Virus record (IMG/VR): IMGVR_UViG_3300031576_000001 | Coordinates: 124,001-188,000 of that record | DNA: 64,000 nucleotides | Strand: one strand, 5' to 3' | Shown here: positions 1-64,000 of the stretch, piece by piece | Layout of the letters: each line of letters begins with the position of its first letter | How positions within the stretch are numbered: the stretch's first letter is position 1 | Notes under the pieces: model-generated | Told to the model about the DNA's origin: nothing | Database searches by the model: none | The model's input: the letters and a program-made list of their open reading frames with translations, nothing else | Made by a program: the position numbers and the translations under genes

Positions 1-1
1 A

Positions 2-772
2 GAGCTTGGTCCTGATGGTACACCCGTACAGAAAGCACAGGCGGCGGCTGGGTTGGGCTCCGTGGCATTCTTGTTTGAGCTTGCGACACCCAACGCCAAC
101 GACACCAATGAGGGGCTCAACCCCACCAAGGCCAAGGACTTCTTGACCAAGGTGGATCGTTTTGCGCAGAAGGCTGAAAAGCTCTACATCAACCTGGAGA
201 AATGGGAGACCGAGCAAAAGCAACTGCCCCCTGACCAGCGTGAAAAGAAGCCAAATTGTGTCACGCTTTCAACTTGTCACTCGGTTAAAGGTCTCGAATG
301 GAAAAACGTCACGGTGTCCATGCCTACTGGCAAGTTTCCGCTCCCTCTTCGCGTGGACCCGGATGACCCCCCTCCGACCCCTGAGCAAGTGGCAGAGCAC
401 AACACCGCCGAGCTAAACCTCGCCTACGTAGCCATGACCCGCGCCGCAGAAACCCTGAAGATTGTGTGCCCCATGCACGTTGACGGTAAACCCGCAGGCC
501 CCTCTGAGTTTGTGTTTCAAGCCGGTCTAGAGAGGGGCGAGAACGTAGCCAAGGTTAGCCAGGGCAGCGCCGAGGACAAGCTGCCCCCGGGCTACTTTGA
601 AGATACGGAATGGTCTGACACCGACTTTTCCGATACCACCCTCACGGCAAGCGAGGCTGACTACTACGCCCGTATGGAAAGGGAGCACCCTTCTCAGCTA
701 GCCTGGGATGCCACGCCTGGCGAGCTTGGCGTAGTGGAGCCCACCGTAACCGCTACCAAGTGGGACGCCTGA
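2..772 (+). CDS. UvrD/Rep-family (SF1) helicase, C-terminal part (5'-truncated by window)
   Basis: Frame open from base 2; SF1 motif V STCHSVKGLEW and motif VI ELNLAYVAMTRA; acidic tail; ends TGA. Confidence 0.85.
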   Translation, partial: ELGPDGTPVQKAQAAAGLGSVAFLFELATPNANDTNEGLNPTKAKDFLTKVDRFAQKAEKLYINLEKWETEQKQLPPDQREKKPNCVTLSTCHSVKGLEWKNVTVSMPTGKFPLPLRVDPDDPPPTPEQVAEHNTAELNLAYVAMTRAAETLKIVCPMHVDGKPAGPSEFVFQAGLERGENVAKVSQGSAEDKLPPGYFEDTEWSDTDFSDTTLTASEADYYARMEREHPSQLAWDATPGELGVVEPTVTATKWDA

Positions 773-786
773 GAGGAACAGAACCG

Positions 787-1188
787 ATGACCACTACAAC
801 ACCCAAGAAAGCCGCTGCTACATTCGTAGGCTTCACCCTTGAAGAGTTTGACAAGTACATCAAACGCGCCTTCCGGGCCTTCAAGCCTACCCAGGTGAGA
901 CTAGGCAACGAGTTTGCCTACGTCCTTCACCTCTCAGAGCGGATCAAGATCCTCATCCAGTCGAGTATACACTCCTCGGGGTACGCCGCCGGCTCTGGTA
1001 CGGACCCGATCCGTGTGGGTTTTATGTACGCTGAGTCCAAAGGTGGCTCGCTCAGACCCCTCAAAGGCAAGAGCTTTCCCATTGTCAAGCGCACCGAAAA
1101 CTGGCGCGACAACCTGGAAGACCGCGTGAATGACTACCTAGAGGAGTACGAGTCCAACCGGGGCAACTACAAGGACACGTTTGACTGA
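787..1188 (+). CDS. hypothetical protein
   Basis: ATG at 787 after GAGGAA; typical codon usage; ends TGA. Confidence 0.75.
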   Translation: MTTTTPKKAAATFVGFTLEEFDKYIKRAFRAFKPTQVRLGNEFAYVLHLSERIKILIQSSIHSSGYAAGSGTDPIRVGFMYAESKGGSLRPLKGKSFPIVKRTENWRDNLEDRVNDYLEEYESNRGNYKDTFD

Positions 1189-1269
1189 GAGGGTGTCCTA
1201 CTGGGGTGGTTCCGTCTACGCTCCCCCTGAGCGTGCTGAGCTAGCTGCCCCTGTGCTACCCTCCCCAGG

Positions 1270-1989
1270 GTGACACCCTCCTACGCACCCCTCCCCTTGC
1301 ATTTGCGATACGACCCCATTACTCGCCCCTCACCCCAAGAGGCGGACACCGGGGTCGTGGTCTTTTCAACGCTGCCCGCGTTGTACGAGAGCCTCATCCT
1401 CGGTGCGCCCCTACCAAGCACCCTGGTCATCCGGCACTTGACCACGCCCACCCTCTTGGCAGGTACCCTCTTCCTTCACCGGGAAACGCTACTCTCACCC
1501 CTCACGCTGCCCCTGGTTTACGGTCTCGACCTCGCTGAGCGTGAGGGCTTCCCAGCGACGGCTCACCTACCGTCCCTCCCCGAGCTAAGGCTACCCTATG
1601 CCTCTCAGCCCAAGCCAGAAATCACTGCCCGCATAGGGGCTACCGTCGCCACGCTAAGAGACTACCTCGCCTGTCCACCCCCAGAACTACCCAAGGGCGC
1701 CTCTGTGCTTGACGTAGGCTCCAACGGGTTCGTTGTGGCTGAGGGTCTACGCACGCCCCTCCCCCTCTACCAGCAAGGCTACCTGCGGGGTGTCATCTTC
1801 CCCGTAGCCCCCTTCACTACAGTCACCATCTTCAAGAAAAGCCGCCTCGTCCCCATGGACCTTGGCTGCGCGCAACGCTACCTCAAAGCCCTCGACTCTA
1901 GCCTTGGTGTCGCCTTTGACCCCCTCTCCCTCTTGGTGCAAACCCGGCTCACCCGCGAAGAGGTAGTCAAGGTGCTCACCTACTGCTGA
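1270..1989 (+). CDS. hypothetical protein
   Basis: 239-aa ORF preceded by TGTGCTACC extended -10-like motif at 1252. Confidence 0.65.
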   Translation: MTPSYAPLPLHLRYDPITRPSPQEADTGVVVFSTLPALYESLILGAPLPSTLVIRHLTTPTLLAGTLFLHRETLLSPLTLPLVYGLDLAEREGFPATAHLPSLPELRLPYASQPKPEITARIGATVATLRDYLACPPPELPKGASVLDVGSNGFVVAEGLRTPLPLYQQGYLRGVIFPVAPFTTVTIFKKSRLVPMDLGCAQRYLKALDSSLGVAFDPLSLLVQTRLTREEVVKVLTYC

Positions 1990-2038
1990 CCCCCCCCCTG
2001 TGCTAACGCCCACACACCCTCTTGGTAGCGTTACATAA

Positions 2039-2170
2039 CCTATACAGGGTTTCCATACGGGTCAAAGATGACCTTGCCACTATTTACGATGTTTTTATCA
2101 CTGTGCCCCTGGGCGGGGACTCCAGTGACGATCAAGCGGAAACTGTCAAAGTGTATGGAAGCTCAGGGGT
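2039..2170 (+). repeat. dispersed ~130-bp intergenic element, copy 1
   Basis: Near-identical to 21867-21998; invariant core TTTACGATGTTTTTATCA; TTCCATAC (2051) and GTATGGAA (2153) inverted boxes; GGTCA-AAGA-TGACC and CACTG...CAGTG palindromes. Confidence 0.9.
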
Positions 2171-2221
2171 CTCACCTTACCCCTCATGCAGGTGCAACCC
2201 TTTGCTACCTGGCGCTAAGGG

Positions 2222-2992
2222 GTGCGGCGCAAGATCGTAACCATTGGTACGGACGGCTTCTGTGACTACCTGCGGGTAGACGAGGCCAAGTACAACCTGG
2301 GGGCGGTCTCTGTGTTGAAGCTGGTCACGGAGACGAGCGCTGACATTTGGGAAGCCAAGGACACGGTAGAGGCGTTCTTGCGTGACGGTGAGGCTACTTT
2401 TGCTGCTGACCTGGACAGGGTAGACGAGCTTTGCGCGCCAGCGCGCCCACGGTTTGCGTTTCAGTGGGACTGGTCAGCTCCCCCGCGCCCTGAGAGCAAA
2501 CACCTTTCCCCGGAGACAGTTTACATGGCACACGACCCTCTAAGCGACGCTACAAAGCAAGGCATTGCGAACATTGAGCGTGAGATTGGGCTCCTTGAGC
2601 AGTCCGCGCGTGACAACAAGGGCATCACGGCGGACCAAGCCAAGAGCACCGTCGCCGTACTCAAGAAGATCATCGGGGAAATGCGGTCCCCCGGGGGGTC
2701 TATCGCTGGCAAGGACCAGAGCGATAACAGCACGTACTACAAGCTAGGCGCAGAGGGTGAGCAGATCGAGGGTGTCTTTACCAAGATGCACAAGACGGCT
2801 GACAAGATTCGCGCCCTGTCTGCCGCTGGCAAGAACTTCAACGCCAAGAGGGCTCTTGACGACGTGTACGAGGTGACCACGGGGGTCACGGCGCTCCTAG
2901 ACACGCCCGACCTGGCTACGGTAACGCCCGAGATTCAGAAGCTAGCGAGCAGGGCGGACCACCTACACGGGCTGTTCTTCCCCAAGGGTTGA
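2222..2992 (+). CDS. hypothetical protein
   Basis: 256-aa ORF, GTG start after TGCTACCT motif at 2203, ends TGA. Confidence 0.7.
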   Translation: MRRKIVTIGTDGFCDYLRVDEAKYNLGAVSVLKLVTETSADIWEAKDTVEAFLRDGEATFAADLDRVDELCAPARPRFAFQWDWSAPPRPESKHLSPETVYMAHDPLSDATKQGIANIEREIGLLEQSARDNKGITADQAKSTVAVLKKIIGEMRSPGGSIAGKDQSDNSTYYKLGAEGEQIEGVFTKMHKTADKIRALSAAGKNFNAKRALDDVYEVTTGVTALLDTPDLATVTPEIQKLASRADHLHGLFFPKG

Positions 2993-3014
2993 GGCTGTGC
3001 TACTTGCGTGGGCG

Positions 3015-4103
3015 ATGACCCAAACCAAGCTGTGCCAAAGGTGCATAAAAGACCTCCCTCTAGAGTCTTTTTACACCCACAACGGCAAGTCGTCCTCCGC
3101 AGTCTGCAAGCCGTGCAAGCTCGAAGAGAGCAAGCTCAAGTACCACGACCCAGAGGAGCACAAGCGCCAGCTTGAAGTGCGCCTTGCTGCCCAAGCTCAG
3201 CGCAAGCTCGACGAGAAGCAAGTTCGCACCCACAAGACCTGTACCCTCTGCCACCAAGAGAAGCCCCTGGGTCAGTTCTACAAGGCGTTGGGCGCACCGC
3301 GACCTAGCTGCAAGGTGTGCGACGACTCCCGACGTAAACCTACACCCAAAGTGATAGCCCGCAAAGAGGCATGGGCCGCGAAGGTTGCGGAGCGCGAAGC
3401 TCAGGAAGCTCTGGCTTTGCAAGCCGTGGGCGAAACCAAGTTCTGCGAGGAGTGTCGTGTAGACCGCCCTGTGGCGTGCTTCTACGTACCCAAGAAAGGC
3501 AAGCCTTGTAGCCCCCTCTGTAAGTCCTGCCTACGCGAGGACTTGAAGCTCAGCCGGTCTGACCCAGAGCAACACCGGCAGAAGGTAGCTCTACGCCTTG
3601 AGGAGCGTCTAGCGCGCGACGTGCTGGCGCAAGAAGCTGAGAAGCTGATTGCCGCGAAGGTGTGTACCTGTTGCAAGGTCGAGAAAACTCTTGGTGCGTT
3701 TAGGGCGCACCGTGGCCTTTATGGTCGAAGTTCATACTGCCGAAGGTGTGAACAAAAAGCCGCCCGAGAGTATTGCAAGCAAAACGGAGAGGCTTTGCGC
3801 GCACGGGCTAAGGTCTGGCGTGATGCCAACCCTGAGAAGATCAAGGCTATCATCCACCGTCGTCGAGCACGGCAAGCCGCGCTCCCTGACACGCTGACGG
3901 AAAATCAGTGGAAAGACATTCTGGTGTACTTTGACTACCGCTGTGCATACTGCCTCAAGAAGCTAAACTCCCCCACACTCGACCATGTTATTGCAATGGC
4001 TCGCGGCGGTGGGACTACAGAGGAAAACTCCGTACCGGCCTGTGGTTCTTGCAATAGCAGTAAACATGATCGTCTTATCTTTAGCATGTTGGAAAGGGCT
4101 TAA
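3015..4103 (+). CDS. HNH endonuclease with four N-terminal CxxC...F...CxxC zinc-finger repeats
   Basis: C-terminal CAYC...TLDHVIAMARGG...NSVPACGSCNSSK HNH motif; repeated CxxC units; preceded by TGTGCTACTT at 2996. Confidence 0.9.
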   Translation: MTQTKLCQRCIKDLPLESFYTHNGKSSSAVCKPCKLEESKLKYHDPEEHKRQLEVRLAAQAQRKLDEKQVRTHKTCTLCHQEKPLGQFYKALGAPRPSCKVCDDSRRKPTPKVIARKEAWAAKVAEREAQEALALQAVGETKFCEECRVDRPVACFYVPKKGKPCSPLCKSCLREDLKLSRSDPEQHRQKVALRLEERLARDVLAQEAEKLIAAKVCTCCKVEKTLGAFRAHRGLYGRSSYCRRCEQKAAREYCKQNGEALRARAKVWRDANPEKIKAIIHRRRARQAALPDTLTENQWKDILVYFDYRCAYCLKKLNSPTLDHVIAMARGGGTTEENSVPACGSCNSSKHDRLIFSMLERA

Positions 4104-4106
4104 CTC

Positions 4107-4790
4107 ATGGCAGGCATTGAAACTCGTTACCCGTACAAGGTCGGAACGTCGAGCCAGACCCACTCGGTGGTGTCGCAGAAGAACAAAGTCTACTCGTACC
4201 AAGTCGGGAAGAATCAATACCAGCAAATCGGGGTAATGACCACGTTTGGACTCGACGAGTCTCGCACGGTGGACGTTGTTCGGGGTGTGGGTTTTGGTGA
4301 CCAGATTGCCGAGCTAGTCCCCGGTAACACGGAACCTGTGAGCATTTCCGTAGAGAAGACCTTGCTGTACCTTCTGAACCTATTTCAGGCCATGGGGTAC
4401 AAGGGTGGTGTTGACGGTCTAGCGCGTTCACTCAAACACCACCGCTGGCCGTTTGACATCAAGCAAGAAATGGTGTTCTCGGAGCTAGCTAGTATTGATG
4501 CCCAAGCCTACCCAGGTGCAAAAGCCGCTTCTATTGGTTTCCTCCAACCCGGTATGACTCTCGTACCACAAGAGGTGAAGGCGCTCTTTACCATCTTTGA
4601 GGCGTGCTGGTTTGAGCAGTACGGAACCAGCTATGGCGCGGATCAAGGCATGGTAGCAGAGTCCTCTTCGATTAAAGCCTCAGATGTAGTAGACGGAACA
4701 TCGCAGTACGGTGAGTATATTGACACAGGACTTGCACCAAACATCCAAGGTGCCGGTGCTGGAAAAGGATTCTCCATACGCTTCGGTTTA
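4107..4790 (+). CDS. putative tail tube protein
   Basis: Size, beta-rich character, 'GDQIAELVPG', 'PFDI' and 'EACWF' resemble gp19-like tubes; precedes chaperones and tape measure. First in-frame TTA 4788-4790 (standard code ends 4805). Confidence 0.7.
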
Positions 4791-4834
4791 CCCCTCTTAG
4801 TGTAACCCCATTTTCGTGGGAGTCCCAAATACAG

Positions 4835-5728
4835 ATGAAAACACTAAATAGCTCGATTCTTGACTCCATTCTCGCCCAAGGTGCGAACCTCGGTATCGTA
4901 GAGGAGACCTTGGTTATCCAGGGTCTTACGCTGGTTCTGCGTAGCCTACGCCCCTCGGAGCACCAAGCAGCGGCACTGGCTCTCAAAGAGGTAGACGAGA
5001 ACGACTACCTCTACGAGCACATGCTGGAATACGTCTCCCGGTCCATCGTCGCCGTCAACGGTACGGACCTTCGCGGCGTGGTCACCATCGCTACCGAAGA
5101 GGAGGACGACAAGGGCAACCTACGCAAGGTCAAGCGTGAGCTACATGCCTACCTCAGAACCCACCTTGTCAGCACTTGGGGCAGAGAGGCGCTGACTACG
5201 TGCTACAGGAAGCTCCTAGAGGTCTTTGACCACGCTGAGGAAGAGTCCAAGAAGGGCGTGGTCTTCCACATACCGGACGAGTCTGGCGACGAGAAGATCC
5301 GCAGGCTTCTCACGGAGCTACGTGAGGCTACCCAGGAGGTGCCCCACGACCTAGCCAGGCGGCTCCTAGAGGAGCACGGGTTCTACCTGGGCGCTGACAA
5401 GGAAGAGGTTGAGAATGTCGAGGCTAAGCTAGCCTCCCTGTCACCCACAGAGGAAGCCCCTGCGCCGGTAGCTGAGCCTGTAGCCCGTGTCCCTGTGTAC
5501 GCTGCTACGCCCGCGGTCAGCCCTGGTCCTCCTACGGACGACGAGAAGGTGACTTCAACCAGGGCACAAGAGGCGGCTGACCTGGAGTCTCTTCCCGGTG
5601 ACCTACCCTCTCCCGGCAAGTCGGGCACCCCTGTGGTGGCACGTCAGGCGCCCCGTAGCATCGTCGGGCTAGACGCCCCTCCAAAGGGGGGGATCAACCC
5701 CAGGTTCGCTAGTCCGAGGCGTGCGTGA
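4835..5728 (+). CDS. putative tail assembly chaperone
   Basis: Between tube and tape measure; 'LRSLRPSE' motif; Pro/Ala-rich disordered tail. Confidence 0.55.
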   Translation: MKTLNSSILDSILAQGANLGIVEETLVIQGLTLVLRSLRPSEHQAAALALKEVDENDYLYEHMLEYVSRSIVAVNGTDLRGVVTIATEEEDDKGNLRKVKRELHAYLRTHLVSTWGREALTTCYRKLLEVFDHAEEESKKGVVFHIPDESGDEKIRRLLTELREATQEVPHDLARRLLEEHGFYLGADKEEVENVEAKLASLSPTEEAPAPVAEPVARVPVYAATPAVSPGPPTDDEKVTSTRAQEAADLESLPGDLPSPGKSGTPVVARQAPRSIVGLDAPPKGGINPRFASPRRA

Positions 5729-6987
5729 CAAGTGCTGCCTCTGTCAAAGAGGCATATGAGCGTGAACAAGAAAAGCTACGACACGAAGGCAACCTAGAGG
5801 ATGACGACAGTTCGTTTCCTCTCCCCCAGGAGCCCGAGGTGGACCCCCGGGTCTACAAAAGTGTTGAGCCGCTCTTGTTCCGTGGCTTTCTTGCGTTGCC
5901 TGCCACGCTGGGCGATAACCTACGGGTCGTCTACAAGAGCCTCAACCACCATGAGTATGAGCGCCTACAGCTAACCCATGGGTCAAGGGACACTGACTTT
6001 TACGTAGACTTCCTGGCGCAGTCCACGTACCTCTTGGGGGGTCAGAACGTACTCTCTTGGGAGCACCGTGAGAAGGTCAAGCGGTTTTATGGGGAGGTGC
6101 CCCCTCCATTGCGTAACCGGATCTTGACCACGCTCTCTGAGTTGAACCGGCAGGCCAGTGACGGGGTGCGGCTCGTCGAGGCGTACGCCATGGAGACCCT
6201 CTCTCGGCTACGGTGGGTTCAATTGTACGGTCTGGACCTCACGTCAACGGCGGTAACGGGGGTAGAGGGCTCTTCCTTGCTGGGGTACAACTGGGGTCAG
6301 CTTCTCTGGCGGGCATTGAACCGGTACCAGGACACCCGAGAGGACATGGACAGGCATTGGGAGAACGCCAAATTCATCGGGGGGTGCTTTGCAGGCAAGG
6401 GTATCAACAAGGTCCATAACCAGGACCGGCGCCGCAAGCGCGAAGAGATTGAGAACCGTATCGCGCGGAAGGACCAAATCTTGCGTGAGGTTGTGCTACT
6501 TGAGAAGAGCCCTGAGAGGCGTGTCATGCGGGACGGGCACGTAGTCAAGTCAGCTCAAACGACCGAGGAGCTAGCCACCCAGCTTGAGCAGTCACTAAAG
6601 GGTGAGGAGGACTTTCACGACCGGGTTGTACGGGCTGTCGAAGAGTACCACGCCAAGGTCAGGGTTGACCGTGAGGCTGAGCTACAGCGGCTCTATGACG
6701 AGGCTGCCAGCAAGGCACAGGGTCAAGGGCTCACGGGCATTGTGGACCGTAAGGGTCTCTCCCGCGAAGAGGTTGAGCAGCGTATCGCCCGGACGAGGGC
6801 GATCATGGCTCAAGGAACGGCACAGAGAATGGTACGCCCCCCGCCGCCTAGTGAGAACCCCTACGAGCGTTTCCGTCAAGCGCCCGAGCAAAGCGAGCAA
6901 AGCGAGCAAAGCGAGCAAAGCGAGCAAAGCGAGCCTGGTAGCCCCAAGGGTGAGGTTCGTCCTTTGCCCCCTCTTAGGTCAAGATTA
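5725..6987 (+). CDS. putative second tail assembly chaperone
   Basis: GTGA-coupled to upstream gene; 'YKSLNHHE' resembles the motif in 4835; first in-frame TTA 6985-6987 overlaps the tape-measure ATG as TT-ATG (standard end 7011). Confidence 0.55.
6886..6934 (+). repeat. 9-bp tandem repeat GAGCAAAGC x5 (EQS repeats)
   Basis: Five perfect copies plus GAGC, directly visible. Confidence 0.95.
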
Positions 6988-9900
6988 TGGCAAAGGACAC
7001 TGAGGTTCTGAAGTTTGCGGTCGAGCTAGACCCCAAGAAGGCTATCAAGGCTGCCAAACAGCTACAGACCTCTTGGCAAGAGCTTCAGAAGATACCCAAG
7101 GACTACGCCAAGGACAGCAAGAAGTCCCTTGAGGGTGTGCTCACCAACTTCAATAAGCTCACTCGCGGGATGGAGGACTTCAACAAGGCGGCACTCCAAG
7201 CCAAGAAGAACCCCTTCTTGGATTCCAGCCAAAAAGGCGCCATTCAGAAGACCAAAAACCTGAGCCTGATGTTCGCCAGGCTTAACCACCAAACCAAGGC
7301 GCTAGCCAAGGCAAGGGAGAAGGTACAAGCTAAGTGGGACGACGCTAAGGCAAGCGGGGACACGGCTGAGCTAACTAAACAAGCCAGAATCCTGGGGGAC
7401 ATGGAAGCCAAGGAGCAGAAACTCCTGGCGGCTTTTCAGAAGGAAGCTAAGGCTGCTTCTTCGATTGCAGCGGCGTCCAAGGTGGCGGTAGCCGCTTCAG
7501 CGCAAATACTCAAAGAGGCTAGCGAGAATCTAGAGGAGTATGAGGAGCGCTCGGTCAAGCGTGCCAGTGAGCTACGCAAGGAGCTGATGGGTTACGGGGG
7601 TGAGGAGTTTGGTAAGGACTTCACAGAGAACCTGGAGGGGGGTATGTCTGCCCTAGCCTCTAAGTCAGGGGGTGATTTTGCTAAGTCTGTCATGGGACTC
7701 CTCAAGTCCGGGGGGAAGGGACTAGCTGGCATTAGTACAAGAATGCAAGCTAAAGCTGCTATAACCGGCAAGGAGCCCGGCATGATGGGCAAAGCTGCTG
7801 GGGCGGCTGGCGCGGGTATCGGTAAGATTATGGGGGTATTCTCCAAGCTCGGTCCAGTTATAGGGCTGGTCTCTTCTGCTGTGGTGGGTCTGGTCAAGCT
7901 ATTTATAGATGCGCAAGCCGCTGCCAAGGAGTTCAACAAGGAAATACTCACGGGTGCCTCTACGGCTGAGTTTCTGGCCGCGTCCGGGGGTAAGAGCGCC
8001 ATAGCGTTTGCCAACTTGGAGGACACCATGAAGCAGCTACGGGACGCCGCGTTTGACTACACAACCAATACAGACCTTGGAATATCAAGCAAGGAGCACG
8101 CAGCATTCACCAACACACTGGCCAAAGAGGGTGTATCCCTCAAGCAAATCACAGACGAGGCTGCGCGCTCCAATAAAAGCGTGGGTGACTTTGAGAAGAC
8201 CTTGATTACCTCTGGTGTTGTGTACTCCCGTGTTTTCGGGGTGTCTCTGGACGAGATTGCCTCACTTCAGGCTACTATGCAGGCGGACCTGGGTGTTTCA
8301 TTGAAGACCGCAACCGACCAGTTTGCTGAGATCAATATCGCGATGAAGGACTCGGGTATTGCCGCAAACAAGTTCTTTGGTATCGTGCGTAACCTCTCAT
8401 CCGACATGGGTTTTTTCAATCTTCGTATGGCTGAGGCTGGTAAGCTCTTGAAACTTGTGAGCAAGAGCATGAACGCCAAGCAAGCGGAGAAGTTCATTCA
8501 GAACCTCTCCGGGCACTTCAAGGGCCAGAGCTACGCTGACCGTATCCGTGCAACGCTGGTAGCTGGCAAGGGTCAAAAGGGTGGCGCCATTGCTACAGCC
8601 AAGAACCTGGAGGGTGAGCTACAGGGCAAGATCAAGACCCTTGCCACAGAGGCTCAAGGTAAAGGGGTGAACCCAGAGGGTCTACGTAAAGCTATTGCCG
8701 CTGGGGGTAAAGACCTCACCGACTTTATGGCAGCTAATGCAGAAAAGATGACGGGTGCCATGCGTAGTGAGGTTATAGATGCCTCCAAGCAGTCCCAGCT
8801 TGTCCAGGGTGGCAAGAAAGGCGACCTCTTCAGCTCTGCGCGTGGTTTGAAGAACGCGGGTCCAATAGCCGCCCTCAAGCAATTGGACTCCATTGCTGGC
8901 AATATGTTCGAGGGTAAGAAGTTCAACGAACTTTCAGGGAAAGAGCACTTTGCAATGACTAACCTCCCTGGAGGCGGGACGGAAGAATTGATGGACGAGG
9001 TTGACAAATTCCGCAAGGGTGTTGCGGTGTCAAAAGCGGAGATGCTAAACAAAATCAAAAACGACAAGGCCCTTAGTGAGGATGAGGGGCGTTTGCTCGC
9101 ACAGCTAGGGCTCACGGGTAAGAGCAAAGAGGAAATCTCTAAGGGCGTGGCTGGTGCAGACGAGGAGGACTTTTTCAACTCCATGTCAGCAGATCAAAAG
9201 CGTATTGCACTAGAGGGTGAAAACGCTACGGACTTCGCTAAGAAGCAAACGGGTCTAACGGACACATTGATTTCTAAGCTAGAGCGCCTCAGTGAGTTCT
9301 TGATGAATAAGTATTACAATATAATCGTAGACGTGTATGATGCACTTACTGACATGCCTGGTATGGGGGGCTCCTCTAGGAAAGAGCAAATACGTCAAGA
9401 GACTCTTTCTATGGGCGGTGGGAAACAAATGCTAGACATGCTCACAGGGGGTAGAGGCACTCTGCAAGGCTTGCAAGCTAGCTACTCTAAGGAAACGGAC
9501 CCTCAGAAGCAAGCACAACTGGCTATAGACGTGAACAAGCAACAGATGGCAGTAAACGAAGCCTCTGGAAAAGTGTTGAAAGCTATTACAGGTAAGGGGG
9601 GCACTTTCGGCATTGGGACAAGCGATGCTGAAATGGCTCAGAAGGCGGGTGTGAAAGCTGGGCTATCTGAGGACATGAATCGTAACTTTTCGACGTGGAT
9701 CAAAAAAGGGAAAACAGGAGAAGAAGCTGCAAAGCTCGCTGGTCTCTCTGATGATCAGATGGCAAGAGTTGCTGCGGAGGCTATGAAGACAATGGATGTT
9801 CAAGCTCTTCGGACAGTAACAAGTTGGGGTGTAACAAACACGGGTGTTGGTGCCACCCCTACTGCTAGCACCCCAGGCACTACCCAGGAGCTACCACCGC

Positions 9901-10445
9901 CAGCGCCCGAGGCACAGAAAACTGCCGAAGAGACCGCCAAAGCCGCACAAGCCCAGGTCGCAGCTACCGAGGAGCAAACCAAGGTTCTTGACACCAAGGG
10001 CATCAAGCTCGACAAACCCTTCCTCAAGACCAAGATTGGTCCTCAAGTAGAGGAAAGTACCCTCTCGGCGCTACGTACCGCCCTCTTTGAGTTCTACGTT
10101 CTACAACATACACCGCTGGCAGACGTGGCTGAGGCGATCAAGGGGGGTCTGGACCCCAAGAGCGCAGGCGAGAAGCTAGTCGCCGGCATGAAAGAGCAAG
10201 GCAGTGCATTCAATGCTGGCGAGACCGTCAAGGCTAACGCAGCCGGAGGCACCGTCATGCGTCCCGCCCCAGGTGAAGCGTTTGCCTCCGTAGCCCCAGG
10301 GGAGACAATCGTACCCAAAGGTGGCGGCGCGGGGGGCATCACGATCAACGTCAACGTAGGGGGCGCACCGCTCGCTACGATCATCGAGGGTAAGGTCAAA
10401 GAGGGTATCGAGATTTGGCAACGCCGTGAGGCGATGAGAGCCTTA
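6987..10445 (+). CDS. tape measure protein
   Basis: ~1150 aa, Ala/Lys/Gly-rich and helical, with central hydrophobic segment; first in-frame TTA 10443-10445 followed by CCCC-GTG of next gene (standard code runs to 10733, a 284-nt overlap). Confidence 0.85.
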
Positions 10446-10449
10446 CCCC

Positions 10450-11349
10450 GTGGGAAACTTCACCCTACGCAACCCAGAGAACCTACCCAGGCTAGACGCC
10501 CCCGGGGTAGACGCGAAGTACCGTCACGGAGCCGAAGGGCTCCGAGGGGGGGTGCCCATGGTCTTTCAAGTGACCTCTCCGCTGGACGAGCGCACCCTTC
10601 TCTTGCCTCACGCCCTGGTCTTGCATATCAACCCCAAGAGCCTGGACGAGTCGTTCACCAAGAAGGTCGAGCGTATTCAGACCCGGGGCGGTTTCGTCGA
10701 GCAACACTGGTGGGAAGACCTCACCAGCATTAGCGCCTCAGCTACAACGGGTGCCTTCGTCAACATAAGGACCGGGCTAGCCTCCGTCCTACGTAGAGAG
10801 ACCATCGCCTATGACCGGTTTCAAGACCTGAGAGACCTGTACCGTAACAATGGCTCCCTCTACGCACCCAACGGGCAAATCGTGCTTCAGGGCTACATCA
10901 TGCTCCTTTACGACCGGGGCACCTACCTCGGTACGTTCAGGTCGTTTAACTTCGAGGAAACCGATGACAGCCCCTTTGCGTTCTCCCTCAATTGGGAGTT
11001 CAAGGTCGAAAAGACCATCCTCAAGGTGCCCACGGCTCTCGTAGGTCGTAACCTACCCACGCCAGCTTTGCTACAGACGAACCCTCTTGGCAAGACAGAG
11101 CCTACCCCTGACGCCATTGCTGCCAAGCTAAGAGAGTCCGCTGAGAAGGCAGCGCGCGAGACGGCAAACGAGAAGGAGCACCAACGGGAAGTGTCGGGCT
11201 ACATTGCAGAGGGCCCAGCTTTGAAAAGGGCACTTGAAACGGACGTTATCTTTGGCAGCACCACCCCGGACAGCTTTGAGGCTCGCCAGCAAGCAAGGAA
11301 CCTAGCCAAGGGTCTACCTATCACGGGGGGGTTGCGTCCCCCACGTTGA
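10450..11349 (+). CDS. putative tail tube initiator / baseplate hub-associated protein
   Basis: 'LHINPKSL...IQTRGGFVEQHW...YLGTFRSFNFEE..DSPF..S.NWEFKV' tube-like pattern; directly after tape measure. Confidence 0.6.
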   Translation: MGNFTLRNPENLPRLDAPGVDAKYRHGAEGLRGGVPMVFQVTSPLDERTLLLPHALVLHINPKSLDESFTKKVERIQTRGGFVEQHWWEDLTSISASATTGAFVNIRTGLASVLRRETIAYDRFQDLRDLYRNNGSLYAPNGQIVLQGYIMLLYDRGTYLGTFRSFNFEETDDSPFAFSLNWEFKVEKTILKVPTALVGRNLPTPALLQTNPLGKTEPTPDAIAAKLRESAEKAARETANEKEHQREVSGYIAEGPALKRALETDVIFGSTTPDSFEARQQARNLAKGLPITGGLRPPR

Positions 11350-11378
11350 TCCGTGAGGCTGCGCCCTAGACAAGAACC

Positions 11379-13445
11379 ATGCCAGACTATCGCCCCGGTC
11401 AACGTGTTACAACCTCTTTGGAGGACAACGCCAAGTATTACGACCCTGACCTGTACAGTGCGCTCCTTACGTTTTCTAACTCGCTGACACTGGACCCGGA
11501 CGAGCTAAGCGAGAACTTCCTACCTCTTCATGGGGCGAAGCCTAACCCAAAGCCCTTTGTGGTGGGCGTACTACCCCCCAACTTGCCTATCACAGGGCGC
11601 ATTCTGGATCGGTCTGCGTCTATTGCGGCTCAGGAGCAGCTAGGTACGGCTGTCCCACAGACCGTGCCGGCGGGTCAAGCTGTCCCTGGTAACCCCGGTG
11701 CCGCTGGCGCGGGTGGTCCTAACGCTCTCTCCACCGATGCACAGCCTGGCGTGGGGGGAGCCAACCTGCCCCCGTCGTTCTGGAACAAGTACGTAGAAAT
11801 GTGCAACAGGTTGGGTATTCACCCCCTGGAACTGGTCATTGTGATCAACAATGAGTCAGGGTTCAAGCCGGGTAGTCAGAATTTCACCACCAAGAAGGGG
11901 CGTGCCAAAGAGGCGGTAGCCAAGGGGTTGAACCAGCTTACCAAGGCGACGGCTAAGTCCAAAGGAATGACCGAGGAGGAGTGGTCCACCTACCAGAACA
12001 TGAGTGCCGAGGACCAACTCTACTGGGTTGAGAAATTCTACCAGGGTCACGGCGGCAAGGACACACTTGACCTCTACAGGGTTACCTTTGGGGGGTACGC
12101 TGGGCACAAGGATGAGAAGCTCAACAACCCAGACGGTTCCCTCTACGCTTCCAAAGAATGGCAGGCTAAGTACACAGCAGATCATCCCGGTACGGTATGG
12201 CCCTTTCCAGGGAGTAACGACTCTTCCTACTACTCCAACATAAATCTCGACATAGCTGAAGGATCGTTTGCTGCGCTTGTCGGGCATATTGACCCCAAGA
12301 ATCCTCCACGCAAGGGCTGGATTGGTGAATCTGATTTGCGTAGAATCATTGGTAATGGGTACCCTTCTGACCTCAATGACCGTATAGAGGCTGCCCAGAA
12401 GGCAGTGGGTAACAGCAAGGGGACACCACCACAGCGCCCCGGGGCTGCCGGGGGTGGGGGCGCGGGGGGTACTACCAATGCTTGGGCTAGCGGGGGTAGT
12501 AGCGCCGCCCAGGCTGCACACCGCCGCATTAGTAAACTGGCTACAGGGGACGTGAACCTCACCACGGGGCTCGGTCAAGACCTCAGAACCCTCCAAGAGG
12601 CGTATATTCGCGAGGTCTCCGCTCAGGCGGCGGCCATGAGGGATGCGCCCCCCCTCCGCTTGCTCGTCAACCCTAGCTCCTTCAAGGTAGCCTCTGAGAA
12701 GGTCATATCTGATGGTACTGGGGGTAGGTACGGACCCATTGTTGAGCACTGGGGTGACGGTCAAGACAAAATAGACTTCTCTGGTAAGATTGCCGCCTTC
12801 TACACGGTGGACCCCGCGGGCGAGACAAGAGGTTCCGGGCTATCGCGCGCCAGCCGTAACTTCTCAGCCTCGTTCAAGAACTTCATGAGCCTGTACCTGC
12901 TCTATCGAAACAATGGGGCGTTGTACACGCTGGCAGACCCCACGCAGCCCCCCACATTTACCGCCGTGGGTACGGTCTACCTGTATTACGATGGCATTCT
13001 CTATCTGGGCTCCTTTGACACGTTTTCGATTACAGAGTCGGAGGATATACCGTACTCCCTGGAATACTCTCTCACGTTCACCGTGAGAATGGAGTTCCAG
13101 CTTGACTTGCAGATTGACGAGACGTTTGCTTACGGCGCACCACGAAACCTCAGCAAGCAACCCATACAAACTACCAGTGACCCCTTCAACCCCGCGCTAG
13201 CTACTGTCTACAACTCCACGGTCAGGAGCAATGTCAAGAGGTTCGAGGCCAGTCGCGATTGGATAGCAAAGCACCCTGACGAATGGGCTAAGTACATGAG
13301 CGGTACACCGCAGTCTACTACTACGCCCTCTCCGTTGCCAGGGACGGGGACGACCACGCAGCCTGCCACAGCCCCGGAGACCAAGGAACAGACCAACGCC
13401 AGGATCTTCCTCTTGATAAGCAACACCAACACGGGTAAGAAGTAA
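11379..13445 (+). CDS. tail hub protein with lytic transglycosylase-like domain and C-terminal tube-initiator-like domain
   Basis: 'INNESGFKP...GLNQL...MSAEDQL.WVEKFY' lysozyme-like motif; C-terminal domain paralogous to 10450 (LLVNPSS...VEHW...YLGSFDTFSITE..PY). Confidence 0.65.
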   Translation: MPDYRPGQRVTTSLEDNAKYYDPDLYSALLTFSNSLTLDPDELSENFLPLHGAKPNPKPFVVGVLPPNLPITGRILDRSASIAAQEQLGTAVPQTVPAGQAVPGNPGAAGAGGPNALSTDAQPGVGGANLPPSFWNKYVEMCNRLGIHPLELVIVINNESGFKPGSQNFTTKKGRAKEAVAKGLNQLTKATAKSKGMTEEEWSTYQNMSAEDQLYWVEKFYQGHGGKDTLDLYRVTFGGYAGHKDEKLNNPDGSLYASKEWQAKYTADHPGTVWPFPGSNDSSYYSNINLDIAEGSFAALVGHIDPKNPPRKGWIGESDLRRIIGNGYPSDLNDRIEAAQKAVGNSKGTPPQRPGAAGGGGAGGTTNAWASGGSSAAQAAHRRISKLATGDVNLTTGLGQDLRTLQEAYIREVSAQAAAMRDAPPLRLLVNPSSFKVASEKVISDGTGGRYGPIVEHWGDGQDKIDFSGKIAAFYTVDPAGETRGSGLSRASRNFSASFKNFMSLYLLYRNNGALYTLADPTQPPTFTAVGTVYLYYDGILYLGSFDTFSITESEDIPYSLEYSLTFTVRMEFQLDLQIDETFAYGAPRNLSKQPIQTTSDPFNPALATVYNSTVRSNVKRFEASRDWIAKHPDEWAKYMSGTPQSTTTPSPLPGTGTTTQPATAPETKEQTNARIFLLISNTNTGKK

Positions 13446-13449
13446 CCCC

Positions 13450-16400
13450 ATGGCTCGCAGTCCCTTCTCCGGCACGTTTACCCCCAACGTCAGACCTACC
13501 GTGGTCATGGCGCCTGACGCCAAGGTGCTCATCAACGGGGAGAGTGAGCTAATCGGGTGCCCCTCTTGCCGTAAGCAGTTTGACATCAACAAGTTTGTCA
13601 CCAGCGTTCAGGTGGACCTCAACGTAGACAGTGCCCCCGGTAGCGCCACGATTAGCCTCTCTGTACCCAGGCACACCGTAGACGACATCTTCTTTGACGG
13701 GGAGGTCATCCTGTCCCCCATGATGGAGATCGAGGTCTTTGCTAAAGGCTACTTCCTTGTCGAGGGCGTGCCTCAGTATTACCCTATATTCTGGGGATTG
13801 ATAACCGAGGTAGGTGTCTCTCAGTCGGGGAGTGACACCACGGTAAGCATTCAGTGTGCAGACATTCTCAAGTGGTGGGAGCTGTGCATGATCAACGTCA
13901 ACCCGGCGTACCTTTCCCCTGTGGGCACGGGTCAGCAAGGGTGGTCCATCTTCGGTAACGTGCTCTTCGGTCGTAACCCTTACGATATGATCTTCACCCT
14001 GGCTAACCAGTCCTTCGGGGACATCGTGGTTGGTACGGGCTCTCTGGTCTCCCTTCACAAAGAGGCTGACCAACCCAAGGTCTTCAAGGCTGCCATCGGG
14101 GAAATGATGCTCTACTGGGAAAAGAGGTTCTCCCGCATAAGAAGCAACCTCTTGCTGTACGGCGTGAACGGTGTTGCCGTCCGTGGGGCTTCTATCTCCG
14201 AGGAAGTCGCTGCGGGCAAAGCCAAGAACAAAGGCAACTTTGTCTCGTCCGTTATCTTCGGGGCAAATGGCTCTGACCCTCAGTCTGTCTTTGATCCGAC
14301 TAGCCCAGCCGTCACTGCGTTTCGTACACAATTCATGAATGCTGGCGACTTGAACTTTTACCAAGCGGAGTTTCAATCCAAGCTAGAGATCGCCAACCTA
14401 TGCAAGGACGCTATTGGGTTTGAGTTTTACATGGACGTGACGGGGGACATTGTATTCAAGCCCCCCTTTTACAACCTCGACGTGGTAGCTAACAAGCCGG
14501 TCTCTTGGATACAGGACATTGACATTATCTCGGAGGACTTCTCCGAGTCAGAAGCAGAAGTCATCACTCAGATCCAGTGTACCGGCTCACCCTACGGTAA
14601 CATTGACTACGGTATGCCCGAAGAGCTAACGCCCCACGTCACGGTCACGGACTATCACTTGCTAAGGCGTTACGGCTGGCGGACGCACTCTTACGACAGT
14701 ACCTTCATGGGGTCCAACGTGCAAATGTTCTACCACGGTATGGACATTTTGGACCGGATGAATGCAAAGAGACACCGCGGTACTGTGAGTATTCCTCTTC
14801 GCCCTGAGCTTAGGCTAGGCTTCCCGGTCTACATACCACACAAGGACCAGATTTGGTATGTCACGGGCATAAGTCACAATATCGAGTTTGGTGGGCGTGC
14901 GCAGACCACGCTGACGCTTACCGCCAAGAGGGGTAAGTTTCACGCCCCCAAGGGTATCGGTACGTTTCAGAGCAAAGGGCAAGCCAAGCCGCCCCAGGGT
15001 AAGCTCAACCCCAAGTCAATAAGGGCACAGAAGTTTGAACTAAAGCTAGGCGCTGCCGCTACCTTCCCGCCGGATGTACTACAGAAGGACGACGCACAGG
15101 GGGCAGCACCGTATGAGCCCCTCTTGCTCAGGCACCCCAAGACCGGGCGCTCTCTGGGTTACCCTAACGTGGTCATGGTGTACACCCGCCCCTTCAAGCC
15201 TGACCCTGCCACCATGGCTCAGACGCAAGGCAAGAAGCCCAATGGTCCTGTCTCGGCGGTAGCTAAGAAGCAACAAGCGGAGTACAAGGCGAACCAGAAA
15301 GCGGACGCCAAGAAGCAATCCGAGGGACTCAATGCTATCTTCGATGACGACAAGATACAACTTCTCAGGGAAAAGCTGGACCGTAACAAGTACAGCTACG
15401 GTCTTACCACGGCGGGCGTCTACGTCTACGCTTACGACAAGGGGGGCTGGATCAACCAGTTTGCCCTCGTCCCGGGTAGCAATATCTCGGTCCTCAACAG
15501 CCAGGGTGACCCTGACGCCAAGGTGGTACAGCAAAACCAGAGCGTTCTCATCCGTCCTGTGTCCGACGAGCGAGGCTTCGAGCTAGTGGGTAACTACCGT
15601 TACGGTCGAGGCGTCTCTTTGCGTGACGGTTCCCTTGTTATCACGAATGGCAAGACCAATGCGCTGGCGACCATTAGCCTGCAAACGGCGGTTTCCGGTG
15701 ATCTGTTTGCCACGCTAGCGGCTGCCTCTCAGGGGCTCACCACGATTTACACCGGAGAGGGTAACCCCGCCGAGACTTTGGCACAGTTGAACCCCACGCA
15801 AGACCGCGACTTGCAGACCGCGGTTACGCTTCAACCGGACGGGTCCGCTGTACTTATCCAGGGCACACCCAACTTCGTTGACGCCGCCCCGCTGGGCTCC
15901 CCCGAGGAGCAAGGCACCTTCCCCAGCGTAGAGGCGGGTCAACTGTCACGCGCCCTCACGCTAGCCGAGCTAGGCAGGTTCAACGAGAAGGCGCCGGAGG
16001 AGAACTGCGTGTGCCTCTCGGGGCGGCAAGAACTAGCCTTCTTGAACACGGGCTACCAAGTCGAGACGCTGACCGCCAGCGGAGCGGACCCCAGCAAGCT
16101 CTTCGGGAAGCTGGCGGACCTGGATATTACCGTTACTGCCTCTTCTACGGCTCGGTTTACGGGCGTTGACCCGGAGCACCGGAGCCCCCTCCAACCTACC
16201 AAGCTCTCCTACAAGGAGGTGCAGGGTAAGATAGACACCTTCCTTTACAACCTGTACAGCGCCCTAGACGCCCCTCACCAAGCCTACGAGCGCATTCTAC
16301 GTGGGCAACCCCTCTCCGAGGACGTTCTACCCACCACGCCAGGCGCGAGCCCGAATAGCGGCATAGCACCCCCCTTCAATGGGCTACGTAGGCAGGCTCT

Positions 16401-16686
16401 TGGTGACCCCGCTGCCATCGCTCAGGACTACCAGGCGAGCGGTAACCGGGTTGACCAAGTGCTCGACAAGTTCGCCAAGGATACCAAGAAGGGCGAGCAA
16501 TTGGCTAACCTGCAAGCCCAGATTGCACAAGCCAAGCTGGACAAGAAGCTGCTTGACATTGAGGTCAGCAGCCTTGGTCCCTCCGATTCTGAGGCTAAGA
16601 GGCAACAAGTGCTCAAGGCTCTCTTTGAGACAGAGCAGAATATAGCCAACTTGGAGCTACGCTACCAGCAAGCGGTCTCTTCGTGA
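13450..16686 (+). CDS. putative baseplate hub protein (gp27/late control D-like)
   Basis: 'FEFYMDVTGDIVFKPPFYN' and 'LRPELRLGFPV...WYVTGISH' hub motifs; position before spike. Confidence 0.7.
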   Translation: MARSPFSGTFTPNVRPTVVMAPDAKVLINGESELIGCPSCRKQFDINKFVTSVQVDLNVDSAPGSATISLSVPRHTVDDIFFDGEVILSPMMEIEVFAKGYFLVEGVPQYYPIFWGLITEVGVSQSGSDTTVSIQCADILKWWELCMINVNPAYLSPVGTGQQGWSIFGNVLFGRNPYDMIFTLANQSFGDIVVGTGSLVSLHKEADQPKVFKAAIGEMMLYWEKRFSRIRSNLLLYGVNGVAVRGASISEEVAAGKAKNKGNFVSSVIFGANGSDPQSVFDPTSPAVTAFRTQFMNAGDLNFYQAEFQSKLEIANLCKDAIGFEFYMDVTGDIVFKPPFYNLDVVANKPVSWIQDIDIISEDFSESEAEVITQIQCTGSPYGNIDYGMPEELTPHVTVTDYHLLRRYGWRTHSYDSTFMGSNVQMFYHGMDILDRMNAKRHRGTVSIPLRPELRLGFPVYIPHKDQIWYVTGISHNIEFGGRAQTTLTLTAKRGKFHAPKGIGTFQSKGQAKPPQGKLNPKSIRAQKFELKLGAAATFPPDVLQKDDAQGAAPYEPLLLRHPKTGRSLGYPNVVMVYTRPFKPDPATMAQTQGKKPNGPVSAVAKKQQAEYKANQKADAKKQSEGLNAIFDDDKIQLLREKLDRNKYSYGLTTAGVYVYAYDKGGWINQFALVPGSNISVLNSQGDPDAKVVQQNQSVLIRPVSDERGFELVGNYRYGRGVSLRDGSLVITNGKTNALATISLQTAVSGDLFATLAAASQGLTTIYTGEGNPAETLAQLNPTQDRDLQTAVTLQPDGSAVLIQGTPNFVDAAPLGSPEEQGTFPSVEAGQLSRALTLAELGRFNEKAPEENCVCLSGRQELAFLNTGYQVETLTASGADPSKLFGKLADLDITVTASSTARFTGVDPEHRSPLQPTKLSYKEVQGKIDTFLYNLYSALDAPHQAYERILRGQPLSEDVLPTTPGASPNSGIAPPFNGLRRQALGDPAAIAQDYQASGNRVDQVLDKFAKDTKKGEQLANLQAQIAQAKLDKKLLDIEVSSLGPSDSEAKRQQVLKALFETEQNIANLELRYQQAVSS

Positions 16687-16713
16687 CGCCCCGCGTGGTA
16701 CACTGAAAGCCCT

Positions 16714-18870
16714 ATGAGCACCTGGAATCAAGGCAAACCGCTGGGCGTCAACCCTTTCAGGGACTTCGTAGACCAAGACAACCCCTTCATGGGGCTACGC
16801 CTGGGTACAATCTCGCGCGTTGACCCCGTGAACATGAAGGTGGACGTGACCCTCCTTACCGGGGGCCCAAGCAAGAGGATCGAGGTCTCCCTTACCCAGG
16901 GGCTCGCCGGTCCCCGTAGCTTCCTTGGGGGCGTCCCCGAAGAGGGCTCTGTGGTGGTCTGTGGCTTCCGTCGTCAGCATAAAAACGCCTTTGACCTGCA
17001 CATTCTCGGCTACCTCTCCGTGGGTAACAAGACCGGGGCGAGGTTTGACCCCTTTGCCATCACGGACCCCGCCGAGCTTTCCCCCGAAGACAGGGAAGTC
17101 TACGACACCGTTTATGGTCCCCTTACCCGCATGAAGCGGTTGCAGCTTCGCCCAGGGGACATAGGCGCCATGAGTAGCTCTGGGTCTGAGATGACCCTCT
17201 CTCGTGATTTGCGCCTGTGTAACCGAGCGGGTGACTTGATTGAGCTTAGAGACGCCGAGAGGTCACTTGTTACCCAGGCTTTGCACCGGATAGGGTCAAC
17301 GGGCGCCGCGTACCTCTACTCTGGACCGATCCGGCGCGTTGCTTACCTTCCCCCGACCGAGATAACCAAAGAGGGCTCCCTGGCGTTTGCCAAGGGGTTT
17401 GAGGGTGCGGGCGTGTGGGAAGAGCGTGGCGCGGGGCAGGCGGGCTCTGTCTACCGCTACGCAAAAGACGGCTCACTGGCTAGCTTTCTCGTGGCGCCCT
17501 CGGTCACCACGCTGGCTAACCACCGAAGGGTCTCCTACACAACCCGCCTCTCCGGGGAGGTACCCGATGACCCGGAAGGCTCTGGGTTGGTTTTCACGGA
17601 GAACCGCACAGAGATTCGCCACCTTTCCGACCTCACGCTTGACACGCTCGACGAGATACATGGGTTCTCTTTGACCCGCCCCGTGTCCTACATTGAGCAC
17701 GTCATGGGTACTTTGGTAGGCAACGACGCGGACTCGGCTCAGGGTCAGAGGGTGTATGGCAAGGTACTCCGACCCCGCCTCTTCGCGGACTTCCTGTCTC
17801 ACACCCGGGGCGACTGGGCGCTAGAGGAGGTAGACCGCACCGGCTCTGACCAAGAGGTACTCACGGTCGCTGGCGCCCTCTTGACCAAACTGCAACCTAC
17901 CTACGGCAAGAGCCGGACCCCCTTTGCCTTCGCGGTCAACAAGCAGGGTAAGGTCTACCTCAACGTACCCAAGCCTGGCGTGGACCGTAGCAACCCAGGC
18001 GTATCCGCCGAGGTCAACCTGGAGGGTGCTCTCAAGGCGTACATCGGCGCTGCTAACCCTACTAACACCTCTCTGCACCTCACCCTTGAAGGGGGGGTCA
18101 AGGCTGACATAGGGCATAACACAGAGGGAGGTGGTCAGGGGGGGCAGGCTATCGAGGTCACCTATCACTCGGCGGTACGTCAGGCTTACCGGGGGGAGGG
18201 TAACGACGACAACCTCGCGCTGTCCACGGACGTACAGGGTAACCTGCGACTCACGACGACGGGCGAGCGTCAAGAGACCATCGGAGCCTCGTACTTGCTA
18301 AACGTCTCGGGGATGCTGCAAGCCGGCGCTGACCGGGTAAACGTCAACGCCTCCTCTGGGTACAGTGGAAATTACGGGGAGCTAAACCTGCTTGTCGCGG
18401 GCAAGAGTCAGCACAACTACGCGCTGGCGGTTCTGGAGACCATCGTGGCAGGGGGGCGCCAGACCACGGTTCTTGCTGGGGGCATGACGGAGACCATCGT
18501 GGTGGGCGCCAAGAGCTTCTCTGTCCTGGGGGGTGCCTTCCTGACCCATGTTGCCGCCGGGGCGTACACGGTCAGCGTGGGGACGGGGGCTATTACCCTG
18601 TCCACCGTGGCCGGCGCCGTGGTGGTTACCGCGGGCTCGGGGGCAATGACGCTTACCTCGGGTCTAGCGCTGGCGATAACGGCGGGTCTAGCCATGACAC
18701 TGACCGCCTCTACGCTCATCGCCCTCACGGCTCCCCAGGTTCTACTAGGCGCACCGATAGCCCCTCTGGGCGTGTGCCGCGGTGTCCCTCTTCTCCCCCC
18801 CGGGGTACCTACGCTTGACCTGATTACGGGACTGCCCTTGCCAGGCAGCCTCTTGGTTAGGTCTATTTAG
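16714..18870 (+). CDS. putative baseplate central spike (gp5/GpV/VgrG-like)
   Basis: N-terminal OB-fold-like 'GTISRVDP...GGVPEEGSVVVCGF'; C-terminal Gly/Ala/Thr/Val beta-helix-like repeats; preceded by TGGTACACT at 16696. Confidence 0.7.
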   Translation: MSTWNQGKPLGVNPFRDFVDQDNPFMGLRLGTISRVDPVNMKVDVTLLTGGPSKRIEVSLTQGLAGPRSFLGGVPEEGSVVVCGFRRQHKNAFDLHILGYLSVGNKTGARFDPFAITDPAELSPEDREVYDTVYGPLTRMKRLQLRPGDIGAMSSSGSEMTLSRDLRLCNRAGDLIELRDAERSLVTQALHRIGSTGAAYLYSGPIRRVAYLPPTEITKEGSLAFAKGFEGAGVWEERGAGQAGSVYRYAKDGSLASFLVAPSVTTLANHRRVSYTTRLSGEVPDDPEGSGLVFTENRTEIRHLSDLTLDTLDEIHGFSLTRPVSYIEHVMGTLVGNDADSAQGQRVYGKVLRPRLFADFLSHTRGDWALEEVDRTGSDQEVLTVAGALLTKLQPTYGKSRTPFAFAVNKQGKVYLNVPKPGVDRSNPGVSAEVNLEGALKAYIGAANPTNTSLHLTLEGGVKADIGHNTEGGGQGGQAIEVTYHSAVRQAYRGEGNDDNLALSTDVQGNLRLTTTGERQETIGASYLLNVSGMLQAGADRVNVNASSGYSGNYGELNLLVAGKSQHNYALAVLETIVAGGRQTTVLAGGMTETIVVGAKSFSVLGGAFLTHVAAGAYTVSVGTGAITLSTVAGAVVVTAGSGAMTLTSGLALAITAGLAMTLTASTLIALTAPQVLLGAPIAPLGVCRGVPLLPPGVPTLDLITGLPLPGSLLVRSI

Positions 18871-19063
18871 GCAAGCTGTCGATCTTGCTCTCAAGAAACT
18901 CTGCGGTCGCGTGGTTGAGCGTTATACCCGCGCAGGCGGTAGCTAGGGTTTGCGTAGAGACGCCAAACTCCTCTGCAATCTTGCCAAGGGTGCTGGCTTT
19001 CACGCGATTGGTCAGGAACACTTGGTACTGTGACGCTATGGGGCGACGACGAGACTTGCTCAT
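18863..19063 (-). CDS. small protein, possible helix-turn-helix
   Basis: 'LGKIAEEFGVSTQTLAT' HTH-like pattern. Confidence 0.55.
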   Translation of the reverse strand: MSKSRRRPIASQYQVFLTNRVKASTLGKIAEEFGVSTQTLATACAGITLNHATAEFLESKIDSLPK

Positions 19064-19104
19064 GGGGAAGTAGTTACACCGCTCACCCTTCTCACGGGTT
19101 AGGG

Positions 19105-19308
19105 CTACTTGATGGCTTCAAGGAGTCGCACTGCGTAGTTGTACCCGCACCTGAGCGAGCAGAAGAAGCTGTTGGACTGGTAACCGTACCCCAGCAACGC
19201 CCCCCTCTGAGCAACGGTTTTGAAGCCTTCCTCCGTGGTAATCTTGACGTAATCTACGTCGTACACGGCAACCAAAGGCTTTTCGCACGTCCGACACGTT
19301 AGCTTCAT
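19105..19308 (-). CDS. small Cys-containing hypothetical protein
   Basis: ATG after GGAG; CRTC and FCSLRC motifs. Confidence 0.6.
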   Translation of the reverse strand: MKLTCRTCEKPLVAVYDVDYVKITTEEGFKTVAQRGALLGYGYQSNSFFCSLRCGYNYAVRLLEAIK

Positions 19309-19325
19309 GGTCTTGTCTCCCCTTC

Positions 19326-19583
19326 TCACTGGTTACTCCGTACCACAGAGGGCTCAAACGCTAGCTCTTCGAGCTTGAACCGACCGAACGGCGTGCAACG
19401 AAACTCACCCTCTTTGACAGGCACGAGCGCCGAGAGGGGGAACCAACCTTGCTCCCCGTTCGCCTGACAGCGGAGAAGCACGGCTTTGCTGGTGCGCTTT
19501 ACCTCTGTGACCTTGAAGACACAGTGGGTGTGATACCCACGCCCGACAAGCGTGGCGGTTATCTTGTAGGTCGGGGCTACCAT
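19326..19583 (-). CDS. hypothetical protein
   Basis: 'TSKAVLL...WFPLS' pattern common in small phage proteins; tight operon spacing. Confidence 0.65.
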   Translation of the reverse strand: MVAPTYKITATLVGRGYHTHCVFKVTEVKRTSKAVLLRCQANGEQGWFPLSALVPVKEGEFRCTPFGRFKLEELAFEPSVVRSNQ

Positions 19584-19588
19584 GACGG

Positions 19589-19933
19589 TCAGCCCACCGC
19601 GAGGAGAGCGTGACCCTTGTCGGTGACGCGGTAGAGGGTGTGATGCTCACCGTAGACCTCCAGGTACCCCTGAGCGACGGCGCGGTCCACCACGTTGACC
19701 CCGTGGAGGGGGTTGTGTTTGGCGCGGGCCTGGACGCCCATCCACCCCTTCTCCCCGTAGGCAAAGTGCCCGAGGGTCTGGCGGGAAGCGGTGATGTGCT
19801 TGCGGCACCCCGCATTCTTGACCACCCAAGCCACGAGCCCTTTGACGTGGCGGGGCAGGATGTTCATGCCCTCGTGCGCCCGGTAGGGGTGCTCGGTGGG
19901 GAGGCTGCTGAGAGAGAAGGTGGAGGTTGCCAT
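19589..19933 (-). CDS. hypothetical protein (possible winged-helix C-terminus)
   Basis: Downstream of conserved promoter motif; 'QGYLE...YRVTDKG' wHTH-like end. Confidence 0.65.
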   Translation of the reverse strand: MATSTFSLSSLPTEHPYRAHEGMNILPRHVKGLVAWVVKNAGCRKHITASRQTLGHFAYGEKGWMGVQARAKHNPLHGVNVVDRAVAQGYLEVYGEHHTLYRVTDKGHALLAVG

Positions 19934-19935
19934 GA

Positions 19936-19968
19936 CCCCTCTTACGCTCAGCCTACCTCACGATTCAC
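19936..19968 (-). promoter_or_regulatory. GTGAAY-N16-YGTAAGAGGGG promoter/RBS motif
   Basis: GTGAAT-16nt-CGTAAGAGGGG-TC-ATG; same spacing at 22023 and 58756. Confidence 0.7.
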
Positions 19969-20354
19969 GGAATTCTCTGGTACGGGTCAGGGATGACCCT
20001 TGCCTTACGAGGGCTAGCGTCCGCCAAGAGGCTGTTTAGTTTCGTGGCTTGCTTTTGAAAAAACTGGGCTACGCGCTCCAATGCCCAGGTTTTTGCAACG
20101 TCGAGACTGCGCCTTGCGAGGCTTTTTGCGGGCATGTGCCAGACGGCAACCTCTTCGCAGGATTGGTAGCTCAACCAAGCGTACCACTTCCCGGTCAGCG
20201 CAGCGCCTTCCAGGGAAGGCGCGCCCCCCCAAGAGGACAGCTCGACGGCGAAGTTATGGTCAAGGTCATAGGTGTAGGTCGTAACACGCCCACACCCTTC
20301 CTGCTCGGTGTCGAGGAGAACCCTCCACCCCTTAGAGGCTTGTTTGTGGTTCAT
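19965..20354 (-). CDS. hypothetical protein
   Basis: TGATG coupling with upstream gene at 20354. Confidence 0.6.
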   Translation of the reverse strand: MNHKQASKGWRVLLDTEQEGCGRVTTYTYDLDHNFAVELSSWGGAPSLEGAALTGKWYAWLSYQSCEEVAVWHMPAKSLARRSLDVAKTWALERVAQFFQKQATKLNSLLADASPRKARVIPDPYQRIP

Positions 20355-20581
20355 CACCATGGACCCTCTCCAAGTGTCGAGGTCTCTTCCCACTTGATCG
20401 CCTTGAAGGACTCCAGGGAAATCCGGGTGTGGCACTCGGGGCAGAGGAGAAAGTAGGACGTGTCGGCAGCCGGGGTGTGATCGAAGTCCGTGGTACGACA
20501 GTCTTTGAGGGTGAAACCGATCCGGCTCCCGCACCTTTGGCAGGAGCACTGGGCAAACTTCTGTGAGATTTTGTACGCCAT
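20354..20581 (-). CDS. small zinc-ribbon protein
   Basis: CQRC...CPEC. Confidence 0.65.
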   Translation of the reverse strand: MAYKISQKFAQCSCQRCGSRIGFTLKDCRTTDFDHTPAADTSYFLLCPECHTRISLESFKAIKWEETSTLGEGPW

Positions 20582-20595
20582 GTGTGTCTCTTAGG

Positions 20596-20745
20596 TAAGC
20601 TGTCTTGCCTGTCTTCGTAAAACGCCTTGGGTTGAACACGCCACCATGGGGTAACCTGGCTACGTTCCTCTTCGCTCATGCCGTGCCAGAGGGCGTCCAG
20701 TCTGTCGATGAGGGTCAGGGTACCTACCCGCTGGTGACTACCCAC
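20596..20745 (-). CDS. small hypothetical protein (start uncertain)
   Basis: 'IDRLDALWHGMSEEER' looks protein-like; first in-frame TTA lies 14 nt before the next ATG at 20581 (standard code runs to 20332). Confidence 0.35.
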
Positions 20746-20827
20746 CCCTCGTCCACGCTTTGCCTGTGCTCGACCAAGATCCAGGCTGCATCGCTGTTGG
20801 TTTGACTCATGGTAGACTCCTTGTATC

Positions 20828-21394
20828 GTGCCTCTTACACCGCCCGGGGTAGCCGCCCCCCTCCTAGCCAGCCTTGTTTCCTTCGGTCACTTGGGTACAC
20901 ACACGCCCACCCTCGCTCAAGGCATTGCCCAAGGCGTAGTGACGTGGGCTCTCTCGGTTACCGTGACCACCGTGGACGTAGGGACGGCGGGCGCTGGGGT
21001 TGGACTTCTACCCCTACCACCCCCACCTACCTTGCTCGCGACTATGCAAGCGGGCTTCCTTGGTCAGGGTATCGTGGGTATCTTTGCACCCCTGACGGCA
21101 AACGCCATTGCCTCGGGGCTTACCGCCGGCTTCCCCCAGGCGCTCATCACCACGACCCACCCCACCGTGGGCGCAGGTACCGCCGTGGCTACCTTTACGG
21201 CTGCGCCCGCCGTGACCTTCCTCTTGGCGGGTTTTGCTTCCGTGGGTTGGACAGGCGCGGCGCTCCCCCAGCTAGCCAGCGCCATCGGTTTCGCCCTGGA
21301 CACGGCTTTCGCTAGTCACGTCGTACCCATCCCTATTGTTGGACCCCCCTCTCCGGTAGCTTCTGGTGGGTTTGGCTTTGGCAGCCTTCTGTGA
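20828..21394 (+). CDS. putative structural protein (spike-associated)
   Basis: Ala/Gly/Pro/Thr-rich with two internal repeats; same strand and composition as the tail module. Confidence 0.6.
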   Translation: MPLTPPGVAAPLLASLVSFGHLGTHTPTLAQGIAQGVVTWALSVTVTTVDVGTAGAGVGLLPLPPPPTLLATMQAGFLGQGIVGIFAPLTANAIASGLTAGFPQALITTTHPTVGAGTAVATFTAAPAVTFLLAGFASVGWTGAALPQLASAIGFALDTAFASHVVPIPIVGPPSPVASGGFGFGSLL

Positions 21395-21495
21395 TCTCTT
21401 AGCTAGCGGAGGGGTGGAATGTGACCCTACAGAAAGCCGTGGGGTAGCCTCCTTTGACAGAGAGGGCGAGCGCCAAGGGGTGTACTCCTCTTGGC

Positions 21496-21852
21496 ATGAG
21501 AAACCACATCCTCGCCCGAATCCCCACCGCCACCCTGGTCCGTGGCCCCGTTTGCAGCACGTTGACCCCCGAGCAGATCGAGCGCGCCAAGCGCTTCATC
21601 GGGGTCTTTGCCGAAGTCTCCTCGATGAGCCTGGAGAGCTTGACCCACGACGAAAACCCCGAGCGGGAGATCCGCATCTGGGAGGACATGGCGGTCGCCT
21701 ACACCAAGAGCGTCGGTAGCTGCAAGACCGCCGCAGACCGCAAGAAGCTCTACCTCAACATCCTTCAGAAGACCCTGGACGCCCCGGAAACGGCGATCAT
21801 CGTCAAGCCCGTAGGGCTGCGCCCGTGGCGGTCCCCCTTCAAGGGTGCTTAG
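21496..21852 (+). CDS. hypothetical protein
   Basis: Strong GC3 coding pattern; 'DENPEREIRIWE' motif. Confidence 0.7.
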   Translation: MRNHILARIPTATLVRGPVCSTLTPEQIERAKRFIGVFAEVSSMSLESLTHDENPEREIRIWEDMAVAYTKSVGSCKTAADRKKLYLNILQKTLDAPETAIIVKPVGLRPWRSPFKGA

Positions 21853-21866
21853 TAAGCCTACCTAAA

Positions 21867-21998
21867 CTATACAGTGTTCCCATATGGGTCAAAGATGACC
21901 CTGCCACTATTTACGATGTTTTTATCACTGAGCCCCGAGGCGGGGACTCCAGTGACGATCAAGCGGAAACCGTCAAAGTGTATGGAAGCTCAGGGGGT
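21867..21998 (+). repeat. dispersed ~130-bp intergenic element, copy 2
   Basis: Near-identical to 2039-2170. Confidence 0.9.
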
Positions 21999-22022
21999 GC
22001 AAGGCGACCCCAGCAGAAAGTT

Positions 22023-22055
22023 GTGAACGGTACCCTTGGTTGAGTGTAAGAGGGG
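22023..22055 (+). promoter_or_regulatory. GTGAAY-N16-YGTAAGAGGGG promoter/RBS motif
   Basis: GTGAAC-16nt-TGTAAGAGGGG-TT-ATG(22058). Confidence 0.7.
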
Positions 22056-22057
22056 TT

Positions 22058-22246
22058 ATGGAAAACCTCTCAGCCTTCAAGGTGACCGTCAAGGTGGGTC
22101 GCCGCACCCTGAGCTTTATCCGGTTCGCTCCTAGCCTGGAGGCGGTTGTGGTGGACGCCCACAGGGTTCTGAGCCAGGACTTTGCCCGCACCCAAGCCAA
22201 GCTCCTCTCGGTCGAGCCCACCCTGGACCCCCGGGTGACCTCGTGA
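22058..22246 (+). CDS. hypothetical protein
   Basis: ATG directly after the promoter motif; GTGA-coupled to next gene. Confidence 0.65.
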   Translation: MENLSAFKVTVKVGRRTLSFIRFAPSLEAVVVDAHRVLSQDFARTQAKLLSVEPTLDPRVTS

Positions 22247-22647
22247 CCCCGGAGAGGGCGTTGGCGGGCTACCCCGTGACAAGGGCGCAAGTCCAGTGGG
22301 GGCTAAAGCTCTACCGGTACGTGGCGGGGTTGCGCTTCTTTGACTTCCCGATCCGGTCGTGGGGCGATGTTCACCCTCACTTGAGGGATTCACCCTGGTT
22401 GAGTAACCAAGGCGTAGCGCCGACGCGCGAAGAGGTCACGGGGGCGTTGCACAACCTCTTGGACCGAGCGATCACGCACAAAGGTGCCGCGCCGACTCCG
22501 AGGAAAGCTGAGTTTGACTACCAGGCTCAGCTTTACCGTGACCAGTGCCGGCTGCAAGACATCGCAAAGAGGGTCCGTGTGTACCAGTTCGAGACCCGCC
22601 AGTGTCGCGAGCGCTTTTCGCACCTCTTGTCCAGGTACGACGACTAA
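22243..22647 (+). CDS. hypothetical protein
   Basis: 134 aa, ends TAA 22645-22647. Confidence 0.65.
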   Translation: MTPERALAGYPVTRAQVQWGLKLYRYVAGLRFFDFPIRSWGDVHPHLRDSPWLSNQGVAPTREEVTGALHNLLDRAITHKGAAPTPRKAEFDYQAQLYRDQCRLQDIAKRVRVYQFETRQCRERFSHLLSRYDD

Positions 22648-23019
22648 GGGCTTCTCGGGTTCACCCTCGGTTTGCCCCTCTGGGTCTGCTTTGCCTTCGG
22701 CGCCCTTGGTTTGGGTTGGACGCAGCCATTTATCCAGGTTGTTACCCAACCCAAACGCCTGGCGTTCCTGGGGGTTGAGCTTCAGGTAGGCGGACTTCAG
22801 CAGTTCCTTCGCGCTCGGGTATGGGCTAAGGACACCCCGGATGATGAACCTCGGCGTACCGTCAGCCTCGCAGAAGGTGAGACTGTGCCTCTCGGCACAC
22901 CCCTCGTGGGTACTAACCGTGTACAGGTGCAGATTGATCAAAGGGCCCCCGTCGTCAAGCTGCGCCTTGTACCAGTCAGCAAAGGTGTCAGCCGTAGAGA
23001 CTTCGTGCAACTCTTTCAT
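22645..23019 (-). CDS. hypothetical protein
   Basis: ATGA-coupled to 23016-23204; first in-frame TTA is the reverse complement of the convergent gene's TAA (standard code gives a 258-nt antisense overlap). Confidence 0.6.
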
Positions 23020-23204
23020 GCACCTTCTGTATATTCGGTAAAGTCCCCAAGGGAGAGAGTGAGCCTGTTAGTCAGCTCCTTTTTCAGATCCTCCGTGATG
23101 TCTGGGATCGTCTCATCACGGAGGATGTCGATAAGAGTACACGCTTCTTCGAAGTCGAGCGTGAAGGTGATGGTTTGCGGCGTCACTGTTGTTGTCACGA
23201 TCAT
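23016..23204 (-). CDS. hypothetical acidic protein
   Basis: 62-aa ORF coupled to downstream gene. Confidence 0.6.
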   Translation of the reverse strand: MIVTTTVTPQTITFTLDFEEACTLIDILRDETIPDITEDLKKELTNRLTLSLGDFTEYTEGA

Positions 23205-23353
23205 GGTACGCGCTTACTACACCAAGCAAGAGCACCCTTGGCAAGAAAAGGAAAATAACGACCCGACCCGACAGGTGGTGCTCTAGTGAGGGTGGTGACT
23301 CTTCCGACTACACACACTGGCCCTGGCTTTACCCTTGTGCTACCAAAGCGGGA

Positions 23354-26300
23354 ATGACCTTCAGCCTCTCAGGTTACGTGCTCTTCTCACCTCGGGTAGG
23401 GGGTGGGAATGGTCCCTACACGTCAACCCCAGACGCCGTGGTCCTTGACCAAGCGGCTTTTGACGCGGCGTACCCCTCCGACGAGTCGGTACCCCGTTGT
23501 GACTACCTCGTCCTACCCCTTACCCAGGGTGACCTCCACCAAGCCCAGTTTGGGTGGGTACGCAATGACACCCCGTTGGAGCGCTTTGGTTACGACGGGC
23601 GAGCGGATCACTTCCGACCCCTCCAGGGTGGACCCCCCCAAGAGGTAGGTGTTACTGGACCCACCAGTAACACGGACAGGATGGCGGTGCGCCCCATCCC
23701 CCTCTTGCCATTGTCTCCCTCTCAGCCGGTCAGGGTATTCTTGTCGTCGGGCTTTGAGCTTACAGTGCAAACCAAGACCCTTGACGCTGACTTTACCGTG
23801 GGTGGTCCGCTCCCTGGGTTTGTCGAGGTCTCTCTAGAGACCGGCAGACTCAACTTTGCTACGGCGGACCTCACCTCCTTTAATAGGCAGGGGGTACGCT
23901 ACCAGGGGCAACGGTACGCGGGCGACAGTAACCACCCTCTTGGCTTTTACGGTCTGGACACGCTGTACCTCAACCCTCTCCCTGGGACGGGGCAGTACCC
24001 CCTGGTCAAGGTCGAGGAGGGCGTGTGGCTCACCCCCGTAGAGGTTCCTGATGAGGGTTCCTTTACAGTGCCCGCTGCTGGTACGTTCCAATGGGCTCGC
24101 GACACAGGCAAGGTAAACGTCCCCTCTGACGTGGACCTCCTCGGGCTGCGTGTCTTTTACGATGGTGTACTTCTCGCCGCGCCCCTCTCGGTACCCTCGG
24201 CTCCCCTGGGAATGGTTCAGGCGAGCAGACTGACCAGCGCCAACGTACCCCTCTCCTTGTTGGTTCCGGGTGCGGACCTTTGGCTACGGGTGGGCTCTAC
24301 GCAACTGGCGGCAGTCAAGCTGGTGGCAGCTTTTGATGGTACGGCGGGGCAGGCTGGCGTGGTTGAGGTAGTAACCAGCACGGGGCAAGCGAAGCTAAGC
24401 CAGGTAGACACCAATGCTCTCCTCGGTCAGCCCGCCACGGTCTACTCCGGTGACCTCCCCATTGAGCGTGGCGTTGCACTCAGGCTCTTCCGTAGCCCCG
24501 TCAACCTGACGGGGGGTACCGTCAAGGACGTAACGACGACGTACACGGCTGAAAACGCTACGCTGGCAGCGCCCCTCTTGGGTACGCCCAGCGTGAGTCT
24601 TCCGCAGGTTCCCATTGACGACCGGCTTTACGATGACCCCGCCTGGCTAAACCTACTTGCTCTCCCCCCGCTGTCAGACCCCTCTACGGGAAGATTGCGC
24701 GTAGAGGTTACCCAAGGGACCGGTAGCGTTACAGGGGTACAGAAACGACTTGACTCCCCCGTAGCCCCCCCGGACGCAAACAGCGCTGGCGTGGTGCTGG
24801 ACGGGGCTAGTTTGTCCCTGGCAGAGCGCAAACTCGACGTGTTGGTTACGCCCACCACGCGCACCGGAAGCGTCACATTGCCTGACCCCGCCTTGGTTAC
24901 CTCTTCGCTAGAGAGGGAAACCTTCGCCGGGTCAGGCACCTTTGTACCGATAACCGAAGGCGTACAGTACAGCCTGGACCCTTTTAGCGGGGTGGTGTCC
25001 CTTATCACCTACCCTGGCACGCCCCTCGTTACGGACAAGGCGAGCGCCTCAGTCTCGGGCTTCGTCCTCACGGACACTTCCGGTGTCAACTTCCTAACAG
25101 AGGGGGTATCTTCCGACTCCCTGGTTATCGTCCGTAGCCCGCCCGTCGTCGAGGGTGTCTATGCCGTCATCGCCGTAGGCGCTACCACGCTTACCCTTGA
25201 CGTGTCGCTGCCTCCTACCGCCCCTGTAACTTACGAGGTCCGAAGCGAGCCCGAGATCCTGAGAGATCGGGTGTGGCGCCCATTTGCCCCCCTCGACCCG
25301 TCTTTCCAGCTAGAGCGGTACACCCCTCTAGGTACGGTGCAGAACGCGCCTCCGCTAACCACGGACACAGGGAATGCTCCAAGGTTGCGGTTCAAGATTG
25401 GCAACGCGCTAACGCCCCTTGTCACGGTCAAGCCGGATGACGCCAGCCTCACGCTAGCCGGCGCACTACCCTCCCTCTCCGTGGAGATTAGCCAAGAGAC
25501 AGGGCACCTTCGGTTCAGTGCGCTCGACCTGGGTTTCCCTCTAGCGCAAGCCGTAACCTTGAGAGACGGTGCAGATTACAAAGTCTCACCGGACCTTGGG
25601 TTTGTCTCCCTCGCCCGACCCTTTCTCTCCGGGGAGTCGGCGCTGGTGACGTACCGTCCCACGCTGGACGCTCCGACCGTGACGGAGCCGGTAGGCTTTC
25701 AGATCAGCCGAGAGGCGTTTACGGCGGTAGCCCCGACGACCACGGTACTTTTCAACCAAGCTGGGCTACCGGTAGCCCCTGCTCCGCCCCCTCTCACCCT
25801 AAGAGGGTCACGACCCCAGGTTGAAGGGGTTACGGTGGTAACGAACCTCGCCAATGGGACCGTGACCTTCTTGCCGTCCGCTCAGGTGACCAAGCACTTC
25901 CCCGCTGGTCCCTTGGAAATAGGGGAGACTGTCTACATAACGTATTTTGTGACGGTGGCGGCGGGGGGCGAAACCTCGTTTACCGTGTTGCAAGGCACCA
26001 TTGCTACCCAGCCGGTCACCCTCTCTCAGGGGGACGTGACCATCACCTTCCCGGGTGACGTGACGCTCACGCTGGCACCCTCCGTGGCTTTGCGAGTCAG
26101 TGTCTCTGACGTGTACCTCGTCCAAAGCTCGGCTTACAACGGCAGCGTGACAACGGCGACCCTGAGTACGCCTCTTCGGCAAAGCGTTACCGCCCCTCCC
26201 CTTGAGGTCACCTCCGGCCCCCTCTCCTCGTACTTCCTCCCTGACCTTGGCTTTTACGAGGCTTTGCCCAGGGGAGCCAAAGAGGCTCGGCTTGTCGGAG

Positions 26301-29146
26301 ACAGGGTAAAAAGCTACCCCCAAGGCACCCTTGTCCTTTGGGATGGTGAGCCGTACCACGTAGAGGGGGTCAAGCGAGACGGGGGGGTGACGGTGCTCTC
26401 CCTTGGCGCGGCAACCGACCGGGAGTACGCCGGGGTTTCACTGGCGCGCTCTATCCGACCCGTGCTCCCCGGGGGTGCTGCTGTCAGTACCCAGACGCCC
26501 CTCCTTGACGGTGTGGACCTCCTCTACCGCAAGGTGCCAGGTCAGGTAGGCTCCTTGCTAGAGGGGGTTACCGTGACAACCTCGGGTCAAGTGACGGGGC
26601 TACCCCCTCTGGGTGACAGCGAAGAGCAAGGGGTGGCTTACCGTGGGTACGGCAGCCTAGAGGCCGGGCAGAGTCTACGGGCGAGCTACACCGTTAAGAG
26701 GGTGCCTACGGCGAGCAATGGGTACGCCGGGCAAGTCTTGGTCGCCACGTACACCACATGGTCCCCCGATAGCTTTTACTTCCGAGTTGAGAAGCTGTCC
26801 GATGTGCGCGCAGAGGCAGCCCGGCGCCAGCAAGCCGAGGTTTCAGCGAGTCTACCCTCCTCGGGTCCAAGGCTGAGTAATGACCCTGGGTTGACACTAG
26901 CCGACAGGGGGCGAGCCTCGGTCTTCTACGAAGAGAGCGTGTACCGCAACGATGACGTGGCTTTCCGCTCCTTCCTGCTCTTTACCAATGACCTCGTTAC
27001 CCTCTTGGAGAACGCCAGGCTGGATGCTGTAGGGGTCAACGTGGGGGGGCGTGACGGTCAGCTACGGTTCAACGGCTCGCTAACGAACCCAGCGGTCGTG
27101 ACGGTCAGCGTAGCCCTCAATCAGATTGACGACCTGTACCAAGTAAGCCCTGGACCCTACGTGGTGACAGGTCCACCCTTTGTTGTTACGCCGCAGTACA
27201 CCTATGCCCCCGCGTGGACGCCTGCCCCGCAAAGCCGGTTCTTCAAAGCCAAGAGGCGTCCCTTTGGAGTAGCCTCTGTGGCTGCACTACCCGCGCAGGG
27301 TGACGTGGTTCTTGACCTGGGGGTCCGTAACTTGACCCAAGTGTCTTACGTGAGGGACCGGCAACCCTGGGCGCTTGTCACAGCGCCCGCAGCTTCGGGT
27401 GCCTTTACCGTGTCCGTGGATGACGCTGACGGCGACGCCTACCTCGTCCGCCCCAACTTCGGGGTGGGTAATCAAGTAGACCTCCTACGCCCCGATGGGT
27501 CCGTGGTTGGAGGTAGCCCTTACGAGATAGCCTCCCTCACGCCAACCTCCCTCACGTTCACGGTGGCTCTGACAGACAACGTACCCAGGGGGGCAACGGC
27601 GGTACGCTCTTTGGACGACCTGGCGTACTATCAAGTCGGAAAAGACCTTGGGCTAGACGCAACGGGTGGGCTTCTCACTTACATTGTGCCCTTTCCTCCG
27701 CTGGACGGTTCGGTCCCGCTTGTGCCGGCGGCGCTAGAGGTACTCCCCCCCAACCCGGGGCAGCCTCTTAGCACAGAGGTTTTCCTGTCCCCCGCAGCCA
27801 CCACGCCAGACCGCCCCCCGGTGCTGGACGGTCTAGACCTGGACGACGACGGCGAGGTTAGTTTTCCCTTGCAAAGCCCCACGGACGTTTGCGAGCAAAA
27901 CAGCTTGGGGGTGGGCAGGTTGCCTGACGTGTTTGCTCGGTATGCTGCCCTTGTGAGCGTGACGACACCCACGGAGACCTTCACGGCGAATTTGACGGCG
28001 CTCAACGTGATTACCCGGACAAGCGGGAACTTCGGAATCCTGCCGCTACCCGGTCAACTGGTCCGAATCCTCTCCGGGGTACACGCGGGCACCGCCTTTG
28101 TGCGGGTTGCCTCTGCAACCCTAACGGCGATCACGGTGGACGTACCCTACGGCAGCCTCGACACTGGCTTTACTGCGGTTGTAGGGGTCTCTTTGTTCGC
28201 CTTGACCGGCGCAGGCACCGTCATTGCTTTTGGTCTCACGTTGGAGGATGCCGTAGCTACCTTTCAGACCAACGGGGTTCTACCTGGGTACACCGTGGTC
28301 AATACGGTTACACTGGAGAGAAGCCAGGTCACGGCTGTACCGGACGAGACGCACCTGACGCTGGCTTCCCCGTTGACGCTGGGTGCTATCAATTACAGGG
28401 TAGAGAACCCGTTGTGCTCCTTCTCTGCGCTAACCACGCAGTCTACGGCACTCGACAAGCTGAGAGAGGTTGTGGCGACCAATGACCTCCCTGCCCTCCC
28501 CAGTGAGATAAGGGCGCTAGAGAGGGCGCTGGACCTCATATTCACGGACAGGGCAGGTAACCCGGAGTCTGTCACTGTTACGTTGCCCTCCACGGTAACC
28601 GGTCCCGTCTGGTCTGGCGTGACGCCAGGCGACACCGTGTTCTTCCGAGAGGGTGCAAACAGGGGCGTCTACACGGTGGCTTCCGTGGTGGGCACGGTTA
28701 TCACGGTTTCCGGGGCTCTTTCGCTAGCGGGCTCTGACTTCGTTCGGGTGGTCCAGCTAGAGGGCGTGAGCCAAGAGGGCGTAGTTACGCTGGCTAGCCT
28801 CCTCTTTGAAGTAGACGACTACAACTCGGCATTGATCGCGCTGTTGGTCCAACTAGCGAGCTTTCCAGTGCTTTCTGCATCCTACGCCAACAGGCTGGTC
28901 AGCTCAGAGCTGACCCCTTTGCTTGCGGTTCTTGCTGTGCGTGACCCGGCAGCTTGGGAAACTAGGGTCTTTTCCTTTCTCCGTGGGGGAGAGCGTTTGT
29001 ACGACAAGAGGTTTGCGTGGATAGACGGCAGATTGAACAAGTTGACGGGGACGCTGGCTCGGATAGCGCAGGCAAGGCAACGCCGGCTACAGAACCAGGC
29101 CAGCCTGACCAACCAATTGATACGCCTCCTCAGCCTCAGTGGGTTA
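23354..29146 (+). CDS. very large beta-rich virion structural protein (baseplate/tail associated)
   Basis: ATG at 23354 after TGTGCTACC; ~1930 aa of repeated beta domains with helical C-terminus; first in-frame TTA 29144-29146 (standard end 29254). Confidence 0.7.
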
Positions 29147-29268
29147 GGCGTGACAAGCTGCCTATCCAAGAGAAGCTCTCCGACGTGCTTAGAGCCACCA
29201 TTGAGGCTACCAGACAACAAATTGCGCACGAGAAAGCCAAGCTCGCCAGGATGACAGGGAGACGCTAG
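29017..29268 (+). CDS. small coiled-coil protein, start unresolved
   Basis: 'QWVRRDKLPIQEKLSDVLRATIEATRQQIAHEKAKLARM' is helical and TAGTG-coupled to 29268; no clean start outside the upstream gene. Confidence 0.45.
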   Translation: MDRRQIEQVDGDAGSDSAGKATPATEPGQPDQPIDTPPQPQWVRRDKLPIQEKLSDVLRATIEATRQQIAHEKAKLARMTGRR

Positions 29269-31406
29269 TGGCGGATTGGAAGACCTACAAGCTAACCATA
29301 CCGGGCACGGACCTCTTCAAGAAGGTCAGGGACGCCCTAGAGGTACTTGTCGCGCTGTTGGACTTCCTCAAAGCCCTGCTCAACACGGTCAAGGTCTTCC
29401 TGGTAGACTTCGGTAACCCGCTCATCGCGCTCATTCAGGCGCTCATTCTCCTGCTGGAAGCCTTTATCAACTCACTGCGGGCCACGGGGCTATTTGGTTT
29501 GTACCATGTACCGCCCGTGACGTGGGATGACTTCCTCGACTTTTTCAACGGTACGGCGCCCTTTACGGAAGTCTTCAAAGCCAGCCTCTTTGACGGCAAG
29601 GACTACAACCGCCCTCAGCCTATAACGGGGGCTACCAAGAGCGGGTTTATCTTGCTCGTTGTGGATGCTTCCGACGTGGCTACCCTGGTCAGGCGCATAC
29701 AACAACTCCTTGCCCTCTTCGGTAAAGAGTTTGCCGCCCCAAGGCTAAGAGCCCCTCAGAACGTCAAGGTCTTTCCGCTGGACGGTGGCAAAGACCCCTT
29801 GCTGTCACTGCCCGCGGTCTTCGGGTCACCTACCAAGGCTTTGGCAGTCGAGTGGTCCAACCCTACCCAGATTCTCCCGCCGGACCCTGGCTTTGAGGGG
29901 CAGCTAACCTCTCTCCGTGATGAGTTTACCGCCCCTGGCTACCTCATCGAGCGTACCGAGGAGCCCACGGGCAAGACGGTGACCCACGGTGTCGAGCAAA
30001 CCGACCTGAGAGGCAGGGTGAGTACGGCACAGTTTGTAGTCAGGGAGGACAGCGGCAGGCTCTTCAGGGAGTACAGCGCTTACTTCGGGGTCGCTCCGGG
30101 TGACTTTACTGCGACTTTCTTGCTCGGCTCGCTGGGTACGTTCCGGTTTATCGACGACACGGTTGAGAAAGGTAAGCGGTACACTTACCGGGTGAGACCC
30201 TTCCTGGGCGAGCTAGGTCTGGACCCTGTGTTCCATGAAATGCCCTTCCCCCCTCTCCGTGAGAAGCGGTTTGGTTTGCGGCAGTTTGTTCAAGACTACC
30301 CCGGCAAGAACCTGATTCTGGGCGACCCCTCGCCCGAGGCGTCTGGCGTAGTGGCGGACCTCCCGCTTGACTTTGACGTGCTCAACTCGCTTCGCACCCT
30401 GTTCAAGACAGCGTTCTCACTGAACTTTCATTTGCCTTTGCCAGTGGGAGCGACCTTCGATAACAAGGGGTTTCCCACGGGAGTCACGAGCCCCTCTTCG
30501 GTAGGCAAGGGCTCTCTTCTGCCTCTGGCGTCCTCACTGTCCCAGCTTGTGGGTGAGCCTGTTGCGCAGGAAATCCCCCTCACGATAGACAAGACCCCGC
30601 CTGGCGCTGTGCAAAGCTACGAAGAGATAGGCAACCTGCCCCCCAGTAGAGTACCCAAGTTTCCTTGGCAAACCTTTACGGTAAGGCGTCGGGCGAACCA
30701 GCTAGCCATACAAATTGCGGGCGCCATGCTGGACAACCAAGGGACTGCCTCTCGGTACAAGGCGCTCATGACGGGCGGGCTACCCTTCGGTCAAGTGCAG
30801 TTTGGGATTCTGACGAGCGCGATTAACATAGAGGGTCTTACCACGGGGCTAGTACGAGACCCTGGCCCGGGGCTACCGGTAGAGACCCTCAACGGGGCTT
30901 ACAACCTGTACTTCATGGACCCCGTCTACCGGCTCAATGTGCTCGCCGCTGTCAAGTTTGCGTTGACGCTGGCCAGCGTGGGTACGCCGCCAAACTGGGT
31001 AAGCATCTCGGTCTTCAGGGACATTGTGCCGTGGCTGGGGGAGATATTCAACGACATACTCGCCAAGATTCAAGCCCTTGTGGACGCCTACAACGGGGCA
31101 ATCAAGGAGATCAAGGCGTACATTGACTTGATCCAGCGCAAGATTGACGCCCTGGAAAACTTCTTGAAGTTCCTTATCTCGATTCTGGACCAGATCGAGG
31201 CGTTGGAGCTTACCGTTAGCGTGCTCAACTCGGGCACGGTCAACGTGGATGCCTCCGGGTGGGCTGACATTGTGGACAGCGCCTCTACGCAACCCGCCGC
31301 CCCCTCGCGTGACCCTAACGGCTACTCAGCCGGCGTCGCGCTGGCTTACGTAGGCTCCGACGTAAAGGCTTTCGAGACCGCCCTAGAGGCTCTCTTCGGC
31401 AAGTAA
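29268..31406 (+). CDS. putative virion structural protein with N- and C-terminal amphipathic helices and an Fn3-like core
   Basis: 'FIDDTVEKGKRYTYRV' Fn3-type motif; paired helical ends. Confidence 0.65.
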   Translation: MADWKTYKLTIPGTDLFKKVRDALEVLVALLDFLKALLNTVKVFLVDFGNPLIALIQALILLLEAFINSLRATGLFGLYHVPPVTWDDFLDFFNGTAPFTEVFKASLFDGKDYNRPQPITGATKSGFILLVVDASDVATLVRRIQQLLALFGKEFAAPRLRAPQNVKVFPLDGGKDPLLSLPAVFGSPTKALAVEWSNPTQILPPDPGFEGQLTSLRDEFTAPGYLIERTEEPTGKTVTHGVEQTDLRGRVSTAQFVVREDSGRLFREYSAYFGVAPGDFTATFLLGSLGTFRFIDDTVEKGKRYTYRVRPFLGELGLDPVFHEMPFPPLREKRFGLRQFVQDYPGKNLILGDPSPEASGVVADLPLDFDVLNSLRTLFKTAFSLNFHLPLPVGATFDNKGFPTGVTSPSSVGKGSLLPLASSLSQLVGEPVAQEIPLTIDKTPPGAVQSYEEIGNLPPSRVPKFPWQTFTVRRRANQLAIQIAGAMLDNQGTASRYKALMTGGLPFGQVQFGILTSAINIEGLTTGLVRDPGPGLPVETLNGAYNLYFMDPVYRLNVLAAVKFALTLASVGTPPNWVSISVFRDIVPWLGEIFNDILAKIQALVDAYNGAIKEIKAYIDLIQRKIDALENFLKFLISILDQIEALELTVSVLNSGTVNVDASGWADIVDSASTQPAAPSRDPNGYSAGVALAYVGSDVKAFETALEALFGK

Positions 31407-31676
31407 GGGTTGTCCTAGGTTACAGGTTCCTCTTTGGTACCCTACGCGGTTTGACGTCCAGGCAACTACGCGCGTATTTGGCGTACATGGACGAGAGCCC
31501 GTCGTGCGAGAAGTCCGTGAGAACTTCTTCGCCCGCGCTGCGTTGGCTGCTGTAGAGGAGAACCGTGTGGTTAGGGGTCATGGTATCCGCTCATACGCCC
31601 GCACCTCTTGGCGATTCACGACTATTTCTTGTGCTACCCTTACCTACACGACTCCCACGGAGAGGTTACGCCTACC

Positions 31677-32432
31677 TTGCCCCACGCAGACATACATGGC
31701 ACCTACAACCGCTCACAACTCACGCGGTTCCTGACCTACGCCCGCTCACAGCTACCTTACGTAGAGGGGCGTATCCTACACCTAGAGGCTGAGGTTGAGC
31801 GTACCGGTCAGCTACTCATGGCACTTGACGCCAGCGGTAACCCTCTTGGGTACTCCTCGACCCCCCCTGGCTCGGTCGTTGACCGGCTTTTCAAGAGTTA
31901 CCTGGCGCAAGGCGGCTCCCCTCTCTTTGATTTGCAGCTACGGGCGATGTCTCAGCCCGTGTACTTGCAGAAGGGGGACGAGACGACGGCGCCTCAGCTT
32001 TTCAACAACGGAGAGGTTCTAGGCAGGGGCTACAACCTGGACGCCACGACGGGCGAGCTAATGTTTGGGGTACGGACCTGGCTAGATGACGCGCTGGGGA
32101 GCCGGCTTGGGTGGTTGGAGCGCCAGATCCGGCGCCACCAAGACTACCGTGACCAGCTTAGCGCTGAGGTTGCCCTACTCAGGCTCATCACTAGCCCGGC
32201 GGACACAGGGGGCTCCCTTGCAAACCTAGCTAACGAGCTAACTACCCTTCTCAGTGACCCCTTGTACCGCGCCGTCTATGACGACCTGGGCAAAGACCCC
32301 TTCGGTCGGCTCACCGCGGCGCCCTTTGCCGCGTATGACACCACGGGGGAGGCTGGCGAGACAAGAGCCCCCCAAGAGGAGTACGTGAAAACCAGCAAGG
32401 GTGTCGTGGTCCCTGGTCAGCGTAGCGTGTAA
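31677..32432 (+). CDS. hypothetical protein (start uncertain, 31608 or 31677)
   Basis: Helical ORF in the structural module, ends TAA. Confidence 0.6.
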   Translation: MPHADIHGTYNRSQLTRFLTYARSQLPYVEGRILHLEAEVERTGQLLMALDASGNPLGYSSTPPGSVVDRLFKSYLAQGGSPLFDLQLRAMSQPVYLQKGDETTAPQLFNNGEVLGRGYNLDATTGELMFGVRTWLDDALGSRLGWLERQIRRHQDYRDQLSAEVALLRLITSPADTGGSLANLANELTTLLSDPLYRAVYDDLGKDPFGRLTAAPFAAYDTTGEAGETRAPQEEYVKTSKGVVVPGQRSV

Positions 32433-32484
32433 TAGCGCGCCCCTTCCCTCTGAGCGTCCCCCTTATGTTGAGCCTCTAGGTAAG

Positions 32485-33543
32485 ATGTTTTTCACGAGAC
32501 AAGCCCCAATCATAGTCAGACGCTACCTGGACCGGGTAGCCCAAGGTCAAGGTCAGGGTGACTCTGGTAAGGGGGGCGTCCCCGCGCAGTGGGTAGAATG
32601 GCTCAAAGCAGAGCACCAAGGCGGCAAAGAGAAGGTCGGCAACCCTAACGCTGACACCAAGAGCCGTTTCCCCCAGGTAAGCTACTCGACGGCGTTGAAG
32701 TATAAGCCCTTTTATCAGAAAGCGCTTGAGGAGTACAAGGAGTGGGTCAAAGATCAAGCTGGCAAGGGTAAGAAGGAAACCAAGCCCAAAGAGGAAGAGC
32801 CTAAGCCCGCCAAGAAAGCTGGCACGTCTATCTTGAAGACCGGGAAGCGTACCGTGGGCAAGGTGACTTACGAGTCCAAGCTAGACGAGCGCACCAAGAA
32901 GACGGTGGAGTCCCTGTGGGGCAAAGAGCCTCCTAGCATGGAGGACTTTCACGCAATGTTTGATATTGGGGGCGACCGCAAGACAAGTGTTCTCCTCAAA
33001 AATGGGTACAAGCCAGGCTCGATTGCGGTAGAGCTTACCTTTGAGGACAACAGCGGGAAAACCGTAGGTGCAGTCACCCGACTCTTTCACAAGTCGGGTG
33101 ACAAGCTACAGGTAACGCACGACCTTTTCAAGCTGGACGAGAGCCTACAAGGGAAAGGCGTGGGGCGTAAGGTTATCGAAAAGAGCCTCGATGACTACAA
33201 GAAAATGGGCGTTTCGCAAGTCAAGCAAGAGAGTGCGTGGGTGGGGCGGTACACTTGGGCGAAGATGGGCTATCAAGCTGACAACATGGACGAGGTTAAA
33301 GAGGGAGCCCGCACCCCCCTCTTGTCGCTTGGTTATTCGGAGAAGCAAGTAGACGACATTTTGCGGGACGAAGTACCAAACCTGAGTGCGCTAGCTGACC
33401 TGACTACCCCCTCTGGGCGCAAGATCGGCAAGGAGGTTCTCCTCCATGACGACATGCCCAACGTCATGGTACACCTCAACCTGGACGAGAGTGACCCAGG
33501 GTACAAGCGTATGAAAGCCTACCTGGCAAAGGACAAGAGCTAA
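32485..33543 (+). CDS. protein with C-terminal GNAT-like acetyltransferase domain
   Basis: 'LDESLQGKGVGRKVI' acetyl-CoA motif A, followed by 'VGRYTWAKMGY'. Confidence 0.6.
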   Translation: MFFTRQAPIIVRRYLDRVAQGQGQGDSGKGGVPAQWVEWLKAEHQGGKEKVGNPNADTKSRFPQVSYSTALKYKPFYQKALEEYKEWVKDQAGKGKKETKPKEEEPKPAKKAGTSILKTGKRTVGKVTYESKLDERTKKTVESLWGKEPPSMEDFHAMFDIGGDRKTSVLLKNGYKPGSIAVELTFEDNSGKTVGAVTRLFHKSGDKLQVTHDLFKLDESLQGKGVGRKVIEKSLDDYKKMGVSQVKQESAWVGRYTWAKMGYQADNMDEVKEGARTPLLSLGYSEKQVDDILRDEVPNLSALADLTTPSGRKIGKEVLLHDDMPNVMVHLNLDESDPGYKRMKAYLAKDKS

Positions 33544-33545
33544 TT

Positions 33546-33770
33546 ATGGACACGGTAGCAGCCAAGAAGAAAGACAAGACGCCAAAGGCACCCGCCCAGG
33601 ACGATCTAGCGAAAGACCTTGAGGATCTAGCGGACAAGGGCAAAGAGAAAGTCACCGTGCCTGCGCCCGCCTCCAAGGGTGACAAAAAGAAGCCCAAGCA
33701 GAAGAAAACAGCGGCAGAAGCCATTGTGGACCGGTATCTTGGGGTATCCGACGACACTGAAGCTGTGTAA
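33546..33770 (+). CDS. small Lys/Asp-rich protein
   Basis: ATG 2 nt after upstream TAA. Confidence 0.6.
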   Translation: MDTVAAKKKDKTPKAPAQDDLAKDLEDLADKGKEKVTVPAPASKGDKKKPKQKKTAAEAIVDRYLGVSDDTEAV

Positions 33771-33797
33771 ACCCATAGCCTCTTCGTAAAGACCTAG

Positions 33798-34919
33798 ATG
33801 AGTTTTGACCGGCAGATAGACCAAGCGTGTCCGCACCAAGTCCACGAAGAGGTACTCTTTACCGAGGATGACCTTCGTACCGTGAGACCCTTGCGTCCCA
33901 TTGCCTCTGCGGGCTCTGTGAGGGTGTGGCTCAACGGTCAAACCTCCCCGGTGCCCTCGTTTGGTACACTTCTGCCTGCTGTGCTGCCAGGCACCCGCAG
34001 TGGACCTTTCACGTACCCCACCGGCAGCCTCTTGCTCCGGGTCAACGGGGCAGCCCCACAGACAATCCTCTTCCCTGGCGCCACGGGCGAGAGTCCTGAA
34101 AGGGTAGCCAGGCTGTGCAACGTCCAGGTCAAGGGTTGCCGTATGACCGTGAGCAACCAAAGGCTCATGTTGACCACGGATGAGGCTGGCAGACCGTCAA
34201 CCCTCTGGCTAGAGCCTACCCCCCTCGCGACCACGCTAGGCTTCAAGGCACAGAGGGAGGTACGGGGTCAAAGTCTACACCCAGGGTGGGTCTTGGTAAG
34301 GGACCAGAACACGCTAGACGACCGACCAACCCGGCTCATTCTCTTTGATAAGCCTCTCACGGCGTACATGAACCACGTAGAGGTCTCCTACAGCACGATC
34401 CAGCAAGAGTGCCGGCGCTGCGGGGGCACGGGGTACGAGTACGACTGGCGCTTGACGCGCAAGGGTAACTACGTAGAGGTACGTGACGAGGCACTACTCA
34501 TTCAGGAGTTCCTCAAGGACTTGCTGACCATACGTGGCTCTAACCCTTTTCACGGGTGGTATGGCTCTGAGCTAATCGAGCGCATAGGGTCCAAGATTGT
34601 GGACGGCGCCCTTCTACAGAACCTCATTGCCTCGGACGTTAGCCAGACGTTCAATCTCTGGCAGACGGTCAAGAAGGGGCAAGAGACGGTGCAACGACTC
34701 TCGGATGAGGAGTACCCTTACCGGCTCCTTTCGGTGCGTGCCAGGCAAAGCCAGGAAGACCCTACGGTGGTCTTTGTAGAGTTTACGGTGCAAAACCGGT
34801 CCCTGAAGAACATCATCCTAGAGAGGGGCTTCCGTGTTCCTGACGCTAGCGGGCTCCTTCTCTCGGCGGGGCAGGGTACGTTGCGGCAGTCCCTTCTATC
34901 GCCCACGCTGGTAGCGTGA
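33798..34919 (+). CDS. putative baseplate wedge protein with gp25-like C-terminal domain
   Basis: 'LLTIRGSNPFHGWYGSEL' gp25-type motif; CRRCGGTG; directly before baseplate J. Confidence 0.7.
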   Translation: MSFDRQIDQACPHQVHEEVLFTEDDLRTVRPLRPIASAGSVRVWLNGQTSPVPSFGTLLPAVLPGTRSGPFTYPTGSLLLRVNGAAPQTILFPGATGESPERVARLCNVQVKGCRMTVSNQRLMLTTDEAGRPSTLWLEPTPLATTLGFKAQREVRGQSLHPGWVLVRDQNTLDDRPTRLILFDKPLTAYMNHVEVSYSTIQQECRRCGGTGYEYDWRLTRKGNYVEVRDEALLIQEFLKDLLTIRGSNPFHGWYGSELIERIGSKIVDGALLQNLIASDVSQTFNLWQTVKKGQETVQRLSDEEYPYRLLSVRARQSQEDPTVVFVEFTVQNRSLKNIILERGFRVPDASGLLLSAGQGTLRQSLLSPTLVA

Positions 34920-34948
34920 AAGACGTAAAAGGGTCAGGCTAGGTTGCA

Positions 34949-37900
34949 ATGGCTACAGCTCCCCAAGTTTACAGCCGCGACGGTGTAACCCTCGTTACCA
35001 ACCTGACGTACACCACCAACGAGACCGCTGTGACCATCACGGGCGTAGTCACGGTGCAAACGGTGGACATTCAGGTTTCGGTCAACGGGGGTAACTTTGT
35101 ATCCGACCCCGCCCTCATCCTCTTTGACCTGACCGCTTTCACGTTTCCCAACCCGGCTAGCTACCCCACGGGGTTCGTTCTTCAGCCTGGGACCAACACG
35201 TTTCAGTTCCGAACCATTGACATTCTTGGTGCCGTGTCCCCTCCGGCGACCGTGACGGTCCTTAGCATTGCCGCCTCTTTCATCAACAACGTCACCGTCC
35301 CTAGCGGTATCCGCCTGCGTAGACGCCGCGACGCAATAGACCTCCTCATCGCCAAGCCGGGGTTGGAGTTCTCAGCCAACGGGACACCGCTACCCAGCAC
35401 CTTCCGGGGGTATAACGTGTACGCCTCTTCGTCGCCAGGGGGCGAGGGTACGGGGTACTACAAGGTCAACGAGAACCTGTTGACCCTCACGGACGGGGCG
35501 TACTTTGAGGAAGACGCCTCCACGGTGTTCTCCGACACGACAACCTGGGCAAACACCAACCAACAGCTTCTCCGGGTCAAGGTCTCCGAAGAGGATGAGT
35601 TTGGTAACGAGCTAGCGATCAGGCTGGACAGAACCTACGCAATAGGCATTTACAGCGACAAGCTACGCTACACGTCGGGCGTAGAGACCGTCACTTTGAT
35701 TGACTTCGTTAGGTTTAGGCACACGCGCACGGGGGGCGTGGGTCTCATCAATGAAGACCAGTTCTCCAACGTAGATGACACAGAGCCGCTGTACTACGTG
35801 GTCACGGGCGTTTACTTTGACCCTCTGACCAACACGGTCTTTGAGTCACCGTACAGCCAAGAGGTACTGGGGGCTCCCCTTGTTCTGGACACTGCCATTC
35901 TGGACTTGCCGCAGGTGACCAGGCTGCAAATCCAGACGAGCTTTATCCAGTCGGTCAACCGGGTTTTGCAAGAGCTGTCCCTGATACCGGGCTCGACCAT
36001 GAGGGACGTAACGATTGACCCCTTCTCCTCTGAGTTTGAGCGGGTGTGGTTTCTCCTCGACTTTGTTCACCGTAGCCAGAGCTTCCTCACGCTCTTGCAG
36101 ATTGACGACCCTAACGGGGACGGTACCAGCGACCCCGTAGCCCAGACAGCGTACAAGGTAGCCCTCAAGGCGGCTCTGGGTTTTACGTCGGACAGCGCCA
36201 CGCAAGCGCTCATTGACACGGCGTTTGAGAAACTAGGGTCCAACCAGGACGTAACACGGCTCCCCGGCAGACCCGCGGTAGGTCAGGCTGTTTTTTACAG
36301 TGAGGCGCGGCCCACCGTGGACCTCACTGTGCCTGCGGGCACCACGGTTACCTCTCGGGCGGACGAGGATCTAGGGCTCTCCACCCAGAGGTTCCGGGTG
36401 GGGGGCTCCTTCGTACTCACCGCGGCGAACGCAGACGCCTTCTACAATTTTGACACCAAGAGGTACGAGATTGTAGCGGACATTGTAGCCGAGTCCAGTG
36501 GAGGGGCGGGTAACGTGCCAGCGGGTCAGATTGACTCGGCTAGCGGTGTCAATGGGCTCTCCGTGATCAACACGGAGGCTACCGTGTTCGGGCTAGACCG
36601 GGAGACCAACGCTCAGCTAGCGGAGCGAGCCATCCTCAAGACCTCTTCGGTGGACACGGGCACAGAGGGGGGCTACCTCCTGGCGGTCATCGGTCAGCCC
36701 GGGGTGCTCAAAACCAAGATCGTCAAGTCGGGTGACCCCCTCATGATGAGGGATTACGACGATCTACGCAAGAAGCACATTGGCGGGAAGGTGGACATCT
36801 GGATACAAGGGCTAAGGGAGCGTCAGGTCACGGAGCAGTTTGCGTTCACCTTTGAGATAGCCCGCGACGTGCTTTGCACCATCGTGGACCTCCCTACGTT
36901 GACGCTCCGTGTCAACGACTCACGGGTAACGCCTACCACGCCGATCCTCGAAATCCTGAACAACCCGGTCAATGGGTTGGGGGTACGAAACGTCACACTG
37001 GGTCAGGATTACGACGTGACAGGGGTAATCATCATTGACTACCAGACCTTCAAGCTCAACACGGCGATACCTCAGCCCGTGACCTTCAAGGATGACCTGA
37101 TTATTGCGGACTACAGGTTCCGTAGTTCGCCCGACTTTGCATTCACCTTTCAGCCGATCAGAAGGGTTACCTCTGTGGTGGGTGAAGTCTCGGGCTCACT
37201 CAACTCCACGACAGGCTACAAGGTGTTCAAGGCAGAAGACCCCTTGTTCAACGGGGAGAGCACGCTAGCCAAAGACTTCCTCAGAATCACACAGAGCAAT
37301 GGGGTGCCCACGGGTCAGGGCATAGCGGTCAACGCAGAGGTGCATGTGCTCATCGGGTTCTTTGAGGAGCCCTTGAACTTTATCGGGATCAACACCCAGA
37401 CCATCAGGGTCTTCTCGGCTGACCGTACCGTGGAGTACAACGGACCTGAAGACCCCTTGCCGGACTTCACGATTGTGGTGGGTACCCCTACGCGCCCTGT
37501 GAAGATCGTAAGGACGCCCGCCTCTCTCATCGTCAATGGCCAGACGGTGAGCGTGGATTACGAGCACGACGAGAACATGGTGGTGACCTACGTGGTCAAT
37601 GACCTCCTCCAAACCGTGCAAGGCGTCGTCAACAAGATGCGTCACGTCACGGCGGACGTGGTAGTCAAACAAGCCGTGGACAACCCCCTCTCTTTGGAAA
37701 CCACGGTTCAACTAAAGGCTGGCGCCACCAAAGATAAGGTGGACCCCCAGATCCGTACCAGGGTCAGCCAAGAGCTAAACCAAAAACTCATCGGTCAAGG
37801 GAGCGCTCAGTCCGACATTATCGCCGTGGTAGACAACACCAGCGGGGTTGACTTTGAGATCGTACCCCTCGCCAGAATGGCGTACAGCGACGGCGCCCGG

Positions 37901-38395
37901 AGAATCCGTGAGACTCTTGCCTCAGAGTTCTTGCCCGTGCCCGCCATGAACCAGGGAGGTCAGTCGGTTTACCTTTCAGAGGTATCCTTGCAGTTCCCTA
38001 CCACGGACGGCGGGGGTAACGAGACCGAGCACAAAGGCGTCTTCCAAGACGATGTAGCCCTCACCCTCTCCGCTGACACGGTAAGCGTAGGCGCTGCGCC
38101 TGACCAAGCCTTCATTATCGGAGCGAAAGGTGCCTCCCTCCCGGGCTACAGTGATGACGTGACCCTGCAAAACGCGGGCTTTGTCACGGTAGAAGCACGG
38201 GACGCAGAACGGGCGAAGAGGTCCGGTAACCGTGTCCTTGTGGCCCTGCTCACCCCAGACACGCCAGCCTCGCACCTCTACGCCGTCTCCTACGTGGTCA
38301 GGGGCGACAAGGGCGCCAAAGACATACCCGCCGCCCAGGTCGAAGCGATCAGCCTGGGTTCCCTGGTTATTACCTACTCCACGCCCAAGATTTGA
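34949..38395 (+). CDS. baseplate J-like wedge protein
   Basis: 'G.AGNVPAGQI...G.DRETNAQLAER...GGKVDIWI' baseplate-J motifs. Confidence 0.85.
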   Translation: MATAPQVYSRDGVTLVTNLTYTTNETAVTITGVVTVQTVDIQVSVNGGNFVSDPALILFDLTAFTFPNPASYPTGFVLQPGTNTFQFRTIDILGAVSPPATVTVLSIAASFINNVTVPSGIRLRRRRDAIDLLIAKPGLEFSANGTPLPSTFRGYNVYASSSPGGEGTGYYKVNENLLTLTDGAYFEEDASTVFSDTTTWANTNQQLLRVKVSEEDEFGNELAIRLDRTYAIGIYSDKLRYTSGVETVTLIDFVRFRHTRTGGVGLINEDQFSNVDDTEPLYYVVTGVYFDPLTNTVFESPYSQEVLGAPLVLDTAILDLPQVTRLQIQTSFIQSVNRVLQELSLIPGSTMRDVTIDPFSSEFERVWFLLDFVHRSQSFLTLLQIDDPNGDGTSDPVAQTAYKVALKAALGFTSDSATQALIDTAFEKLGSNQDVTRLPGRPAVGQAVFYSEARPTVDLTVPAGTTVTSRADEDLGLSTQRFRVGGSFVLTAANADAFYNFDTKRYEIVADIVAESSGGAGNVPAGQIDSASGVNGLSVINTEATVFGLDRETNAQLAERAILKTSSVDTGTEGGYLLAVIGQPGVLKTKIVKSGDPLMMRDYDDLRKKHIGGKVDIWIQGLRERQVTEQFAFTFEIARDVLCTIVDLPTLTLRVNDSRVTPTTPILEILNNPVNGLGVRNVTLGQDYDVTGVIIIDYQTFKLNTAIPQPVTFKDDLIIADYRFRSSPDFAFTFQPIRRVTSVVGEVSGSLNSTTGYKVFKAEDPLFNGESTLAKDFLRITQSNGVPTGQGIAVNAEVHVLIGFFEEPLNFIGINTQTIRVFSADRTVEYNGPEDPLPDFTIVVGTPTRPVKIVRTPASLIVNGQTVSVDYEHDENMVVTYVVNDLLQTVQGVVNKMRHVTADVVVKQAVDNPLSLETTVQLKAGATKDKVDPQIRTRVSQELNQKLIGQGSAQSDIIAVVDNTSGVDFEIVPLARMAYSDGARRIRETLASEFLPVPAMNQGGQSVYLSEVSLQFPTTDGGGNETEHKGVFQDDVALTLSADTVSVGAAPDQAFIIGAKGASLPGYSDDVTLQNAGFVTVEARDAERAKRSGNRVLVALLTPDTPASHLYAVSYVVRGDKGAKDIPAAQVEAISLGSLVITYSTPKI

Positions 38396-38414
38396 GTAAG
38401 TGCCTCGCCCCGTG

Positions 38415-38708
38415 TAAGCAAGGCGTGGTGTCGGAACCCTCTTCGGTCGCCGTGCTGGACAACTTCTGCGGAGAGAGCAGCATACTGGCGTAAGCCTTGC
38501 ATACGAGAACGTCGAGACGGCGTAGACGATTAGCCTCTTTGCTCAGGCGGATAGCCTCCGCTTGGTCGCGTGCCTGGCAGATCAGGTCGGCAACATCCCT
38601 CATGTGGATCACGCCCAAGAGGAGGTACATGAAGTTCTCGACGACTCCGTTGAGCTTGTCTAGCTCGTAAGGGGTGGCGCCGTGGTTGGGTTTGGGGTTC
38701 TCGGTCAT
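38415..38708 (-). CDS. hypothetical protein
   Basis: ATG at 38708 coupled to upstream gene; first in-frame TTA 38415-38417 removes overlap with baseplate J (standard end 38370). Confidence 0.55.
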
Positions 38709-38974
38709 AACTCGTCCTCTACACCGCAGGCGTTCAGGTCGCTCGGAGGGAACACACGCACTTCCACCGTCTTGACCTCGGGCGTGACCCCAAGGTACTT
38801 TTTGACCCAAGCCTCCCCGTTGCCCTTGCGCACGTCCATCTTGAAGACCGGAGGCAGCCCGTGAAACCTTGGGTAGGGTAGCGGGGCGTCGCCCGGGGGG
38901 TACAGGAACACCTTGTCATGCGTGGGGTACACGTAAACCACCACGCGAGCAATCGGCAGACTGAGAGGCAACAT
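38708..38974 (-). CDS. hypothetical protein
   Basis: ATG after GTGTAAGGGGG; ends GAG-TTA-TGA (standard end 38705). Confidence 0.65.
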
Positions 38975-39052
38975 GACACCCCCTTACACCGCCTCTCGGG
39001 GGGTTGTCTAGAGCCCTGTAGTATGGGTCTCTTTACACCCACCTCGACCTAC

Positions 39053-39183
39053 AAGTGTATGGAGAAATTCTGTCGGTGCACACTGGAGTCCTCCCCTCGG
39101 GGCTCACTGATAAAAACATCGTAAAAAGTGGCAGGGTCATCTTAGACCTACCCGGAAGTTCCATATGGGTCTGTATGGAAACC
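39053..39183 (-). repeat. dispersed ~130-bp intergenic element, copy 3
   Basis: Reverse-strand copy with invariant core; 3' AAGTGTATGGA box inverted relative to the other copies; extra 5' CATATGGAA box. Confidence 0.85.
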
Positions 39184-39193
39184 AAGAGGGCTC

Positions 39194-39403
39194 TCAGGTC
39201 TTCAAGAGACGACCATCGCACCCTCGGTGGAAGGTGGGTATGTACACGCCCTCTCTAGAGGGACCGCCCGGGGGGTGCCGTCTGTACTCTTTTCCGCAGA
39301 GGTGGCAGAGCGCGCCGCCGTTTACTCGGTGGCACTCTTCTACGGTGTCGCACCAGTCAACGAACCAGGGGCATCCTCCCACAGGGAGCACCACGCATCG
39401 CAT
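39194..39403 (-). CDS. small Cys/His-rich protein
   Basis: CHLCGKEYRRHP...HRGCDG. Confidence 0.55.
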   Translation of the reverse strand: MRCVVLPVGGCPWFVDWCDTVEECHRVNGGALCHLCGKEYRRHPPGGPSREGVYIPTFHRGCDGRLLKT

Positions 39404-39438
39404 CTTTAGTTCTTTCCTGCTACCTGTAGGCAGAGTGC

Positions 39439-40602
39439 ATGACTGAGGGTTACGGACGAGACGACTACGGCAGGGGTCGCTACGGCTCTACGCCAGCGCT
39501 GGGGCTTACCAATGCCTTCTCGCTGGGTCCAACCTCGGCGGTATTGCAGTTCACGGCGCCCCTGGACCTTACCCACGGGTCCACGCTGGACCCGCTGTCC
39601 TACAGTATACCGGGGCTCACGGTTCTCTCGGTCCAAGTCCTCTTCCCTGACGTACTCCGGCTGGTCACGACGGTTCAAGGGTGGGTTCTGTACGAGGTCA
39701 CGGTACACCCCTCAGTCAGGAGTACCTCTCGGCTACCCATAGAGATTGACCAGCGCGTAGACACCTTCTCTGGGTACGCCACGACCCCCTCCTTCTTTGC
39801 TACGGCGCAAAGCAGCACAAGGGTCCAGGTCATTGCCGGGGCGGACCTCCTTAGTGACCTGGCGCTGGCCGCAGCCTCGTCCTACCAAGTCTTTGACCTC
39901 CTGGGCAACCCGGTACCCGTCATCCTGGCGACGCCTCGTACCTACCTTGGGGTGACAAGGCGGGTAGACCTTGACCTGGGCGTAGCCCTCCTACCCAACC
40001 AGTTCTACCGGGTGGTCGTGGCCAACGTGGTTTTCACGGTGGACGGTCGAAACCTCGTGCCTAACGAGGCAACCTTCCTGTGGAAGCCCAAGCCGTTGAC
40101 GGTAGCGGCAGCCATCCCCGACTTCAGCGGAGAGGTCTCCGGGGGGCTCTTTGGTACGCCGGCAGGCTTGGTCTTCTTCTCGCCCTCCCTAGAGGACGTA
40201 GCCCCTCTCAGCGCTATACAGATCGACGAGCTATCGGTTTGTAGTCGTGCCTACGAGGTCTATGAGTACCCAAAGCCAGTTGACCCCTTGCCCCTGTCCA
40301 CCTTCGGGGGCTACAACCCAGGGCAGACCAACAACACGGCGTATGTCCTGTGGGCTCCCTTCCCCAGACTAAACGAAGCCAAGATGGCGCTGTCTGCCAT
40401 CTACCCCGAGGTCTACGCCGGGGCTAACAGTGGTCGCTGCGTTGCCGTGCTAGACGAGCCTCATGACCCCCTCTTGGTATCCCTGCTCAATAACCCCTAC
40501 TGGCAGACCTTCGGTACGGGCGTCCTGCACCCCTTCAAGACAGCTAGTAACCTGGCACCTATACCAGCCGGCACCACAACCACAATCACCATCGTCCCCT
40601 TA
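39439..40602 (+). CDS. Ig-like-domain virion protein
   Basis: YG-repeat N-terminus; two Ig-like repeats; first in-frame TTA 40600-40602 (standard end 40635 overlaps next ATG). Confidence 0.65.
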
Positions 40603-40625
40603 TCCCCTACCGTGAACTACGCACA

Positions 40626-41267
40626 ATGTACATGAAAGAAATCGCAAACCGCGCACTCGCCAAGGTGGCCATGCAACTAGGCTACCGCCCCCTGGAGGAT
40701 ACTGTCTCTGGCTTCCGCGGAGAGGTCTTCATGGAGCTACGCGACGGTGCGTCTGGTAAGCTGATAGACAAGAGGCACCAAAAAAACCTGATTGTTAAGG
40801 ACTTTTCAGTACTTCTTGCCCGCTTGGCAAAGAACAATCAGGAGCCCCCAAAGGGTCTTTTCTGTCTTGCTGTGGGCACTGGTGACATAGGGTGGAACCC
40901 CATGGCGCCCCCAGCGCCAACGAACACCCAGAGGTCACTCTACGCTGAAATCTCGCGTAAGGTGTTCGCTAGCACCACGTTTATTGACGGCGCTGGTATC
41001 CCTGTAGGCATACCGACTAACGTGGTGGACTTCACGACCACGTTTACAGAGAGCGAGGCTGTTGGACCTCTGGTGGAAATGGGTTTGCTGGGGGGTAACA
41101 TCTCAACAAACCTGGCTATAAAGAACCCTACGCTGCCACCAAACGGACCGTACAATCCCCTAACGGACCTCACACTAACCGAGTCGCTTGGGAATTACTT
41201 GACGTTCGCTGTTTTGAATAAGCCGCCTACGGCGACCCTCACGATTACCTGGAGAATTCAGTTCTGA
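40626..41267 (+). CDS. putative tail fibre attachment/collar-type protein
   Basis: 'KNLIV...LAVGTG...FTESEAVGPLVEMGL...NK...LTITWRIQF' typical pattern. Confidence 0.7.
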   Translation: MYMKEIANRALAKVAMQLGYRPLEDTVSGFRGEVFMELRDGASGKLIDKRHQKNLIVKDFSVLLARLAKNNQEPPKGLFCLAVGTGDIGWNPMAPPAPTNTQRSLYAEISRKVFASTTFIDGAGIPVGIPTNVVDFTTTFTESEAVGPLVEMGLLGGNISTNLAIKNPTLPPNGPYNPLTDLTLTESLGNYLTFAVLNKPPTATLTITWRIQF

Positions 41268-41302
41268 TATGTACTCTTTCTTTCACCTAGAGGGCTTCTG
41301 AC

Positions 41303-43909
41303 ATGACATTCAAAGAATACGGTCCTGGGGTGTCTGGTTACCTCGACCCCGAGGAAAGAGCATTCCTGACAGGTGTATTTCAGTCCGCCAAGCCAGTGCT
41401 TGACACAGAGCTGAACCTGGCTTCAGACCTTGAGGACCAGATTAGCCAGGGAGTCCCTCTCAGTGGTACACCCTCTGGGTGGCTCACGCGAGACGCTATC
41501 GACCAGCCTGATAACTTCCCCATCTTTCAGGCTGTAGGCGCGTCAAATACCCTGCAAGTCTCAGGTCCGCTACTAGCTAACGTGAATGGTTGGCTTGTCC
41601 GTGTCACCAACACGGGTATCGCCCCTGGTAACCAGCTAGACCTTGGGGCGGGACCGGCGGGTGCGGCTTCCAAGAGGGTGGACTTTGTACTTCTAGAGGT
41701 TTGGCTAAGGCTTCTCTCGGCGGCTCCGTCTACGGTAGGCAAGAGCCCAGCGGCTCGAATCTGGCGTAACGGTAACGTCAAAGTGTCTCCGGCTGACGAT
41801 CTGGTAGTCAACTTCCCTGATGACATACTCGACGTGAATGTGGGCTCCGAGACGACCAAGAGGGTACAGGTACAATACCGTCTCAGGGTGGTTCAGGGGG
41901 TGGACCTCTTTAGTTACCCGGACGGGATGAGTGACCCCCTCATTGTAGCCCGCACGGTGCCCCCCAACGCGGCGACCCCAGACGGGGCAGTGCCCCCGGC
42001 GCTCTACCCTTACCAGAACCAGGACGCTAACGGGGACACTGGGCTCTGGCGGGCTGGCCTTGGGGACGCAACGTCGGCTTCCGACCTGGGGACCGTGGAT
42101 GGGTTTATGTACGCCATCCCCTTTGCGGCTGTTTTCCGTAGAAACACAACCGCTTTTGCCAAGAACAGTAACCATAATGGGGGTATACTCTCCCCCGGAC
42201 CTAGCGACCGCCCCGATGGTCTCTTTCACAACGTCATTGTCCTAGACGACGTGGCGGACCTACGGCGCCTTGTAGCCTCGGAGTCGTGGTCCCTTCCCGA
42301 AGTTCTACAGCGCAACCTTCGGCTCATGCTGGACAACCAACTGAGAACCGAGTGGGAAGAGACCCCCAACGGGGGCGGGGTGTGGGGTCACAGTAATCTC
42401 TGGGCAGACGAGATTGGGCCCGTAGACACGCCTGGCGCTACACTCATCGGTGATTTTGACGCAGTGCTCCGTAGGTTCAGTGACCGGGCTGTCCTAGAGA
42501 TAGCCACGCTGAGGATCACTGGACCCTTCGTGGACGGGCAAGTCATCACCCTCAACCCCACCGTGCTCCCTGTCTACCCTTACGCGGCTTTCAACTGGGC
42601 GTCCTTTGCACCCTCTGAGGTACGCTGGCTCGACGTGGTAAGCGCCCGCTTTGACGGAGAGGGTGTTGCCGGGGCTACCCACGTTGACGCCCCTATCGTG
42701 ACCATGACCGGCTTTGGTACGGACCCGGTAGGTCCAGTGACACTCACGCTGGGCACGGTCTCGACCATACCCATCACGACGGAGGCGCTCTACGTTGACC
42801 TCCTGATAGCATATCCCAACTTTAGGGGTGCTCAAGGCAGTGGCTTGACCCGTACCCCAGTAGCTAACTACCCCTTGGACGTTACCGGGGCGAGCGGGGC
42901 GGTACAGATCAACAACCCGGTGCAACTACCGGCTGCCGCACCCATCCTCTTTAGCCAGCTAAACGTGGGGTCAGACTTCTCACACCGAGAGGTACGGCTA
43001 CAATACGAAACCCTCTCTCAGGTCGTGCTGGTCAATGCCCCGGCTGCCGTGGGTGTCTCGACGATTGACCTCCCCGAGAGGGCACTAGCTATAACGCTCA
43101 TTGAGCGTAGTCCTTTCCCTGGTCCGTTTGCACCCATCGTGGGGGGGTTTACAATAGACGCCTCGGGGCGCGTAGTCACGCTGACCAACCCGGCAGACTT
43201 TACAACCACCGTGTTGGATCGATGGCGCGTGACCCTGCAAGCGGTGCGCCCTCTACCGCAAAACGGCGAGCAACTGACGCTGTACTACCCCGCGAGGGCA
43301 CCCCAGGCGGTACGAAGTGCCTTGCTGGGCGTCGCCAAGGTTTTTCACCCCAAGCTCGTTGGGGACACCTTGCTAGCCATCACTACGGGTAGCGGTAGCC
43401 AGGGAGAGGGTTACCCATTCCCTTACGCTTACGTGCAAACAGGGGGTGTTTACCCCACGTCAATTGGTACGTTTGGCGGTGAGCATGAGCTAGACGGTCC
43501 CGCGACTCTCTCTGTGTCGGACTTCAACGCCACCACAGGCTGGCTCAAACTTCACCCCTACGTGGGGTACGAGCCCACTGGACCTGTCACCTTTACCAGG
43601 GCGCCCACCGACGCTGACATAGAGGGACGTAGCTTCTTTACGGGCGTACCACCTGGGGACTACATACCCAACACGTTTGCACAATTGCTGAGCGACCCCT
43701 CGCGTCACAAAAACGTACTACCCCTCCTCTTGGAGCTACCGTTTGCCAGTCCGCCTCTGGGCTCGCAGGGTGCCTTGTACTTCGGAATCCTCATGAGGTG
43801 GGCCATGGACGCTCAAAACTCGGTCGTTATGAACCCCGACTTGACACTCAACACCACCACACTGTCCATCTTCCGTACCAAGGGTCTCTTGACCGGAAGG
43901 AAGGCGTTA
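41303..43909 (+). CDS. tail fibre/baseplate-attached protein, paralog of 53823
   Basis: N-terminal 'VFQSAKPVLDTELN' baseplate-docking-type motif; first in-frame TTA 43907-43909 overlaps next ATG as TT-ATG (standard end 43993). Confidence 0.7.
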
Positions 43910-46083
43910 TGCCCTCAAGTGCAAACCCCGCCATCGTCGTCAACCCGGGTCCAGGTAAGTCTCTCCCTGGTCAGGTACAGGTGGGCTCACTAGGAGGGAT
44001 TATCAGTACCAGCGCTGACCTGTCAGCGCACATTTTGGACCCCCAGGACGCTCACTTTGCTGGCGCTATCGGGGTACCGACGACCTACCCCCCCACGGGG
44101 GCGCCCCTCCTCTCCTCGGTGGGGGGTCCGTTTGACGGGGAGTCGGTTCTGGACGTTTTGGTTCAAGTTGCCGGCTTGTTGCCCTCTGCGCCTGACCGTC
44201 TAGGCTTTGACGGCGCCGTGGTCAACTCAGGGGTCACCAATTGGGGTGCCCTTGGGTTGAACGCTCTTACGGGGGGGTTTGCTAACGGAGCCGCGGTACG
44301 GTTCACCAAGAACCTGTTGCCTGACCCTGTCGCTAGCTTTACGGCGCAAGGTAACCTTTACCCTGCTGACCGTGGGGTCTTGGCCGTGTACACCAGCACA
44401 ACGGGCAACTTCCTTGACGGTGCCTCTACGCTGGTTGGCGCTCTTTGGCTAGGAAGCACCGCGAGTCAGCCGGTAGCGCTCACGGTAGCCTCAGCGAACT
44501 TCTCAGAGATAAACCGTGATGCCGGGCAGGGGGACTATGTACCCTCTCTGGTAGGTACGGACAAGCTAGCCCTGACCTTCCGGCTGCCTGTGCTCTCTGA
44601 CTACAGTGCCTTTCCGCTATCAGGGTACGCTAACTTCCCTCAGAGGTTTACGCACTACCAGCTAGCACAGTACGCAATAGCGTCACCCGCGCTGGCCCCA
44701 GGCGACAACGGCTCCATTCTCTTCGCGCATTGGAAGCCAGCCTTTGCCGTGTCGGATGCCGCGATTGCAGGTGGCAACCTTACCCTGGTAACGCTGACCA
44801 GTACCAATGCTTACTCAGCAGTACCCACGCTAGGTGACTTTGACACCGGGGACGTGGTTACCCTCAATAGGCGGTTTATCTTCAGTGACGCGGACAGCGG
44901 TACGGCACCTTCGGGGGTTGGTTTCGCTTCCGCTCTGGCCAACTCCCCGAGCACCAAGTTTCTGTCGGGCATAGCCTACATGGACGGTGCGGCGGCACCC
45001 CTATTCAACATTGACGTGCAGTTCAATGACTTGTTCAACGACTCGTTCAACACGGACGCTACGCCTGACGGGGTGAATACCCCTCTTGGGTTTGGTTCCC
45101 TGGTCAACCCCGTAGCCCTTGACTTCTCCCGGCTAGGCAACAGCACACTGCAAGAGAAGAGCTACAACGAGCTACAGCAAGCCGGCGGTTCACCGTACAC
45201 CCCTGCCTTCTCCCCGCAACCCGGACACACCGGAGAGCTATCTTTGCTAGGCATTAGCCCCGGTGTGCTCTCCCCTATCTTCACTCGCACCGGAACGATC
45301 AGGGTACACCTACGCAAGCCGTACCAACCAGCGGTCTTGTATATCGACACCACCAACTTCCTGGTCAATACGTACCCCAACCCGCCCTCTGTGCTCAACC
45401 CCACCACGGAAACCAAAGAGACCTTCAAGGACGAGTTCTACCGTTACCTAACCACGGTAAGCGTAGCGACCACCAAGGATCTCGTACCAGGGGGCGGTGA
45501 TGTTTACGTTTCCGCCTCTACGCTGGCGCTGGGTGACGGCAACCTCCAAGTAGATGCCTCCAAGCTAGTGTACCCCCAAGGGGACTACAGCAGCCCCGCC
45601 CTGTACCTACCCACACCTCAGCCGGATTACTCTAGCTTTCCAGCGTCAGACCCCTTGAGCCACATTCGGAGCTACGTCCGGGCGTTCAACACAACTCAGG
45701 TGGTCAACAAGGGAAAACTACGGATCAAGGGCGTAGTGCCCGCTGCCTTTGCAGCTACCACCGCTTGGACGGGGGACCGGGTGGCGGACCACCTAGGGGG
45801 GATGGTGGTCGAGTTGTTCTTCCAAGACGCTGACGGACCCACGGTCAAGCGTGCTGACCTGGGGCGACCCAAGGGGAGCCCGGACCTTCTCTCCGAGGAC
45901 ACGCGCGGCTGTCTGGTAGGCAAAGAGGGTTCTGGCGTGGACTGGACGTACACGTTTGAGCTTCCGTGGTTCAACTGGAAAGCTGCGAGTGGTAAGTGCC
46001 CCCTATTTGTCAGGGTCTCGTACTTCAAGAGCGCTGGCGTAAGTCACGAAGTCACGGAAGTTGAGTACCTTCCTCTTGTCTAA
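43909..46083 (+). CDS. virion structural protein (fibre-associated)
   Basis: ATG at 43909 after GGAAGG; 'AHILDPQDAHFAGAI' His motif typical of trimeric fibres. Confidence 0.65.
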   Translation: MPSSANPAIVVNPGPGKSLPGQVQVGSLGGIISTSADLSAHILDPQDAHFAGAIGVPTTYPPTGAPLLSSVGGPFDGESVLDVLVQVAGLLPSAPDRLGFDGAVVNSGVTNWGALGLNALTGGFANGAAVRFTKNLLPDPVASFTAQGNLYPADRGVLAVYTSTTGNFLDGASTLVGALWLGSTASQPVALTVASANFSEINRDAGQGDYVPSLVGTDKLALTFRLPVLSDYSAFPLSGYANFPQRFTHYQLAQYAIASPALAPGDNGSILFAHWKPAFAVSDAAIAGGNLTLVTLTSTNAYSAVPTLGDFDTGDVVTLNRRFIFSDADSGTAPSGVGFASALANSPSTKFLSGIAYMDGAAAPLFNIDVQFNDLFNDSFNTDATPDGVNTPLGFGSLVNPVALDFSRLGNSTLQEKSYNELQQAGGSPYTPAFSPQPGHTGELSLLGISPGVLSPIFTRTGTIRVHLRKPYQPAVLYIDTTNFLVNTYPNPPSVLNPTTETKETFKDEFYRYLTTVSVATTKDLVPGGGDVYVSASTLALGDGNLQVDASKLVYPQGDYSSPALYLPTPQPDYSSFPASDPLSHIRSYVRAFNTTQVVNKGKLRIKGVVPAAFAATTAWTGDRVADHLGGMVVELFFQDADGPTVKRADLGRPKGSPDLLSEDTRGCLVGKEGSGVDWTYTFELPWFNWKAASGKCPLFVRVSYFKSAGVSHEVTEVEYLPLV

Positions 46084-46096
46084 GGTCTAAGCGAAG

Positions 46097-49000
46097 ATGA
46101 GCGCCACACACACACCGACTACGACCGAGACCAATCTGACGGTGCCCGAGAGGGAGGCTTTGCGTCATGCCGACCTCTTCTCTCAGGAAAAAGCTCTCAC
46201 GCTGGGCGGCAACGAACCCTTTACCACGGGGGTTAGCCAGACCTTTGCAGACCATCTTTCCCCTACGCCCACCGAAGAACCGGGTAAGGGGTTGGGGACG
46301 TTTACCAAGGTGAATCTGCCCGCTGAGGTAGCCTCTTGGTACGGACCCACGCAGCCAACCCAAGGCACAGAGGGTCGGGCGCTCAACATCTCGACCTGGC
46401 AAGACCTTACCCAGACTTTTGGGCTTTCAGTCTTGCCAGGGGACGTACTCTTGGTAAAAGCCAAGAGCGGGTCTACGACGGACAACGCTTACGCGGTGGG
46501 CACTGTGTCTGCACTGACAGGCACAACCCTCACGCTGACCAACATTGTCAACCCCTCCAACGTGGGCTCCGAGGATGAGCTAGACCCCGCGCCCCTAGAG
46601 GTAGGCTGGAGCTACATCGTCATCCGTCCTAACGCCAAGAGGCTCTTTGCGCTTCCTGGGTCTGGACCCTTGGGGAGTGAGCAAGCCTTTCTCTTCGTGG
46701 ACAGCTCGGCGCCTCACACGGTCGCAGCCCCCAGGCTCGACGGTATCGAGGGCGCCCGTATCACCAAGATCGTACCCCCTCAGCTTGGTACGGGCGACAG
46801 GGCGGACTCGGTTTACGACTTCGGCGCACGCACGGGGCTAGACAAGCTGGGGTACAGGGTCGTCTTGTACCCTGATAACGGGGCAGGCGCACCAGACCTT
46901 ACCAAGCCGATCACGTCCACCACGCCGGTTCTGGACAGCACCAAGCCGGCGGCGGACCAGAGGATGACGGTGGACTACCACGCTGGCGTGGTACGGTTTG
47001 CCATCCCTCCGGTGACGGGTAGTGAGGTCAAACCCAGTGCCCTCTGCGTGGAACCTGCCACAGGGAGGCTGCGCCTCTATGCTGTCTACTGGGCTTCGCA
47101 ACCCACGGTAGCTCCTTACGTAGAGGGCGCTCCCAAGGAGCTTTACCACGTAAGGTCGGATGAGTACGACGCTAAGGCGGCGGGCTTTGTCCGGTACGAC
47201 GCTGCCCGCGAGGCTTGGTTGCTAGGGGCTACTGACACCGGAGAGGAACTTTACGTCCAGGCGCTCACAGGGACGGGGGTTACGTACTTTGGGGTCCAAG
47301 ACAGCACTACACCGCTCTCGACGGAGAGATACTTTGCGTACACTCAGGGCGATAACGCTTGGAAGTTCAAGAGGCAGCCGCTAACTGAGCCGGTGACAGA
47401 CCCCGCTACGTCCATGGACCTTGTGGTCGCGGACAAGACGGCGTTTACGGTGGGCGCGGGCGCTAACCCCCCGCAGAACCCCGGGGGGGACTACAACCCC
47501 TCTGGGCTGGTAGGCTACCGAGACCCCACGACCAAGCTGCAAGAGGCAGTCAAGGCTGCGATTCTTGACGGTTACGGCGAGGTTCATCTTCGGAGAGGGG
47601 AGTACCGTTTGACCAGCACGGTCACGGTGCCCCCTGGCGTGAAGATCACTGGCGAGGGTGCGGCTACCAGGGTGGTCTCTAAACCGGATGGTGCTGGCGA
47701 CGCTCACGCCCTCTTCAAGTTTGGCGCAAACACGCCTTGGGGGGTGTGGGACGCTGATTACCCTCTCTCAGGGAGCTACACCCCTCCTAGCGTAACTCTT
47801 GACCCTACGGCAAGGATTGAGGGGTATGATATTGTTTGGAACCCTGTACGCCGTGTATGGGGTGTAACGTGGGCGGACAGTGTAGCTAACGAGGTTTACT
47901 TCCGAGAGGTGGACCTACAGGGTCAGTGGTCCTCTCAGACTCTCACGGTAGCGACGCTCCCCCTCTTTACTCGCTTCACGGCGCACGCTCTAGCTCCGCA
48001 CCATACCACGGGCCACTACCCCAGGATGGTTCACGTAGAGGGTACGGATGAGTACGTCGTGGTTTACGTGCGCGACACAGGTGCCGGGCCAGAGTCCGTT
48101 ATCGAGACGGTAAAACGGTTGGCTGGTGCTTTCAGTTTGAAGTTCCCGTCCACCACAGTTACGGGGGACTACGCAAATAACAGTACGCCAAGTCTAGCCT
48201 CTTCGGGCTCCGAGGTACGTCTGGCGTTCTCCTCGTTTGCTTCCGATTACAGCACGGTGAGTGTACAGACGGCGAGCTATGATGTAGGCACAGGTCTTCT
48301 TACACCGGTAGACACCACGGGGGACCGTGACGCAAATCGCATCATCACGTCCGTGGACATCGCGGCTAAGAACGACAGCACCTACGCCGTGGTCTGGTCC
48401 GAGAGACAAGGACTCCTTGTTACGTCGGTCTGTGGTACAACGGTAAGCTCAAATGTGGTTACCGTTGGTGGGATTATTGTGCTCCTACTGCTCCCTGGGA
48501 TGCGCTTTCTCTGTCACGACAACTTGGCCTCCGTGGATAACGGTAGGAGCGGGGTCATCGTAGGCGTGGCGGGGCTGAACGTCACGGTGGCTTTTGATGA
48601 TGGTGACCAATTCTTTCACTCGAATACCGCGGGTTTCAACTTCTCAGCGGCGCCCCTGTCCACGATATACGCAGCGACTTCAACCGATATGGCAGGGGGG
48701 AGCACGCTCCTTGTCGTGGTTGCTGGTGGTGAAATTACTTCTTTCTACAGTAGAGACGAGCGCGAGCCTGACTTTGTTAGGATTTGTCGTGGGGGTGACG
48801 GCTGGCTCATTGTGTACCAACTGTTTGACACCGTGGCTCGTCTAGCGGGCGACACCATGCGGAACCTTGACGACGGTTTCAACACAGTGTTTTACGACAG
48901 TAGCGCCACCTACCCCCCGGACGGTGACGTACCGTTGGCCAGCCTCTCGGTACACAGAGAGTACCTCTCTACGTGCTTTGCTTTGCTGGGGGACAACTTT

Positions 49001-52000
49001 ACACTCACGGGGCCAACACCTTCCGACAGAACAGGTCTCAACCCCACCAGCCTCTCAGACTTCCCTGCGATGGGTGCGGACACACACCGTACCGGGCGAG
49101 TGCTAGGGGGTCGTAAGCCTATCCGGGTTCCTTGGGCAAACAGCGTTCTCAACACGTCGCGCCCTGAGCTAGAGGTCTCTGCCAGGAATTACTGCCACGC
49201 TTGGAACCTTGTAGACGACAAAGTACCCTCTTTGTTGCCCGACGTGACGTGGACCGGAGAGGATTGGATGGTGGTCTCTCCGACCATGGCGGGCATTTGG
49301 TCGGACACGGGGGTAATCAGTAATGACGCGGGCACCGAGATCCTGACTGACGAGAGCTTCATCTTTGGTACAGGGTCAAGCCCAACGTCCAACAATGATG
49401 GGTCTTTTCTACCCCTCACGGTTACACCCTTCTCTGACGCGGTTTACTTTCCAGTCACGGGTGAGACTGTTTTGATTACGGGGGTGCGCAGCGAGCACGT
49501 AATTGAACTCGCTTCTATTCCCGTTGCGCCCGTGGGTATCCCTGGGAGCCAGAAAGAGTGGTGTTTGGTTAACGGTAGCACCACACTAGGACTATCGGGG
49601 GGAATGCCTAACCTGGGTTTCCGGGTCTCTACCAAGGGTGAGGTACTCACTACCTCTTCGTACCTCACCTTCGCCATCCCCGAATCCGTTTCGACTTCTC
49701 GCCCGCGTAGCCAAGAGGTTCTCAACCGTAGCCTCTGGGGTGACGCTACCTTTTCAACCCGAAAGTACGGGGACACCAGCCTCTCTTGGAATGACCAAGT
49801 AAGCACGTCCAAGCTCGCCGCGGACCTCACGGTACAAGGTGTCACTTTGGGCGCCCCTAAGCCTACCTCGGAGCAAGCCCGGCTAGAGAGCCCCCTCTGT
49901 GCCATTGCGTGGGGTGAGAACACCTACGGACTGGTAGACCGGATCACGGGGGGTATCGGTGGGGGTCGCGTCAACAAGCTCAACTTCTACCGCCAGAGCT
50001 TCGGACGGTGGAACTCCTCTCTGGAGAGCATGACCCTTACCGGGGGCGCGGCTACCCTGAGCCAAGAGTCCTTCGAGCACGTCTACACCCGTCACGGGTG
50101 GGTCACGTCAGCGCAAGTGGGGTGGTCCACGGACGGCTACCGCACCTTCTTCCCCCATTTCACAGCCCGCTTCTTGAAGGGGCTCATGAACACGGGCAGC
50201 CTCTTTGACCTTGCGTCCGGTGACCCTGCTCGCGATACAGATTGGTTTGTTGACCTCTCAGCGATGGTTGCTGACCAAGAGGGTGGTCATGGGGTCAGGG
50301 TCCGGGGCACACCGTTTGCGCTAACACCCACGAGAGACCCCACGGACAACTTCTTGGGGATTGCCAACGTGCCAGGGGTCGGCTTGACCAACCTGAACAC
50401 GATGCAACCCAAGTCTCTTTGGAATGGTCGTGACTGGGTAGTCTTCTTCCCGGGGGTTTTGGTCAACGCGCAGCCCGCGAACGCCATTTCGATTGAGAAG
50501 ATGATGCACCACCGTGGGGTCATATCCATGGTGGTCTTCCCCGGAGAGGGTCTGGAAATGGACGGGGCGTTGGTAGGTGACGAGCTTACCAACCCGGCGG
50601 CACTGGCGACCAACCTACGGTCAGCCAAGGTGGTAGCCACGGGGCACATAACCTGCGGGGCGTACAACCTGAGCATGAACCGAGAGGTAGTCTTGCTTGA
50701 CGTAGCCTACTCGGGCAAGACGTACTGCGTTGTGTGGTCGATGGGGCTACAGACCACGGACCCTTCTACAGTGAGCACGGCGTTCACGGGTGCCAATGGT
50801 GGTAACCTCATAGGGTACACTCTATTTCACGACAGCACCGGAACCACGACAGCCTTTGGTAACGTGGTGTCTGGTAGCATTTCCGCACCAGACACCTTTG
50901 ACCCGGGAGGAGGGGTGACACACCTCCTAGAGCTTGACTCTACCATCCCGGGCTTGACGGTAGACAACCAGCAACGCAAGGCGAGGTTCTTGTCACCCAA
51001 GATTATTTGGGATGGTAAGCAATTTCAAATCTTCGTGGTTCACCGTGACGACAACTACGGCGCGCTGGCTACAGACCACGGTTTCATGAAACAGGTTGCA
51101 GTGGCAGAGGATGGCAGTGGGCACACATTGCAAATGCGGAATGCTGCAAATCGCTATGTCCCAGTGGCGGGATACGGCACGGCAAGGGTGCTAGGGCAGT
51201 TCACCATTGACCCCTACTTGAAGCCCGCGGGTGCGAAGCTGGTGTTGAGGCTCAACCTCACGACTTCAGGGCCATTCGGAGAGTATGGTGGTGTTGTGCT
51301 GCCTGGGGACACTTTGGTCATAACCAAAGTAACGGATTTGCTGGGCACTTTGGAGGAATTCAAGCTCGCTGGCGTTTACACGGTAACGGATTACGATGCA
51401 CAGAACGGTTATGTTTCCCTTTCCGCTGACTTCGATAGCACGCTAGCAGGGCCGTCTTACCTGGCATACGGCTATCTTCTCTCTGGGGGTATGGCCGCCA
51501 AGAGGGATGCTCCCTCCGGGGCGTTGACTAACGCCGGTCAGAACTACCTACAGACGGTGGTTTCCACCGAGCCCACTTCCACGTTGCAAAACATGGTCCG
51601 TATCTGGGACACCGCCTACAACGAAGAGAATGGGGAGTATACCCTCTTGGTGGAAGCCGAGGGCGACGGGGGCTTTTTCCTCGGGCTTCTAGCCTTCTCA
51701 CGGTCTACAGGGTCCGTTGTCCGTGAAGTCGAGCTGGCAGGTATAGTTGGACCCGTTACCTACCTTGACGCCTCTCTAGCTTGGAACGGCGACCGTTACT
51801 TCGTCGCCGCTGCCAAGAAAGACGCCATCGCAGGGGAGTCTGTGGACACCTACCTCGTCAGCCGTGACTTCATGGTCGAAGAGGCTAATGCACCGGCCTA
51901 CGTGCCCACTGACTTCGTGGGTAACACGGGGCGGAAGATGCCTGGACCTGGGTACGGGGCGTACTCCGCAGCTTCCAACCTGCCGCTGGCTAGTTTCCGG

Positions 52001-53188
52001 GGCGTCAAGGTCAAGTGGAACCCTGTCCTTGGACGGTGGGGTCTGGCGGTCTCTCTTGTGTGGTCCGGTCACGGGGCGGCTCAACTTTACCAGACCGGGT
52101 GGAATGTCAGGTCTCTTCTCGACGAGCCGGCAACAACCCTTGGGGTGGGTGTCCGGGTAGGTCGCGACTTCGGTTTGACTGTGGGAACTGCGTACCGCCA
52201 GCCTGGAATGCGCTTCTTGACGCAGAGGCTCACCCCCCTCTTTGGTCTCACGGCGCCAGACTTTGCATCTAGCTTGCCCCAGGTTATCGCGGATACCGTA
52301 ACCTTGGTCAACTCCTCTCAAAACGCCAAGGTGGGCGACCTCTTTGCAGTTGCAGGGAGAGGGCCAGGGGGCACAGATATTCGCAGAACCGCCACCCTTT
52401 TCGGGGGCGCGGCGCTGGACAATGCCAGCGTGGACATGCCGTGGAATGACGCAACGAACGCCATTGATGTGGCAGTGGGTGATTATGACGCTGTGCCCCC
52501 GGACGGAACCTTTACTGTTGTGGGACGCCTCGCTCAGTACAATTTGCTGTTCAACGAAGGCGCTGGCGTTACCTATACCGCGACAAGTCTTACGGATACT
52601 GATGTCTTCCCAGGGTTCATTACCATGGGAGTGCAACCAGGGGACCGTGTTTACGTGGGCGGTAACGCTTTGGTCTACGTGCTGTCCGTGGCGCCCACCG
52701 TGCTCACCACAACACCCTTTGGGGTGCTCCCCCCCGCAGGCACGCACTACACGGTCACACGTCCCTCCTCTTACCTCTACAACCTGAAGTCCTCGCTAAG
52801 CACAATCTTGCTCACGGGTGACGTGGATGCCGCTACCCAGCGCACCCCCCTCTTGGAGTCTACCGGGGGACACACCCTGGAATTCCTACCCAGAGAGGAC
52901 GTGTTCCTGATTACGCTTGGGTACGGCACGCCTTGTGTAGAGGTAGACGGAGCCGAAGGCGTCGCTCTAAGTAACCTCACCCTCGGGGGTAGCCAGGACA
53001 TCACGGTCAAAGTAGCTCAACACCCCTGGCTTGCTCAGTCCGGGCTTGCCGTGGGCTGCGTTGACTCCGGCTCCCCCCTCTACCCCAAGAGACCTTCTCT
53101 GGCTTTCAGGTTCCCCGTGCCTAGAGAAGCCCCCGTGACGCTAAGCAATGTGGTAAGCCGCACCAAAATGCGGTACAAGGGAGTCTTA
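46097..53188 (+). CDS. very large tailspike/fibre-like protein
   Basis: 'VHLRRGEYRLTSTVTVPPGVKITGEG' beta-helix entry motif and many 'W.G..Y.V.W' propeller-like repeats; first in-frame TTA 53186-53188 follows ~2360 TTA-free codons. Confidence 0.7.
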
Positions 53189-53191
53189 GCC

Positions 53192-53809
53192 ATGGGCGCC
53201 ACCCTCTACCTCATTGACCTTTACAACGACGAGATCAATGCAGCCCTGTCGGACAGCGCCGCTGCCCTGACCAGCAAAGAGGTCACCGGGAACTACGTCA
53301 TCCCCTACGGGCTCTCCCTACCCCTCTTGGCGCCCCCTACAAGCCGAGCCAACTTGCTCTTGCAGAAGCATCAAGGGCTCCTGGCCATGCACCCTGGCTT
53401 TACGAACCAAGCCTACGATGACTGCCTGGACGCCAACGGCTTTGACCTGACCTACCCCTTCACCCTCGGCTCTTTCGGGGAGCGGGGCTCTATCAAGTTC
53501 AACACGGCGCAAACCGTCATGGTGCCGCTGGCGTTCGCGCCAGCCCAGGTCGTTCTCAACTTCGAGCCGTACACGTACAGCGACAGTGACAACGCGACGG
53601 GCTTGTACCAGCGAACCTACCAAGAGGTTGCACCCTCGGTCTTTACTGCCACGGCGAGCTTCAACAATGGGGCTACCTTCGTTAGCCTCTTGGCAGGCGG
53701 TTTGGAGAGCATCCCCCTGGCAGACCAAGGAAACCAGTTCATTCTGAGGCTGACACTGGCGTTCCCTGGTCCTCACGTCGGGCTTGCAGGTTGGTCCTTG
53801 CTATACTAA
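53192..53809 (+). CDS. hypothetical structural protein (205 aa), separate gene under TTA-stop reading
   Basis: AAGGGAG SD at 53177-53183, then TTA-GCC-ATG; fused in frame to 46097 under the standard code. Confidence 0.6.
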   Translation: MGATLYLIDLYNDEINAALSDSAAALTSKEVTGNYVIPYGLSLPLLAPPTSRANLLLQKHQGLLAMHPGFTNQAYDDCLDANGFDLTYPFTLGSFGERGSIKFNTAQTVMVPLAFAPAQVVLNFEPYTYSDSDNATGLYQRTYQEVAPSVFTATASFNNGATFVSLLAGGLESIPLADQGNQFILRLTLAFPGPHVGLAGWSLLY

Positions 53810-53822
53810 AGCCTTAGCCAAG

Positions 53823-56800
53823 ATGAGTAACGACAACCTGGGACCAGGGGTCTCTCGTGTTCTCGACCCCACGTCAACACAGTACGACCTCGTTGTCTGG
53901 CAAGCGGACAAGCCTCCGCTCGATTCCGAGCTGAACCTGCTTCAACAGCTAGCCACGCAAGGGCTAGCTCAGTCCCATCACGTCAACACGCCCTCCGGGT
54001 GGCTCTCCAACAGCACCAACCCCAGCGACGTTTACGAAACCAACCCCCTCTGGTCCAACTGGTTCAAGTTTGGTCACCAAGGCTCTGGCGAGAAACGTGC
54101 CATCCCCTGGGCTGTCGTCAACGGGTGGTATATCCCGGTCACCGCTACCCAAACAGGCACCCCCCCGGGTAGCGCAGACAACACAGCGACTTGGAACCGG
54201 GTTACACTAGACCCCCCTCCCCTGAACGCAGGGGACAAGCGGGTTGACTTCATTTTCCTAGAGGCGTGGCGAGCCCGCGTACCCACGGGGGTTGCCGCCT
54301 CTAAGCCAGAGGCCGCCTCCGTGTACCGCTTTGGTAACGTAGAGGGGGGCACGTCCTACCTACCCGACGACCTACAAGACCCTGAGATCGGAGTCGAGAC
54401 TACCCAGAGGGTACAGGTTCAGTACCGGCTCAGGGTAGTCACGGGGCTTCTAGGGCTCGCGGCGTACCCTGATGGTTTTGACATCACCAAGGTTTTTGCG
54501 AGGGGGCTAGCTGCCGTACCTGGGAGCTACACGTTCGCCAACATGAGGCAAGAGCTAGGTGACCCTGGGCTCTGGCGCGCTGGTGACGGCTCGCTACCTG
54601 CCCAGACCGCCCTTGGCACGGTAGACGGCTACACTTACGCAATCCCGCTGGCTTTCATCTTCCGGCGCAACGGAGTGGCGTGGAATGGTGACCCCTTCGC
54701 TAACTTGAATGGGGGGGTCAATCGCAACCCTACGGCCACCTCTCGGGCGGGTTTCAAGACGTTTTCTGCGATGCCCACGCTGGCAACAGATTTGTCGTCA
54801 ACAAGTTTGTCGTCAACTTTGTCAGCCTACACGGCGAACACGTTGCCTTTGCCAGCCACCCCTACCTCTCCGGTGCTCCTCAAGATTGGGGACGAGCTAG
54901 TCACCTACCAAACCGTCTCAGGCACGACGTTGACGCTGGTAGCCCGTGGGGTCAACGGTACCAGGGCAGAGACCCACAAGGCGGGCACGCCGGTAGAAAT
55001 TGTGCCTGGGCGACCCGATGGTTACTTTGCAGACCAGATTGCAGCCACGGACATTCTGGACGCTAGGCACGTCGTAAGCCCCCAGGGGTTTGACTACAAC
55101 GCCCTTCTTAGGGGGGCACTAGGCAAGCTCCTGAGAGGGGACTTGCAGGCTAATTGGAAGAGTGCAGATCAGACCCAGGGTCCGTGGCTTCTCTACCAGG
55201 ACAAGGTAACAGATGGGGCGGTGGCCCTCGGGGTAACCAAGCTGGACGGTCCTAACCTTGTCAGGCGCGTTTGGAGTGACGCCTCTACGCTGGAAACGGT
55301 GGACACCCACGTCACCCCTTCGCCTGGCATCGTCCCCGGTCCCGGGGCAGTTCAGATTGCAACCCCGTGGTCCTTGTCGCTACCCGCAGAGACCACGTTT
55401 CAGTCGGTACCGAATGAGTTTAACTCAGGGGACATTATCAGGATTCAGCCTAACGCCTTTCAGCAAGGGCTAGGCGCGGACACCGACCAAGTACGGTTTG
55501 TCAACGATGGCTTGGCTGGGGCGGTACAGGTTCGTATCCGAGGTCAGTCCTTTTCGATAGACCCCATTTTCATCACAGTAACCCCCCTAAACCCCAACCC
55601 TGGAGACCCTCTAGTCATTACCTTTGTGGGTTCTGGGATCTACCCCATTGCGGGCGACGTGGCGATCACGGTGAGGGTGCTGTACGGACCCGGTAGAGGC
55701 ACGTCACGCAAGTTTGACAGCGTACACTCCCTGGCGATGCTGACGAATGCCGGGGGTGAGTACCTCTTGGCGGGTCCGACAGTACCGGCTAGCAACGTGC
55801 CGCTTCGCGCGGCTTGGCTCCCTCTGTGGTCCAGGTTCCGTAACACCCTCTTTGCAGGACAATGGCCCACTACCGCAGAGGCTTACGCTGACGCTTCTAG
55901 CAAGACGGTGGCTATCCAGCCTTTCCGTCGCATCACGTTCCCCCAGGCAGTAACGCAGGACGGCAACGCCGTAAACGGTTATGGTAACGTGACCTACGTG
56001 GGTGCAAACGCTACCACCAATGGCTCAGACACCCTCAGTAAGGTGGATGGCACCTTTGCCGGCTTTCTGGTGGGTTTTGCCCTGGTCATTACGAGTGGGC
56101 CCGCCAAGGGTCGTTACACTGTGACAGCCGTACCCAATCCTCTACAAGTACAGGTTGAGGGCATCTTGCCCTCAACACTGCCTCTAGGTATACCTGTATC
56201 AGCCTTCCACTTTGAGGACGCACGGGGTATCATGCCCACGGTGGACAGCAACTTGCTGCCAAAGTGGGTTACCACGGACCCCTTGGGGCTATTTGCTGGG
56301 AGTGTCATTGGACCGCTCAACAACGCATTCCAGCGGAACCTGTACGTTACACTGCCCCGTCACCTTGTACCGGGGTGGGGTGACATTCTCTCCCCGGTCA
56401 TGTTGCCCGGGGGCTCTGTGGTGTTTGACGAGGGTGTCAACTTCGGGTTGCAGTCTAAACAGGGTAGCGTCTATTCGGATACCAACCACAACCCACAGTA
56501 TATCAACTACGTTAACGCACCCTACACTAACGCGGTCTTCTCGACGCACAACCTCACTTCCCTGCCTGGTACGGTAGCGGCGACATACAACGCGGTTACA
56601 CCCTCTCCGGGTGTAGCGGGTGCAAGGTTTTACTCTGACCCCACGGGTAGAGCGGGCGTCGAGCTACCCCCGTTCTATGGTGTGGCTCGCCTCTGGGCAG
56701 TGTACGAGGCTCAGGACTACCTGACCAATGGCAGCGCTTACGTTAGTGCGACGAGAAGCCCACTGGTCATTGGAAGCCCGGCTCAGAACCTTCTACGGCA

Positions 56801-58142
56801 AAACTTTGAGGGTCCGTTCTTCTTCATCACGAAGGACGATGACGGTGACAGCACGTTCGTACTCAACGCCAACGCGCTGGACCTCAGCAAGTCTACCCTC
56901 GTACCCATTCCCACCTTTACCGCAGGACGGTACGTTATCGAGGCGAGCATCTTCGGTTTTGACCGTAACTCGTTCAACGTAAACTCAGATTTCCGGCTTG
57001 TCCTCTCGCGAAACCGCACGCTGGCGAACAGCTCTGGACCGCTACGCAGCGCTAATCTGGGCGTTACCCTCCCTGGGGTGACGGCGATACTCCCTGGACC
57101 TTTGGCTGCCTCTGACGGCGTGGTCATCAATTACAGTCGAGCGGCTTACCAGGGCGATGCTTGGGGTAGTGAGACGACTTACACGGACACTGCGCAGCGC
57201 ATGGGACCGCTAAGTTCCGTTGATGCATACCAGCTAAGCGCCACACAACTTGACCAGAACGCCCTGACGCGACCTTACCAGAAGCCCCTAGAGGTTCTCG
57301 CCTCTGTGTCATTCCAGACCACGGCTGGCACGGGTAGGTTGGGGATGGAGGCATCGTCGGGTCTAAATGTGCTGAACATTGGGTACGAAAATCCCGCGGT
57401 CTACCCACCACCCTCCCCCGTGGCGGCCCGTCCGAGGAGCATTCTTGGCGCGCTGGTGGGCATCACTGAGTCCTACGGTACAGACCTGTCAGCGTGTACG
57501 TCCAGGCTACCTCTTGGGGGTCTCTTCCGCGATAAAGACTTCCGGGGTGAGCCGGTAGCCACGGGTAAGTCAGCCTTCGTCGTGGAGCCTGGCGAAACGA
57601 ACCTTGGTCTAGCCTCACTGTCCCCAAGAGGGCGCCAAGAGGTAAGGGAGCTACCTGTGACCCCCGTAACGTCTTGCAGCGGAGAGGCTGGTGACGTGAT
57701 TGTCCACGTTGACGGCGAGCAGTCAAGCTACGTGCCCCTTGTGAACTATCGCACCACGCGGGGGGGCTCTTTGTACAGCGCGACGTTGCCCCGTCCGGGT
57801 GGCGAGGTCTCTGCCAGGATGAGCCAGATCACAACGCCCGTAGCCAACCACCCCAACGTGCTCTCTGTCAAAGCCCTGCTTGTTCGCAACGCTTTGACTC
57901 AGAACGGGTTCGGTGAGGTCTCTTCGGGTGGGGAGCTTATGATGCTCATTGCTACCGAGGTTCACCGGCTGAACGTCTCTGGAATCCTGACCGCTACAGG
58001 GGGCGTGACTATCTCGACCAATGGCACCAAAGAGGGTTACAGCGCCGCTGATCTATACCGGATCGAGGGTCGCCCGCTAGAGTCAGACCACGTAGGGCTC
58101 AGGGTCAACCCCTTTGGTATTACCCTGACAAGGCGTGCATTA
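53823..58142 (+). CDS. large tail fibre/baseplate-attached protein, paralog of 41303
   Basis: 'VVWQADKPPLDSELN' N-terminus; first in-frame TTA 58140-58142 (standard end 58148). Confidence 0.7.
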
Positions 58143-58160
58143 GGCTAAGACTAGCTGACC

Positions 58161-58409
58161 TAAGCCCCCTTTGACCGTGTAGCGTAGAGGGTGGGGCGCT
58201 GTCGCGGGCTGCGTGGGGCTGCGCCCTTCAAGCGAGGCGCACCACGCGAGCGTGACCCGGGCTTCCTCTTCGGAGGGGGCTTCTACCTCGTCGAGATACC
58301 AGAGCTTCTTTAGCCAGGCCGGCGCCCGGTATACCAGGCAGAACAGGTTGTCCCACCACCGGGTATTCTGGTTTGCTGGGTCCACCGTGAAAACGTGCTT
58401 GGTAGCCAT
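58161..58409 (-). CDS. hypothetical protein
   Basis: ATG at 58409 after GAGG; first in-frame TTA 58161-58163. Confidence 0.55.
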
Positions 58410-58420
58410 GAGGTAACCTC

Positions 58421-58720
58421 TCAGGGGGTAACGGTTTTCTTGCTCTGGCGCGGGAGGCTGATACGCCCGACCCCGCGGATCTTGGCGAGCGCCGCACAAG
58501 CCTCTTTGAGGCTGCTGCACTCTTTGACCGCTTTGCAGGCAGTACGGCAGTCGTAGATCGTCCAGGCAATGTACTTGACCGGACCACCGCCCAGCTTAGC
58601 GTGTCCAGACCAGTAACGCCCCACCTCGAAGCTGACCATGTACGCCTGGTCGGCGGTCTTGTACGCCCTCTCCCCCCAGGGGATGAGCTTCTCGGTCTTG
58701 GTGCTGTCGGTGGTGTCCAT
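58421..58720 (-). CDS. hypothetical protein
   Basis: ATG directly after the conserved promoter motif. Confidence 0.65.
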   Translation of the reverse strand: MDTTDSTKTEKLIPWGERAYKTADQAYMVSFEVGRYWSGHAKLGGGPVKYIAWTIYDCRTACKAVKECSSLKEACAALAKIRGVGRISLPRQSKKTVTP

Positions 58721-58723
58721 GCC

Positions 58724-58756
58724 CCCCTCTTACGCTTACCCTAGCTCCGAATTCAC
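58724..58756 (-). promoter_or_regulatory. GTGAAY-N16-YGTAAGAGGGG promoter/RBS motif
   Basis: GTGAAT-16nt-CGTAAGAGGGGGG-C-ATG. Confidence 0.7.
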
Positions 58757-58773
58757 AACTTTTGTTGGGGTCA

Positions 58774-58910
58774 CCTTGTACCCCCGGCGTCTCCATACAC
58801 TTTCACGGTTTCCGTGTTCTGCACACTGGAGTCCCCCTCTAGGGGCTCAGTGATAAAAACATCGTAAAATGTGCCAGGGTCATAGGAGACACCTCCGGTT
58901 TTTCCATACG
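58774..58910 (-). repeat. dispersed ~130-bp intergenic element, copy 4
   Basis: Reverse-strand copy with invariant core; 5' box reads CGTATGGAAA, inverted relative to copy 1. Confidence 0.85.
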
Positions 58911-58912
58911 TC

Positions 58913-59299
58913 CTAGGTAGGCTCACCAAGAGGGTTGCGTTCGTTGTAGAGCCGGCAAGCGGTCTCGTGGGTACAGGGGAGACGTTGCCACCAAAGAACC
59001 CCCTTGTCGGGCACGCTGGTGTACCCCCAGAAGGTGTTCTCTCCCTCGTAGGGGACGGCGGGTACAAGCCAGCCGATCTGGTCACCCTCCCCGCTAGCGT
59101 AGGGGCTACGCCAGCCGGGGTCGTGGCTCTTGGCTTGGGCTTTCTCAGCGCAGAGCGCGCAGAAGAGGTCCGTGTAGTTTGCGCAAGTGTTGTGCTCACG
59201 CCACAGGCGGACGTCCCTCGCGCCGCACCCGTCGCAGGCGTAAGCCTGGGGTGTCGCCGGGTTCTGGTAGCTGAAGTCTCGGAAGTTGCGTTCTGGCAT
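58913..59299 (-). CDS. zinc-binding hypothetical protein
   Basis: CDGC...CALC plus Trp-rich 'GDQIGWLVPAVP...WGYTSVP'. Confidence 0.7.
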   Translation of the reverse strand: MPERNFRDFSYQNPATPQAYACDGCGARDVRLWREHNTCANYTDLFCALCAEKAQAKSHDPGWRSPYASGEGDQIGWLVPAVPYEGENTFWGYTSVPDKGVLWWQRLPCTHETACRLYNERNPLGEPT

Positions 59300-59768
59300 A
59301 GCCCTCAACTACACCGAGGATCTCTTGGGCTGCCGTGATGAGGTCTGAGGTGAGACCTACCCGGGGGTCGGTTTGCAGGAAGTTAGGACTACCTACAAAG
59401 AGGGGTAGGTCATCAATCACCACGTAGGTTTGGCATGGCGTAAGGTGAGCTTGAAGGAACCTGCGGATTTCCTGGGCCTTATTGGGTGTACCTGTGCGTG
59501 GGGTAACGTGGGCTAGTTCCCCGAGAAAGCCGTGGGTTGAGAGCCACCCTTGACACTGCTCGACGGAGAACAGGGGGTACCAGTGAGAGGAGAGCACGAA
59601 CACTACGCCCTCTTGGACGAGACCATTAAGGAGGCACACCTTGGAGGTCATGAGGAGTCGCCCGGGGTAGAAGCTGTCCACGTCCCGCTGGCGACTTTGG
59701 CGGCAAAGGTGCTCCGTGGTGTTGAGCACACCGTCAAAATCCACGAGAACGAAGCGCGGTAGGGTCAT
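59241..59768 (-). CDS. HAD-family phosphoesterase (Swiss-Army-Knife RNA-repair type)
   Basis: DFDGVLN, VLSSHW, K..EI and YVVIDD motifs; first in-frame TTA 59241-59243 (standard end 59196). Confidence 0.75.
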
Positions 59769-59819
59769 GTGGGTTAGACTCCTTCTGTACACCCTCTGAG
59801 AGAGGAAAGGTTACACACG

Positions 59820-59987
59820 ATGATCCATCACATGACACATACCGACGTACCCCTACAGCTACGCCAGCGCACAGCCAAAGAGGCATGTACCAAGCTCAAA
59901 GAGAAGCTAAGTGATCCCACGCTGAGTCAGGCTCAGAGGCGGGTGCTACGGGCTCAGTTGACAAAGATCGAGGAATGGGGTAGCTAA
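59820..59987 (+). CDS. small helical hypothetical protein (55 aa, below ORF-track cutoff)
   Basis: MIHHMTHTDVPLQLRQRTAKEACTKLKEKLSDPTLSQAQRRVLRAQLTKIEEWGS*. Confidence 0.5.
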   Translation: MIHHMTHTDVPLQLRQRTAKEACTKLKEKLSDPTLSQAQRRVLRAQLTKIEEWGS

Positions 59988-60128
59988 ACTATGCCTGCGG
60001 TGATGCCTTCGGGCGTTGAGCACTGCCTCTCGTGCAAAAGGCGTGTCCTGCGTACCTCTACTGAGAGGGGGGTATATCTGGAACCCCCTCTGTCTGAGGC
60101 TCTTATACCTCAGACAGAGGGGAACACC

Positions 60129-60449
60129 ATGGAAGCAGCCTTTAGTATTTTCATGTCCTGGCAGGCGGTCTTTACCTGTCTCGTGGTAGCGGGTCTGACC
60201 TACGTGCTGCGTACCGCCGCCGAGGGTGCCGCCCCTGGGCTAGCGTCCGCCTCTTGGTGGACCAAGGCAGCGGTGCCGCTGGCGCCTCTGTGCAACGGGG
60301 CTCTCCTCGGGGTGGTCCCGGGCTACCCCTGGCCAGAGCAAGTGAGCACGCTGGCAGCCCGTATCTTCTTTGGGTTTGTCTGCGGGATGTTTTCCATGAT
60401 TGTCTACGCAAGGGCGCGTGACTTCATGAAGGGGCAACAAGGCGGCTGA
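60129..60449 (+). CDS. holin-like membrane protein
   Basis: ATG after GAGGGG; three hydrophobic segments and basic C-terminus. Confidence 0.55.
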   Translation: MEAAFSIFMSWQAVFTCLVVAGLTYVLRTAAEGAAPGLASASWWTKAAVPLAPLCNGALLGVVPGYPWPEQVSTLAARIFFGFVCGMFSMIVYARARDFMKGQQGG

Positions 60450-60534
60450 CCGACAAGGTTAGCAGTTGGTAGGAGTTAGCTATGATCAACATAGCAGTCG
60501 GCACTTTGCAACAAGCTGGAGAGTCTTTCTGAGT

Positions 60535-61059
60535 ATGGTCACCTGTGCGGGTATCAAAGAGGCTAGTTTCTGGGTCTTCCGGTGGTTTGTAGCCCCCATC
60601 GTCGCCCTAGGGCTCATTCTCTTGGCGCTGACCTCCTCGGGCTTTGGTAAGACGTTCCCCATCGGGGGCTTGCTTCGCAGGCTCTTCGGCAAAGAGGCTC
60701 CTGAGCGCACCAAGGCTGAGGTCGCCTCGTCCCTTGACCCTGAGAGGGTGGACCCCGCGGGTAACCTCATTCCTCTGGGTACGCCCGACGCCAAGGGGTT
60801 CGCTCAGTTCCCTGTGGTGCCTATCGCAGTGCCCGATGTCTTTGATGACCCGGAGACGGTGACGTTCACCACGCCCGCAGGCGTAATAAAGACTGTGGAC
60901 CTCCCCAAGGGTGTAACCAGCGACAAGGTGGACAAGGTGGACAAGGTGCTTATCATTACCCCAAGTGTCGTCGTGGTGACCGTAAAAGACAGCAGCACAG
61001 TAAAAGCAGCTACCGTTGACGAATTGCTTGAACGCTACAGCAAAGAGGGCGTAGGATAG
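60535..61059 (+). CDS. membrane-anchored hypothetical protein (start uncertain)
   Basis: One transmembrane segment 'FVAPIVALGLILLALT'; follows holin-like gene. Confidence 0.55.
   Translation: MVTCAGIKEASFWVFRWFVAPIVALGLILLALTSSGFGKTFPIGGLLRRLFGKEAPERTKAEVASSLDPERVDPAGNLIPLGTPDAKGFAQFPVVPIAVPDVFDDPETVTFTTPAGVIKTVDLPKGVTSDKVDKVDKVLIITPSVVVVTVKDSSTVKAATVDELLERYSKEGVG
60922..60948 (+). repeat. 9-bp tandem repeat GACAAGGTG x3 (DKV)
   Basis: Directly visible. Confidence 0.9.
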
Positions 61060-61061
61060 CC

Positions 61062-61409
61062 ATGACCACGATAGCTGAACGTGTTGCCAGTCGCGCCGCC
61101 GCCTCTCCGCAGAACGGAGTGCAGTGGGTACGTGATGAGATCCTCATTCAGAAGTGCTCTACGGGGAAGACACCTATCGTCGAGGTCGCGGCGTACTTGC
61201 ACAACATCATCAAGAGCAGCCAAGAGATACACAAGCTGCTTAGTGAGGCTACAAAGAATGCCCAGGATGCCGTGAGTGGTGGCGACACTATCACGGCTCA
61301 GGATTTGGAGAGGGCGATCTACAAAGAGGCTGTGCTGCCGGCGGGGGGTGAAGACCCTCTGGGCAAGCTGCTCGCCAAGGTGATTGCCCATGGGGACTAC
61401 GTTTACTTA
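61062..61409 (+). CDS. hypothetical protein
   Basis: ATG 2 nt after upstream TAG; first in-frame TTA 61407-61409 (standard end 61448). Confidence 0.65.
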
Positions 61410-61996
61410 CCCTTGGCTTTGGAAACGGGCGCAGTCCCCTTCTTGTGACTACGTGCCTTGACGGGTTTGAAGTGCTCAGGGGGTGGCTCCCTGGGTCGCT
61501 TGATCTTGGTGACGGGCTTAGCTGACGGGTCGAGGAGGTTGATTGCCTGGCAGAGGTTCTCTGAGCAAAGACCTAGCGCCGGGTTGACCTTGACGAGGCG
61601 GGGGGCGTAGTCAGGCATGAACTTGAAGACCTCTTCGCTGTCCAGGGCGACCCAAGAGGTTGCGGGGTGCTCAGCGAGGAACCTGCGGATCGTGGTGGCT
61701 TTGGCGGGCTCTAGCTTGTGATTGACCAGGGCAGACACTTCCCCAGTAAAGCCGTGGCTTTTCAGGTGCGTGTTTAGCTGCTCCACGTCATACCGTGCCC
61801 ACCACCGAGAGGTCACCACGACCTTACCCTTACCTACCAAGTAGTTCAGCCTGCGAACTAGAGGAGGGCAGAGGCGTTGAGCAGGTTGTCTCTTGAGCCC
61901 CTCTGGTGACAGCCTCTTGGCTAGGTTGCTCAGGTACACAGGGGTATTCAATACCCCATCCAGTTCTAGGAAGATGAACTTTACGGGCTCCGTCAT
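61403..61996 (-). CDS. degenerate HAD-family (Swiss-Army-Knife type) paralog
   Basis: ELDGVLN (first Asp replaced by Glu), VVTSRW, WVALDS. Confidence 0.7.
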   Translation of the reverse strand: MTEPVKFIFLELDGVLNTPVYLSNLAKRLSPEGLKRQPAQRLCPPLVRRLNYLVGKGKVVVTSRWWARYDVEQLNTHLKSHGFTGEVSALVNHKLEPAKATTIRRFLAEHPATSWVALDSEEVFKFMPDYAPRLVKVNPALGLCSENLCQAINLLDPSAKPVTKIKRPREPPPEHFKPVKARSHKKGTAPVSKAKGK

Positions 61997-62066
61997 GGTT
62001 TTCAGACTCAGAAAGTACACCGAGGTAGCCTCTTCGCCTGAGAGGGGGTAGCCTTAGCCTTTAGCC

Positions 62067-62663
62067 ATGAGATACCGAGTCCTCCTTGCTGTTACCCTCT
62101 TCGCCCCCACCGTGCTCGCCCAAGACCCTGTGCAAACCGAGAACCCCGCGGCTTGTACGTCGGACAGTGTTTGCATACCCAGGGAGGATCTAGCTGTTTT
62201 CGTTCAACTTTTGAAAGAGCGGCAGTGCTTGGTACGCACCAAGCCTGAGATTACCCTCTCGCCCATCCCGCTGGTCATTGACCGACAGGGTAGAGTCTAC
62301 GGAGAGACAAAGACCACCCTACTCATACAATGGTGTAACTTTGAGATTACAGGGGGTGGGCCCGTCAAGATTGACGTGGCGGTACAGGATGAGCCCGTGC
62401 CCCCACCACCCAAGCCGTCCCTCTGGCAGCCCGCGCTAAGGCTAGGCGTGGGCTACACAGTGCAAGCCTCTTGGGATGCTTTCTTGCTAGTCTCCCCTCT
62501 GGCGTACCGGGGCGTGAGTCTCAACGGTCACGCTGGGGTGCGCTCCATAGGTGGCGGTTTGGGCTACGGTGTAACCTCTTACGGAGGCTTTTACGCTGGG
62601 TACAGCTACAGCTACGAGGGTAAGCACGGGGCTACGCTGGGCGTATACGGCCGGCTCTGGTTA
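62067..62663 (+). CDS. secreted / outer-membrane-type protein
   Basis: Signal peptide, Pro linker, amphipathic Gly/Tyr beta strands; ends in Trp at first in-frame TTA 62661-62663 (standard end 62717). Confidence 0.6.
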
Positions 62664-62674
62664 GTCCACCCCGC

Positions 62675-63298
62675 TAAGAGGGTGCTACCGACTAGAAAAG
62701 CGTCTTCACCAAGGTAGCGCTCGTACAAGGCGCTTAGCTCGTCGCAGGTTTGCTGGACTTGACTCTGGTAACTCTCGTCGATGCGACAACCCCAGAGGTA
62801 CAGCGACTTGTAGAGACCGTCCCTTGTCACGTTGTGGAGTGTGTTAGCCAGCGCTCCGTGCCCCAAGGAGTTACCAACCCCACCAAAACCGCGGGTAACC
62901 CCCCTACCCAGCGTCAACTCGCAACGGTACACGGCACCCTCTTTGGTGACCGTCACTTTGGAACCCAGCCTGTCCCTATCGCCCTTAGCCCAGAGGGTAG
63001 CCAGACTTATCGCCAGGTGCTCCATCCCAGGCACGTTTCTCTTTTTGTCCAAGAGAACCCGTCGCAGTCTGTTCCATTGGCTTTCACTGATACGGTCGGA
63101 CCAGAAGTTGTCTGCATAAAACCTGTCCCCCAGGTGCTCAAGGAACGCCTCTCGGTAGGACGCCCCGTTGGTTTTCCGCACCGGACCCTCTGCAAACCGA
63201 GCCGTGAGCGAGAAAAGCCCGTTTCGTTCCTGGCAGGTTAGCTGCCAGTCCCTCTTGACGTTGTTTATCACGATGGCTGTGCTCAAGTAATCCAGCAT
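62675..63298 (-). CDS. hypothetical protein
   Basis: First in-frame TTA 62675-62677 leaves an 11-nt gap to the convergent gene (standard end 62612). Confidence 0.6.
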
Positions 63299-63339
63299 GG
63301 CGTGTGGGGTCTCCAAAAGGGGTTCTGCACGGCTTTGCC

Positions 63340-63657
63340 ATGGTGGTACACCTTTTCCCGGCAGCTAGGGCTGTGCAACGCCGTATCGTAGCAAGATGGG
63401 TAGACAAGGGCACGCGAAAGCTGTCACGAGAGGTATACCGTCGCATCGGGGAAGACCCGCAAAGCGCTCAGTACCTCTCCGGGCTTCTACGGCGTCAAGC
63501 TGGTGACGTAGTGTCACTCCCCCCCTACGACCCCGCCCCGTTCAAGGAGATCGTAGACACTTGCCTCATGGTGACTGACCGTGACCCGGCGCGACTAAGA
63601 GACCTTGGATCAGCCTTGGACAGCCTGGCGCAAGCTGGGGCTAAAGCTACCGGGTGA
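63340..63657 (+). CDS. hypothetical protein
   Basis: Helical ORF filling the gap between flanking genes. Confidence 0.5.
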   Translation: MVVHLFPAARAVQRRIVARWVDKGTRKLSREVYRRIGEDPQSAQYLSGLLRRQAGDVVSLPPYDPAPFKEIVDTCLMVTDRDPARLRDLGSALDSLAQAGAKATG

Positions 63658-63702
63658 CAGCGGTGACGGGTGACAGCACGGTTTGCGGTATCTGCCGCGA
63701 GC

Positions 63703-63981
63703 TAAGCTCCAGATGTAGCTGAGGAGCCGGAAGAACATGCGCGAGACAAAGCCCTCTTCCTCGACGGGGCTTGGCGTCACGGGCGAGGGGGCGTCGTACA
63801 CGACCGGGGGTTCCTCTTCGGGTTCAGTCTGGACGCTGGGTTCCGTGGTCGTCACGCTCGGGGCAACCAAGGTGACGTGGCTCACGTAGAGTTTGCCGTC
63901 CCTACGGACCTCTTTGTTGGACACGGCGGCACCGAGGCGGGTACCGATGATGTGCGGGTGCGTACCGAAATGTGACGCCAT
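63703..63981 (-). CDS. hypothetical protein
   Basis: ATG after GAGGG; Pro/Glu linker and amphipathic C-terminal helix ending at first in-frame TTA 63703-63705 (standard end 63610). Confidence 0.55.
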
Positions 63982-64000
63982 ACCCTCGACCGTGCTACCC

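What the first reader, a model, noticed from the sequence alone, without database searches (positions are those of the whole stretch)
20596..63705. TTA stops occur in both accessory and structural genes, pointing to a constitutive (possibly host) code
TTA-ended genes include small islet genes (one pair at 38415-38974, and 58161, which lies behind the putative early promoter motif) as well as late tail genes. Established: several TAG-recoded phages concentrate recoded codons in late/lysis genes. Inference: UUA termination is active throughout infection. This predicts a host or phage-encoded release factor with relaxed second-position recognition, and absence or inactivation of tRNA-Leu(UAA). 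No release factor or tRNA gene is visible in this window.
Basis: inference. Interest (0 to 1): 0.7.

Follow-up and report, generated by a model that had tools for sequence, protein, structure and literature searches.

The report
Phage reads TTA as stop codon
In this 323-kb soil/cave jumbo phage the leucine codon TTA never occurs inside genes. It ends about a quarter of them, early-type and late-type alike, so it acts as a fourth stop codon, a sense-to-stop change I found reported only for mitochondria.

Summary
The window is bases 124001-188000 of a 322,633-bp phage contig from a cave metagenome. Of 165 in-frame TTA codons in table-11 ORFs, 99 lie in the last 40 codons (13.5% expected, P=7e-44). 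The rest lie upstream of true starts or at junctions where TTA is followed by a ribosome-binding site and ATG.

With TTA as a stop the genome has 371 genes: 160 end in TGA, 98 in TTA, 62 in TAA and 51 in TAG.

- Orthologs in standard-code relatives end with TGA, TAA or TAG exactly where this phage has TTA.
- The phage's own tmRNA tag reads ANDNVEAAPLALAA followed by TTA.
- Relatives carry tRNA-Leu(UAA); this phage does not.
- TTA stops occur on both strands and in core and accessory genes, including the major head protein, tail genes, DnaB helicase and small islet genes.

Two further phage lineages share the trait and appear to have gained it independently. One is a complete 435-kb genome. None has a recognisable release-factor gene, which favours a host-supplied termination activity. 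The host was not identified.

The parts
4107..4790 (+). Gene (227 aa) ending in TTA at 4788-4790.
   Evidence: Orthologs in G002 and G003 end 11 codons later.
5725..6987 (+). Gene (420 aa) ending in TTA at 6985-6987. The TTA overlaps the ATG of the next gene (TTATG).
   Evidence: This is one of six TTATG stop/start overlaps in the genome.
6987..10445 (+). Gene (1152 aa) ending in TTA at 10443-10445. The next gene starts at 10450. Under table 11 the two ORFs would overlap by 284 nt.
   Evidence: coding score is 0.35 before the TTA and -0.40 after it. Orthologs end 1 codon away.
20596..20598 (-). TTA codon in frame with table-11 ORF 20332..20745 (-). The small ORF is not in my gene model.
   Evidence: Not confirmed as a gene end.
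22645..23019 (-). Islet gene (124 aa) ending in TTA at 22645-22647.
23354..29146 (+). Large structural-module gene (1930 aa, or 1985 aa from 23189) ending in TTA at 29144-29146.
   Evidence: in about 35 of 50 related phages the ortholog's standard stop falls within 2-3 codons of this TTA. One search gives offsets 0 and -1; the tail loses coding score.
34949..38395 (+). Baseplate J-like / wedge protein with a TGA stop. Context marker for the late tail module and the query used to find relatives.
38415..38708 (-). Islet gene (97 aa) ending in TTA at 38415-38417. With this stop it no longer overlaps the convergent gene that ends at 38395.
   Evidence: Sequence confirmed in the Logan contig.
38708..38974 (-). 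Islet gene (88 aa) ending in TTA at 38708-38710, followed at once by TGA. The ATG of the downstream gene overlaps it (TTATGA).
   Evidence: This case is ambiguous on its own because a TGA follows directly.
39439..40602 (+). Gene (387 aa) ending in TTA at 40600-40602.
   Evidence: four orthologs end exactly here and others end later..
41303..43909 (+). Gene (868 aa) ending in TTA at 43907-43909. A ribosome-binding site (GGAAGG) and a TTATG overlap lead into gene 43909-46083.
   Evidence: offsets 0 and -2. Sequence confirmed.
46097..53188 (+). Gene (2363 aa) ending in TTA at 53186-53188. The next gene, 53192-53809, starts two codons later in the same frame, so table 11 fuses them into one 2570-aa ORF.
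   Evidence: ribosome-binding site plus ATG directly after the TTA; relatives have separate genes, and G003 has an in-frame TGA at the junction.
53823..58142 (+). Tail protein (1439 aa) ending in TTA at 58140-58142, followed by GGC TAA.
   Evidence: offset +1. Ambiguous on its own because TAA follows 1 codon later.
58161..58409 (-). Islet gene (82 aa) ending in TTA at 58161-58163.
59241..59768 (-). Islet gene (175 aa) ending in TTA at 59241-59243.
61062..61409 (+). Gene (115 aa) ending in TTA at 61407-61409.
62067..62663 (+). Gene (198 aa) ending in TTA at 62661-62663.
   Evidence: (offset 0).
62675..63298 (-). Gene (207 aa) ending in TTA at 62675-62677.
63703..64000 (-). 3' part of a 402-aa gene that runs past the window end.
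39077..39165 (.). Repeated intergenic element at strand-switch points. Other copies are at 2021-2169, 21848-21996 and 58760-58908. A conserved leader lies in front of the minus-strand islet operons at 19936-19968, 31587-31619 and 58724-58756.
   Evidence: A depth spike in the Logan contigs at 39046-39190 fits a repeat. Promoter function was not tested.

Best explanation
UUA is a genuine fourth termination codon in the translation system that expresses this phage. This is a sense-to-stop reassignment of a leucine codon, in force for all gene classes.

Shown:
- TTA never occurs at a detectable sense position.
- It sits where orthologs have TGA, TAA or TAG.
- Coding signal stops after it, and the next gene's ribosome-binding site and start codon follow it.
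- The phage's own tmRNA tag frame ends with it.
- The phage has lost the tRNA-Leu(UAA) that its relatives carry.

Inferred: termination is carried out by a release activity supplied by the host, most simply an RF2-type factor that accepts U as well as A or G at codon position 2. The host would also lack a UUA-reading tRNA. On this view the phage, and at least two other phage lineages, adapted to that host code by purging sense TTA and letting stops drift to TTA.

I put about 0.95 on TTA being a functional stop signal and about 0.55-0.6 on the activity being host-supplied.
For: Position statistics:
- 99 of 165 in-frame TTA lie in the last 40 codons (P = 6.6e-44), and no other codon behaves this way.
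- Frame-0 depletion is 35 against 626 and 429, while CTA, TTG, ATA and TTT are used freely.
- Coding periodicity and codon score are lost after TTA.

Gene structure:
- The 'internal' TTAs I examined are mostly gene junctions with a ribosome-binding site and ATG directly after them.
- There are six TTATG overlaps.
- The share of TTA stops followed by an in-frame coding gene (10 of 33) matches TGA, TAA and TAG.
- The distance from TTA to the next standard stop is no shorter than after standard stops, so there are no back-up stops.

Comparison with relatives:
- In the genome-wide ortholog-end test against G002 and G003, TTA ends (74 comparisons) have a median offset of 0, with 59% within 3 codons. 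TGA gives 59%, TAA 63% and TAG 76%.
- Every alignment that spans a TTA shows a stop in the relative at or next to it.
- The junction at 53186 corresponds to an in-frame TGA in G003.

tmRNA and tRNA:
- The tag reads ANDNVEAAPLALAA followed by TTA. Relatives read ...AIAA + TGA and ...AAAA + TGA, and the region is confirmed in an independent assembly.
- tRNA-Leu(TAA) is absent here but present in G002 and G003.

Other phages:
- The trait recurs in G006/G007. This is a complete 435-kb genome, seen in two soil metagenome runs from two studies, with 70 TTA ends that coincide with ortholog stops and no Leu(TAA).
- It also recurs in the nearly unrelated G008.
- G006 is closer to the standard-code phages G003 and G002 (56% and 52% median identity) than to this phage (43%). 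TTA stops shared at orthologous genes are not in excess, 3 against 3.1 expected.
- No RF-1 or PCRF domain was found in this contig or in the complete G006.
Against: - No host, release factor or protein C-terminus has been observed. Everything rests on sequence patterns.
- The contig is estimated to be only 68% complete, so a phage-encoded factor could lie in the missing third.
- A non-RF-like phage factor cannot be excluded. Some genes of unknown function are shared with G006 but not with G002 or G003.
- UUA is not known to be read by any characterised bacterial release factor (my own knowledge).
- Several individual TTA ends are followed within 1-3 codons by a standard stop (38708, 58140, the major head gene), so those cases alone decide nothing.
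- My gene model is home-made, so counts such as 98 of 371 are approximate.
- The two candidate cellular contigs with TTA-ended tmRNA tags turned out to be unreliable.
Confidence: 0.85

Rival explanations
1. The phage itself imposes UUA termination. It would use a factor that is either not recognisable as a class-I release factor or lies in the unassembled third of the genome. Such a factor could also shut off the host by truncating host proteins that contain UUA.
For: - The contig is about 68% complete.
- The phage brings a near-complete tRNA set, a tmRNA, ClpP, an RNA ligase and a Ro60-like protein, so it remodels translation.
- Some genes of unknown function are shared with the TTA-stop phage G006 but not with standard-code G002 or G003: a 411-aa protein, a 477-aa HExxH protein and a radical-SAM/SPASM-like protein.
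Against: - The complete G006 genome has no RF-1 or PCRF domain.
- None of the shared candidates looks like a release factor.
- None of them has a hit in the G008 fragment.
- TTA stops show no excess of nearby back-up stops, which genes translated before the factor accumulates would need.
- The trait occurs in three lineages with no detectable shared trait-specific gene.
Confidence: 0.25
2. UUA is merely unassigned, with no tRNA to read it. Ribosomes stall at it and are released by a rescue pathway (tmRNA, ArfA/ArfB type) rather than by codon-specific termination.
For: - There is no tRNA-Leu(UAA) in the phage array.
- The phage encodes a tmRNA and ClpP.
- Unassigned codons are known in Micrococcus luteus and Mycoplasma capricolum (my own knowledge; the Mycoplasma case is cited in PMC8629427).
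Against: - The tmRNA tag frame itself ends in UUA right after the canonical ALAA. Rescue by tmRNA would meet the same codon again.
- Tagging would send the product to proteolysis, yet the major head protein and about a quarter of all genes end this way.
- Usage (98) exceeds TAA (62) and TAG (51), which suggests an efficient signal.
Confidence: 0.08
3. TTA is an ordinary rare leucine codon, and the pattern comes from chance, AT-rich gene ends, overlaps with opposite-strand TAA stops, or sequencing and assembly error.
For: - TTA is rare in GC-rich relatives, for example G002 with 177 in 134,307 codons.
- Two convergent gene pairs do show the TTA/TAA mirror relation.
Against: - P = 6.6e-44, and no other AT-rich codon is enriched at ends.
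- Relatives of the same GC content show no end enrichment (23% for TTA, 25% for CTA).
- Most cases are co-directional genes.
- The sequence is identical in an independent assembly.
- The tmRNA and ortholog tests are independent of ORF calling.
Confidence: 0.02

Closest known systems
NCBI translation table 23 (Thraustochytrium aureum mitochondrial code)
   Same: The same codon change: TTA is a terminator in addition to TAA, TAG and TGA, and all other codons are standard (my own knowledge of the NCBI tables).
   Different: Table 23 describes a protist mitochondrial genome. This is a tailed phage using a bacterial-type system, with Shine-Dalgarno sites, tmRNA and bacterial-type tRNAs. Common descent between the two is not plausible. 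The mechanism is unknown in both.
Stop-codon-recoded phages (TAG to Gln, TGA to Trp; codes 15 and 4)
   Same: A phage with a non-standard code, a large tRNA complement and a tRNA repertoire that matches the code.
   Different: The direction is opposite, sense to stop rather than stop to sense. No suppressor tRNA is needed; instead a tRNA has been lost. The changed codon is spread over all gene classes rather than concentrated in late and lysis genes. No phage release-factor gene is present.
Other mitochondrial sense-to-stop changes (green-algal mitochondria, e.g. TCA stop in Scenedesmus; vertebrate AGA/AGG)
   Same: A sense codon disappears from genes and appears at gene ends (PMC6821328, PMC6551751).
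   Different: These are organellar. For human AGA/AGG a -1 shift onto a standard stop has been proposed. Here a +1 shift would give TAG or TAA in only 50 of 98 cases, so shifting cannot explain the pattern.
Unassigned codons in bacteria (Mycoplasma capricolum CGG; Micrococcus luteus AGA/AUA)
   Same: A codon vanishes from coding sequence together with its tRNA. This is the expected intermediate in codon capture.
   Different: Those codons are simply absent. Here the codon is actively used to end 98 genes and a tmRNA tag.
Streptomyces bldA / TTA regulation
   Same: The same rare codon, dependent on a single tRNA-Leu(UAA).
   Different: In Streptomyces TTA is a sense codon whose translation is regulated. 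Here it has no detectable sense use.

Membership tests
Bona fide termination codon | Absent from conserved sense positions of genes | tested here: met
   Frame-0 count in ORF bodies is 35, against 626 and 429 in the other frames. No TTA aligns to a residue inside a conserved alignment with relatives; all 8 spanning alignments have a stop at or next to it.
Bona fide termination codon | Occupies the position where orthologs carry standard stop codons | tested here: met
   74 comparisons, median offset 0, 59% within 3 codons, the same as for TGA and TAA. One search shows the same across about 50 relatives for one gene. One search shows it at a gene junction.
Bona fide termination codon | Coding signal ends after it and the next gene's start signals follow | tested here: met
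   Six TTATG overlaps. Under TTA=* the ORFs tile tightly.
Bona fide termination codon | No cognate tRNA in the translating system | tested here: inconclusive
   The phage array lacks Leu(TAA) although relatives have it. The host tRNA set is unknown.
Bona fide termination codon | Recognised by a release factor, giving protein C-termini at that codon | not testable with these tools
   This needs proteomics, ribosome profiling or in-vitro release assays. No release-factor gene was found in the phage.
Stage-specific stop-codon-recoded phage (late-gene recoding switch) | The recoded codon is concentrated in late, structural and lysis genes | tested here: not met
   TTA stops occur in 32% of core and 21% of accessory genes, on both strands and in all full 40-kb bins, and in helicase, topoisomerase and small islet genes as well as head and tail genes.
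Stage-specific stop-codon-recoded phage (late-gene recoding switch) | The phage encodes the decoding factor for the new meaning (suppressor tRNA and/or release factor) | tested here: not met
   No release-factor domain was found. A tRNA with anticodon CUA exists, but TAG behaves as a normal stop.
NCBI table 23 | Codon table: TTA, TAA, TAG and TGA are stops and all else is standard | tested here: met
   All four behave as stops. No other codon shows end enrichment. Sense reassignments were not examined beyond this.
NCBI table 23 | Belongs to the labyrinthulomycete mitochondrial lineage for which the table is defined | tested here: not met
   This is a tailed jumbo phage: phage major head protein, baseplate proteins and relatives in IMG/VR.
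Unassigned codon | The codon is simply unused, neither sense nor signal | tested here: not met
   It ends 98 of 371 genes, more than TAA or TAG, and it ends the tmRNA tag.

The most novel reading that the evidence does not exclude
A so far unrecognised lineage of soil and cave bacteria translates with four stop codons (UAA, UAG, UGA, UUA). It would have lost tRNA-Leu(UAA) and evolved a release factor that accepts U at codon position 2. Phages from at least two unrelated families, and two separate branches within one family, have independently converged on this host code, down to the stop codon of their tmRNA tags. This would be the first sense-to-stop reassignment in any non-organellar genome. 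Current code-prediction screens cannot detect it: Codetta's authors state that it cannot detect sense-to-stop changes (PMC9825746).
Probability: 0.55. Interest if true: 0.97.

Novelty: new variant of a known kind. Interest (0 to 1): 0.92.

Why it matters
All known code changes in phages and bacteria turn stops into sense codons or swap amino acids. I found no report of a sense codon becoming a stop outside mitochondria.

If this holds, several things follow:
- A bacterial-type termination system can acquire a new codon, which bears on release-factor specificity and on the codon-capture model.
- Genes of such phages, and of their hosts, are mis-annotated with false C-terminal extensions and fused ORFs. 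An example here is a 2570-aa 'protein' that is really two proteins.
- Large code screens have a blind spot for this kind of change.
- It gives a natural precedent for engineered codes that use extra stop signals as genetic firewalls.
- It offers a simple marker, a tmRNA tag that ends in ...AA + TTA, for finding more cases.

Tried and rejected
Alternative readings of the pattern:
- Strand confusion. Rejected: the codons are TTA on the coding strand.
- AT-rich gene ends. Rejected: ATA, AAA, TTT, ATT and others show no end enrichment.
- A +1 slip onto TAG or TAA. Rejected: only 47 TTAG and 3 TTAA among 98 cases.
- Leaky stop with back-up stops. Rejected: the distance to the next standard stop equals that after standard stops.
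- TAG recoding by the tRNA with anticodon CUA. Rejected: TAG ends match ortholog ends and downstream frames are non-coding, as for the other stops.

Search for a phage-encoded factor:
- No RF-1 or PCRF domain in this contig, in five standard-code relatives or in G006/G007. The only hit was one sub-threshold match in G005.
- Genes shared only by the TTA-stop phages gave nothing release-factor-like in Pfam, a GGQ motif scan or the protein atlas.

Search for the host:
- My first tmRNA pattern on genome contigs was badly designed. It was flooded by Pseudomonas tmRNAs in which GCNGCNTTA lies after the TAA.
- A better pattern on metagenome contigs returned this phage's own contig (Ga0247727_10000022) and two bacterial-type tmRNAs with TTA after a canonical tag. 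These were on BNJS01004011.1 and Ga0179593_1049859.
- Both contigs carry frameshifted genes. The first also has TTA codons inside a NotI-like domain. They are therefore unreliable and more likely sequencing errors.
- The look-up of encoding contigs found no record for a protein of BNJS01004011.1.
- Those two records are not held for the genome search. 'relatives' is not available for a virus record.

Not attempted:
- No RNA run holding the phage was listed.
- Structure and complex prediction were not used because no candidate justified them.

Full report
WHAT THE WINDOW IS

The window is bases 124001-188000 of a single 322,633-bp virus record with 58.6% G+C. CheckV estimates the record to be 68% complete. 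The same contig appears in the metagenome collection as Ga0247727_10000022. The only public run that holds it is labelled a cave metagenome.

The window carries the tail and baseplate module of a jumbo myovirus. It includes a Baseplate_J / wedge protein at 34949-38395, tail-lysozyme-like and tail proteins, and several very large proteins with no family match. Short operons of small genes on the opposite strand interrupt the module. A repeated intergenic element marks the strand switches (2021-2169, 21848-21996, 39077-39165, 58760-58908), and a conserved leader precedes the minus-strand operons.

The nearest named phages:
- An uncultured 485-kb phage, LR745208: 82% identity in the major head protein.
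- Tunturiibacter (Acidobacteriota) phage Tunturi_5: 50% in the head protein and 26% in the baseplate protein.
- Bacillus phage G: 38% in the head protein.

CHECKING THE OBSERVATION

That is not the case. At 38415-38417, 58161-63, 63703-05 and 20596-98 the + strand reads TAA, so the minus-strand codon is TTA, in frame with a minus-strand ORF.

In table-11 ORFs of the window the 30 in-frame TTA codons sit almost entirely in the last few per cent of each ORF.

Genome-wide the signal is overwhelming:
- Of 165 in-frame TTA codons, 99 lie in the last 40 codons, where 13.5% of all codons lie. The next most end-enriched codon reaches 20%. Binomial P = 6.6e-44.
- Another 31 lie in the first 40 codons, mostly upstream of the real start.
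- Inside ORF bodies TTA occurs 35 times in frame 0, against 626 and 429 times in frames +1 and +2. The phage freely uses CTA (1071), TTG (1148), ATA (371) and TTT (1108).
- G+C at codon positions 1/2/3 is 0.61/0.49/0.69 in the 40 codons before a terminal TTA. Between the TTA and the next standard stop it is 0.62/0.57/0.60, so the coding periodicity disappears. A codon-usage score shows the same.

WHAT THE 'INTERNAL' TTA CODONS ARE

I examined 15 such cases, and most turn out to be gene junctions. The TTA is followed within 1-15 codons by a Shine-Dalgarno-like sequence and an ATG, and coding continues in the same frame. In the remaining cases the downstream frame has a coding score near zero.

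The clearest example is the 2570-aa table-11 ORF at 46097-53809. It reads ...AAG GGA GTC TTA GCC ATG..., and relatives have two separate genes there. In relative G003 the junction carries an in-frame TGA three codons before the Met of the downstream protein (MSTHYL...), which aligns with MGATLYL... here.

The share of stops followed by a coding same-frame region is the same for all four codons: TTA 10 of 33, TGA 19 of 59, TAA 9 of 28, TAG 5 of 17. This is the expectation if TTA is simply one more stop.

Six TTA stops overlap the next ATG as TTATG, for example at 6985-6989 and 43907-43911. This is the analogue of the familiar TAATG and ATGA couplings.

With TTA as a stop my gene model has 371 genes: TGA 160, TTA 98, TAA 62 and TAG 51. 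The tool's own ORF list under TTA=* tiles the window tightly, for example 53188|53192 and 53809|53823.

COMPARATIVE TEST

The baseplate protein recovered 58 related loci from IMG/VR, mostly from contigs of 250-450 kb, at about 55-59% identity. These relatives use TTA as an ordinary body codon in proportion to their A+T content and show no end enrichment.

For window gene 23354-29146, about 35 of 50 relatives place a standard stop within two or three codons of the position aligned to its TTA.

I then fetched two relatives in full or nearly so:
- G002: 447,761 bp, terminal repeats, complete, 59.4% G+C.
- G003: 340 kb of its 363 kb, 52.9% G+C.

For every gene of this phage whose alignment reaches the C-terminus, I measured the distance between our stop and the ortholog's standard stop:
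- TTA-ended genes (74 comparisons): median 0, 59% within three codons.
- TGA: 59%.
- TAA: 63%.
- TAG: 76%.

Every alignment that runs across a TTA shows a stop codon in the relative at or beside it. No TTA aligns with a residue in a conserved context. Where we have TTA the orthologs have TGA 23 times, TAA 6 and TAG 5. TGA and TAA are each one change at position 2 away from TTA.

INDEPENDENT WITNESSES: tmRNA AND tRNAs

Rfam finds a tmRNA at genome 30256-30633, inside the tRNA cluster. Its tag frame reads GCC AAC GAC AAC GTT GAA GCT GCT CCT CTC GCC CTC GCG GCG TTA. That is ANDNVEAAPLALAA, with the canonical ALAA end, followed directly by TTA. The next standard stop is 27 codons further on, inside the pseudoknot region. 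ARAGORN fails to call this tmRNA.

The tmRNAs of relatives G005 and G003 read ANDNAIADQAIAA-TGA and ANDNGTAFAAAA-TGA.

Because the terminal (A/L)AA must be the C-terminus for the tag to work (established knowledge of tmRNA tags), this is evidence for UUA termination that does not depend on any gene calling. The region is identical in the Logan assembly of the source run, as is window 38300-39065 and 39161-44100.

The phage encodes 39 tRNAs that cover almost all sense codons. They include Leu GAG, TAG, CAG and CAA, but not Leu(TAA). G002 (55 tRNAs) and G003 (47) both have Leu(TAA) within the same kind of array. They use TTA 177 and 402 times in frame. No remnant of that tRNA is detectable here.

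IS THE CODE CONSTITUTIVE?

TTA ends are found:
- in every 40-kb bin of the contig (5-17 per bin), apart from the short 2.6-kb terminal remainder (5 genes, none);
- on both strands (25% of + strand genes, 29% of minus-strand genes; not significantly different);
- in core genes (32%) and accessory genes (21%);
- in small and large genes.

Named examples:
- the major head protein (genome 82638-83528; phrog_2522, E = 3e-50) and an intein-containing head-protease-like protein;
- the tail-module proteins of the window;
- a DnaB-like helicase, a type IB topoisomerase, a DnaJ-domain protein and an AAA ATPase;

The distance from a TTA stop to the next in-frame standard stop (median 13.5 codons) does not differ from that after TGA, TAA or TAG (15-20.5; P = 0.12). 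There is therefore no sign that TTA is a leaky or conditional stop needing a back-up.

The one caveat is that the time of expression of the gene classes is inferred from gene type, not measured.

OTHER PHAGES WITH THE SAME CODE

Searching IMG/VR for tmRNAs whose tag ends ...AA+TTA found more cases.

G006 (IMGVR_UViG_3300037313_001869) and G007:
- G006 is 435,218 bp with terminal repeats, complete, 64.8% G+C. G007 is a 231-kb fragment with an identical baseplate protein and tmRNA tag.
- The tag reads ANDNFAASPALAA+TTA.
- G006 has 44 tRNAs and no Leu(TAA).
- About 70 genes end in TTA. Their ends coincide with the orthologs' standard stops: 49 comparisons, median 0, 86% within 10 codons.
- Its sequence is held by two soil metagenome runs from two studies.

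G008 (IMGVR_UViG_3300033121_001619):
- It is a 126-kb fragment with 55.1% G+C and a tag reading ...NDSAPLALAA+TTA.
- It has 35 in-frame TTA, 49% of them in the last 40 codons. Body counts are 9 in frame 0 against 49 and 132, and it uses ATA 358 times.
- It shares only six detectable proteins with this phage.

Relationships among these phages:
- G006 is closer to the standard-code phages G003 and G002 (median identity 56% and 52%) than to this phage (43%).
- This phage is equidistant from G002, G003 and G006 (45%, 45%, 44%).
- In a baseplate tree G006 nests with the standard-code relatives, with 99% support. The position of this phage's long branch in that tree is uncertain.
- TTA stops at orthologous genes of this phage and G006 coincide 3 times in 54, against 3.1 expected by chance.

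The trait was therefore most probably acquired independently, at least twice within the family and once outside it.

MECHANISM

Shown: UUA marks the ends of coding regions and of the tmRNA tag, and the phage carries no tRNA for it.

Not shown: what releases the peptide.

No RF-1 or PCRF domain is present in this contig, in five standard-code relatives or in G006/G007, which includes the complete G006 genome. The only hit was one sub-threshold match in G005.

Genes shared by this phage and G006 but absent from G002 and G003 include ClpP and a metallophosphoesterase next to the tRNA/tmRNA cluster, a 411-aa protein, a 477-aa HExxH protein, a radical-SAM/SPASM-like protein and a NADAR protein. None resembles a release factor.

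Three findings together point to a host-supplied activity (about 0.55-0.6):
- acquisition appears convergent across unrelated phages;
- no phage release factor is found, even in a complete genome;
- there are no back-up stops.

The simplest version is an RF2-type factor that tolerates U at position 2, acting in a cell without a UUA-reading tRNA. TCA remains a sense codon (473 in frame), so recognition would be U-[A/G/U]-A and not U-N-A. Adenine directly after the TTA is avoided (3 of 98). I cannot explain that.

The alternatives:
- A phage-encoded novel factor remains possible (about 0.25).
- A stall-and-rescue route at an unassigned codon is unlikely (about 0.08). The rescue RNA's own reading frame ends in UUA, and tagged products would be degraded.

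HOST SEARCH (UNSUCCESSFUL)

- A better pattern on the metagenome collection gave two bacterial-type tmRNAs with TTA after a canonical tag: ANEDYALAA on the 2.79-Mb contig BNJS01004011.1, and ANNNLALAA on Ga0179593_1049859.
- Both contigs carry frameshifted genes. The first also has TTA codons inside a NotI-like domain. They are more likely sequencing errors than hosts.
- The relationship to an Acidobacteriota phage is the only, weak, hint about the host group.

NOVELTY

Full-text searches found TTA or UUA as a stop only in organellar contexts. Sense-to-stop changes were reported only for mitochondria. NCBI table 23 (Thraustochytrium mitochondria) has the same codon change (my own knowledge).

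The largest bacterial and archaeal code screen does not mention UUA (PMC8629427). [quoted passage not shown]

I therefore rate this as a new variant of a known kind of phenomenon (alternative genetic codes). It is unprecedented for phages and for bacterial-type translation.

Noticed in passing
genome 307803-307877 (minus strand; outside the window, L072:16805-16877): A tRNA with anticodon CUA, which would read UAG. TAG nevertheless behaves as an ordinary stop in this phage. Standard-code relative G002 and TTA-stop phage G006 carry a similar tRNA. G008 carries a tRNA with anticodon UUA, which would read UAA.
   Followed up: partly
genome 25159-27942 (tRNA cluster, outside the window): The four tRNAs with leucine anticodons are only 74-81 nt long, as in G002. 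They lack the long variable arm expected of bacterial tRNA-Leu. In G003 the corresponding tRNAs are 83-87 nt. Their amino-acid identity is therefore uncertain.
   Followed up: no
genome 19542-21101, 32004-33799, 298713-299807 (outside the window): A Ro60/TROVE-like protein lies beside the tRNA/tmRNA cluster, along with ClpP and a metallophosphoesterase. An RNA ligase lies elsewhere. ClpP and the phosphoesterase are shared with TTA-stop phage G006 but not with G002 or G003.
   Followed up: partly
window 2021-2169, 21848-21996, 39077-39165, 58760-58908; leader at 19936-19968, 31587-31619, 58724-58756: A repeated 90-150-nt intergenic element (hairpin plus an A-rich stretch) sits at strand-switch points. 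A conserved leader with a ribosome-binding site precedes the minus-strand small-gene operons. These are probably promoter or terminator modules.
   Followed up: partly
window 6885-6934: Tandem repeat of the 9-nt unit CGAGCAAAG, five and a half copies, near the 3' end of gene 5725-6987.
   Followed up: no
genome 77631-80552 and 83709-86387 (outside the window): Intein/Hint domains lie inside a head-maturation-protease-like protein. A separate large gene combines a LAGLIDADG endonuclease domain with a DNA methylase domain.
   Followed up: no
window 41637-41805: A low-depth Logan contig (2.9x) with 15 differences over 169 nt suggests a second, related strain in the same sample.
   Followed up: no
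L281 (BNJS01004011.1:1836042-1840558) and L289 (Ga0179593_1049859): These are bacterial-type tmRNAs (170 and 153 bits) whose canonical tags ANEDYALAA and ANNNLALAA are followed by TTA instead of a standard stop. The contigs have frameshifted priA and pntA genes, and L281 has TTA inside a NotI-like domain, so sequencing error is more likely. They may still be worth re-examining as host candidates.
   Followed up: partly
all 98 TTA stops, genome-wide: The base after a TTA stop is G in 47 cases, C in 34, T in 14 and A in only 3. After TGA and TAA stops, A follows in 21-24% of cases. Unexplained.
   Followed up: no

Follow-up and report, generated by a model that had tools for sequence, protein, structure and literature searches.

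The region 22243-23204 lies in a window of 64,000 nucleotides that is bases 124001-188000 of a single 322,633-bp contig, and contains three genes, one on the + strand and two on the minus strand. The + gene (22243-22647, 134 aa) is a conserved gene of unknown function and the last gene of a + strand run. It has a GTG start overlapping the TGA of the previous gene, and ends ...RFSHLLSRYDD at a TAA at 22645-22647. The convergent minus-strand ORF starts with an ATG at 23019, and its first and only in-frame TTA, at codon 125, is 22647-22645, the same three bases. Under the standard bacterial code (table 11) this ORF runs on to 22390 and encodes 209 aa, but with TTA read as a stop it encodes 124 aa (22645-23019, minus strand) and ends ...GEPEKP. 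It is the second gene of a two-gene minus-strand cassette. The other gene of the cassette (23016-23204, minus strand) encodes a 62-aa acidic protein, and its TGA overlaps the ATG of the 124-aa gene (ATGA). The initial annotation described the shared triplet with exact coordinates, predicted the 124-aa product, and proposed that TTA is a stop codon in this genome and that the shared triplet argues against a TAA-to-TTA read error. The analysis described here confirms the observation and supports both points of the interpretation.

The contig is IMG/VR/JGI record Ga0247727_10000022 from a cave metagenome, and is linear, with 59% GC and an estimated completeness of about 68% by CheckV. It belongs to a huge phage (G000) with giant ORFs, a cluster of about 40 tRNAs at 21-31 kb, a tmRNA, and almost no PHROG or Pfam matches in its structural genes. 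Ten large proteins had no PHROG hit, and a 1167-aa structural protein had no relatives in IMG/VR. No DNA match for the region of the shared triplet was found in the phage collection, and none of the five genes around it matched a Pfam or PHROG family. No relatives of the 124-aa protein were found in IMG/VR or in an index of 5.8 billion proteins, and an exhaustive HMMER search gave only three weak, repeat-driven hits, none of which supports residues 125-209 of the longer product. A single-sequence AlphaFold model of the 209-aa product had a pLDDT of 35 and was uninformative.

The + gene, in contrast, has homologues and is conserved to its last residue. P0123 (121 aa) shares the C-terminus ...RVRVYQFET..RFSHLLSRYDD and ends at the same residue with TAA. 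P0122 (44% identity, 99% coverage, called as 173 aa) has ...RFSHLLASRED followed by TTA at exactly that position (nt 897-899 of L104, a relative), with the ATG of the next gene 19 nt downstream. The overlap region 22390-22647 is therefore the most conserved part of a real + strand gene, and the 258 nt that the 209-aa reading would need are its antisense. A codon model favours + strand sense across the overlap, and the 85-codon minus-strand extension (22390-22644) fits the antisense-in-register class better than the sense class. In L104 the + gene is followed directly by the ortholog of the giant gene, and the two minus-strand genes and their 150-nt divergent intergenic region (22645-23354) are absent. 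They are thus a small cassette of unknown function inserted in G000, with no room for a terminator between the convergent genes.

Among 48 adjacent convergent gene pairs in the genome, four share a TAA/TTA triplet exactly, and no other gap value occurs more than twice. This is more sharing than chance would give. However, once TTA is a stop, such sharing is an expected by-product of tight gene packing, as any TAA stop is automatically a barrier in one of the three frames of the opposite strand. The shared triplet is a consequence of the code and of this packing, not a separate device.

TTA is the rarest in-frame codon in the phage genome, at 1.0 per 1000 (0.24 per 1000 in ORF interiors), while the next rarest codon is at 3 per 1000 and the TTA triplet occurs at 5.6 per 1000 over all frames. 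Of the 68 in-frame TTAs in ORFs of at least 250 aa, 47 (69%) lie within the last 40 codons, compared to 7% expected, and no other codon exceeds 12%. A six-frame codon model was used to ask whether coding continues in frame after a triplet that follows 45 clearly coding codons. Coding continued in 5 of 108 cases for TTA (5%), 7 of 68 for TAA (10%), 4 of 69 for TAG (6%) and 7 of 166 for TGA (4%), but in 54-73% of cases for eight sense codons (228-1120 cases each). The five TTA exceptions are interpreted as same-frame neighbouring genes. The distance to the next in-frame stop is the same after all four triplets, with a median of 11-17 codons. A positional control in which TAG, TAA or TGA was read as sense was confounded by antisense shadow ORFs. 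In 80 unrelated ThyX-bearing phage loci there was no clustering of TTA at ORF ends, and the GC-matched loci use TTA inside ORFs at 1.5-3.4 per 1000. Two loci (L070 and L020) looked marginally like TTA-stop users, though on counts too small to say.

Calling genes with four stops gave 370 genes, of which 154 end in TGA, 105 (about 28%) in TTA, 61 in TAA and 50 in TAG, and reduced the number of doubly covered bases from 4680 to 3150. TTA stops occur on both strands and in nearly all 20-kb bins (16 of 17), with no sign of restriction to one part of the genome such as late genes, and TTA is the commonest stop of genes of at least 400 aa. Many of these TTAs are followed directly by a start codon: there are eight TTATG junctions, and TTA gcc ATG or TTA ccc ATG occur inside apparent mega-ORFs. 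Within the window, on the + strand, the TTA at 6985-6987 ends a 420-aa gene and overlaps the ATG of the next gene by one base (TTATG), and the TTA at 43907-43909 ends an 868-aa gene and forms another TTATG junction. The TTA at 10443-10445 ends a 1152-aa gene, and coding potential then shifts to another frame. The next gene starts at 10450, while the standard code would give a 284-nt overlap. The TTA at 53186-53188 splits a 2570-aa standard-code ORF into a 2363-aa gene and a same-frame downstream gene (TTA gcc ATG). The giant gene ends with the TTA at 29144-29146 (about 1930 aa counted from the likely start at 23354), and the TTA at 58140-58142 ends a 1439-aa gene. The two giant genes (23189-29146, about 1930 aa, and 46097-53188, 2363 aa) have no Pfam match, but the first is conserved at its N-terminus in L104.

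Homology gives independent evidence. A standard-code ORF of 490 aa (L010:4664-6136) carries a ThyX domain and an unrelated CxxCxxCC domain, separated by TTA followed by GTG. All 119 best ThyX homologues are 273-352 aa long, contain ThyX alone, and end within about 10 residues of the TTA. In a syntenic relative, L018 (Logan SRR29476925, 35.7 kb, 21 orthologs), ThyX and the CxxCxxCC protein are separate genes, and ThyX ends with TAG where G000 has TTA. Two other ortholog pairs end with TTA at the same position in both phages, and orthologs ending at TAG and TGA are found in both. No alignment between the two crosses a TTA, apart from four residues at the ThyX-CxxCxxCC junction itself. In another comparison with L018, that of a 751-aa protein with a eukaryotic-type topoisomerase IB catalytic core (91 bits; L010:10269-12521, genome 230269-232524), the homology runs past an in-frame TTA and a TGA for about 10 codons in L018, which could be a broken gene or a chance extension.

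The translation apparatus of the phage is consistent with this reading. Of the 39 tRNAs found, those for leucine have anticodons GAG, UAG, CAG and CAA, and none has UAA. The phage encodes its own tmRNA (L002:10256-10633, genome 30256-30633; Rfam 52.8 bits), whose canonical-looking tag ANDNVEAAPLALAA is followed by TTA where tags normally have TAA. Table 11 would add 28 more residues and destroy the C-terminal ALAA. ARAGORN does not report this tmRNA, possibly because the tag has no canonical stop. A well-folded tRNA with anticodon CUA, of the amber suppressor type, is also present (L014:7803-7877, minus strand, genome 307803-307877), but TAG nevertheless behaves as an ordinary stop in G000.

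Scanning for tags of the form ANDN...ALAA followed by TTA found three more phage records. L134/G035 (20 kb) carries a tmRNA at 60 bits with the tag ANDNGVAPFALAA followed by TTA, which ARAGORN also does not report. G032 (435,218 bp, 65% GC, direct terminal repeats, 100% complete by CheckV) and its near-copy G033 carry the tag ANDNFAASPALAA followed by TTA. In G032, 54 of 55 in-frame TTAs end coding, as judged by a GC-position test. The 44 tRNAs in its first 400 kb do not include anticodon UAA, though tRNA(CUA) is present in this phage too, and the genome has no RF-1 domain.

A first tmRNA pattern scan of bacterial genomes found nothing. A looser scan of one genome per prokaryote species gave five hits, about the number expected by chance, but two are real tmRNAs. 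These are in the MAGs 'Polyangiaceae bacterium SJ398' (G001, 6.6 Mb) and 'Myxococcota bacterium KLAP97' (G002, 5.8 Mb), both with 72-75% GC. Each has a single tmRNA (142-148 bits) with the tag ANDNAVPFALAA followed by TTA, while every clearly read tag among the 23 related genomes with a tmRNA ends ...ALAA directly followed by TAA or TGA (a few tags were mis-parsed). In 490 kb of the two MAGs, 12 of 13 in-frame TTAs end the coding frame, compared to 5 of 5 for TAA, 66 of 70 for TAG and 217 of 227 for TGA, while coding continues after sense codons in 50-80% of cases. Two of these TTAs, within about 100 kb of one contig, are again TTA/TAA triplets shared by convergent genes. One G001 gene ends ...MFGAPDAET-TTA, and its orthologs in G002 and other related genomes end 7-29 residues beyond the aligned core with TAG or TGA. 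Its table-11 open frame is 1253 aa, against about 700 aa. In a BLAST search with the tRNA of a relative, tRNA-Leu(UAA) was recovered from 13 related genomes but not from G001, where the best hit is tRNA-Leu(CAA), nor from G002, although both MAGs are incomplete. The one exception to termination is an in-frame TTA at a conserved Phe of metH in G002 (L308, G002:C260, about 17598-17600; SNVSCS[TTA]RGN, against SNVSFSFRGN in G001). It is the only TTA found inside a conserved motif and lies next to a second substitution of a conserved Phe, so it is likely an assembly error or a decaying gene.

We conclude with high confidence, though from sequence inference on metagenomic assemblies alone, that in the translation system of this phage UUA is a termination codon alongside UAA, UAG and UGA, and that the minus-strand gene starting at 23019 ends as a 124-aa protein. 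We infer that the decoding is supplied by the host, as the complete phage G032, with the same code, carries no class-I release factor. No RF gene was found in G000 either. The host is probably a very GC-rich Myxococcota lineage represented by G001 and G002, but this assignment is a hypothesis resting only on the shared rare code and Myxococcota-like tags. The tmRNA sequences are not especially close (46-52% identity) and do not tie the phage to these two MAGs specifically. It is likely, at a lower level of confidence than for the phage, that this bacterial lineage itself has reassigned UUA from leucine to stop. In the inferred history, TTA had almost vanished from the lineage and tRNA-Leu(UAA) was lost, and RF1 or RF2 then came to accept UUA, a codon-capture route. 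On this view the phage, being less GC-rich, uses the captured codon for about 28% of its genes.

No factor that reads UUA was identified. G001 and G002 have only RF1, RF2 and ArfB, like their relatives, and an extra release-factor paralogue was sought and not found. Their RF1 keeps the canonical PxT motif (PAT...HTS), with two lineage-specific substitutions, one of them next to the helix that reads U1. Their RF2 (L161:1015-2007, minus strand, in G001; L164 in G002) has SPY in place of the SPF codon-recognition motif, RRQTAF in place of RRHTSF, and six lineage-specific substitutions. However, RRQTAF is common in the group and SPY also occurs in two relatives, G026, whose tag ends normally in TAA, and G022, whose tag was mis-parsed. 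The motifs alone therefore do not explain UUA reading.

Other explanations are much less likely. If the code were standard and TTA simply a very rare Leu codon, the minus gene would make the 209-aa protein, which is in the databases as P0001 from Prodigal-type gene calling, and whose frame is indeed open under table 11. However, open antisense frames are expected here, because the reverse complements of the stops are rare or absent codons, and the terminal clustering of TTA, the conservation of the + gene across the overlap, the absence of homologues supporting the tail, the lengths of the ThyX homologues and the tmRNA tag all contradict this reading, which we consider very improbable. A sequencing or assembly artefact, or a base modification turning TAA into TTA, is more improbable still. 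Nothing was found in its favour, and it was considered only because the contig is a metagenome assembly. The sequence is identical in an independent Logan assembly, the same code signature appears in contigs and MAGs from other samples and studies, TTA stops occur on both strands, and at the shared triplet a TAA-to-TTA error on the minus strand would remove the TAA of the + gene, which P0123 shares.

A less remote alternative, though also unlikely, is that TTA is unassigned rather than a true stop, with ribosomes stalling for want of a tRNA and a release factor and being released by tmRNA, ArfB or peptidyl-tRNA drop-off. The lack of a cognate tRNA, the failure to pin down an altered or extra release factor, the tmRNAs carried by the phages and the ArfB of the candidate host are in keeping with this. 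Yet the tag reading frame itself ends in TTA in three phages and two bacteria, so that rescue by tmRNA would stall again, and tmRNA would tag about 28% of phage proteins for degradation, including the largest structural ones. The TTATG and short-spacer junctions also look like ordinary termination-reinitiation coupling.

The codon table is identical to NCBI translation table 23, known only from the mitochondrion of Thraustochytrium, in which the literature confirms TTA as a stop. That code belongs to a small protist organelle genome, while here it is found in phages of 0.3-0.44 Mb and apparently in 6-Mb free-living bacteria with a bacterial RF1/RF2 system, so the origin must be independent. 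In green-algal organelles, for example with UCA in Sphaeropleales mitochondria (table 22), a different sense codon was captured as a terminator after it fell out of use (PMC6821328, PMC12574857), again in small genomes with few genes. The stop-codon-recoded phages (Lak, crAss-like and huge phages), in which TAG or TGA is read as an amino acid, are also large phages with many tRNAs, suppressor tRNAs and translation genes, whose genes are mis-called under table 11 (PMC7162821), but there the change runs in the opposite direction. Coding density under table 11 is not reduced here (about 91% of bases lie in table-11 ORFs), so such genomes escape the usual low-density screen. In GC-rich bacteria such as Streptomyces (with bldA) and Micrococcus luteus, codons may become rare or unassigned under GC pressure, presumably the first step here, but TTA, where present, would encode Leu inside genes rather than mark gene ends and terminate the tmRNA tag.

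In the papers and preprints searched, including a 2026 preprint on new prokaryotic codes, there was no report of a TTA/UUA stop in phages or bacteria. The natural code variants reported so far in these groups change a stop into a sense codon or one sense codon into another, and sense-to-stop changes are known only from organelles. A UUA stop in bacteria and their phages would be the first outside organelles, and would show that bacterial RF1/RF2 termination can evolve to accept a codon with U in the second position, a natural example of codon capture creating a new terminator. About 28% of the genes of such phages would be mis-annotated in public databases as too long or fused, because standard gene callers merely lengthen or fuse the ORFs. 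The TTA-terminated tmRNA tag was a handy marker for finding more cases, and the code offers a testable handle on phage-host matching.

Some other features of the phage genome are of potential interest. A 354-aa protein (L006:9366-10427, genome 109366-110430) matches Pfam Volactin, an archaeal actin-like family, at 207 bits over the full profile, and is an actin homologue in a huge phage. A 905-aa ORF (L005:3670-6384, genome 83670-86387) combines a LAGLIDADG endonuclease domain with a DNA methylase domain, and may be an intein or a homing-endonuclease insertion. Among the TTA-ending genes of G000, the base after the terminating TTA is G in 47% of cases, compared to 20% for all TTA triplets, which looks like a tetranucleotide context preference (TTAG) of the kind known for canonical stops.

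What the first reader, a model, noticed from the sequence alone, without database searches (positions are those of the whole stretch)
53177..53809. Hidden gene behind an in-frame TTA: possible readthrough-controlled fusion to the giant tailspike
The 2570-aa ORF contains a single TTA, preceded by a Shine-Dalgarno (AAGGGAG) and followed by GCC-ATG. This splits it into a 2363-aa protein and a 205-aa protein. Because the two are in frame, any Leu decoding of UUA would produce a fusion. Inference: UUA readthrough could tune virion protein isoforms or act as a host-range barrier, loosely analogous to bldA-dependent TTA control in Streptomyces.
Basis: partly seen in the sequence, partly recalled or inferred. 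Interest (0 to 1): 0.65.

Follow-up and report, generated by a model that had tools for sequence, protein, structure and literature searches.

The report
Phage uses TTA as stop codon
The "2570-aa ORF" is really two separate genes divided by a TTA codon, because this 322-kb phage and at least two relatives appear to use TTA (normally leucine) as a fourth stop codon, a change I found reported only in mitochondria and plastids.

Summary
ORF 46097..53809 has one in-frame TTA (53186), with AAGGGAG before it and an ATG at 53192 after it.

The 205-aa part is an independent, conserved gene. An exhaustive profile search found 261 relatives. All of the best 150 are short stand-alone proteins (128-351 aa, mostly about 200-225), and none is fused to a long protein. 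In six related phages it is a separate gene after a ~2300-2500-aa gene.

The TTA is not a local device. In 169.6 kb of this phage (180 genes, 52,381 codons), all 64 in-frame TTAs lie in 3' tails or between same-frame neighbouring genes. About 273 would be expected, and 467 and 361 occur in the other two frames.

TTAs align exactly with TGA stops of relatives, and the reverse also occurs. Protein similarity collapses right after them. The tails behind them are as long as the stretches behind true stops.

Related phages outside this clade use TTA as an ordinary internal codon.

A regulated readthrough fusion is not supported. In both other TTA-clade phages the downstream gene is out of frame.

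The best reading is that TTA terminates translation genome-wide. The mechanism is unidentified.

The parts
46097..53185 (+). Gene for a giant 2363-aa protein of the tail/baseplate module; function unknown
   Evidence: ORF. Syntenic homologues of 2291-2510 aa occur in L002/L006, L003, L004, L036 and L037. No Pfam, PHROG or PDB sequence match.
53186..53188 (+). TTA acting as the terminator of the giant gene
   Evidence: It is the only in-frame TTA. TTA is in-frame at the homologous position in L002 and L036, and TGA is there in L003, L004 and L037. Similarity to the L002 and L036 proteins collapses after it.
53177..53183 (+). Shine-Dalgarno-like AAGGGAG, 8 nt before ATG 53192
   Evidence: Sequence. 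Only 37 of 121 genes have an SD-like 4-mer against a 21% background, so this is a comparatively strong site.
53192..53809 (+). Independent gene for a conserved 205-aa protein (C-terminal CBM-like beta-sandwich), ending in TAA
   Evidence: Coding score is +0.42 bits/codon. There are 7 stand-alone homologues and 261 family members; the best 150 are 128-351 aa and none is a long fusion. The N-terminus M..YLIDL is conserved. Model pLDDT 70; residues 69-205 resemble CBM or phage-tail jelly rolls at Z about 7.
53823..58142 (+). Next gene (1439 codons) ending in TTA at 58140-58142; table 11 adds only 'G' before TAA
   Evidence: The window TTA aligns with the L002 TGA after ...LT(R/P)RA. There is a weak PHROG 'tail protein' hit.
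43907..43909 (+). Terminal TTA of the 868-aa gene 41303..43906, overlapping the next ATG (TTATG)
   Evidence...GRKA-TTA aligns with ...GRKA-TGA (L002)...GRKS-TGA (L036) and ...NRRA-TGA (L003, L004). The 27-codon tail scores as non-coding.
40600..40602 (+). Terminal TTA of gene 39439..40599
   Evidence: TTA sits at the same position after ...(I/L)VP in the window, L006 and L036, and the sequence diverges afterwards.
10443..10445 (+). Terminal TTA of the 1152-aa gene 6987..10442, 4 nt before GTG 10450
   Evidence: It aligns with the TGA(TG) of the distant standard-code relative L008. The 95-codon tail scores -0.44 bits/codon, against +0.27 in the frame of the next gene.
6985..6987 (+). Terminal TTA of gene 5725..6984, overlapping the next ATG (TTATG)
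4788..4790 (+). Terminal TTA of gene 4107..4787 (a second TTA at 4797 lies in the tail)
29144..29146 (+). Terminal TTA of the ~1930-aa gene ending at 29143 (a second TTA at 29189 lies in the tail)
   Evidence: The tail scores -0.6 bits/codon.
61407..61409 (+). Terminal TTA of gene 61062..61406; it shrinks the overlap with the convergent gene 61403..62020
62661..62663 (+). Terminal TTA of gene 62067..62660; together with the minus-strand TTA at 62675-62677 it removes a 106-nt convergent overlap
62675..62677 (-). Terminal TTA (TAA on the + strand) of the minus-strand gene ending here (table-11 ORF 62612..63298)
59241..59243 (-). Terminal TTA of the minus-strand gene (table-11 ORF 59196..59768)
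38708..38710 (-). Terminal TTA of the minus-strand gene 38711..38974, in a TTATG overlap with the next gene's start (an in-frame TGA follows immediately)
38415..38417 (-). Terminal TTA of the minus-strand gene (table-11 ORF 38370..38708)
22645..22647 (-). In-frame TTA 85 codons before the table-11 stop of the weakly coding minus ORF 22390..23019; probably a gene end, but uncertain
   Evidence: Coding score is 0.24 before it and 0.04 after it.

Best explanation
In this jumbo phage (JGI contig Ga0247727_10000022, 322.6 kb) and at least two relatives, TTA is not used as a leucine codon. It marks the ends of genes and so acts as a fourth termination codon beside TGA, TAA and TAG.

The table-11 ORF 46097..53809 is therefore two genes that happen to share a frame. 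The first is a 2363-aa tail-module protein that ends at TTA 53186. The second is a conserved 205-aa protein with a CBM-like beta-sandwich, which starts at ATG 53192 behind its own Shine-Dalgarno site AAGGGAG.

What is shown: the two genes are separate; TTA is absent from gene interiors; TTA interchanges with standard stops between relatives; the sequence behind a TTA behaves as non-coding.

What is inferred: ribosomes actually terminate at UUA. The most likely mechanism, by analogy with organelles where UUA became a stop, is a class-I release factor of RF2 type with an altered codon-recognition motif, encoded by the host or by the unexamined half of the phage, together with absence of a UUA-reading tRNA-Leu. 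A codon-capture route is plausible, because relatives already use TTA very rarely.
For: (1) The 205-aa protein is a stand-alone family. Seven homologues are 205-244 aa. A length-unrestricted HMM search of 1.84 billion representatives gave 261 hits. The best 150 are 128-351 aa, almost all matched end to end, with no long fusion. N-termini align at the ATG.

(2) Synteny [~870][~740][~2300-2500][~205-220][~1440-1530 aa] is conserved in L002/L006, L003, L004, L036 and L037.

(3) At the junction, L003, L004 and L037 have TGA three nt before the ATG. L002 and L036 have an in-frame TTA, with the next gene in another frame.

(4) Genome-wide, in 169.6 kb (180 genes, 52,381 codons) there are 64 in-frame TTAs, against about 273 expected and 467 and 361 in the other two frames. 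54 of the 64 lie within the last 36 codons, where 12.4% would be expected (p = 4e-39). In the 130.6-kb merged subset, 86% of TTAs lie within the last 36 codons; no other codon exceeds 17%.

(5) The distance from the first TTA to the next in-frame standard stop has median 16.5 codons. The distance from a true stop to the next stop has median 16 (Mann-Whitney p = 0.89).

(6) Tails score as non-coding in the upstream frame.

(7) TTA aligns with a standard stop at homologous C-termini at 43907, 58140, 10443 and L006 7366-7368 (opposite the window TGA). TTA is conserved at 40600 and 53186, with similarity collapsing after it.

(8) Four of the nine ORFs whose first TTA lies more than 36 codons from the table-11 stop resolve as same-frame gene pairs, three of them with an SD-like site and a start just after the TTA. 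One is a ThyX domain, then TTA-GTG, then a CxxCxxCC domain.

(9) Controls: seven related phages outside the clade have TTAs spread evenly along their genes.

(10) It is not an assembly error. The same contig was assembled independently by JGI and ENA, and a Logan assembly carries a gene with an identical product in the same neighbourhood.

(11) Precedent: Leu-to-stop reassignment of UUA linked to an RF2 Ser204 substitution (PMC12574857).
Against: There is no direct protein or ribosome evidence. No release-factor gene, no tRNA and no RF-like GGQ motif was found in the 53% of the genome examined, so the termination machinery is unidentified.

The host is unknown. The only hint is that a clade member sits in a MAG labelled Lysinibacter sp..

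47% of the genome was not examined and could hold internal TTAs.

A few long tails are not fully explained: 85 codons at window 22645, and 132, 97 and 63 codons elsewhere on the contig.

Low-level decoding of TTA as Leu cannot be excluded.
Confidence: 0.85

Rival explanations
1. UUA is an unassigned ('hungry') codon. The host lacks a UUA-reading tRNA and no release factor recognises UUA. Ribosomes stall there and the peptide is freed by a codon-independent rescue route (ArfB-like, or after mRNA cleavage). TTA would then end genes without being a true RF-read stop.
For: The sequence signatures are the same as for a true stop. No RF or tRNA was found in 169.6 kb. Relatives use TTA very rarely (5 of 6461 codons in L003, 0 of 5835 in L004), as expected when the tRNA is scarce. 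Codon disappearance is known in the high-GC actinobacterium Micrococcus luteus for AGA and AUA (PMC4695839).
Against: About 28% of genes (51 of 180) end in TTA, and it swaps freely with TGA between relatives. That is hard to reconcile with a slow, costly stall, or with tmRNA tagging that would mark structural proteins for degradation. There is no enrichment of nearby back-up stops.
Confidence: 0.12
2. TTA is a rare Leu codon whose decoding is limited by a bldA-like tRNA. Regulated readthrough would then yield a functional 2570-aa fusion isoform of the giant protein, or act as a host-range barrier.
For: In this genome the two genes are in frame, only 3 nt separate the TTA from the ATG, and TTA is Leu in the standard code. 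UUA-dependent control, and a candidate UUA-linked recoding event in a Streptomyces phage, are known (PMC10732093; PMC4255298). A possible Actinomycetota link exists.
Against: The downstream gene is out of frame in L002 and L036, so the fusion is not conserved. No fused homologue appears among the best 150 of 261 family members. There is no stimulatory RNA structure. TTAs are never internal and lie at gene ends genome-wide, unlike Streptomyces, where they are biased to gene starts or interdomain linkers. Tails behind the other TTAs are non-coding and not conserved.
Confidence: 0.04
3. This is an ordinary single gene. TTA is simply a very rare Leu codon in a 58% GC genome, and the 2570-aa protein is made as one chain with a C-terminal CBM-like domain.
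For: Table 11 gives an uninterrupted ORF, and the coding score is positive on both sides of the TTA.
Against: All relatives have two genes. The positional bias has p = 4e-39. TTA aligns with TGA at homologous gene ends. A strong SD and ATG coincide with the conserved N-terminus.
Confidence: 0.01

Closest known systems
Leu-to-stop reassignment of UUA in organelles: labyrinthulean/Thraustochytrium mitochondria (NCBI table 23, from my own knowledge), peDinoflagellate plastids (UUA/UCA), and UUR in Marsupiomonadales and Pseudoscourfieldia mitochondria (PMC12574857, PMC6821328)
   Same: The codon is the same. It is absent from gene interiors and is found exactly where homologues have stop codons. 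It ends a large share of genes (here 51 of 180). The evidence is of the same kind as was used to establish those codes.
   Different: Those are small organelle genomes with their own reduced tRNA sets and identified RF changes (RF2 Ser204 substitution, or modified mtRF1a). Here it is a 322-kb, 58% GC bacteriophage lineage using bacterial-type translation. The release factor and the tRNA status are unknown. [quoted passage not shown] I found no report for a phage or bacterium.
Stop-codon recoding in phages (TAG or TGA read as an amino acid, e.g. Lak megaphages and crAss-like phages; PMC8346664, PMC7886860)
   Same: A phage lineage whose code departs from table 11, so standard gene callers mis-annotate it. 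It occurs among large uncultivated phages.
   Different: The direction is opposite. There a stop becomes sense and genes look fragmented. Here a sense codon becomes a stop, so genes look fused, over-long or falsely overlapping. All three standard stops remain in use (TGA 77, TAA 29, TAG 23).
bldA / rare-UUA control in Streptomyces and the candidate UUA-triggered bypassing in Streptomyces phage terminase genes (PMC4255298, PMC10732093)
   Same: Extreme rarity of TTA in a GC-rich setting, a functional role for the codon, and a possible Actinomycetota host.
   Different: There UUA is decoded as Leu (or bypassed) inside coding regions and the downstream sequence is a functional protein. Here TTA never lies inside conserved coding sequence, and what follows it is non-coding or belongs to the next gene.
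Unassigned codons under GC pressure (AGA and AUA in Micrococcus luteus; codon-capture theory; PMC4695839)
   Same: It offers a plausible evolutionary route. TTA is already nearly absent in standard-code relatives.
   Different: An unassigned codon is simply avoided. Here the codon is actively used at about 28% of gene ends.

Membership tests
Sense-to-stop reassigned codon (UUA as terminator, as in NCBI table 23 and peDinoflagellate plastids) | The codon is absent from internal, conserved positions of coding sequences | tested here: met
   There are 0 in-frame TTAs in 15,355 interior codons of 18 large genes, against 186 and 110 in the other frames. All 64 TTAs in 52,381 codons lie in 3' tails or between same-frame genes.
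Sense-to-stop reassigned codon (UUA as terminator, as in NCBI table 23 and peDinoflagellate plastids) | The codon occurs where homologues have standard stop codons | tested here: met
   43907, 58140, 10443 and 53186 align with TGA in relatives. L006 TTA aligns with the window TGA.
Sense-to-stop reassigned codon (UUA as terminator, as in NCBI table 23 and peDinoflagellate plastids) | Sequence behind the codon behaves as non-coding or intergenic | tested here: met
   Tail coding scores are negative. The tail-length distribution equals that after true stops. Similarity collapses after the TTA.
Sense-to-stop reassigned codon (UUA as terminator, as in NCBI table 23 and peDinoflagellate plastids) | No cognate tRNA (tRNA-Leu, anticodon UAA) in the translating system | tested here: inconclusive
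   No tRNA at all was found in 169.6 kb of the phage. The host is unknown and 47% of the phage was not examined.
Sense-to-stop reassigned codon (UUA as terminator, as in NCBI table 23 and peDinoflagellate plastids) | A release factor with an altered codon-recognition motif (e.g. RF2 Ser204 in SPF) | not testable with these tools
   No RF-like GGQ motif or Pfam RF hit was found in the examined part.
Sense-to-stop reassigned codon (UUA as terminator, as in NCBI table 23 and peDinoflagellate plastids) | Peptide release at the codon shown at protein level | not testable with these tools
   This needs proteomics, ribosome profiling or in vitro translation.
bldA-type TTA-dependent regulation | TTA lies inside coding sequence, and the downstream in-frame sequence is a conserved part of the same protein | tested here: not met
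   Homologues are separate genes. The frame differs in L002 and L036. There is no fusion among the best 150 of 261 family members.
bldA-type TTA-dependent regulation | TTAs are confined to a subset of genes (regulatory or late) and biased to gene starts | tested here: not met
   TTAs end both structural and replication genes and lie at 3' ends. The Streptomyces bias towards gene starts is described in PMC4255298.
Programmed stop-codon readthrough making a C-terminally extended virion protein | In-frame arrangement and extension conserved among relatives, often with a downstream RNA signal | tested here: not met
   The arrangement is in frame only in this genome. The fold z-score is +0.71.
Stop-to-sense recoded phages (TAG or TGA read as an amino acid) | In-frame standard stops inside conserved genes | tested here: not met
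   Long uninterrupted ORFs exist under table 11, and all three standard stops end genes.
CBM-like or phage-tail jelly-roll domain (for the 205-aa protein) | A beta-sandwich fold matching solved CBMs or tail proteins well above background | tested here: inconclusive
   Residues 69-205 give Z 7.2-5.4 to the HFTV1 tail, the phi812 baseplate and CBM6/22/35/36. This is within the tool's stated background range. BFVD E-values are 6e-5 to 8e-4. Model pLDDT is 70.

The most novel reading that the evidence does not exclude
UUA is a genuine release-factor-read stop codon, not only in this phage clade but also in its bacterial host (possibly a Microbacteriaceae actinobacterium). That would be a previously unrecognised bacterial genetic code with four stops, and the first sense-to-stop reassignment outside organelles. 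It could have escaped notice because table-11 gene callers silently read through it.
Probability: 0.35. Interest if true: 0.95.

Novelty: new variant of a known kind. Interest (0 to 1): 0.88.

Why it matters
In the papers read here, sense-to-stop reassignments appear only in mitochondria and one plastid lineage. Every phage or bacterial code change I found in the held library turns a stop into a sense codon.

A phage clade that ends about 28% of its genes with TTA would extend code plasticity to a new direction in the bacterial and phage world. It predicts an altered release factor, or loss of tRNA-Leu(UAA), in an identifiable host, which is directly testable.

It also exposes a blind spot. 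Standard pipelines produce fused ORFs (as here), false gene overlaps and truncated starts. For example, the database copy of the 724-aa neighbour is 700 aa.

Such a code also bears on phage-host barriers and on ideas for genetic isolation of engineered organisms.

Tried and rejected
Searches that found nothing useful:
- blastn of 51500-55500 and tblastn of the 724-aa neighbour against 50,697 phage records gave no match. DNA polymerase gave only distant hits, so no cultured relative or host was found.
- Pfam, PHROG and PDB sequence searches of the giant and 205-aa proteins found nothing.
- Rfam found nothing. There are no promoter-like or terminator-like sites near the junction and no RNA structure.
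- ARAGORN found no tRNA in any locus.
- A six-frame GGQ scan found no RF-like context. The one 'GGQNV' match, in gene 5725..6984, has no Pfam RF hit.
- The genome-contig scan with alignment A3 found nothing. The metagenome scan returned only the contig itself.
- Alignment A1 was too diverse for locus scans.

Ideas rejected:
- A +1 slip onto TAG at 'TTAG' as the real stop. Only 19 of 36 terminal TTAs are followed by G, and the best-supported sites read TTATG or TTAC.
- A local 'CTTAGCC' motif. It is scattered on both strands.
- Sequencing or base-modification artefact. The signal depends on reading frame, recurs in independent assemblies and is conserved in relatives.

Slips:
- One search used wrong minus-strand coordinates.
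- One search returned a place without DNA.

Full report
**1. The observation**

ORF 46097..53809 (+) is open for 2570 codons under table 11. It holds a single in-frame TTA at 53186-53188 (codon 2364). AAGGGAG lies at 53177-53183 and ATG at 53192, which gives pieces of 2363 and 205 aa. From position-specific base composition, 13.7 TTAs would be expected in this ORF. The other two frames of the same ORF hold 33 and 23.

**2. The 205-aa part is its own gene**

- A word-indexed search found seven stand-alone homologues of 205-244 aa. The best is 63% identical over 100% of the length.
- Their N-termini align at the ATG, with a conserved M..YLIDL motif.
- A profile search without any length restriction, over 1.84 billion representatives, found 261 family members. 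The best 150 are 128-351 aa and nearly all match end to end. None is a long fusion.
- Genomic context in six related large phage contigs shows the same gene order: about 870, 740, 2300-2500, 205-220 and 1440-1530 aa.
- At the junction, L003, L004 and L037 have TGA three nt before the ATG. L002 and L036 have an in-frame TTA at the homologous codon, but the downstream gene is in another frame.
- A fusion is therefore possible only in the window phage and is not conserved.
- No RNA structure surrounds the site (z = +0.71), and there is no promoter-like or terminator-like site.

**3. The TTA is part of a genome-wide pattern**

In the window, 20 in-frame TTAs occur in 51 genes on both strands. Every one lies in a 3' tail. 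Four sit 0-7 nt before the next gene's start while the table-11 ORF runs on:
- 6985: TTATG
- 10443: TTAccccGTG
- 43907: TTATG, after GGAAGGAAGG
- 53186: TTAgccATG

I extended the sequence along the source contig. It is IMGVR_UViG_3300031576_000001, also known as Ga0247727_10000022 (322,633 bp), and was independently assembled as ENA k141_3047311 (322,662 bp). The examined stretch runs from 84,522 to 254,111.

In these 169.6 kb:
- There are 180 genes and 52,381 codons.
- There are 64 in-frame TTAs in 51 genes. About 273 would be expected, and 467 and 361 occur in the +1 and +2 frames.
- 54 of the 64 lie within the last 36 codons, where 12.4% would be expected (binomial p = 4e-39).

In the 130.6-kb merged subset (121 genes, 43 in-frame TTAs), 86% of TTAs lie within the last 36 codons. 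No other sense codon exceeds 17% there.

The distance from the first TTA to the next in-frame standard stop has a median of 16.5 codons. This is indistinguishable from the distance from a true stop to the next stop (median 16; p = 0.89).

Tails score as non-coding in the upstream frame. The 95-codon tail after 10443 scores -0.44 bits/codon, against +0.27 in the frame of the next gene. Real genes average +0.34.

In nine ORFs the first TTA lies more than 36 codons from the table-11 stop. Four of them resolve as same-frame neighbouring genes:
- 53186, the site in question.
- L028 11811, followed by GGGAG and ATG.
- A ThyX domain, then TTA-GTG, then a CxxCxxCC domain.
- A 135 + 146-aa pair with GGAGG and ATG.

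Of the other five, the 96-codon tail after 10443 simply overlaps the next gene in another frame. The remaining four (85 codons at window 22645, and 132, 97 and 63 codons elsewhere on the contig) are not fully explained.

With TTA counted as a stop, gene ends are TGA 77, TTA 51, TAA 29 and TAG 23, and several convergent-gene overlaps disappear.

**4. Comparative evidence**

TTA in one genome aligns exactly with a standard stop in another:
- Window ...GRKA-TTA aligns with L002 ...GRKA-TGA, L036 ...GRKS-TGA, and L003/L004 ...NRRA-TGA.
- Window ...LTRRA-TTA aligns with L002 ...LTPRA-TGA.
- Window ...TWRIQF-TGA aligns with L006 ...TWRLTL-TTA.
- Window ...EAMRA-TTA aligns with the distant standard-code L008 ...RERNT-TGA(TG).

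At 40600 all three clade members keep TTA after ...(I/L)VP. At 53186 all three have TTA. In both places similarity collapses immediately afterwards.

L002/L006 and L036 also show TTAs only in tails.

As controls, seven relatives outside the clade (L003, L008, L009, L018, L022, L025, L026) have TTAs spread evenly along genes. The method therefore does not create the pattern.

**5. Interpretation**

The signal depends on reading frame, recurs in independent assemblies and is conserved across phages that share only 50-63% protein identity. It therefore reflects selection at the level of translation.

The best reading is that TTA terminates translation in this clade. How it does so is not shown.
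- I found no tRNA, no Rfam hit and no RF-like GGQ motif or Pfam RF domain in 53% of the genome.
- By analogy with labyrinthulean mitochondria and peDinoflagellate plastids, where UUA became a stop together with an RF2 Ser204 substitution (PMC12574857), I predict an altered RF2-type factor plus absence of tRNA-Leu(UAA), in the host or in the unexamined part of the phage.
- Both replication genes and structural genes lack internal TTAs. This suggests the rule holds from the start of infection, and so perhaps in the host itself.
- The only host hint is that clade member L036 is contig 1 of a GenBank MAG labelled Lysinibacter sp. (Microbacteriaceae). This could equally be mis-binning.
- A stall-and-rescue mechanism at an unassigned codon is the main mechanistic rival.
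- A +1 slip onto TAG is rejected, because only 19 of 36 terminal TTAs are followed by G.

**6. The proteins**

The giant 2363-aa protein has no detectable family. 'Tailspike' is a guess from its position downstream of a Baseplate_J-like gene (34949..38395).

The 205-aa protein model (pLDDT 70) has a C-terminal beta-sandwich resembling carbohydrate-binding modules and jelly-roll domains of phage tail and baseplate proteins. The scores are only middling (Z about 7; BFVD E about 6e-5). A glycan-binding accessory of the tail fibres is plausible but unproven.

**7. Novelty**

Full-text searches found no report of TTA/UUA as a stop in phages or bacteria. The sense-to-stop cases described in the papers read here are organellar (PMC6821328; PMC12574857).

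I rate this a new variant of a known kind (non-standard genetic codes) and of high interest.

It also has a practical consequence. Table-11 annotation of such phages yields fused ORFs, false overlaps and shifted starts; the database copy of the 724-aa neighbour is 700 aa.

Noticed in passing
window 2997-4103: An HNH endonuclease domain (Pfam PF01844, residues 316-359) sits in a 368-aa gene inside the structural gene block.
   Followed up: no
window 1-772 (L007 5912..10720): The first ORF of the window is the C-terminal end of a 1602-aa ORF that starts upstream of the window.
   Followed up: partly
terminal TTAs in the 130.6-kb merged stretch, contig 104,055-234,664: The base after a terminal TTA is never A (G 19, C 11, T 6, A 0 of 36). 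After standard stops A occurs in 18 of 85. The next two positions are also A-poor. This may be a termination context or TTAA avoidance.
   Followed up: partly
window 6985, 43907 and (minus strand) 38708: There are TTATG stop/start overlaps, the exact analogue of the TGATG and TAATG overlaps seen in relatives.
   Followed up: yes
contig 84,522-254,111 (window plus L016-L041): No tRNA gene occurs in 169.6 kb of a 322-kb jumbo phage (ARAGORN, several calls), and no Rfam family was found in the 126 kb scanned.
   Followed up: yes
L030 5432..7987 (contig ~217.4-219.9 kb): An 851-aa N6/N4 DNA methyltransferase has a weak intein-splicing hit (PF14890) between two methyltransferase hits. It may be an intein-containing gene.
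   Followed up: no
contig ~109.4-110.4 kb (L020 5375..6376): A 333-aa gene carries a precomputed Pfam hit to Volactin (PF25216). I read it as a possible actin-like cytoskeletal protein in a jumbo phage (listing).
   Followed up: no
L032 16640..18454: A 604-aa protein has a type IB topoisomerase domain (PF01028). NADAR, YAcAr, DUF6197 and Dam-like methyltransferase genes lie nearby.
   Followed up: no
L032 10564..12036: ThyX and a CxxCxxCC (putative metal-chelating) protein are annotated as one 490-aa protein, because a TTA followed by GTG separates them in frame.
   Followed up: yes
L036/L038 = JBBAQX010000001.1: Contig 1 (205 kb) of GenBank MAG 'Lysinibacter sp. isolate EUL_204' is a phage of this TTA clade. 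This is either a host hint (Microbacteriaceae) or mis-binning.
   Followed up: partly
whole contig: The JGI (322,633 bp) and ENA (322,662 bp) assemblies have nearly equal length but different start points, which suggests a complete, circularly permuted genome. A 55-kb Logan contig (SRR8536157) carries a gene with an identical product in the same gene neighbourhood.
   Followed up: no
window 53318-53776 (minus strand): A 152-aa antisense ORF lies inside the 205-aa gene. It scores -0.07 bits/codon against +0.42 for the plus strand, so it is probably spurious.
   Followed up: yes

Follow-up and report, generated by a model that had tools for sequence, protein, structure and literature searches.

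DNA sequence evidence that the leucine codon TTA serves as a fourth stop codon in a huge phage from a cave metagenome and in related phages

The conversion of a sense codon into a stop codon has been described in mitochondria. In the mitochondrial code of Thraustochytrium (NCBI translation table 23) the codons TTA, TAA, TAG and TGA all terminate translation, and UUR codons act as stops in the mitochondria of Pycnococcus, where unusual mutations in the release factor mtRF1a have been offered as a possible explanation (PMC6821328). In sphaeroplealean (Scenedesmus) mitochondria (table 22) it is UCA and UCG that have become stops; there the codon appears to have disappeared first, a cognate tRNA gene is lacking, and a candidate release-factor change is known (PMC6821328). 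Phages with unusual codes have also been described, but in these the direction is opposite: in Lak, crAss-like and some huge phages TAG or TGA is read as an amino acid, suppressor-type tRNAs are encoded by the phage, and the altered code is noticed through the low coding density that results under code 11 (PMC7162821). Two further systems single out a codon without making it a stop. In Streptomyces and its phages UUA is a rare codon whose decoding by the bldA tRNA is limiting, but it still specifies leucine and lies inside regulated genes (PMC10732093). In genomically recoded E. coli, the unassigned UAG codon has no dedicated reader, and it gives mistranslation, frameshifts and tmRNA-mediated degradation and blocks phage growth (PMC6207430).

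The present work concerns a 64,000-nucleotide stretch of DNA (the window; positions 124,001 to 188,000 of IMG/VR record IMGVR_UViG_3300031576_000001), which lies in a 322,633-bp huge-phage contig (GC 58.6%) from a cave metagenome, estimated to be 68% complete. A first-pass annotation had observed that the overlaps between convergent gene pairs in this window are resolved if genes are ended at their first in-frame TTA, sometimes on both strands at once, and it had proposed that TTA acts as a stop. The observation holds, and all four of the sets of coordinates given for it check out (Table 1). The interpretation is supported as well, and applies to the whole genome rather than to convergent pairs alone: the effect is found on both strands and for all gene sizes. 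The stop set that results is that of table 23, and a leucine codon has become a terminator in both cases, but the mitochondrial examples are tiny organellar genomes with a dedicated organellar release factor, while the trait is found here in phages of 320-450 kb translated on bacterial ribosomes, with no release factor of their own found, in at least four genomes and probably two independent lineages. No earlier report was found of a sense codon turned into a stop outside mitochondria, or of this trait in phages or bacteria.

Table 1. TTA codons in the window at which genes are inferred to end, with the support for each. G001, G003 and G004 are relatives of the phage; L007, L015 and L042 also contributed orthologs; P0124, P0125, P0126 and P0129 are database homologs. 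"First" denotes the first in-frame TTA.
TTA codon	Strand	Gene ended	Product	Support and effect on gene packing
62661..62663	+	62067-62663	198 aa, signal peptide, ends ...GRLW	Ends at Trp198, where the G003 ortholog (203 aa) ends; P0124, P0125, P0126 and P0129 end in W at residue 198; sister and third phage have TGG TTA at the same place; first TTA of code-11 ORF 62067-62717, which overlaps ORF 62612-63316 (-) by 106 nt; gene is listed when TTA is set as a stop
62675..62677	-	62675-63316	213 aa	First TTA (TAA on the + strand), 21 codons before the standard TAG; removes the 106-nt convergent overlap, leaving an 11-nt gap; no homolog available to check the end
61407..61409	+	61062-61409	115 aa	G001 ortholog (110 aa) projects to end at residue 115, and TTA is codon 116; overlap of 61062-61448 with 61403-62020 (-) falls from 46 to 7 nt
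58140..58142	+	53823-58142	1439 aa, tail-module protein	Orthologs in G003 and G004 end within 1-2 residues; sister ortholog (1434 aa) ends with TGA; a TTA at codon 11 of the longest ORF lies upstream of the true ATG at 53823
58161..58163	-	58161-58520	119 aa	First TTA, 7 codons before the standard TAA; 18-nt gap to the convergent + gene; no homolog available
59241..59243	-	59241-59792	183 aa, HAD_SAK_2	TTA 15 codons before the standard TGA; Pfam domain covers residues 15-150; ortholog end not decisive
63703..63705	-	Runs beyond the window end (genome 187703-188938)	411 aa	TTA 31 codons before the standard TGA; removes the 48-nt overlap between 63304-63657 (+) and the - gene, which otherwise ends at 63610
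53186..53188	+	46097-53188	2363 aa	Separates this gene from the in-frame gene 53192-53809 (205 aa) with no standard stop between them; downstream product matches, from its second residue onward, the start of separate 209-219-aa genes in G001, G003 and G004; G003 ortholog of the upstream gene ends here; sister also has TTA at this boundary
43907..43909	+	41303-43909	868 aa	TTATG motif, the ATG beginning at the final A of TTA; orthologs in G003 and G004 end at residue 868, and TTA is codon 869
40600..40602	+	39439-40602	387 aa	Orthologs in L015, L007, L042 and G001 end at residue 387
38415..38417	-	38415-38810	131 aa	First TTA, 15 codons before the standard TAA; removes a 26-nt convergent overlap with the baseplate gene 34949-38395
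29144..29146	+	23189-29146	1985 aa	About 45 orthologs from related huge phages all end at query residues 1982-1987 with 0-4 residues left over; the 36-aa standard-code tail has no counterpart
10443..10445	+	6987-10445	1152 aa	Orthologs in G003 and G004 end at residue 1151; sister ortholog ends with TGA at the aligned site; next gene starts with GTG at 10450; a 284-nt same-strand overlap is resolved
6985..6987	+	5725-6987	420 aa	Overlaps the ATG at 6987 of the next gene; sister ortholog ends with TAA at the aligned position
4788..4790	+	4107-4790	227 aa	TTA 5 codons before the standard TAA, with a second TTA in the tail; sister ortholog also ends at a TTA

The distribution of TTA within reading frames is far from that expected by chance. 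TTA is the rarest in-frame codon (152 of 94,433 codons; there are 824 and 574 occurrences in the other two frames), and 97 of the 152 (64%) lie in the last 40 codons of standard-code ORFs, compared to an expected fraction of 0.122 (binomial P = 2e-50); the next-highest of the other 60 sense codons reaches 17%. When TTA is added to the stop set, 86 of 318 genes (about 27%) end on it, and coding coverage changes only from 86.5% to 86.2%, a cost given as 0.2 points, whereas treating any other codon as a stop costs at least 6 points. The first-pass annotation had named in advance the outcome that would overturn its proposal, namely that other rare codons would perform equally well when each sense codon in turn is treated as a stop. 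They do not: TTA removes 6.7% of codons while resolving 7 of 11 overlapping convergent pairs, and every other codon removes at least 38% (median 71%).

The sequence that follows TTA resembles the sequence that follows normal stops. The codon-usage score falls from 0.21 to -0.12 after TTA, compared to a fall from 0.18 to -0.07 after normal stops, and GC3 drops in the same way. The distance from TTA to the next standard stop (median 14 codons) is like that after TGA, TAA and TAG (15-17), and there is no enrichment of back-up stops. Gene packing becomes normal when TTA is read as a stop, since the largest convergent overlap falls from 336 to 48 nt, and TTA forms TTATG stop-start overlaps like TAATG and TGATG.

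In order to determine whether TTA occupies the true ends of genes, the genes were compared to homologs. Only 1 of 70 TTAs lies inside a region covered by homology, compared to 61-86% for each of the other 60 sense codons, and that single case is a gene boundary; the internal TTAs examined turn out to be gene boundaries or to lie upstream of the true start, and none was found that aligns with residues of homologs. In 27 genes, orthologs from standard-code relatives end with a standard stop at or within 3 residues of the position of TTA (66 comparisons, 70% exact and 94% within 3 residues), the stops in the orthologs being TGA 49, TAG 13 and TAA 4 times. Two gene pairs that are separate in relatives are divided here only by TTA, 3 nt before the next ATG. 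TAA, TAG and TGA all still terminate: genes that end on them end flush with their orthologs, and standard-code ORFs cover 86-94% of the genome, depending on the overlap allowed. The phage therefore does not share the defining feature of the stop-to-sense recoded phages, although it does carry a tRNA with anticodon CUA, and its coding density under code 11 looks normal. TTA is the rarest codon in all relatives too (0-1.3 per 1000 codons across the family), but three relatives with the same GC content show no terminal enrichment, and neither do about 100 related loci.

A reading frame outside the ordinary protein genes provides a further test. The tag ORF of the phage's own tmRNA reads ANDNVEAAPLALAA and is then followed directly by TTA, and in one of the other phages with the trait the tag ANDNVEALSLAA is likewise followed by TTA, whereas relatives end their tags with standard double stops.

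Three further phages from other datasets share the trait. In a sister phage 47% of TTAs are terminal, and at orthologous stop sites the pairs are TTA/TTA 5, TTA/standard 11 and standard/standard 13. In a third phage two TTA stops were verified. In the fourth phage, which is the source of the second tmRNA tag, 60% of TTAs are terminal, there are 105 TTA stops, and 69 comparisons with standard-code relatives are flush. TTA swaps with TAA, TAG and TGA at orthologous stop sites. A tree in which the trait falls on two separate branches of the phage family suggests two origins.

The best explanation of these results is that UUA is not translated as leucine in this phage but ends translation, and this is held with high confidence, although it rests on DNA comparison alone: no protein or RNA evidence was obtained, and no C-termini or ribosome footprints were examined, since no RNA run or proteome containing this phage was found. 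What the analysis shows is the absence of TTA from conserved coding positions, its placement at or within 3 residues of the standard stops of orthologs, the non-coding character of the sequence after it, its role as the sole separator of neighbouring genes, its use to close the tmRNA tag frame, and its free exchange with the three standard stops among related phages that share the trait. The mechanism, by contrast, is inferred. In this view nothing in the infected cell decodes UUA efficiently, and a class-I release factor with relaxed reading of the second codon base releases the peptide at UUA; direct reading by a release factor is considered slightly less likely than not.

The tRNA complement bears on the first part of this inference without deciding it. 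The roughly 40 tRNAs of the phage cover CUN and UUG (anticodons GAG, UAG, CAG and CAA) but not UUA, while the relatives G001 and G003 carry tRNA-Leu(UAA). The tRNAs of the host were not available for comparison, however, and the fourth phage carries an atypical class-I tRNA with anticodon UAA, which is isolated and lies in the syntenic slot of the present phage's amber-suppressor-like tRNA, so UUA may be read through at some level there.

The identity of a factor that reads UUA has likewise not been found, and how termination at UUA works is not known. Domain searches detected no RF-1, PCRF, eRF1 or Pth domain in the 322 kb of this phage and no RF-1 domain in five relatives or on contigs C1 and C4 of the fourth phage; no release-factor gene was found in 332 kb of a second TTA phage or in complete genomes of relatives. 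A phage-encoded factor could lie in the missing part of this incomplete record, and recognition of UUA by a host factor was not assayed. Bacterial release factors are not known to accept a pyrimidine at the second codon position. TTA stops occur in all genome regions, with no early/late division, and the factor is therefore most likely host-encoded, or else an unrecognized phage protein. The appearance of the trait in two separate branches also points to something outside the phage, such as hosts with this code, but that the host itself uses the code is no more than a tentative possibility. The bacterial contigs binned with the fourth phage use TTA as an ordinary sense codon, and if that bacterium were the host the host-code idea would fail; the bin is clearly mixed, however, and the phage encodes an outer-membrane-type protein, so the link is doubtful.

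The alternative that survives best, although it is considered unlikely, is that UUA is an unassigned or “hungry” codon rather than a recognized stop, so that ribosomes stall for lack of a tRNA and the peptide is freed by codon-independent rescue (ArfB- or ArfA/RF2-like factors) or by slow near-cognate release-factor action. The lack of anticodon UAA in a tRNA set that covers the other five leucine codons, the failure to find a release-factor gene in the phages, and the near extinction of TTA across the family, which is the classical route to an unassigned codon, are all consistent with this. Against it, two phage tmRNAs end their own tag frame on UUA directly after ...LAA, and if stalls at UUA were resolved by trans-translation this would loop. 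Unassigned UAG codons in recoded E. coli give near-cognate suppression, frameshifting and tmRNA-mediated degradation rather than clean ends (PMC6207430), while here the codon is used at a quarter of gene ends and in the tmRNA itself. The lack of any enrichment of back-up stops after TTA, the two gene pairs separated by TTA alone and the TTATG overlaps also count against it. A related possibility, a programmed +1 frameshift at a hungry TTA onto an overlapping TAG, would require TTA to be followed always by G (or A), but the base after the 27 verified TTA stops is G 11, C 9 and T 7 times.

Editing of UUA to UAA in the mRNA, which would leave the translation apparatus standard, is not excluded by DNA data but is very unlikely. 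It would require editing at about 90 sites per genome that share no sequence context beyond the codon and its reading frame, including a site inside a tmRNA, while about 1,400 out-of-frame TTAs within genes would have to be spared or tolerated, and no such editing is known in bacteria or phages.

It is less likely still that TTA codes for leucine and that the pattern reflects rare-codon bias together with real but unconserved C-terminal extensions, or regulatory TTA codons of the bldA type (PMC10732093). The rarity of TTA in all relatives and the tRNA with anticodon UAA in the fourth phage can be cited in favour of this reading, but it is contradicted by the tests described above. Relatives with the same GC content and the same TTA rarity show no terminal enrichment, TTA occupies the ortholog stop position itself rather than a position before it, and the tails look non-coding. 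Reading TTA as leucine would also fuse genes that are separate elsewhere, destroy the C-terminal LAA of two tmRNA tags, and create convergent overlaps of up to 336 nt. The GC content of 58% and the outer-membrane-type protein argue in addition against a Streptomyces host. A sequencing or assembly artefact, such as systematic miscalling of TAA as TTA, might be suspected because the genome comes from a single sample and only one run holds it, but this is contradicted by an independent Logan assembly of that run, which is identical over window positions 58001-63800 (5.8 kb, at a depth of about 11), by the presence of the trait in three other genomes from other datasets and assemblers (Logan SRR29476925, JGI 3300081839 and GenBank JBBAQX01) with TTA stops at partly different genes, and by the continued abundance of TAA stops.

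The first-pass annotation had also remarked that the terminal Trp which results from ending gene 62067 at TTA is typical of beta-barrel-like C-termini. This is only partly supported: a Foldseek search against the PDB gave only weak matches to small transmembrane barrels, but the terminal Trp is conserved in the family, and an AlphaFold model of the protein (pLDDT 88.6) has long strands running to the C-terminus.

The window belongs to a single contig of 322,633 bp, Ga0247727_10000022, of which it covers bases 124,001-188,000, and which IMG/VR classes as a linear virus that is about 68% complete; the only sequencing run found to hold the contig is labelled a cave metagenome. The GC content is 58.6%, and ARAGORN finds 39 tRNA genes, of which 38 are clustered at 21-31 kb, while an extra tRNA with anticodon UGU (Thr), seen by Rfam but not by ARAGORN, brings the count to 40. 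The window holds a tail and baseplate module with very long genes, including Baseplate_J and an SLT domain. A megablast search of 24 kb of the window against GenBank phages gave no match, but about 100 related loci of 200-450-kb phages exist at 50-62% protein identity, and the phage is a member of a large family of huge phages.

The first-pass annotation had claimed that convergent gene pairs near the end of the window are resolved by TTA, sometimes on both strands at once, and every coordinate in that observation proved to be right (see the table). The sequence on which it rests is also confirmed, since Logan's independent assembly of the same run is identical over window positions 58001-63800. 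The interpretation that was offered, in which TTA acts as a stop codon, is supported as well, and it extends well beyond the reported region, to the whole genome and to at least three other phages.

Coordinates of the genes, TTA codons, RNA genes and other elements discussed in the text (empty cells: strand not given)
Reference	Position	Strand	Feature
window	62067 / 63316	+ / -	Convergent gene pair overlapping by 106 nt in code 11; an 11-nt gap remains if each gene ends at its first TTA
window	62661-62663		First TTA of the 62067 gene
window	62675-62677		First TTA of the 63316 gene
window	62067-62663		Gene of the 62067 protein, ended at TTA
window	53823-58142	+	Gene ending on TTA, 18 nt from the TTA that ends 58161-58520
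window	58161-58520	-	Gene ending on TTA
window	61062 / 62020		Gene pair whose overlap falls from 46 to 7 nt
window	63610-63657		48-nt overlap that vanishes with the TTA at 63703-63705
window	63703-63705		TTA
window	23189-29254		Standard ORF of 2021 aa, first TTA at codon 1986
window	53186-53188		TTA at the boundary between two in-frame genes
window	59241-59792	-	HAD_SAK_2 gene
window	61403-62020	-	HAD_SAK_2 gene, paralogous to the preceding one
window	58637-58970		Pile-up of short contigs from the same run
window	58698-58791		Stretch replaced by 102 other letters in one low-depth contig
window	58421-58720		Gene flanking the variable or repeated element
window	58771-59199		Gene flanking the variable or repeated element
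genome	30256-30633 (locus L197, 10256-10633)		tmRNA
genome	30730-30800		tRNA with anticodon UGU (Thr)
genome	307803-307877	-	Isolated tRNA with anticodon CUA
genome	83670-86387	+	905-aa ORF, LAGLIDADG plus N6/N4 DNA methylase
fourth phage, contig C4	88023-88382		tmRNA
fourth phage, contig C4	121826-121901		Class-I tRNA with anticodon UAA
locus L221	10001-10867		Public gene call reading TTA as Leu
locus L219	10001-10849		Public gene call reading TTA as Leu
locus L211 (sister phage)	20319-21194		291-aa public gene call reading TTA as Leu

The genome-wide behaviour of TTA was evaluated in 288 long, non-overlapping standard-code ORFs comprising 94,433 codons. TTA is the rarest codon, with 152 occurrences (1.6 per 1000, compared to 3.5 per 1000 for the next rarest), and the depletion is specific to the reading frame, since 152 TTAs occur in frame against 824 and 574 out of frame. 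Of the in-frame TTAs, 64% lie in the last 40 codons, where 12% are expected (P = 2e-50), while the next-highest codon reaches 17%. Adding TTA to the stop set leaves coding coverage at 86.2% against 86.5%, whereas the next-best codon drops it to 80%, and with four stops 86 of 318 genes end on TTA, 121 on TGA, 56 on TAA and 55 on TAG. The stretch between a TTA and the next standard stop behaves like sequence after a normal stop, both in its length distribution (median 14 codons against 15-17) and in the fall of the codon-usage score and GC3, and the largest convergent overlap shrinks from 336 to 48 nt. The annotation had itself proposed a permutation test, in which the other sense codons are treated as stops in turn, and had stated that equal performance by other rare codons would count against its reading; when this test was run, TTA cut off 6.7% of codons and resolved 7 of 11 overlapping convergent pairs, while every other codon cut off at least 38%. 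TTA stops occur in all parts of the genome, on both strands and in genes of all sizes, and no early/late division of the TTA-ending genes was seen.

As controls, three relatives with the same GC content (58-60%) were analyzed, G001 as a whole genome and G003 and G004 over their first 400 kb. TTA is also the rarest codon in these relatives, but it shows no terminal enrichment (14-21% against 12-14% expected), and G001 and G003 encode tRNA-Leu(UAA). None of the approximately 100 related loci shows the pattern, except the window's own contig. Several standard-code relatives (related loci L004, L008, L009, L010, L056 and L122-L124) have no in-frame TTA at all in about 4,400-7,600 codons, and G001 and G003 have 0.5-0.6 per 1000; TTA is close to extinct across the family, which is the precondition expected by the codon-capture model.

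About 45 orthologs of the 2021-aa ORF all end at residues 1982-1987. Across the genome, 27 genes have their first TTA at or within 3 residues of the position where orthologs in G001, G003 or G004 have a stop; this corresponds to 66 comparisons, of which 70% are exact and 94% lie within 3 residues, and in which the ortholog stop is TGA 49 times, TAG 13 times and TAA 4 times. Genes without TTA end flush with their orthologs (92% within 5 residues), and this includes TAG-ending genes, so that TAG remains a stop and the recoding of TAG suggested by the tRNA with anticodon CUA can be rejected. Only 1 of 70 TTAs in ORFs that have homologs is spanned by an alignment, against 61-86% for all other codons. 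That TTA, and the one at 53186-53188, are boundaries between two in-frame genes that are separate in relatives, where the next product begins 3 nt later and aligns from its first or second residue with the start of the orthologs. The remaining internal TTAs for which homolog information exists are likewise boundaries, or they lie upstream of the true start. The base after the verified TTA stops is G, C or T (11, 9 and 7 times), which excludes a +1 slip onto TAG as the explanation, and four sites form TTATG stop-start overlaps.

For the genes of the original observation, the 62067 protein ends at Trp198 exactly where its G003 ortholog ends, and the database homologs P0124, P0125, P0126 and P0129 also end in W at that position, while the 61062 protein ends like its G001 ortholog. 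The 62067 protein belongs to a family of secreted proteins of about 200 aa found on huge-phage contigs, and it has a signal peptide, two nearly invariant Cys (C54 and C90), and a strand-rich C-terminal half ending in an invariant-looking Trp. An AlphaFold model of the protein is confident (pLDDT 88.6) and has six long strands running to the C-terminus, but matches to solved barrels are weak, and a Foldseek search against the PDB gave no match at E <= 0.001. A scan for promoters and terminators over 58-64 kb of the window was at background level.

A reading frame outside the protein-coding genes shows the same behaviour. Rfam finds a phage tmRNA (52.8 bits) which ARAGORN misses, and its tag frame reads ANDNVEAAPLALAA, followed by TTA, with the next standard stop 28 codons further on. 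Relatives have the tags ANDNALVPMQMAA and ANDNSTAFTAKAA, each followed by two standard stops. The degron of a tmRNA tag is required to be terminal, and the canonical ...LAA degron is C-terminal in this phage only if TTA terminates.

Three further genomes share the trait. In the sister phage (Logan contig SRR29476925_27097, of which 78 kb plus 12.6 kb were read, with proteins that are 64-82% identical), TTA is the rarest codon and 47% of TTAs are terminal; at aligned C-termini the stop pairs are TTA/TTA 5 times, TTA/standard 11 times and standard/standard 13 times, and its copy of the region has TGG-TTA at the end of the 62067 ortholog and TTA at the 53186 boundary. The third phage (JGI Ga0672874_0000004, 458 kb, of which 38 kb were read, GC 62%) has 7 in-frame TTAs, all of which lie in the tails of three small genes, and two of which are ortholog-verified stops. 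The fourth phage comprises contigs C1 and C4 (332 kb) of G006, a mixed GenBank MAG labelled Lysinibacter sp. isolate EUL_204; 60% of its 163 TTAs are terminal, its stop usage is TGA 131, TTA 105, TAG 49 and TAA 49, its tmRNA, which ARAGORN also fails to call, has the tag ANDNVEALSLAA followed by TTA, and 69 of its TTA stops are flush with standard-code relatives. A four-marker tree groups the present phage, the sister and the fourth phage together (100/100), and places the third phage inside the standard-code group with G003 and G004 (98/99). The tree has seven taxa and no outgroup, so the inference is tentative, but two origins of the trait are the most parsimonious reading.

What reads UUA is not shown by these data, and the account of the mechanism is accordingly inferred. 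No RF-1, PCRF, eRF1 or Pth domain was found in the present genome, and no RF-1 domain was found in five relatives, two of them complete; in G006 the RF-1 domain lies only on the bacterial contigs C9 and C17 and not on the phage contigs C1 or C4. A Pfam scan of the 20 largest ORFs of this genome without homologs in relatives gave no translation factor, and found only LAGLIDADG plus methylase, DUF7487, Dam methylase, a metallophosphatase, and weak radical SAM and deoxyribosyltransferase hits. The phage's tRNAs read CUN and UUG but not UUA; an attempt to derive its tRNA-Leu(CAA) from a relative's tRNA-Leu(UAA) by alignment gave no answer, because the tRNAs are too diverged. Recognition of UUA by a release factor is favoured, and this factor is probably host-encoded, given the even spread of TTA stops and the two phage lineages. 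Pure stalling at UUA followed by rescue is unlikely, because the tmRNA frame itself ends on UUA, back-up stops are not enriched, and unassigned codons in recoded E. coli give mistranslation and degradation rather than clean ends.

The fourth phage has an isolated class-I tRNA with anticodon UAA at the position syntenic with this phage's isolated tRNA with anticodon CUA, which is of the amber-suppressor type although TAG still ends genes. The two tRNAs are only about 60% identical, so their orthology is uncertain, but the arrangement may represent a suppressor slot that targets whichever stop is in use, and it may allow regulated read-through.

No host was identified for any of these phages. 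A first scan of genome contigs found nothing, and a second found four mis-binned MAG contigs of unrelated phyla. The bin that holds the fourth phage is mixed, with five tmRNAs above the Rfam cut-off and at least 332 kb of huge-phage contigs, and its bacterial contigs use TTA as a sense codon, but nothing ties that bacterium to the phage. Some of these bacterial contigs almost never use TGA as a stop in long ORFs (1 of 16 in C8 and 1 of 18 in C18).

It is possible, though this can be proposed only tentatively, that the determinant lies outside the phage, and that there are bacteria, hosts of these cave, soil and sediment phages, whose own translation system terminates at UUA through a release factor that accepts U at the second codon position. 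This would be the first sense-to-stop code in a free-living organism, and two phage lineages would have adapted to it independently. Alternatively, the phages may carry a wholly new kind of termination factor that is not homologous to RF1, RF2 or eRF1.

In the literature searched, sense-to-stop changes are described only for mitochondria: UCA and UCG in Sphaeropleales and UUR in Pycnococcus (PMC6821328), together with translation table 23, which has the same stop set as the one found here. Phage code variants described so far instead turn stops into sense codons, and are found through low coding density (PMC7162821); no report of TTA as a stop in phages or bacteria was found. The change is thus of a type already described, but without a precedent that could be found outside organelles. 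Its presence in phages that use bacterial ribosomes would show that the bacterial termination system can acquire a fourth stop with a pyrimidine at the second position, and would open a direct search for the factor that reads it. Since TTA is almost extinct across the family, and at least two lineages, on the tentative reading of the tree, then reuse it as a stop, the family also offers a natural test of the codon-capture model.

Screens that rely on low coding density under code 11, such as the one used for huge phages, would not flag such a code, because under code 11 these genomes simply acquire longer ORFs. Public gene calls for these phages already read TTA as Leu (proteins P0121, P0122, P0128 and P0001, and the calls at related loci L221 and L219), so that they carry false C-terminal tails of 18-93 residues or fuse neighbouring genes, as in the 291-aa call in the sister. 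The test used in the present work, which combines the terminal enrichment of each sense codon with the detection of tmRNA tags that have no standard stop after ...AA, is easy to run at scale and may uncover more such codes and their hosts.

The window and its surroundings also contain other features. The two paralogous genes with the HAD_SAK_2 domain carry the HAD domain of "Swiss Army Knife" RNA-repair proteins, and the sister phage also has one, plus an RNA ligase gene (PF09414) elsewhere; no link to the codon change was tested for these genes. The 905-aa ORF combines a LAGLIDADG endonuclease domain with an N6/N4 DNA-methylase domain, and relatives and the sister show intein and homing-endonuclease signatures in DnaB and other genes. 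The short contigs that pile up at 58637-58970 are 90-95% identical and have a summed depth of about 50 against 11, which marks a variable or repeated element between the two flanking genes that is probably shared with other phage strains in the sample.
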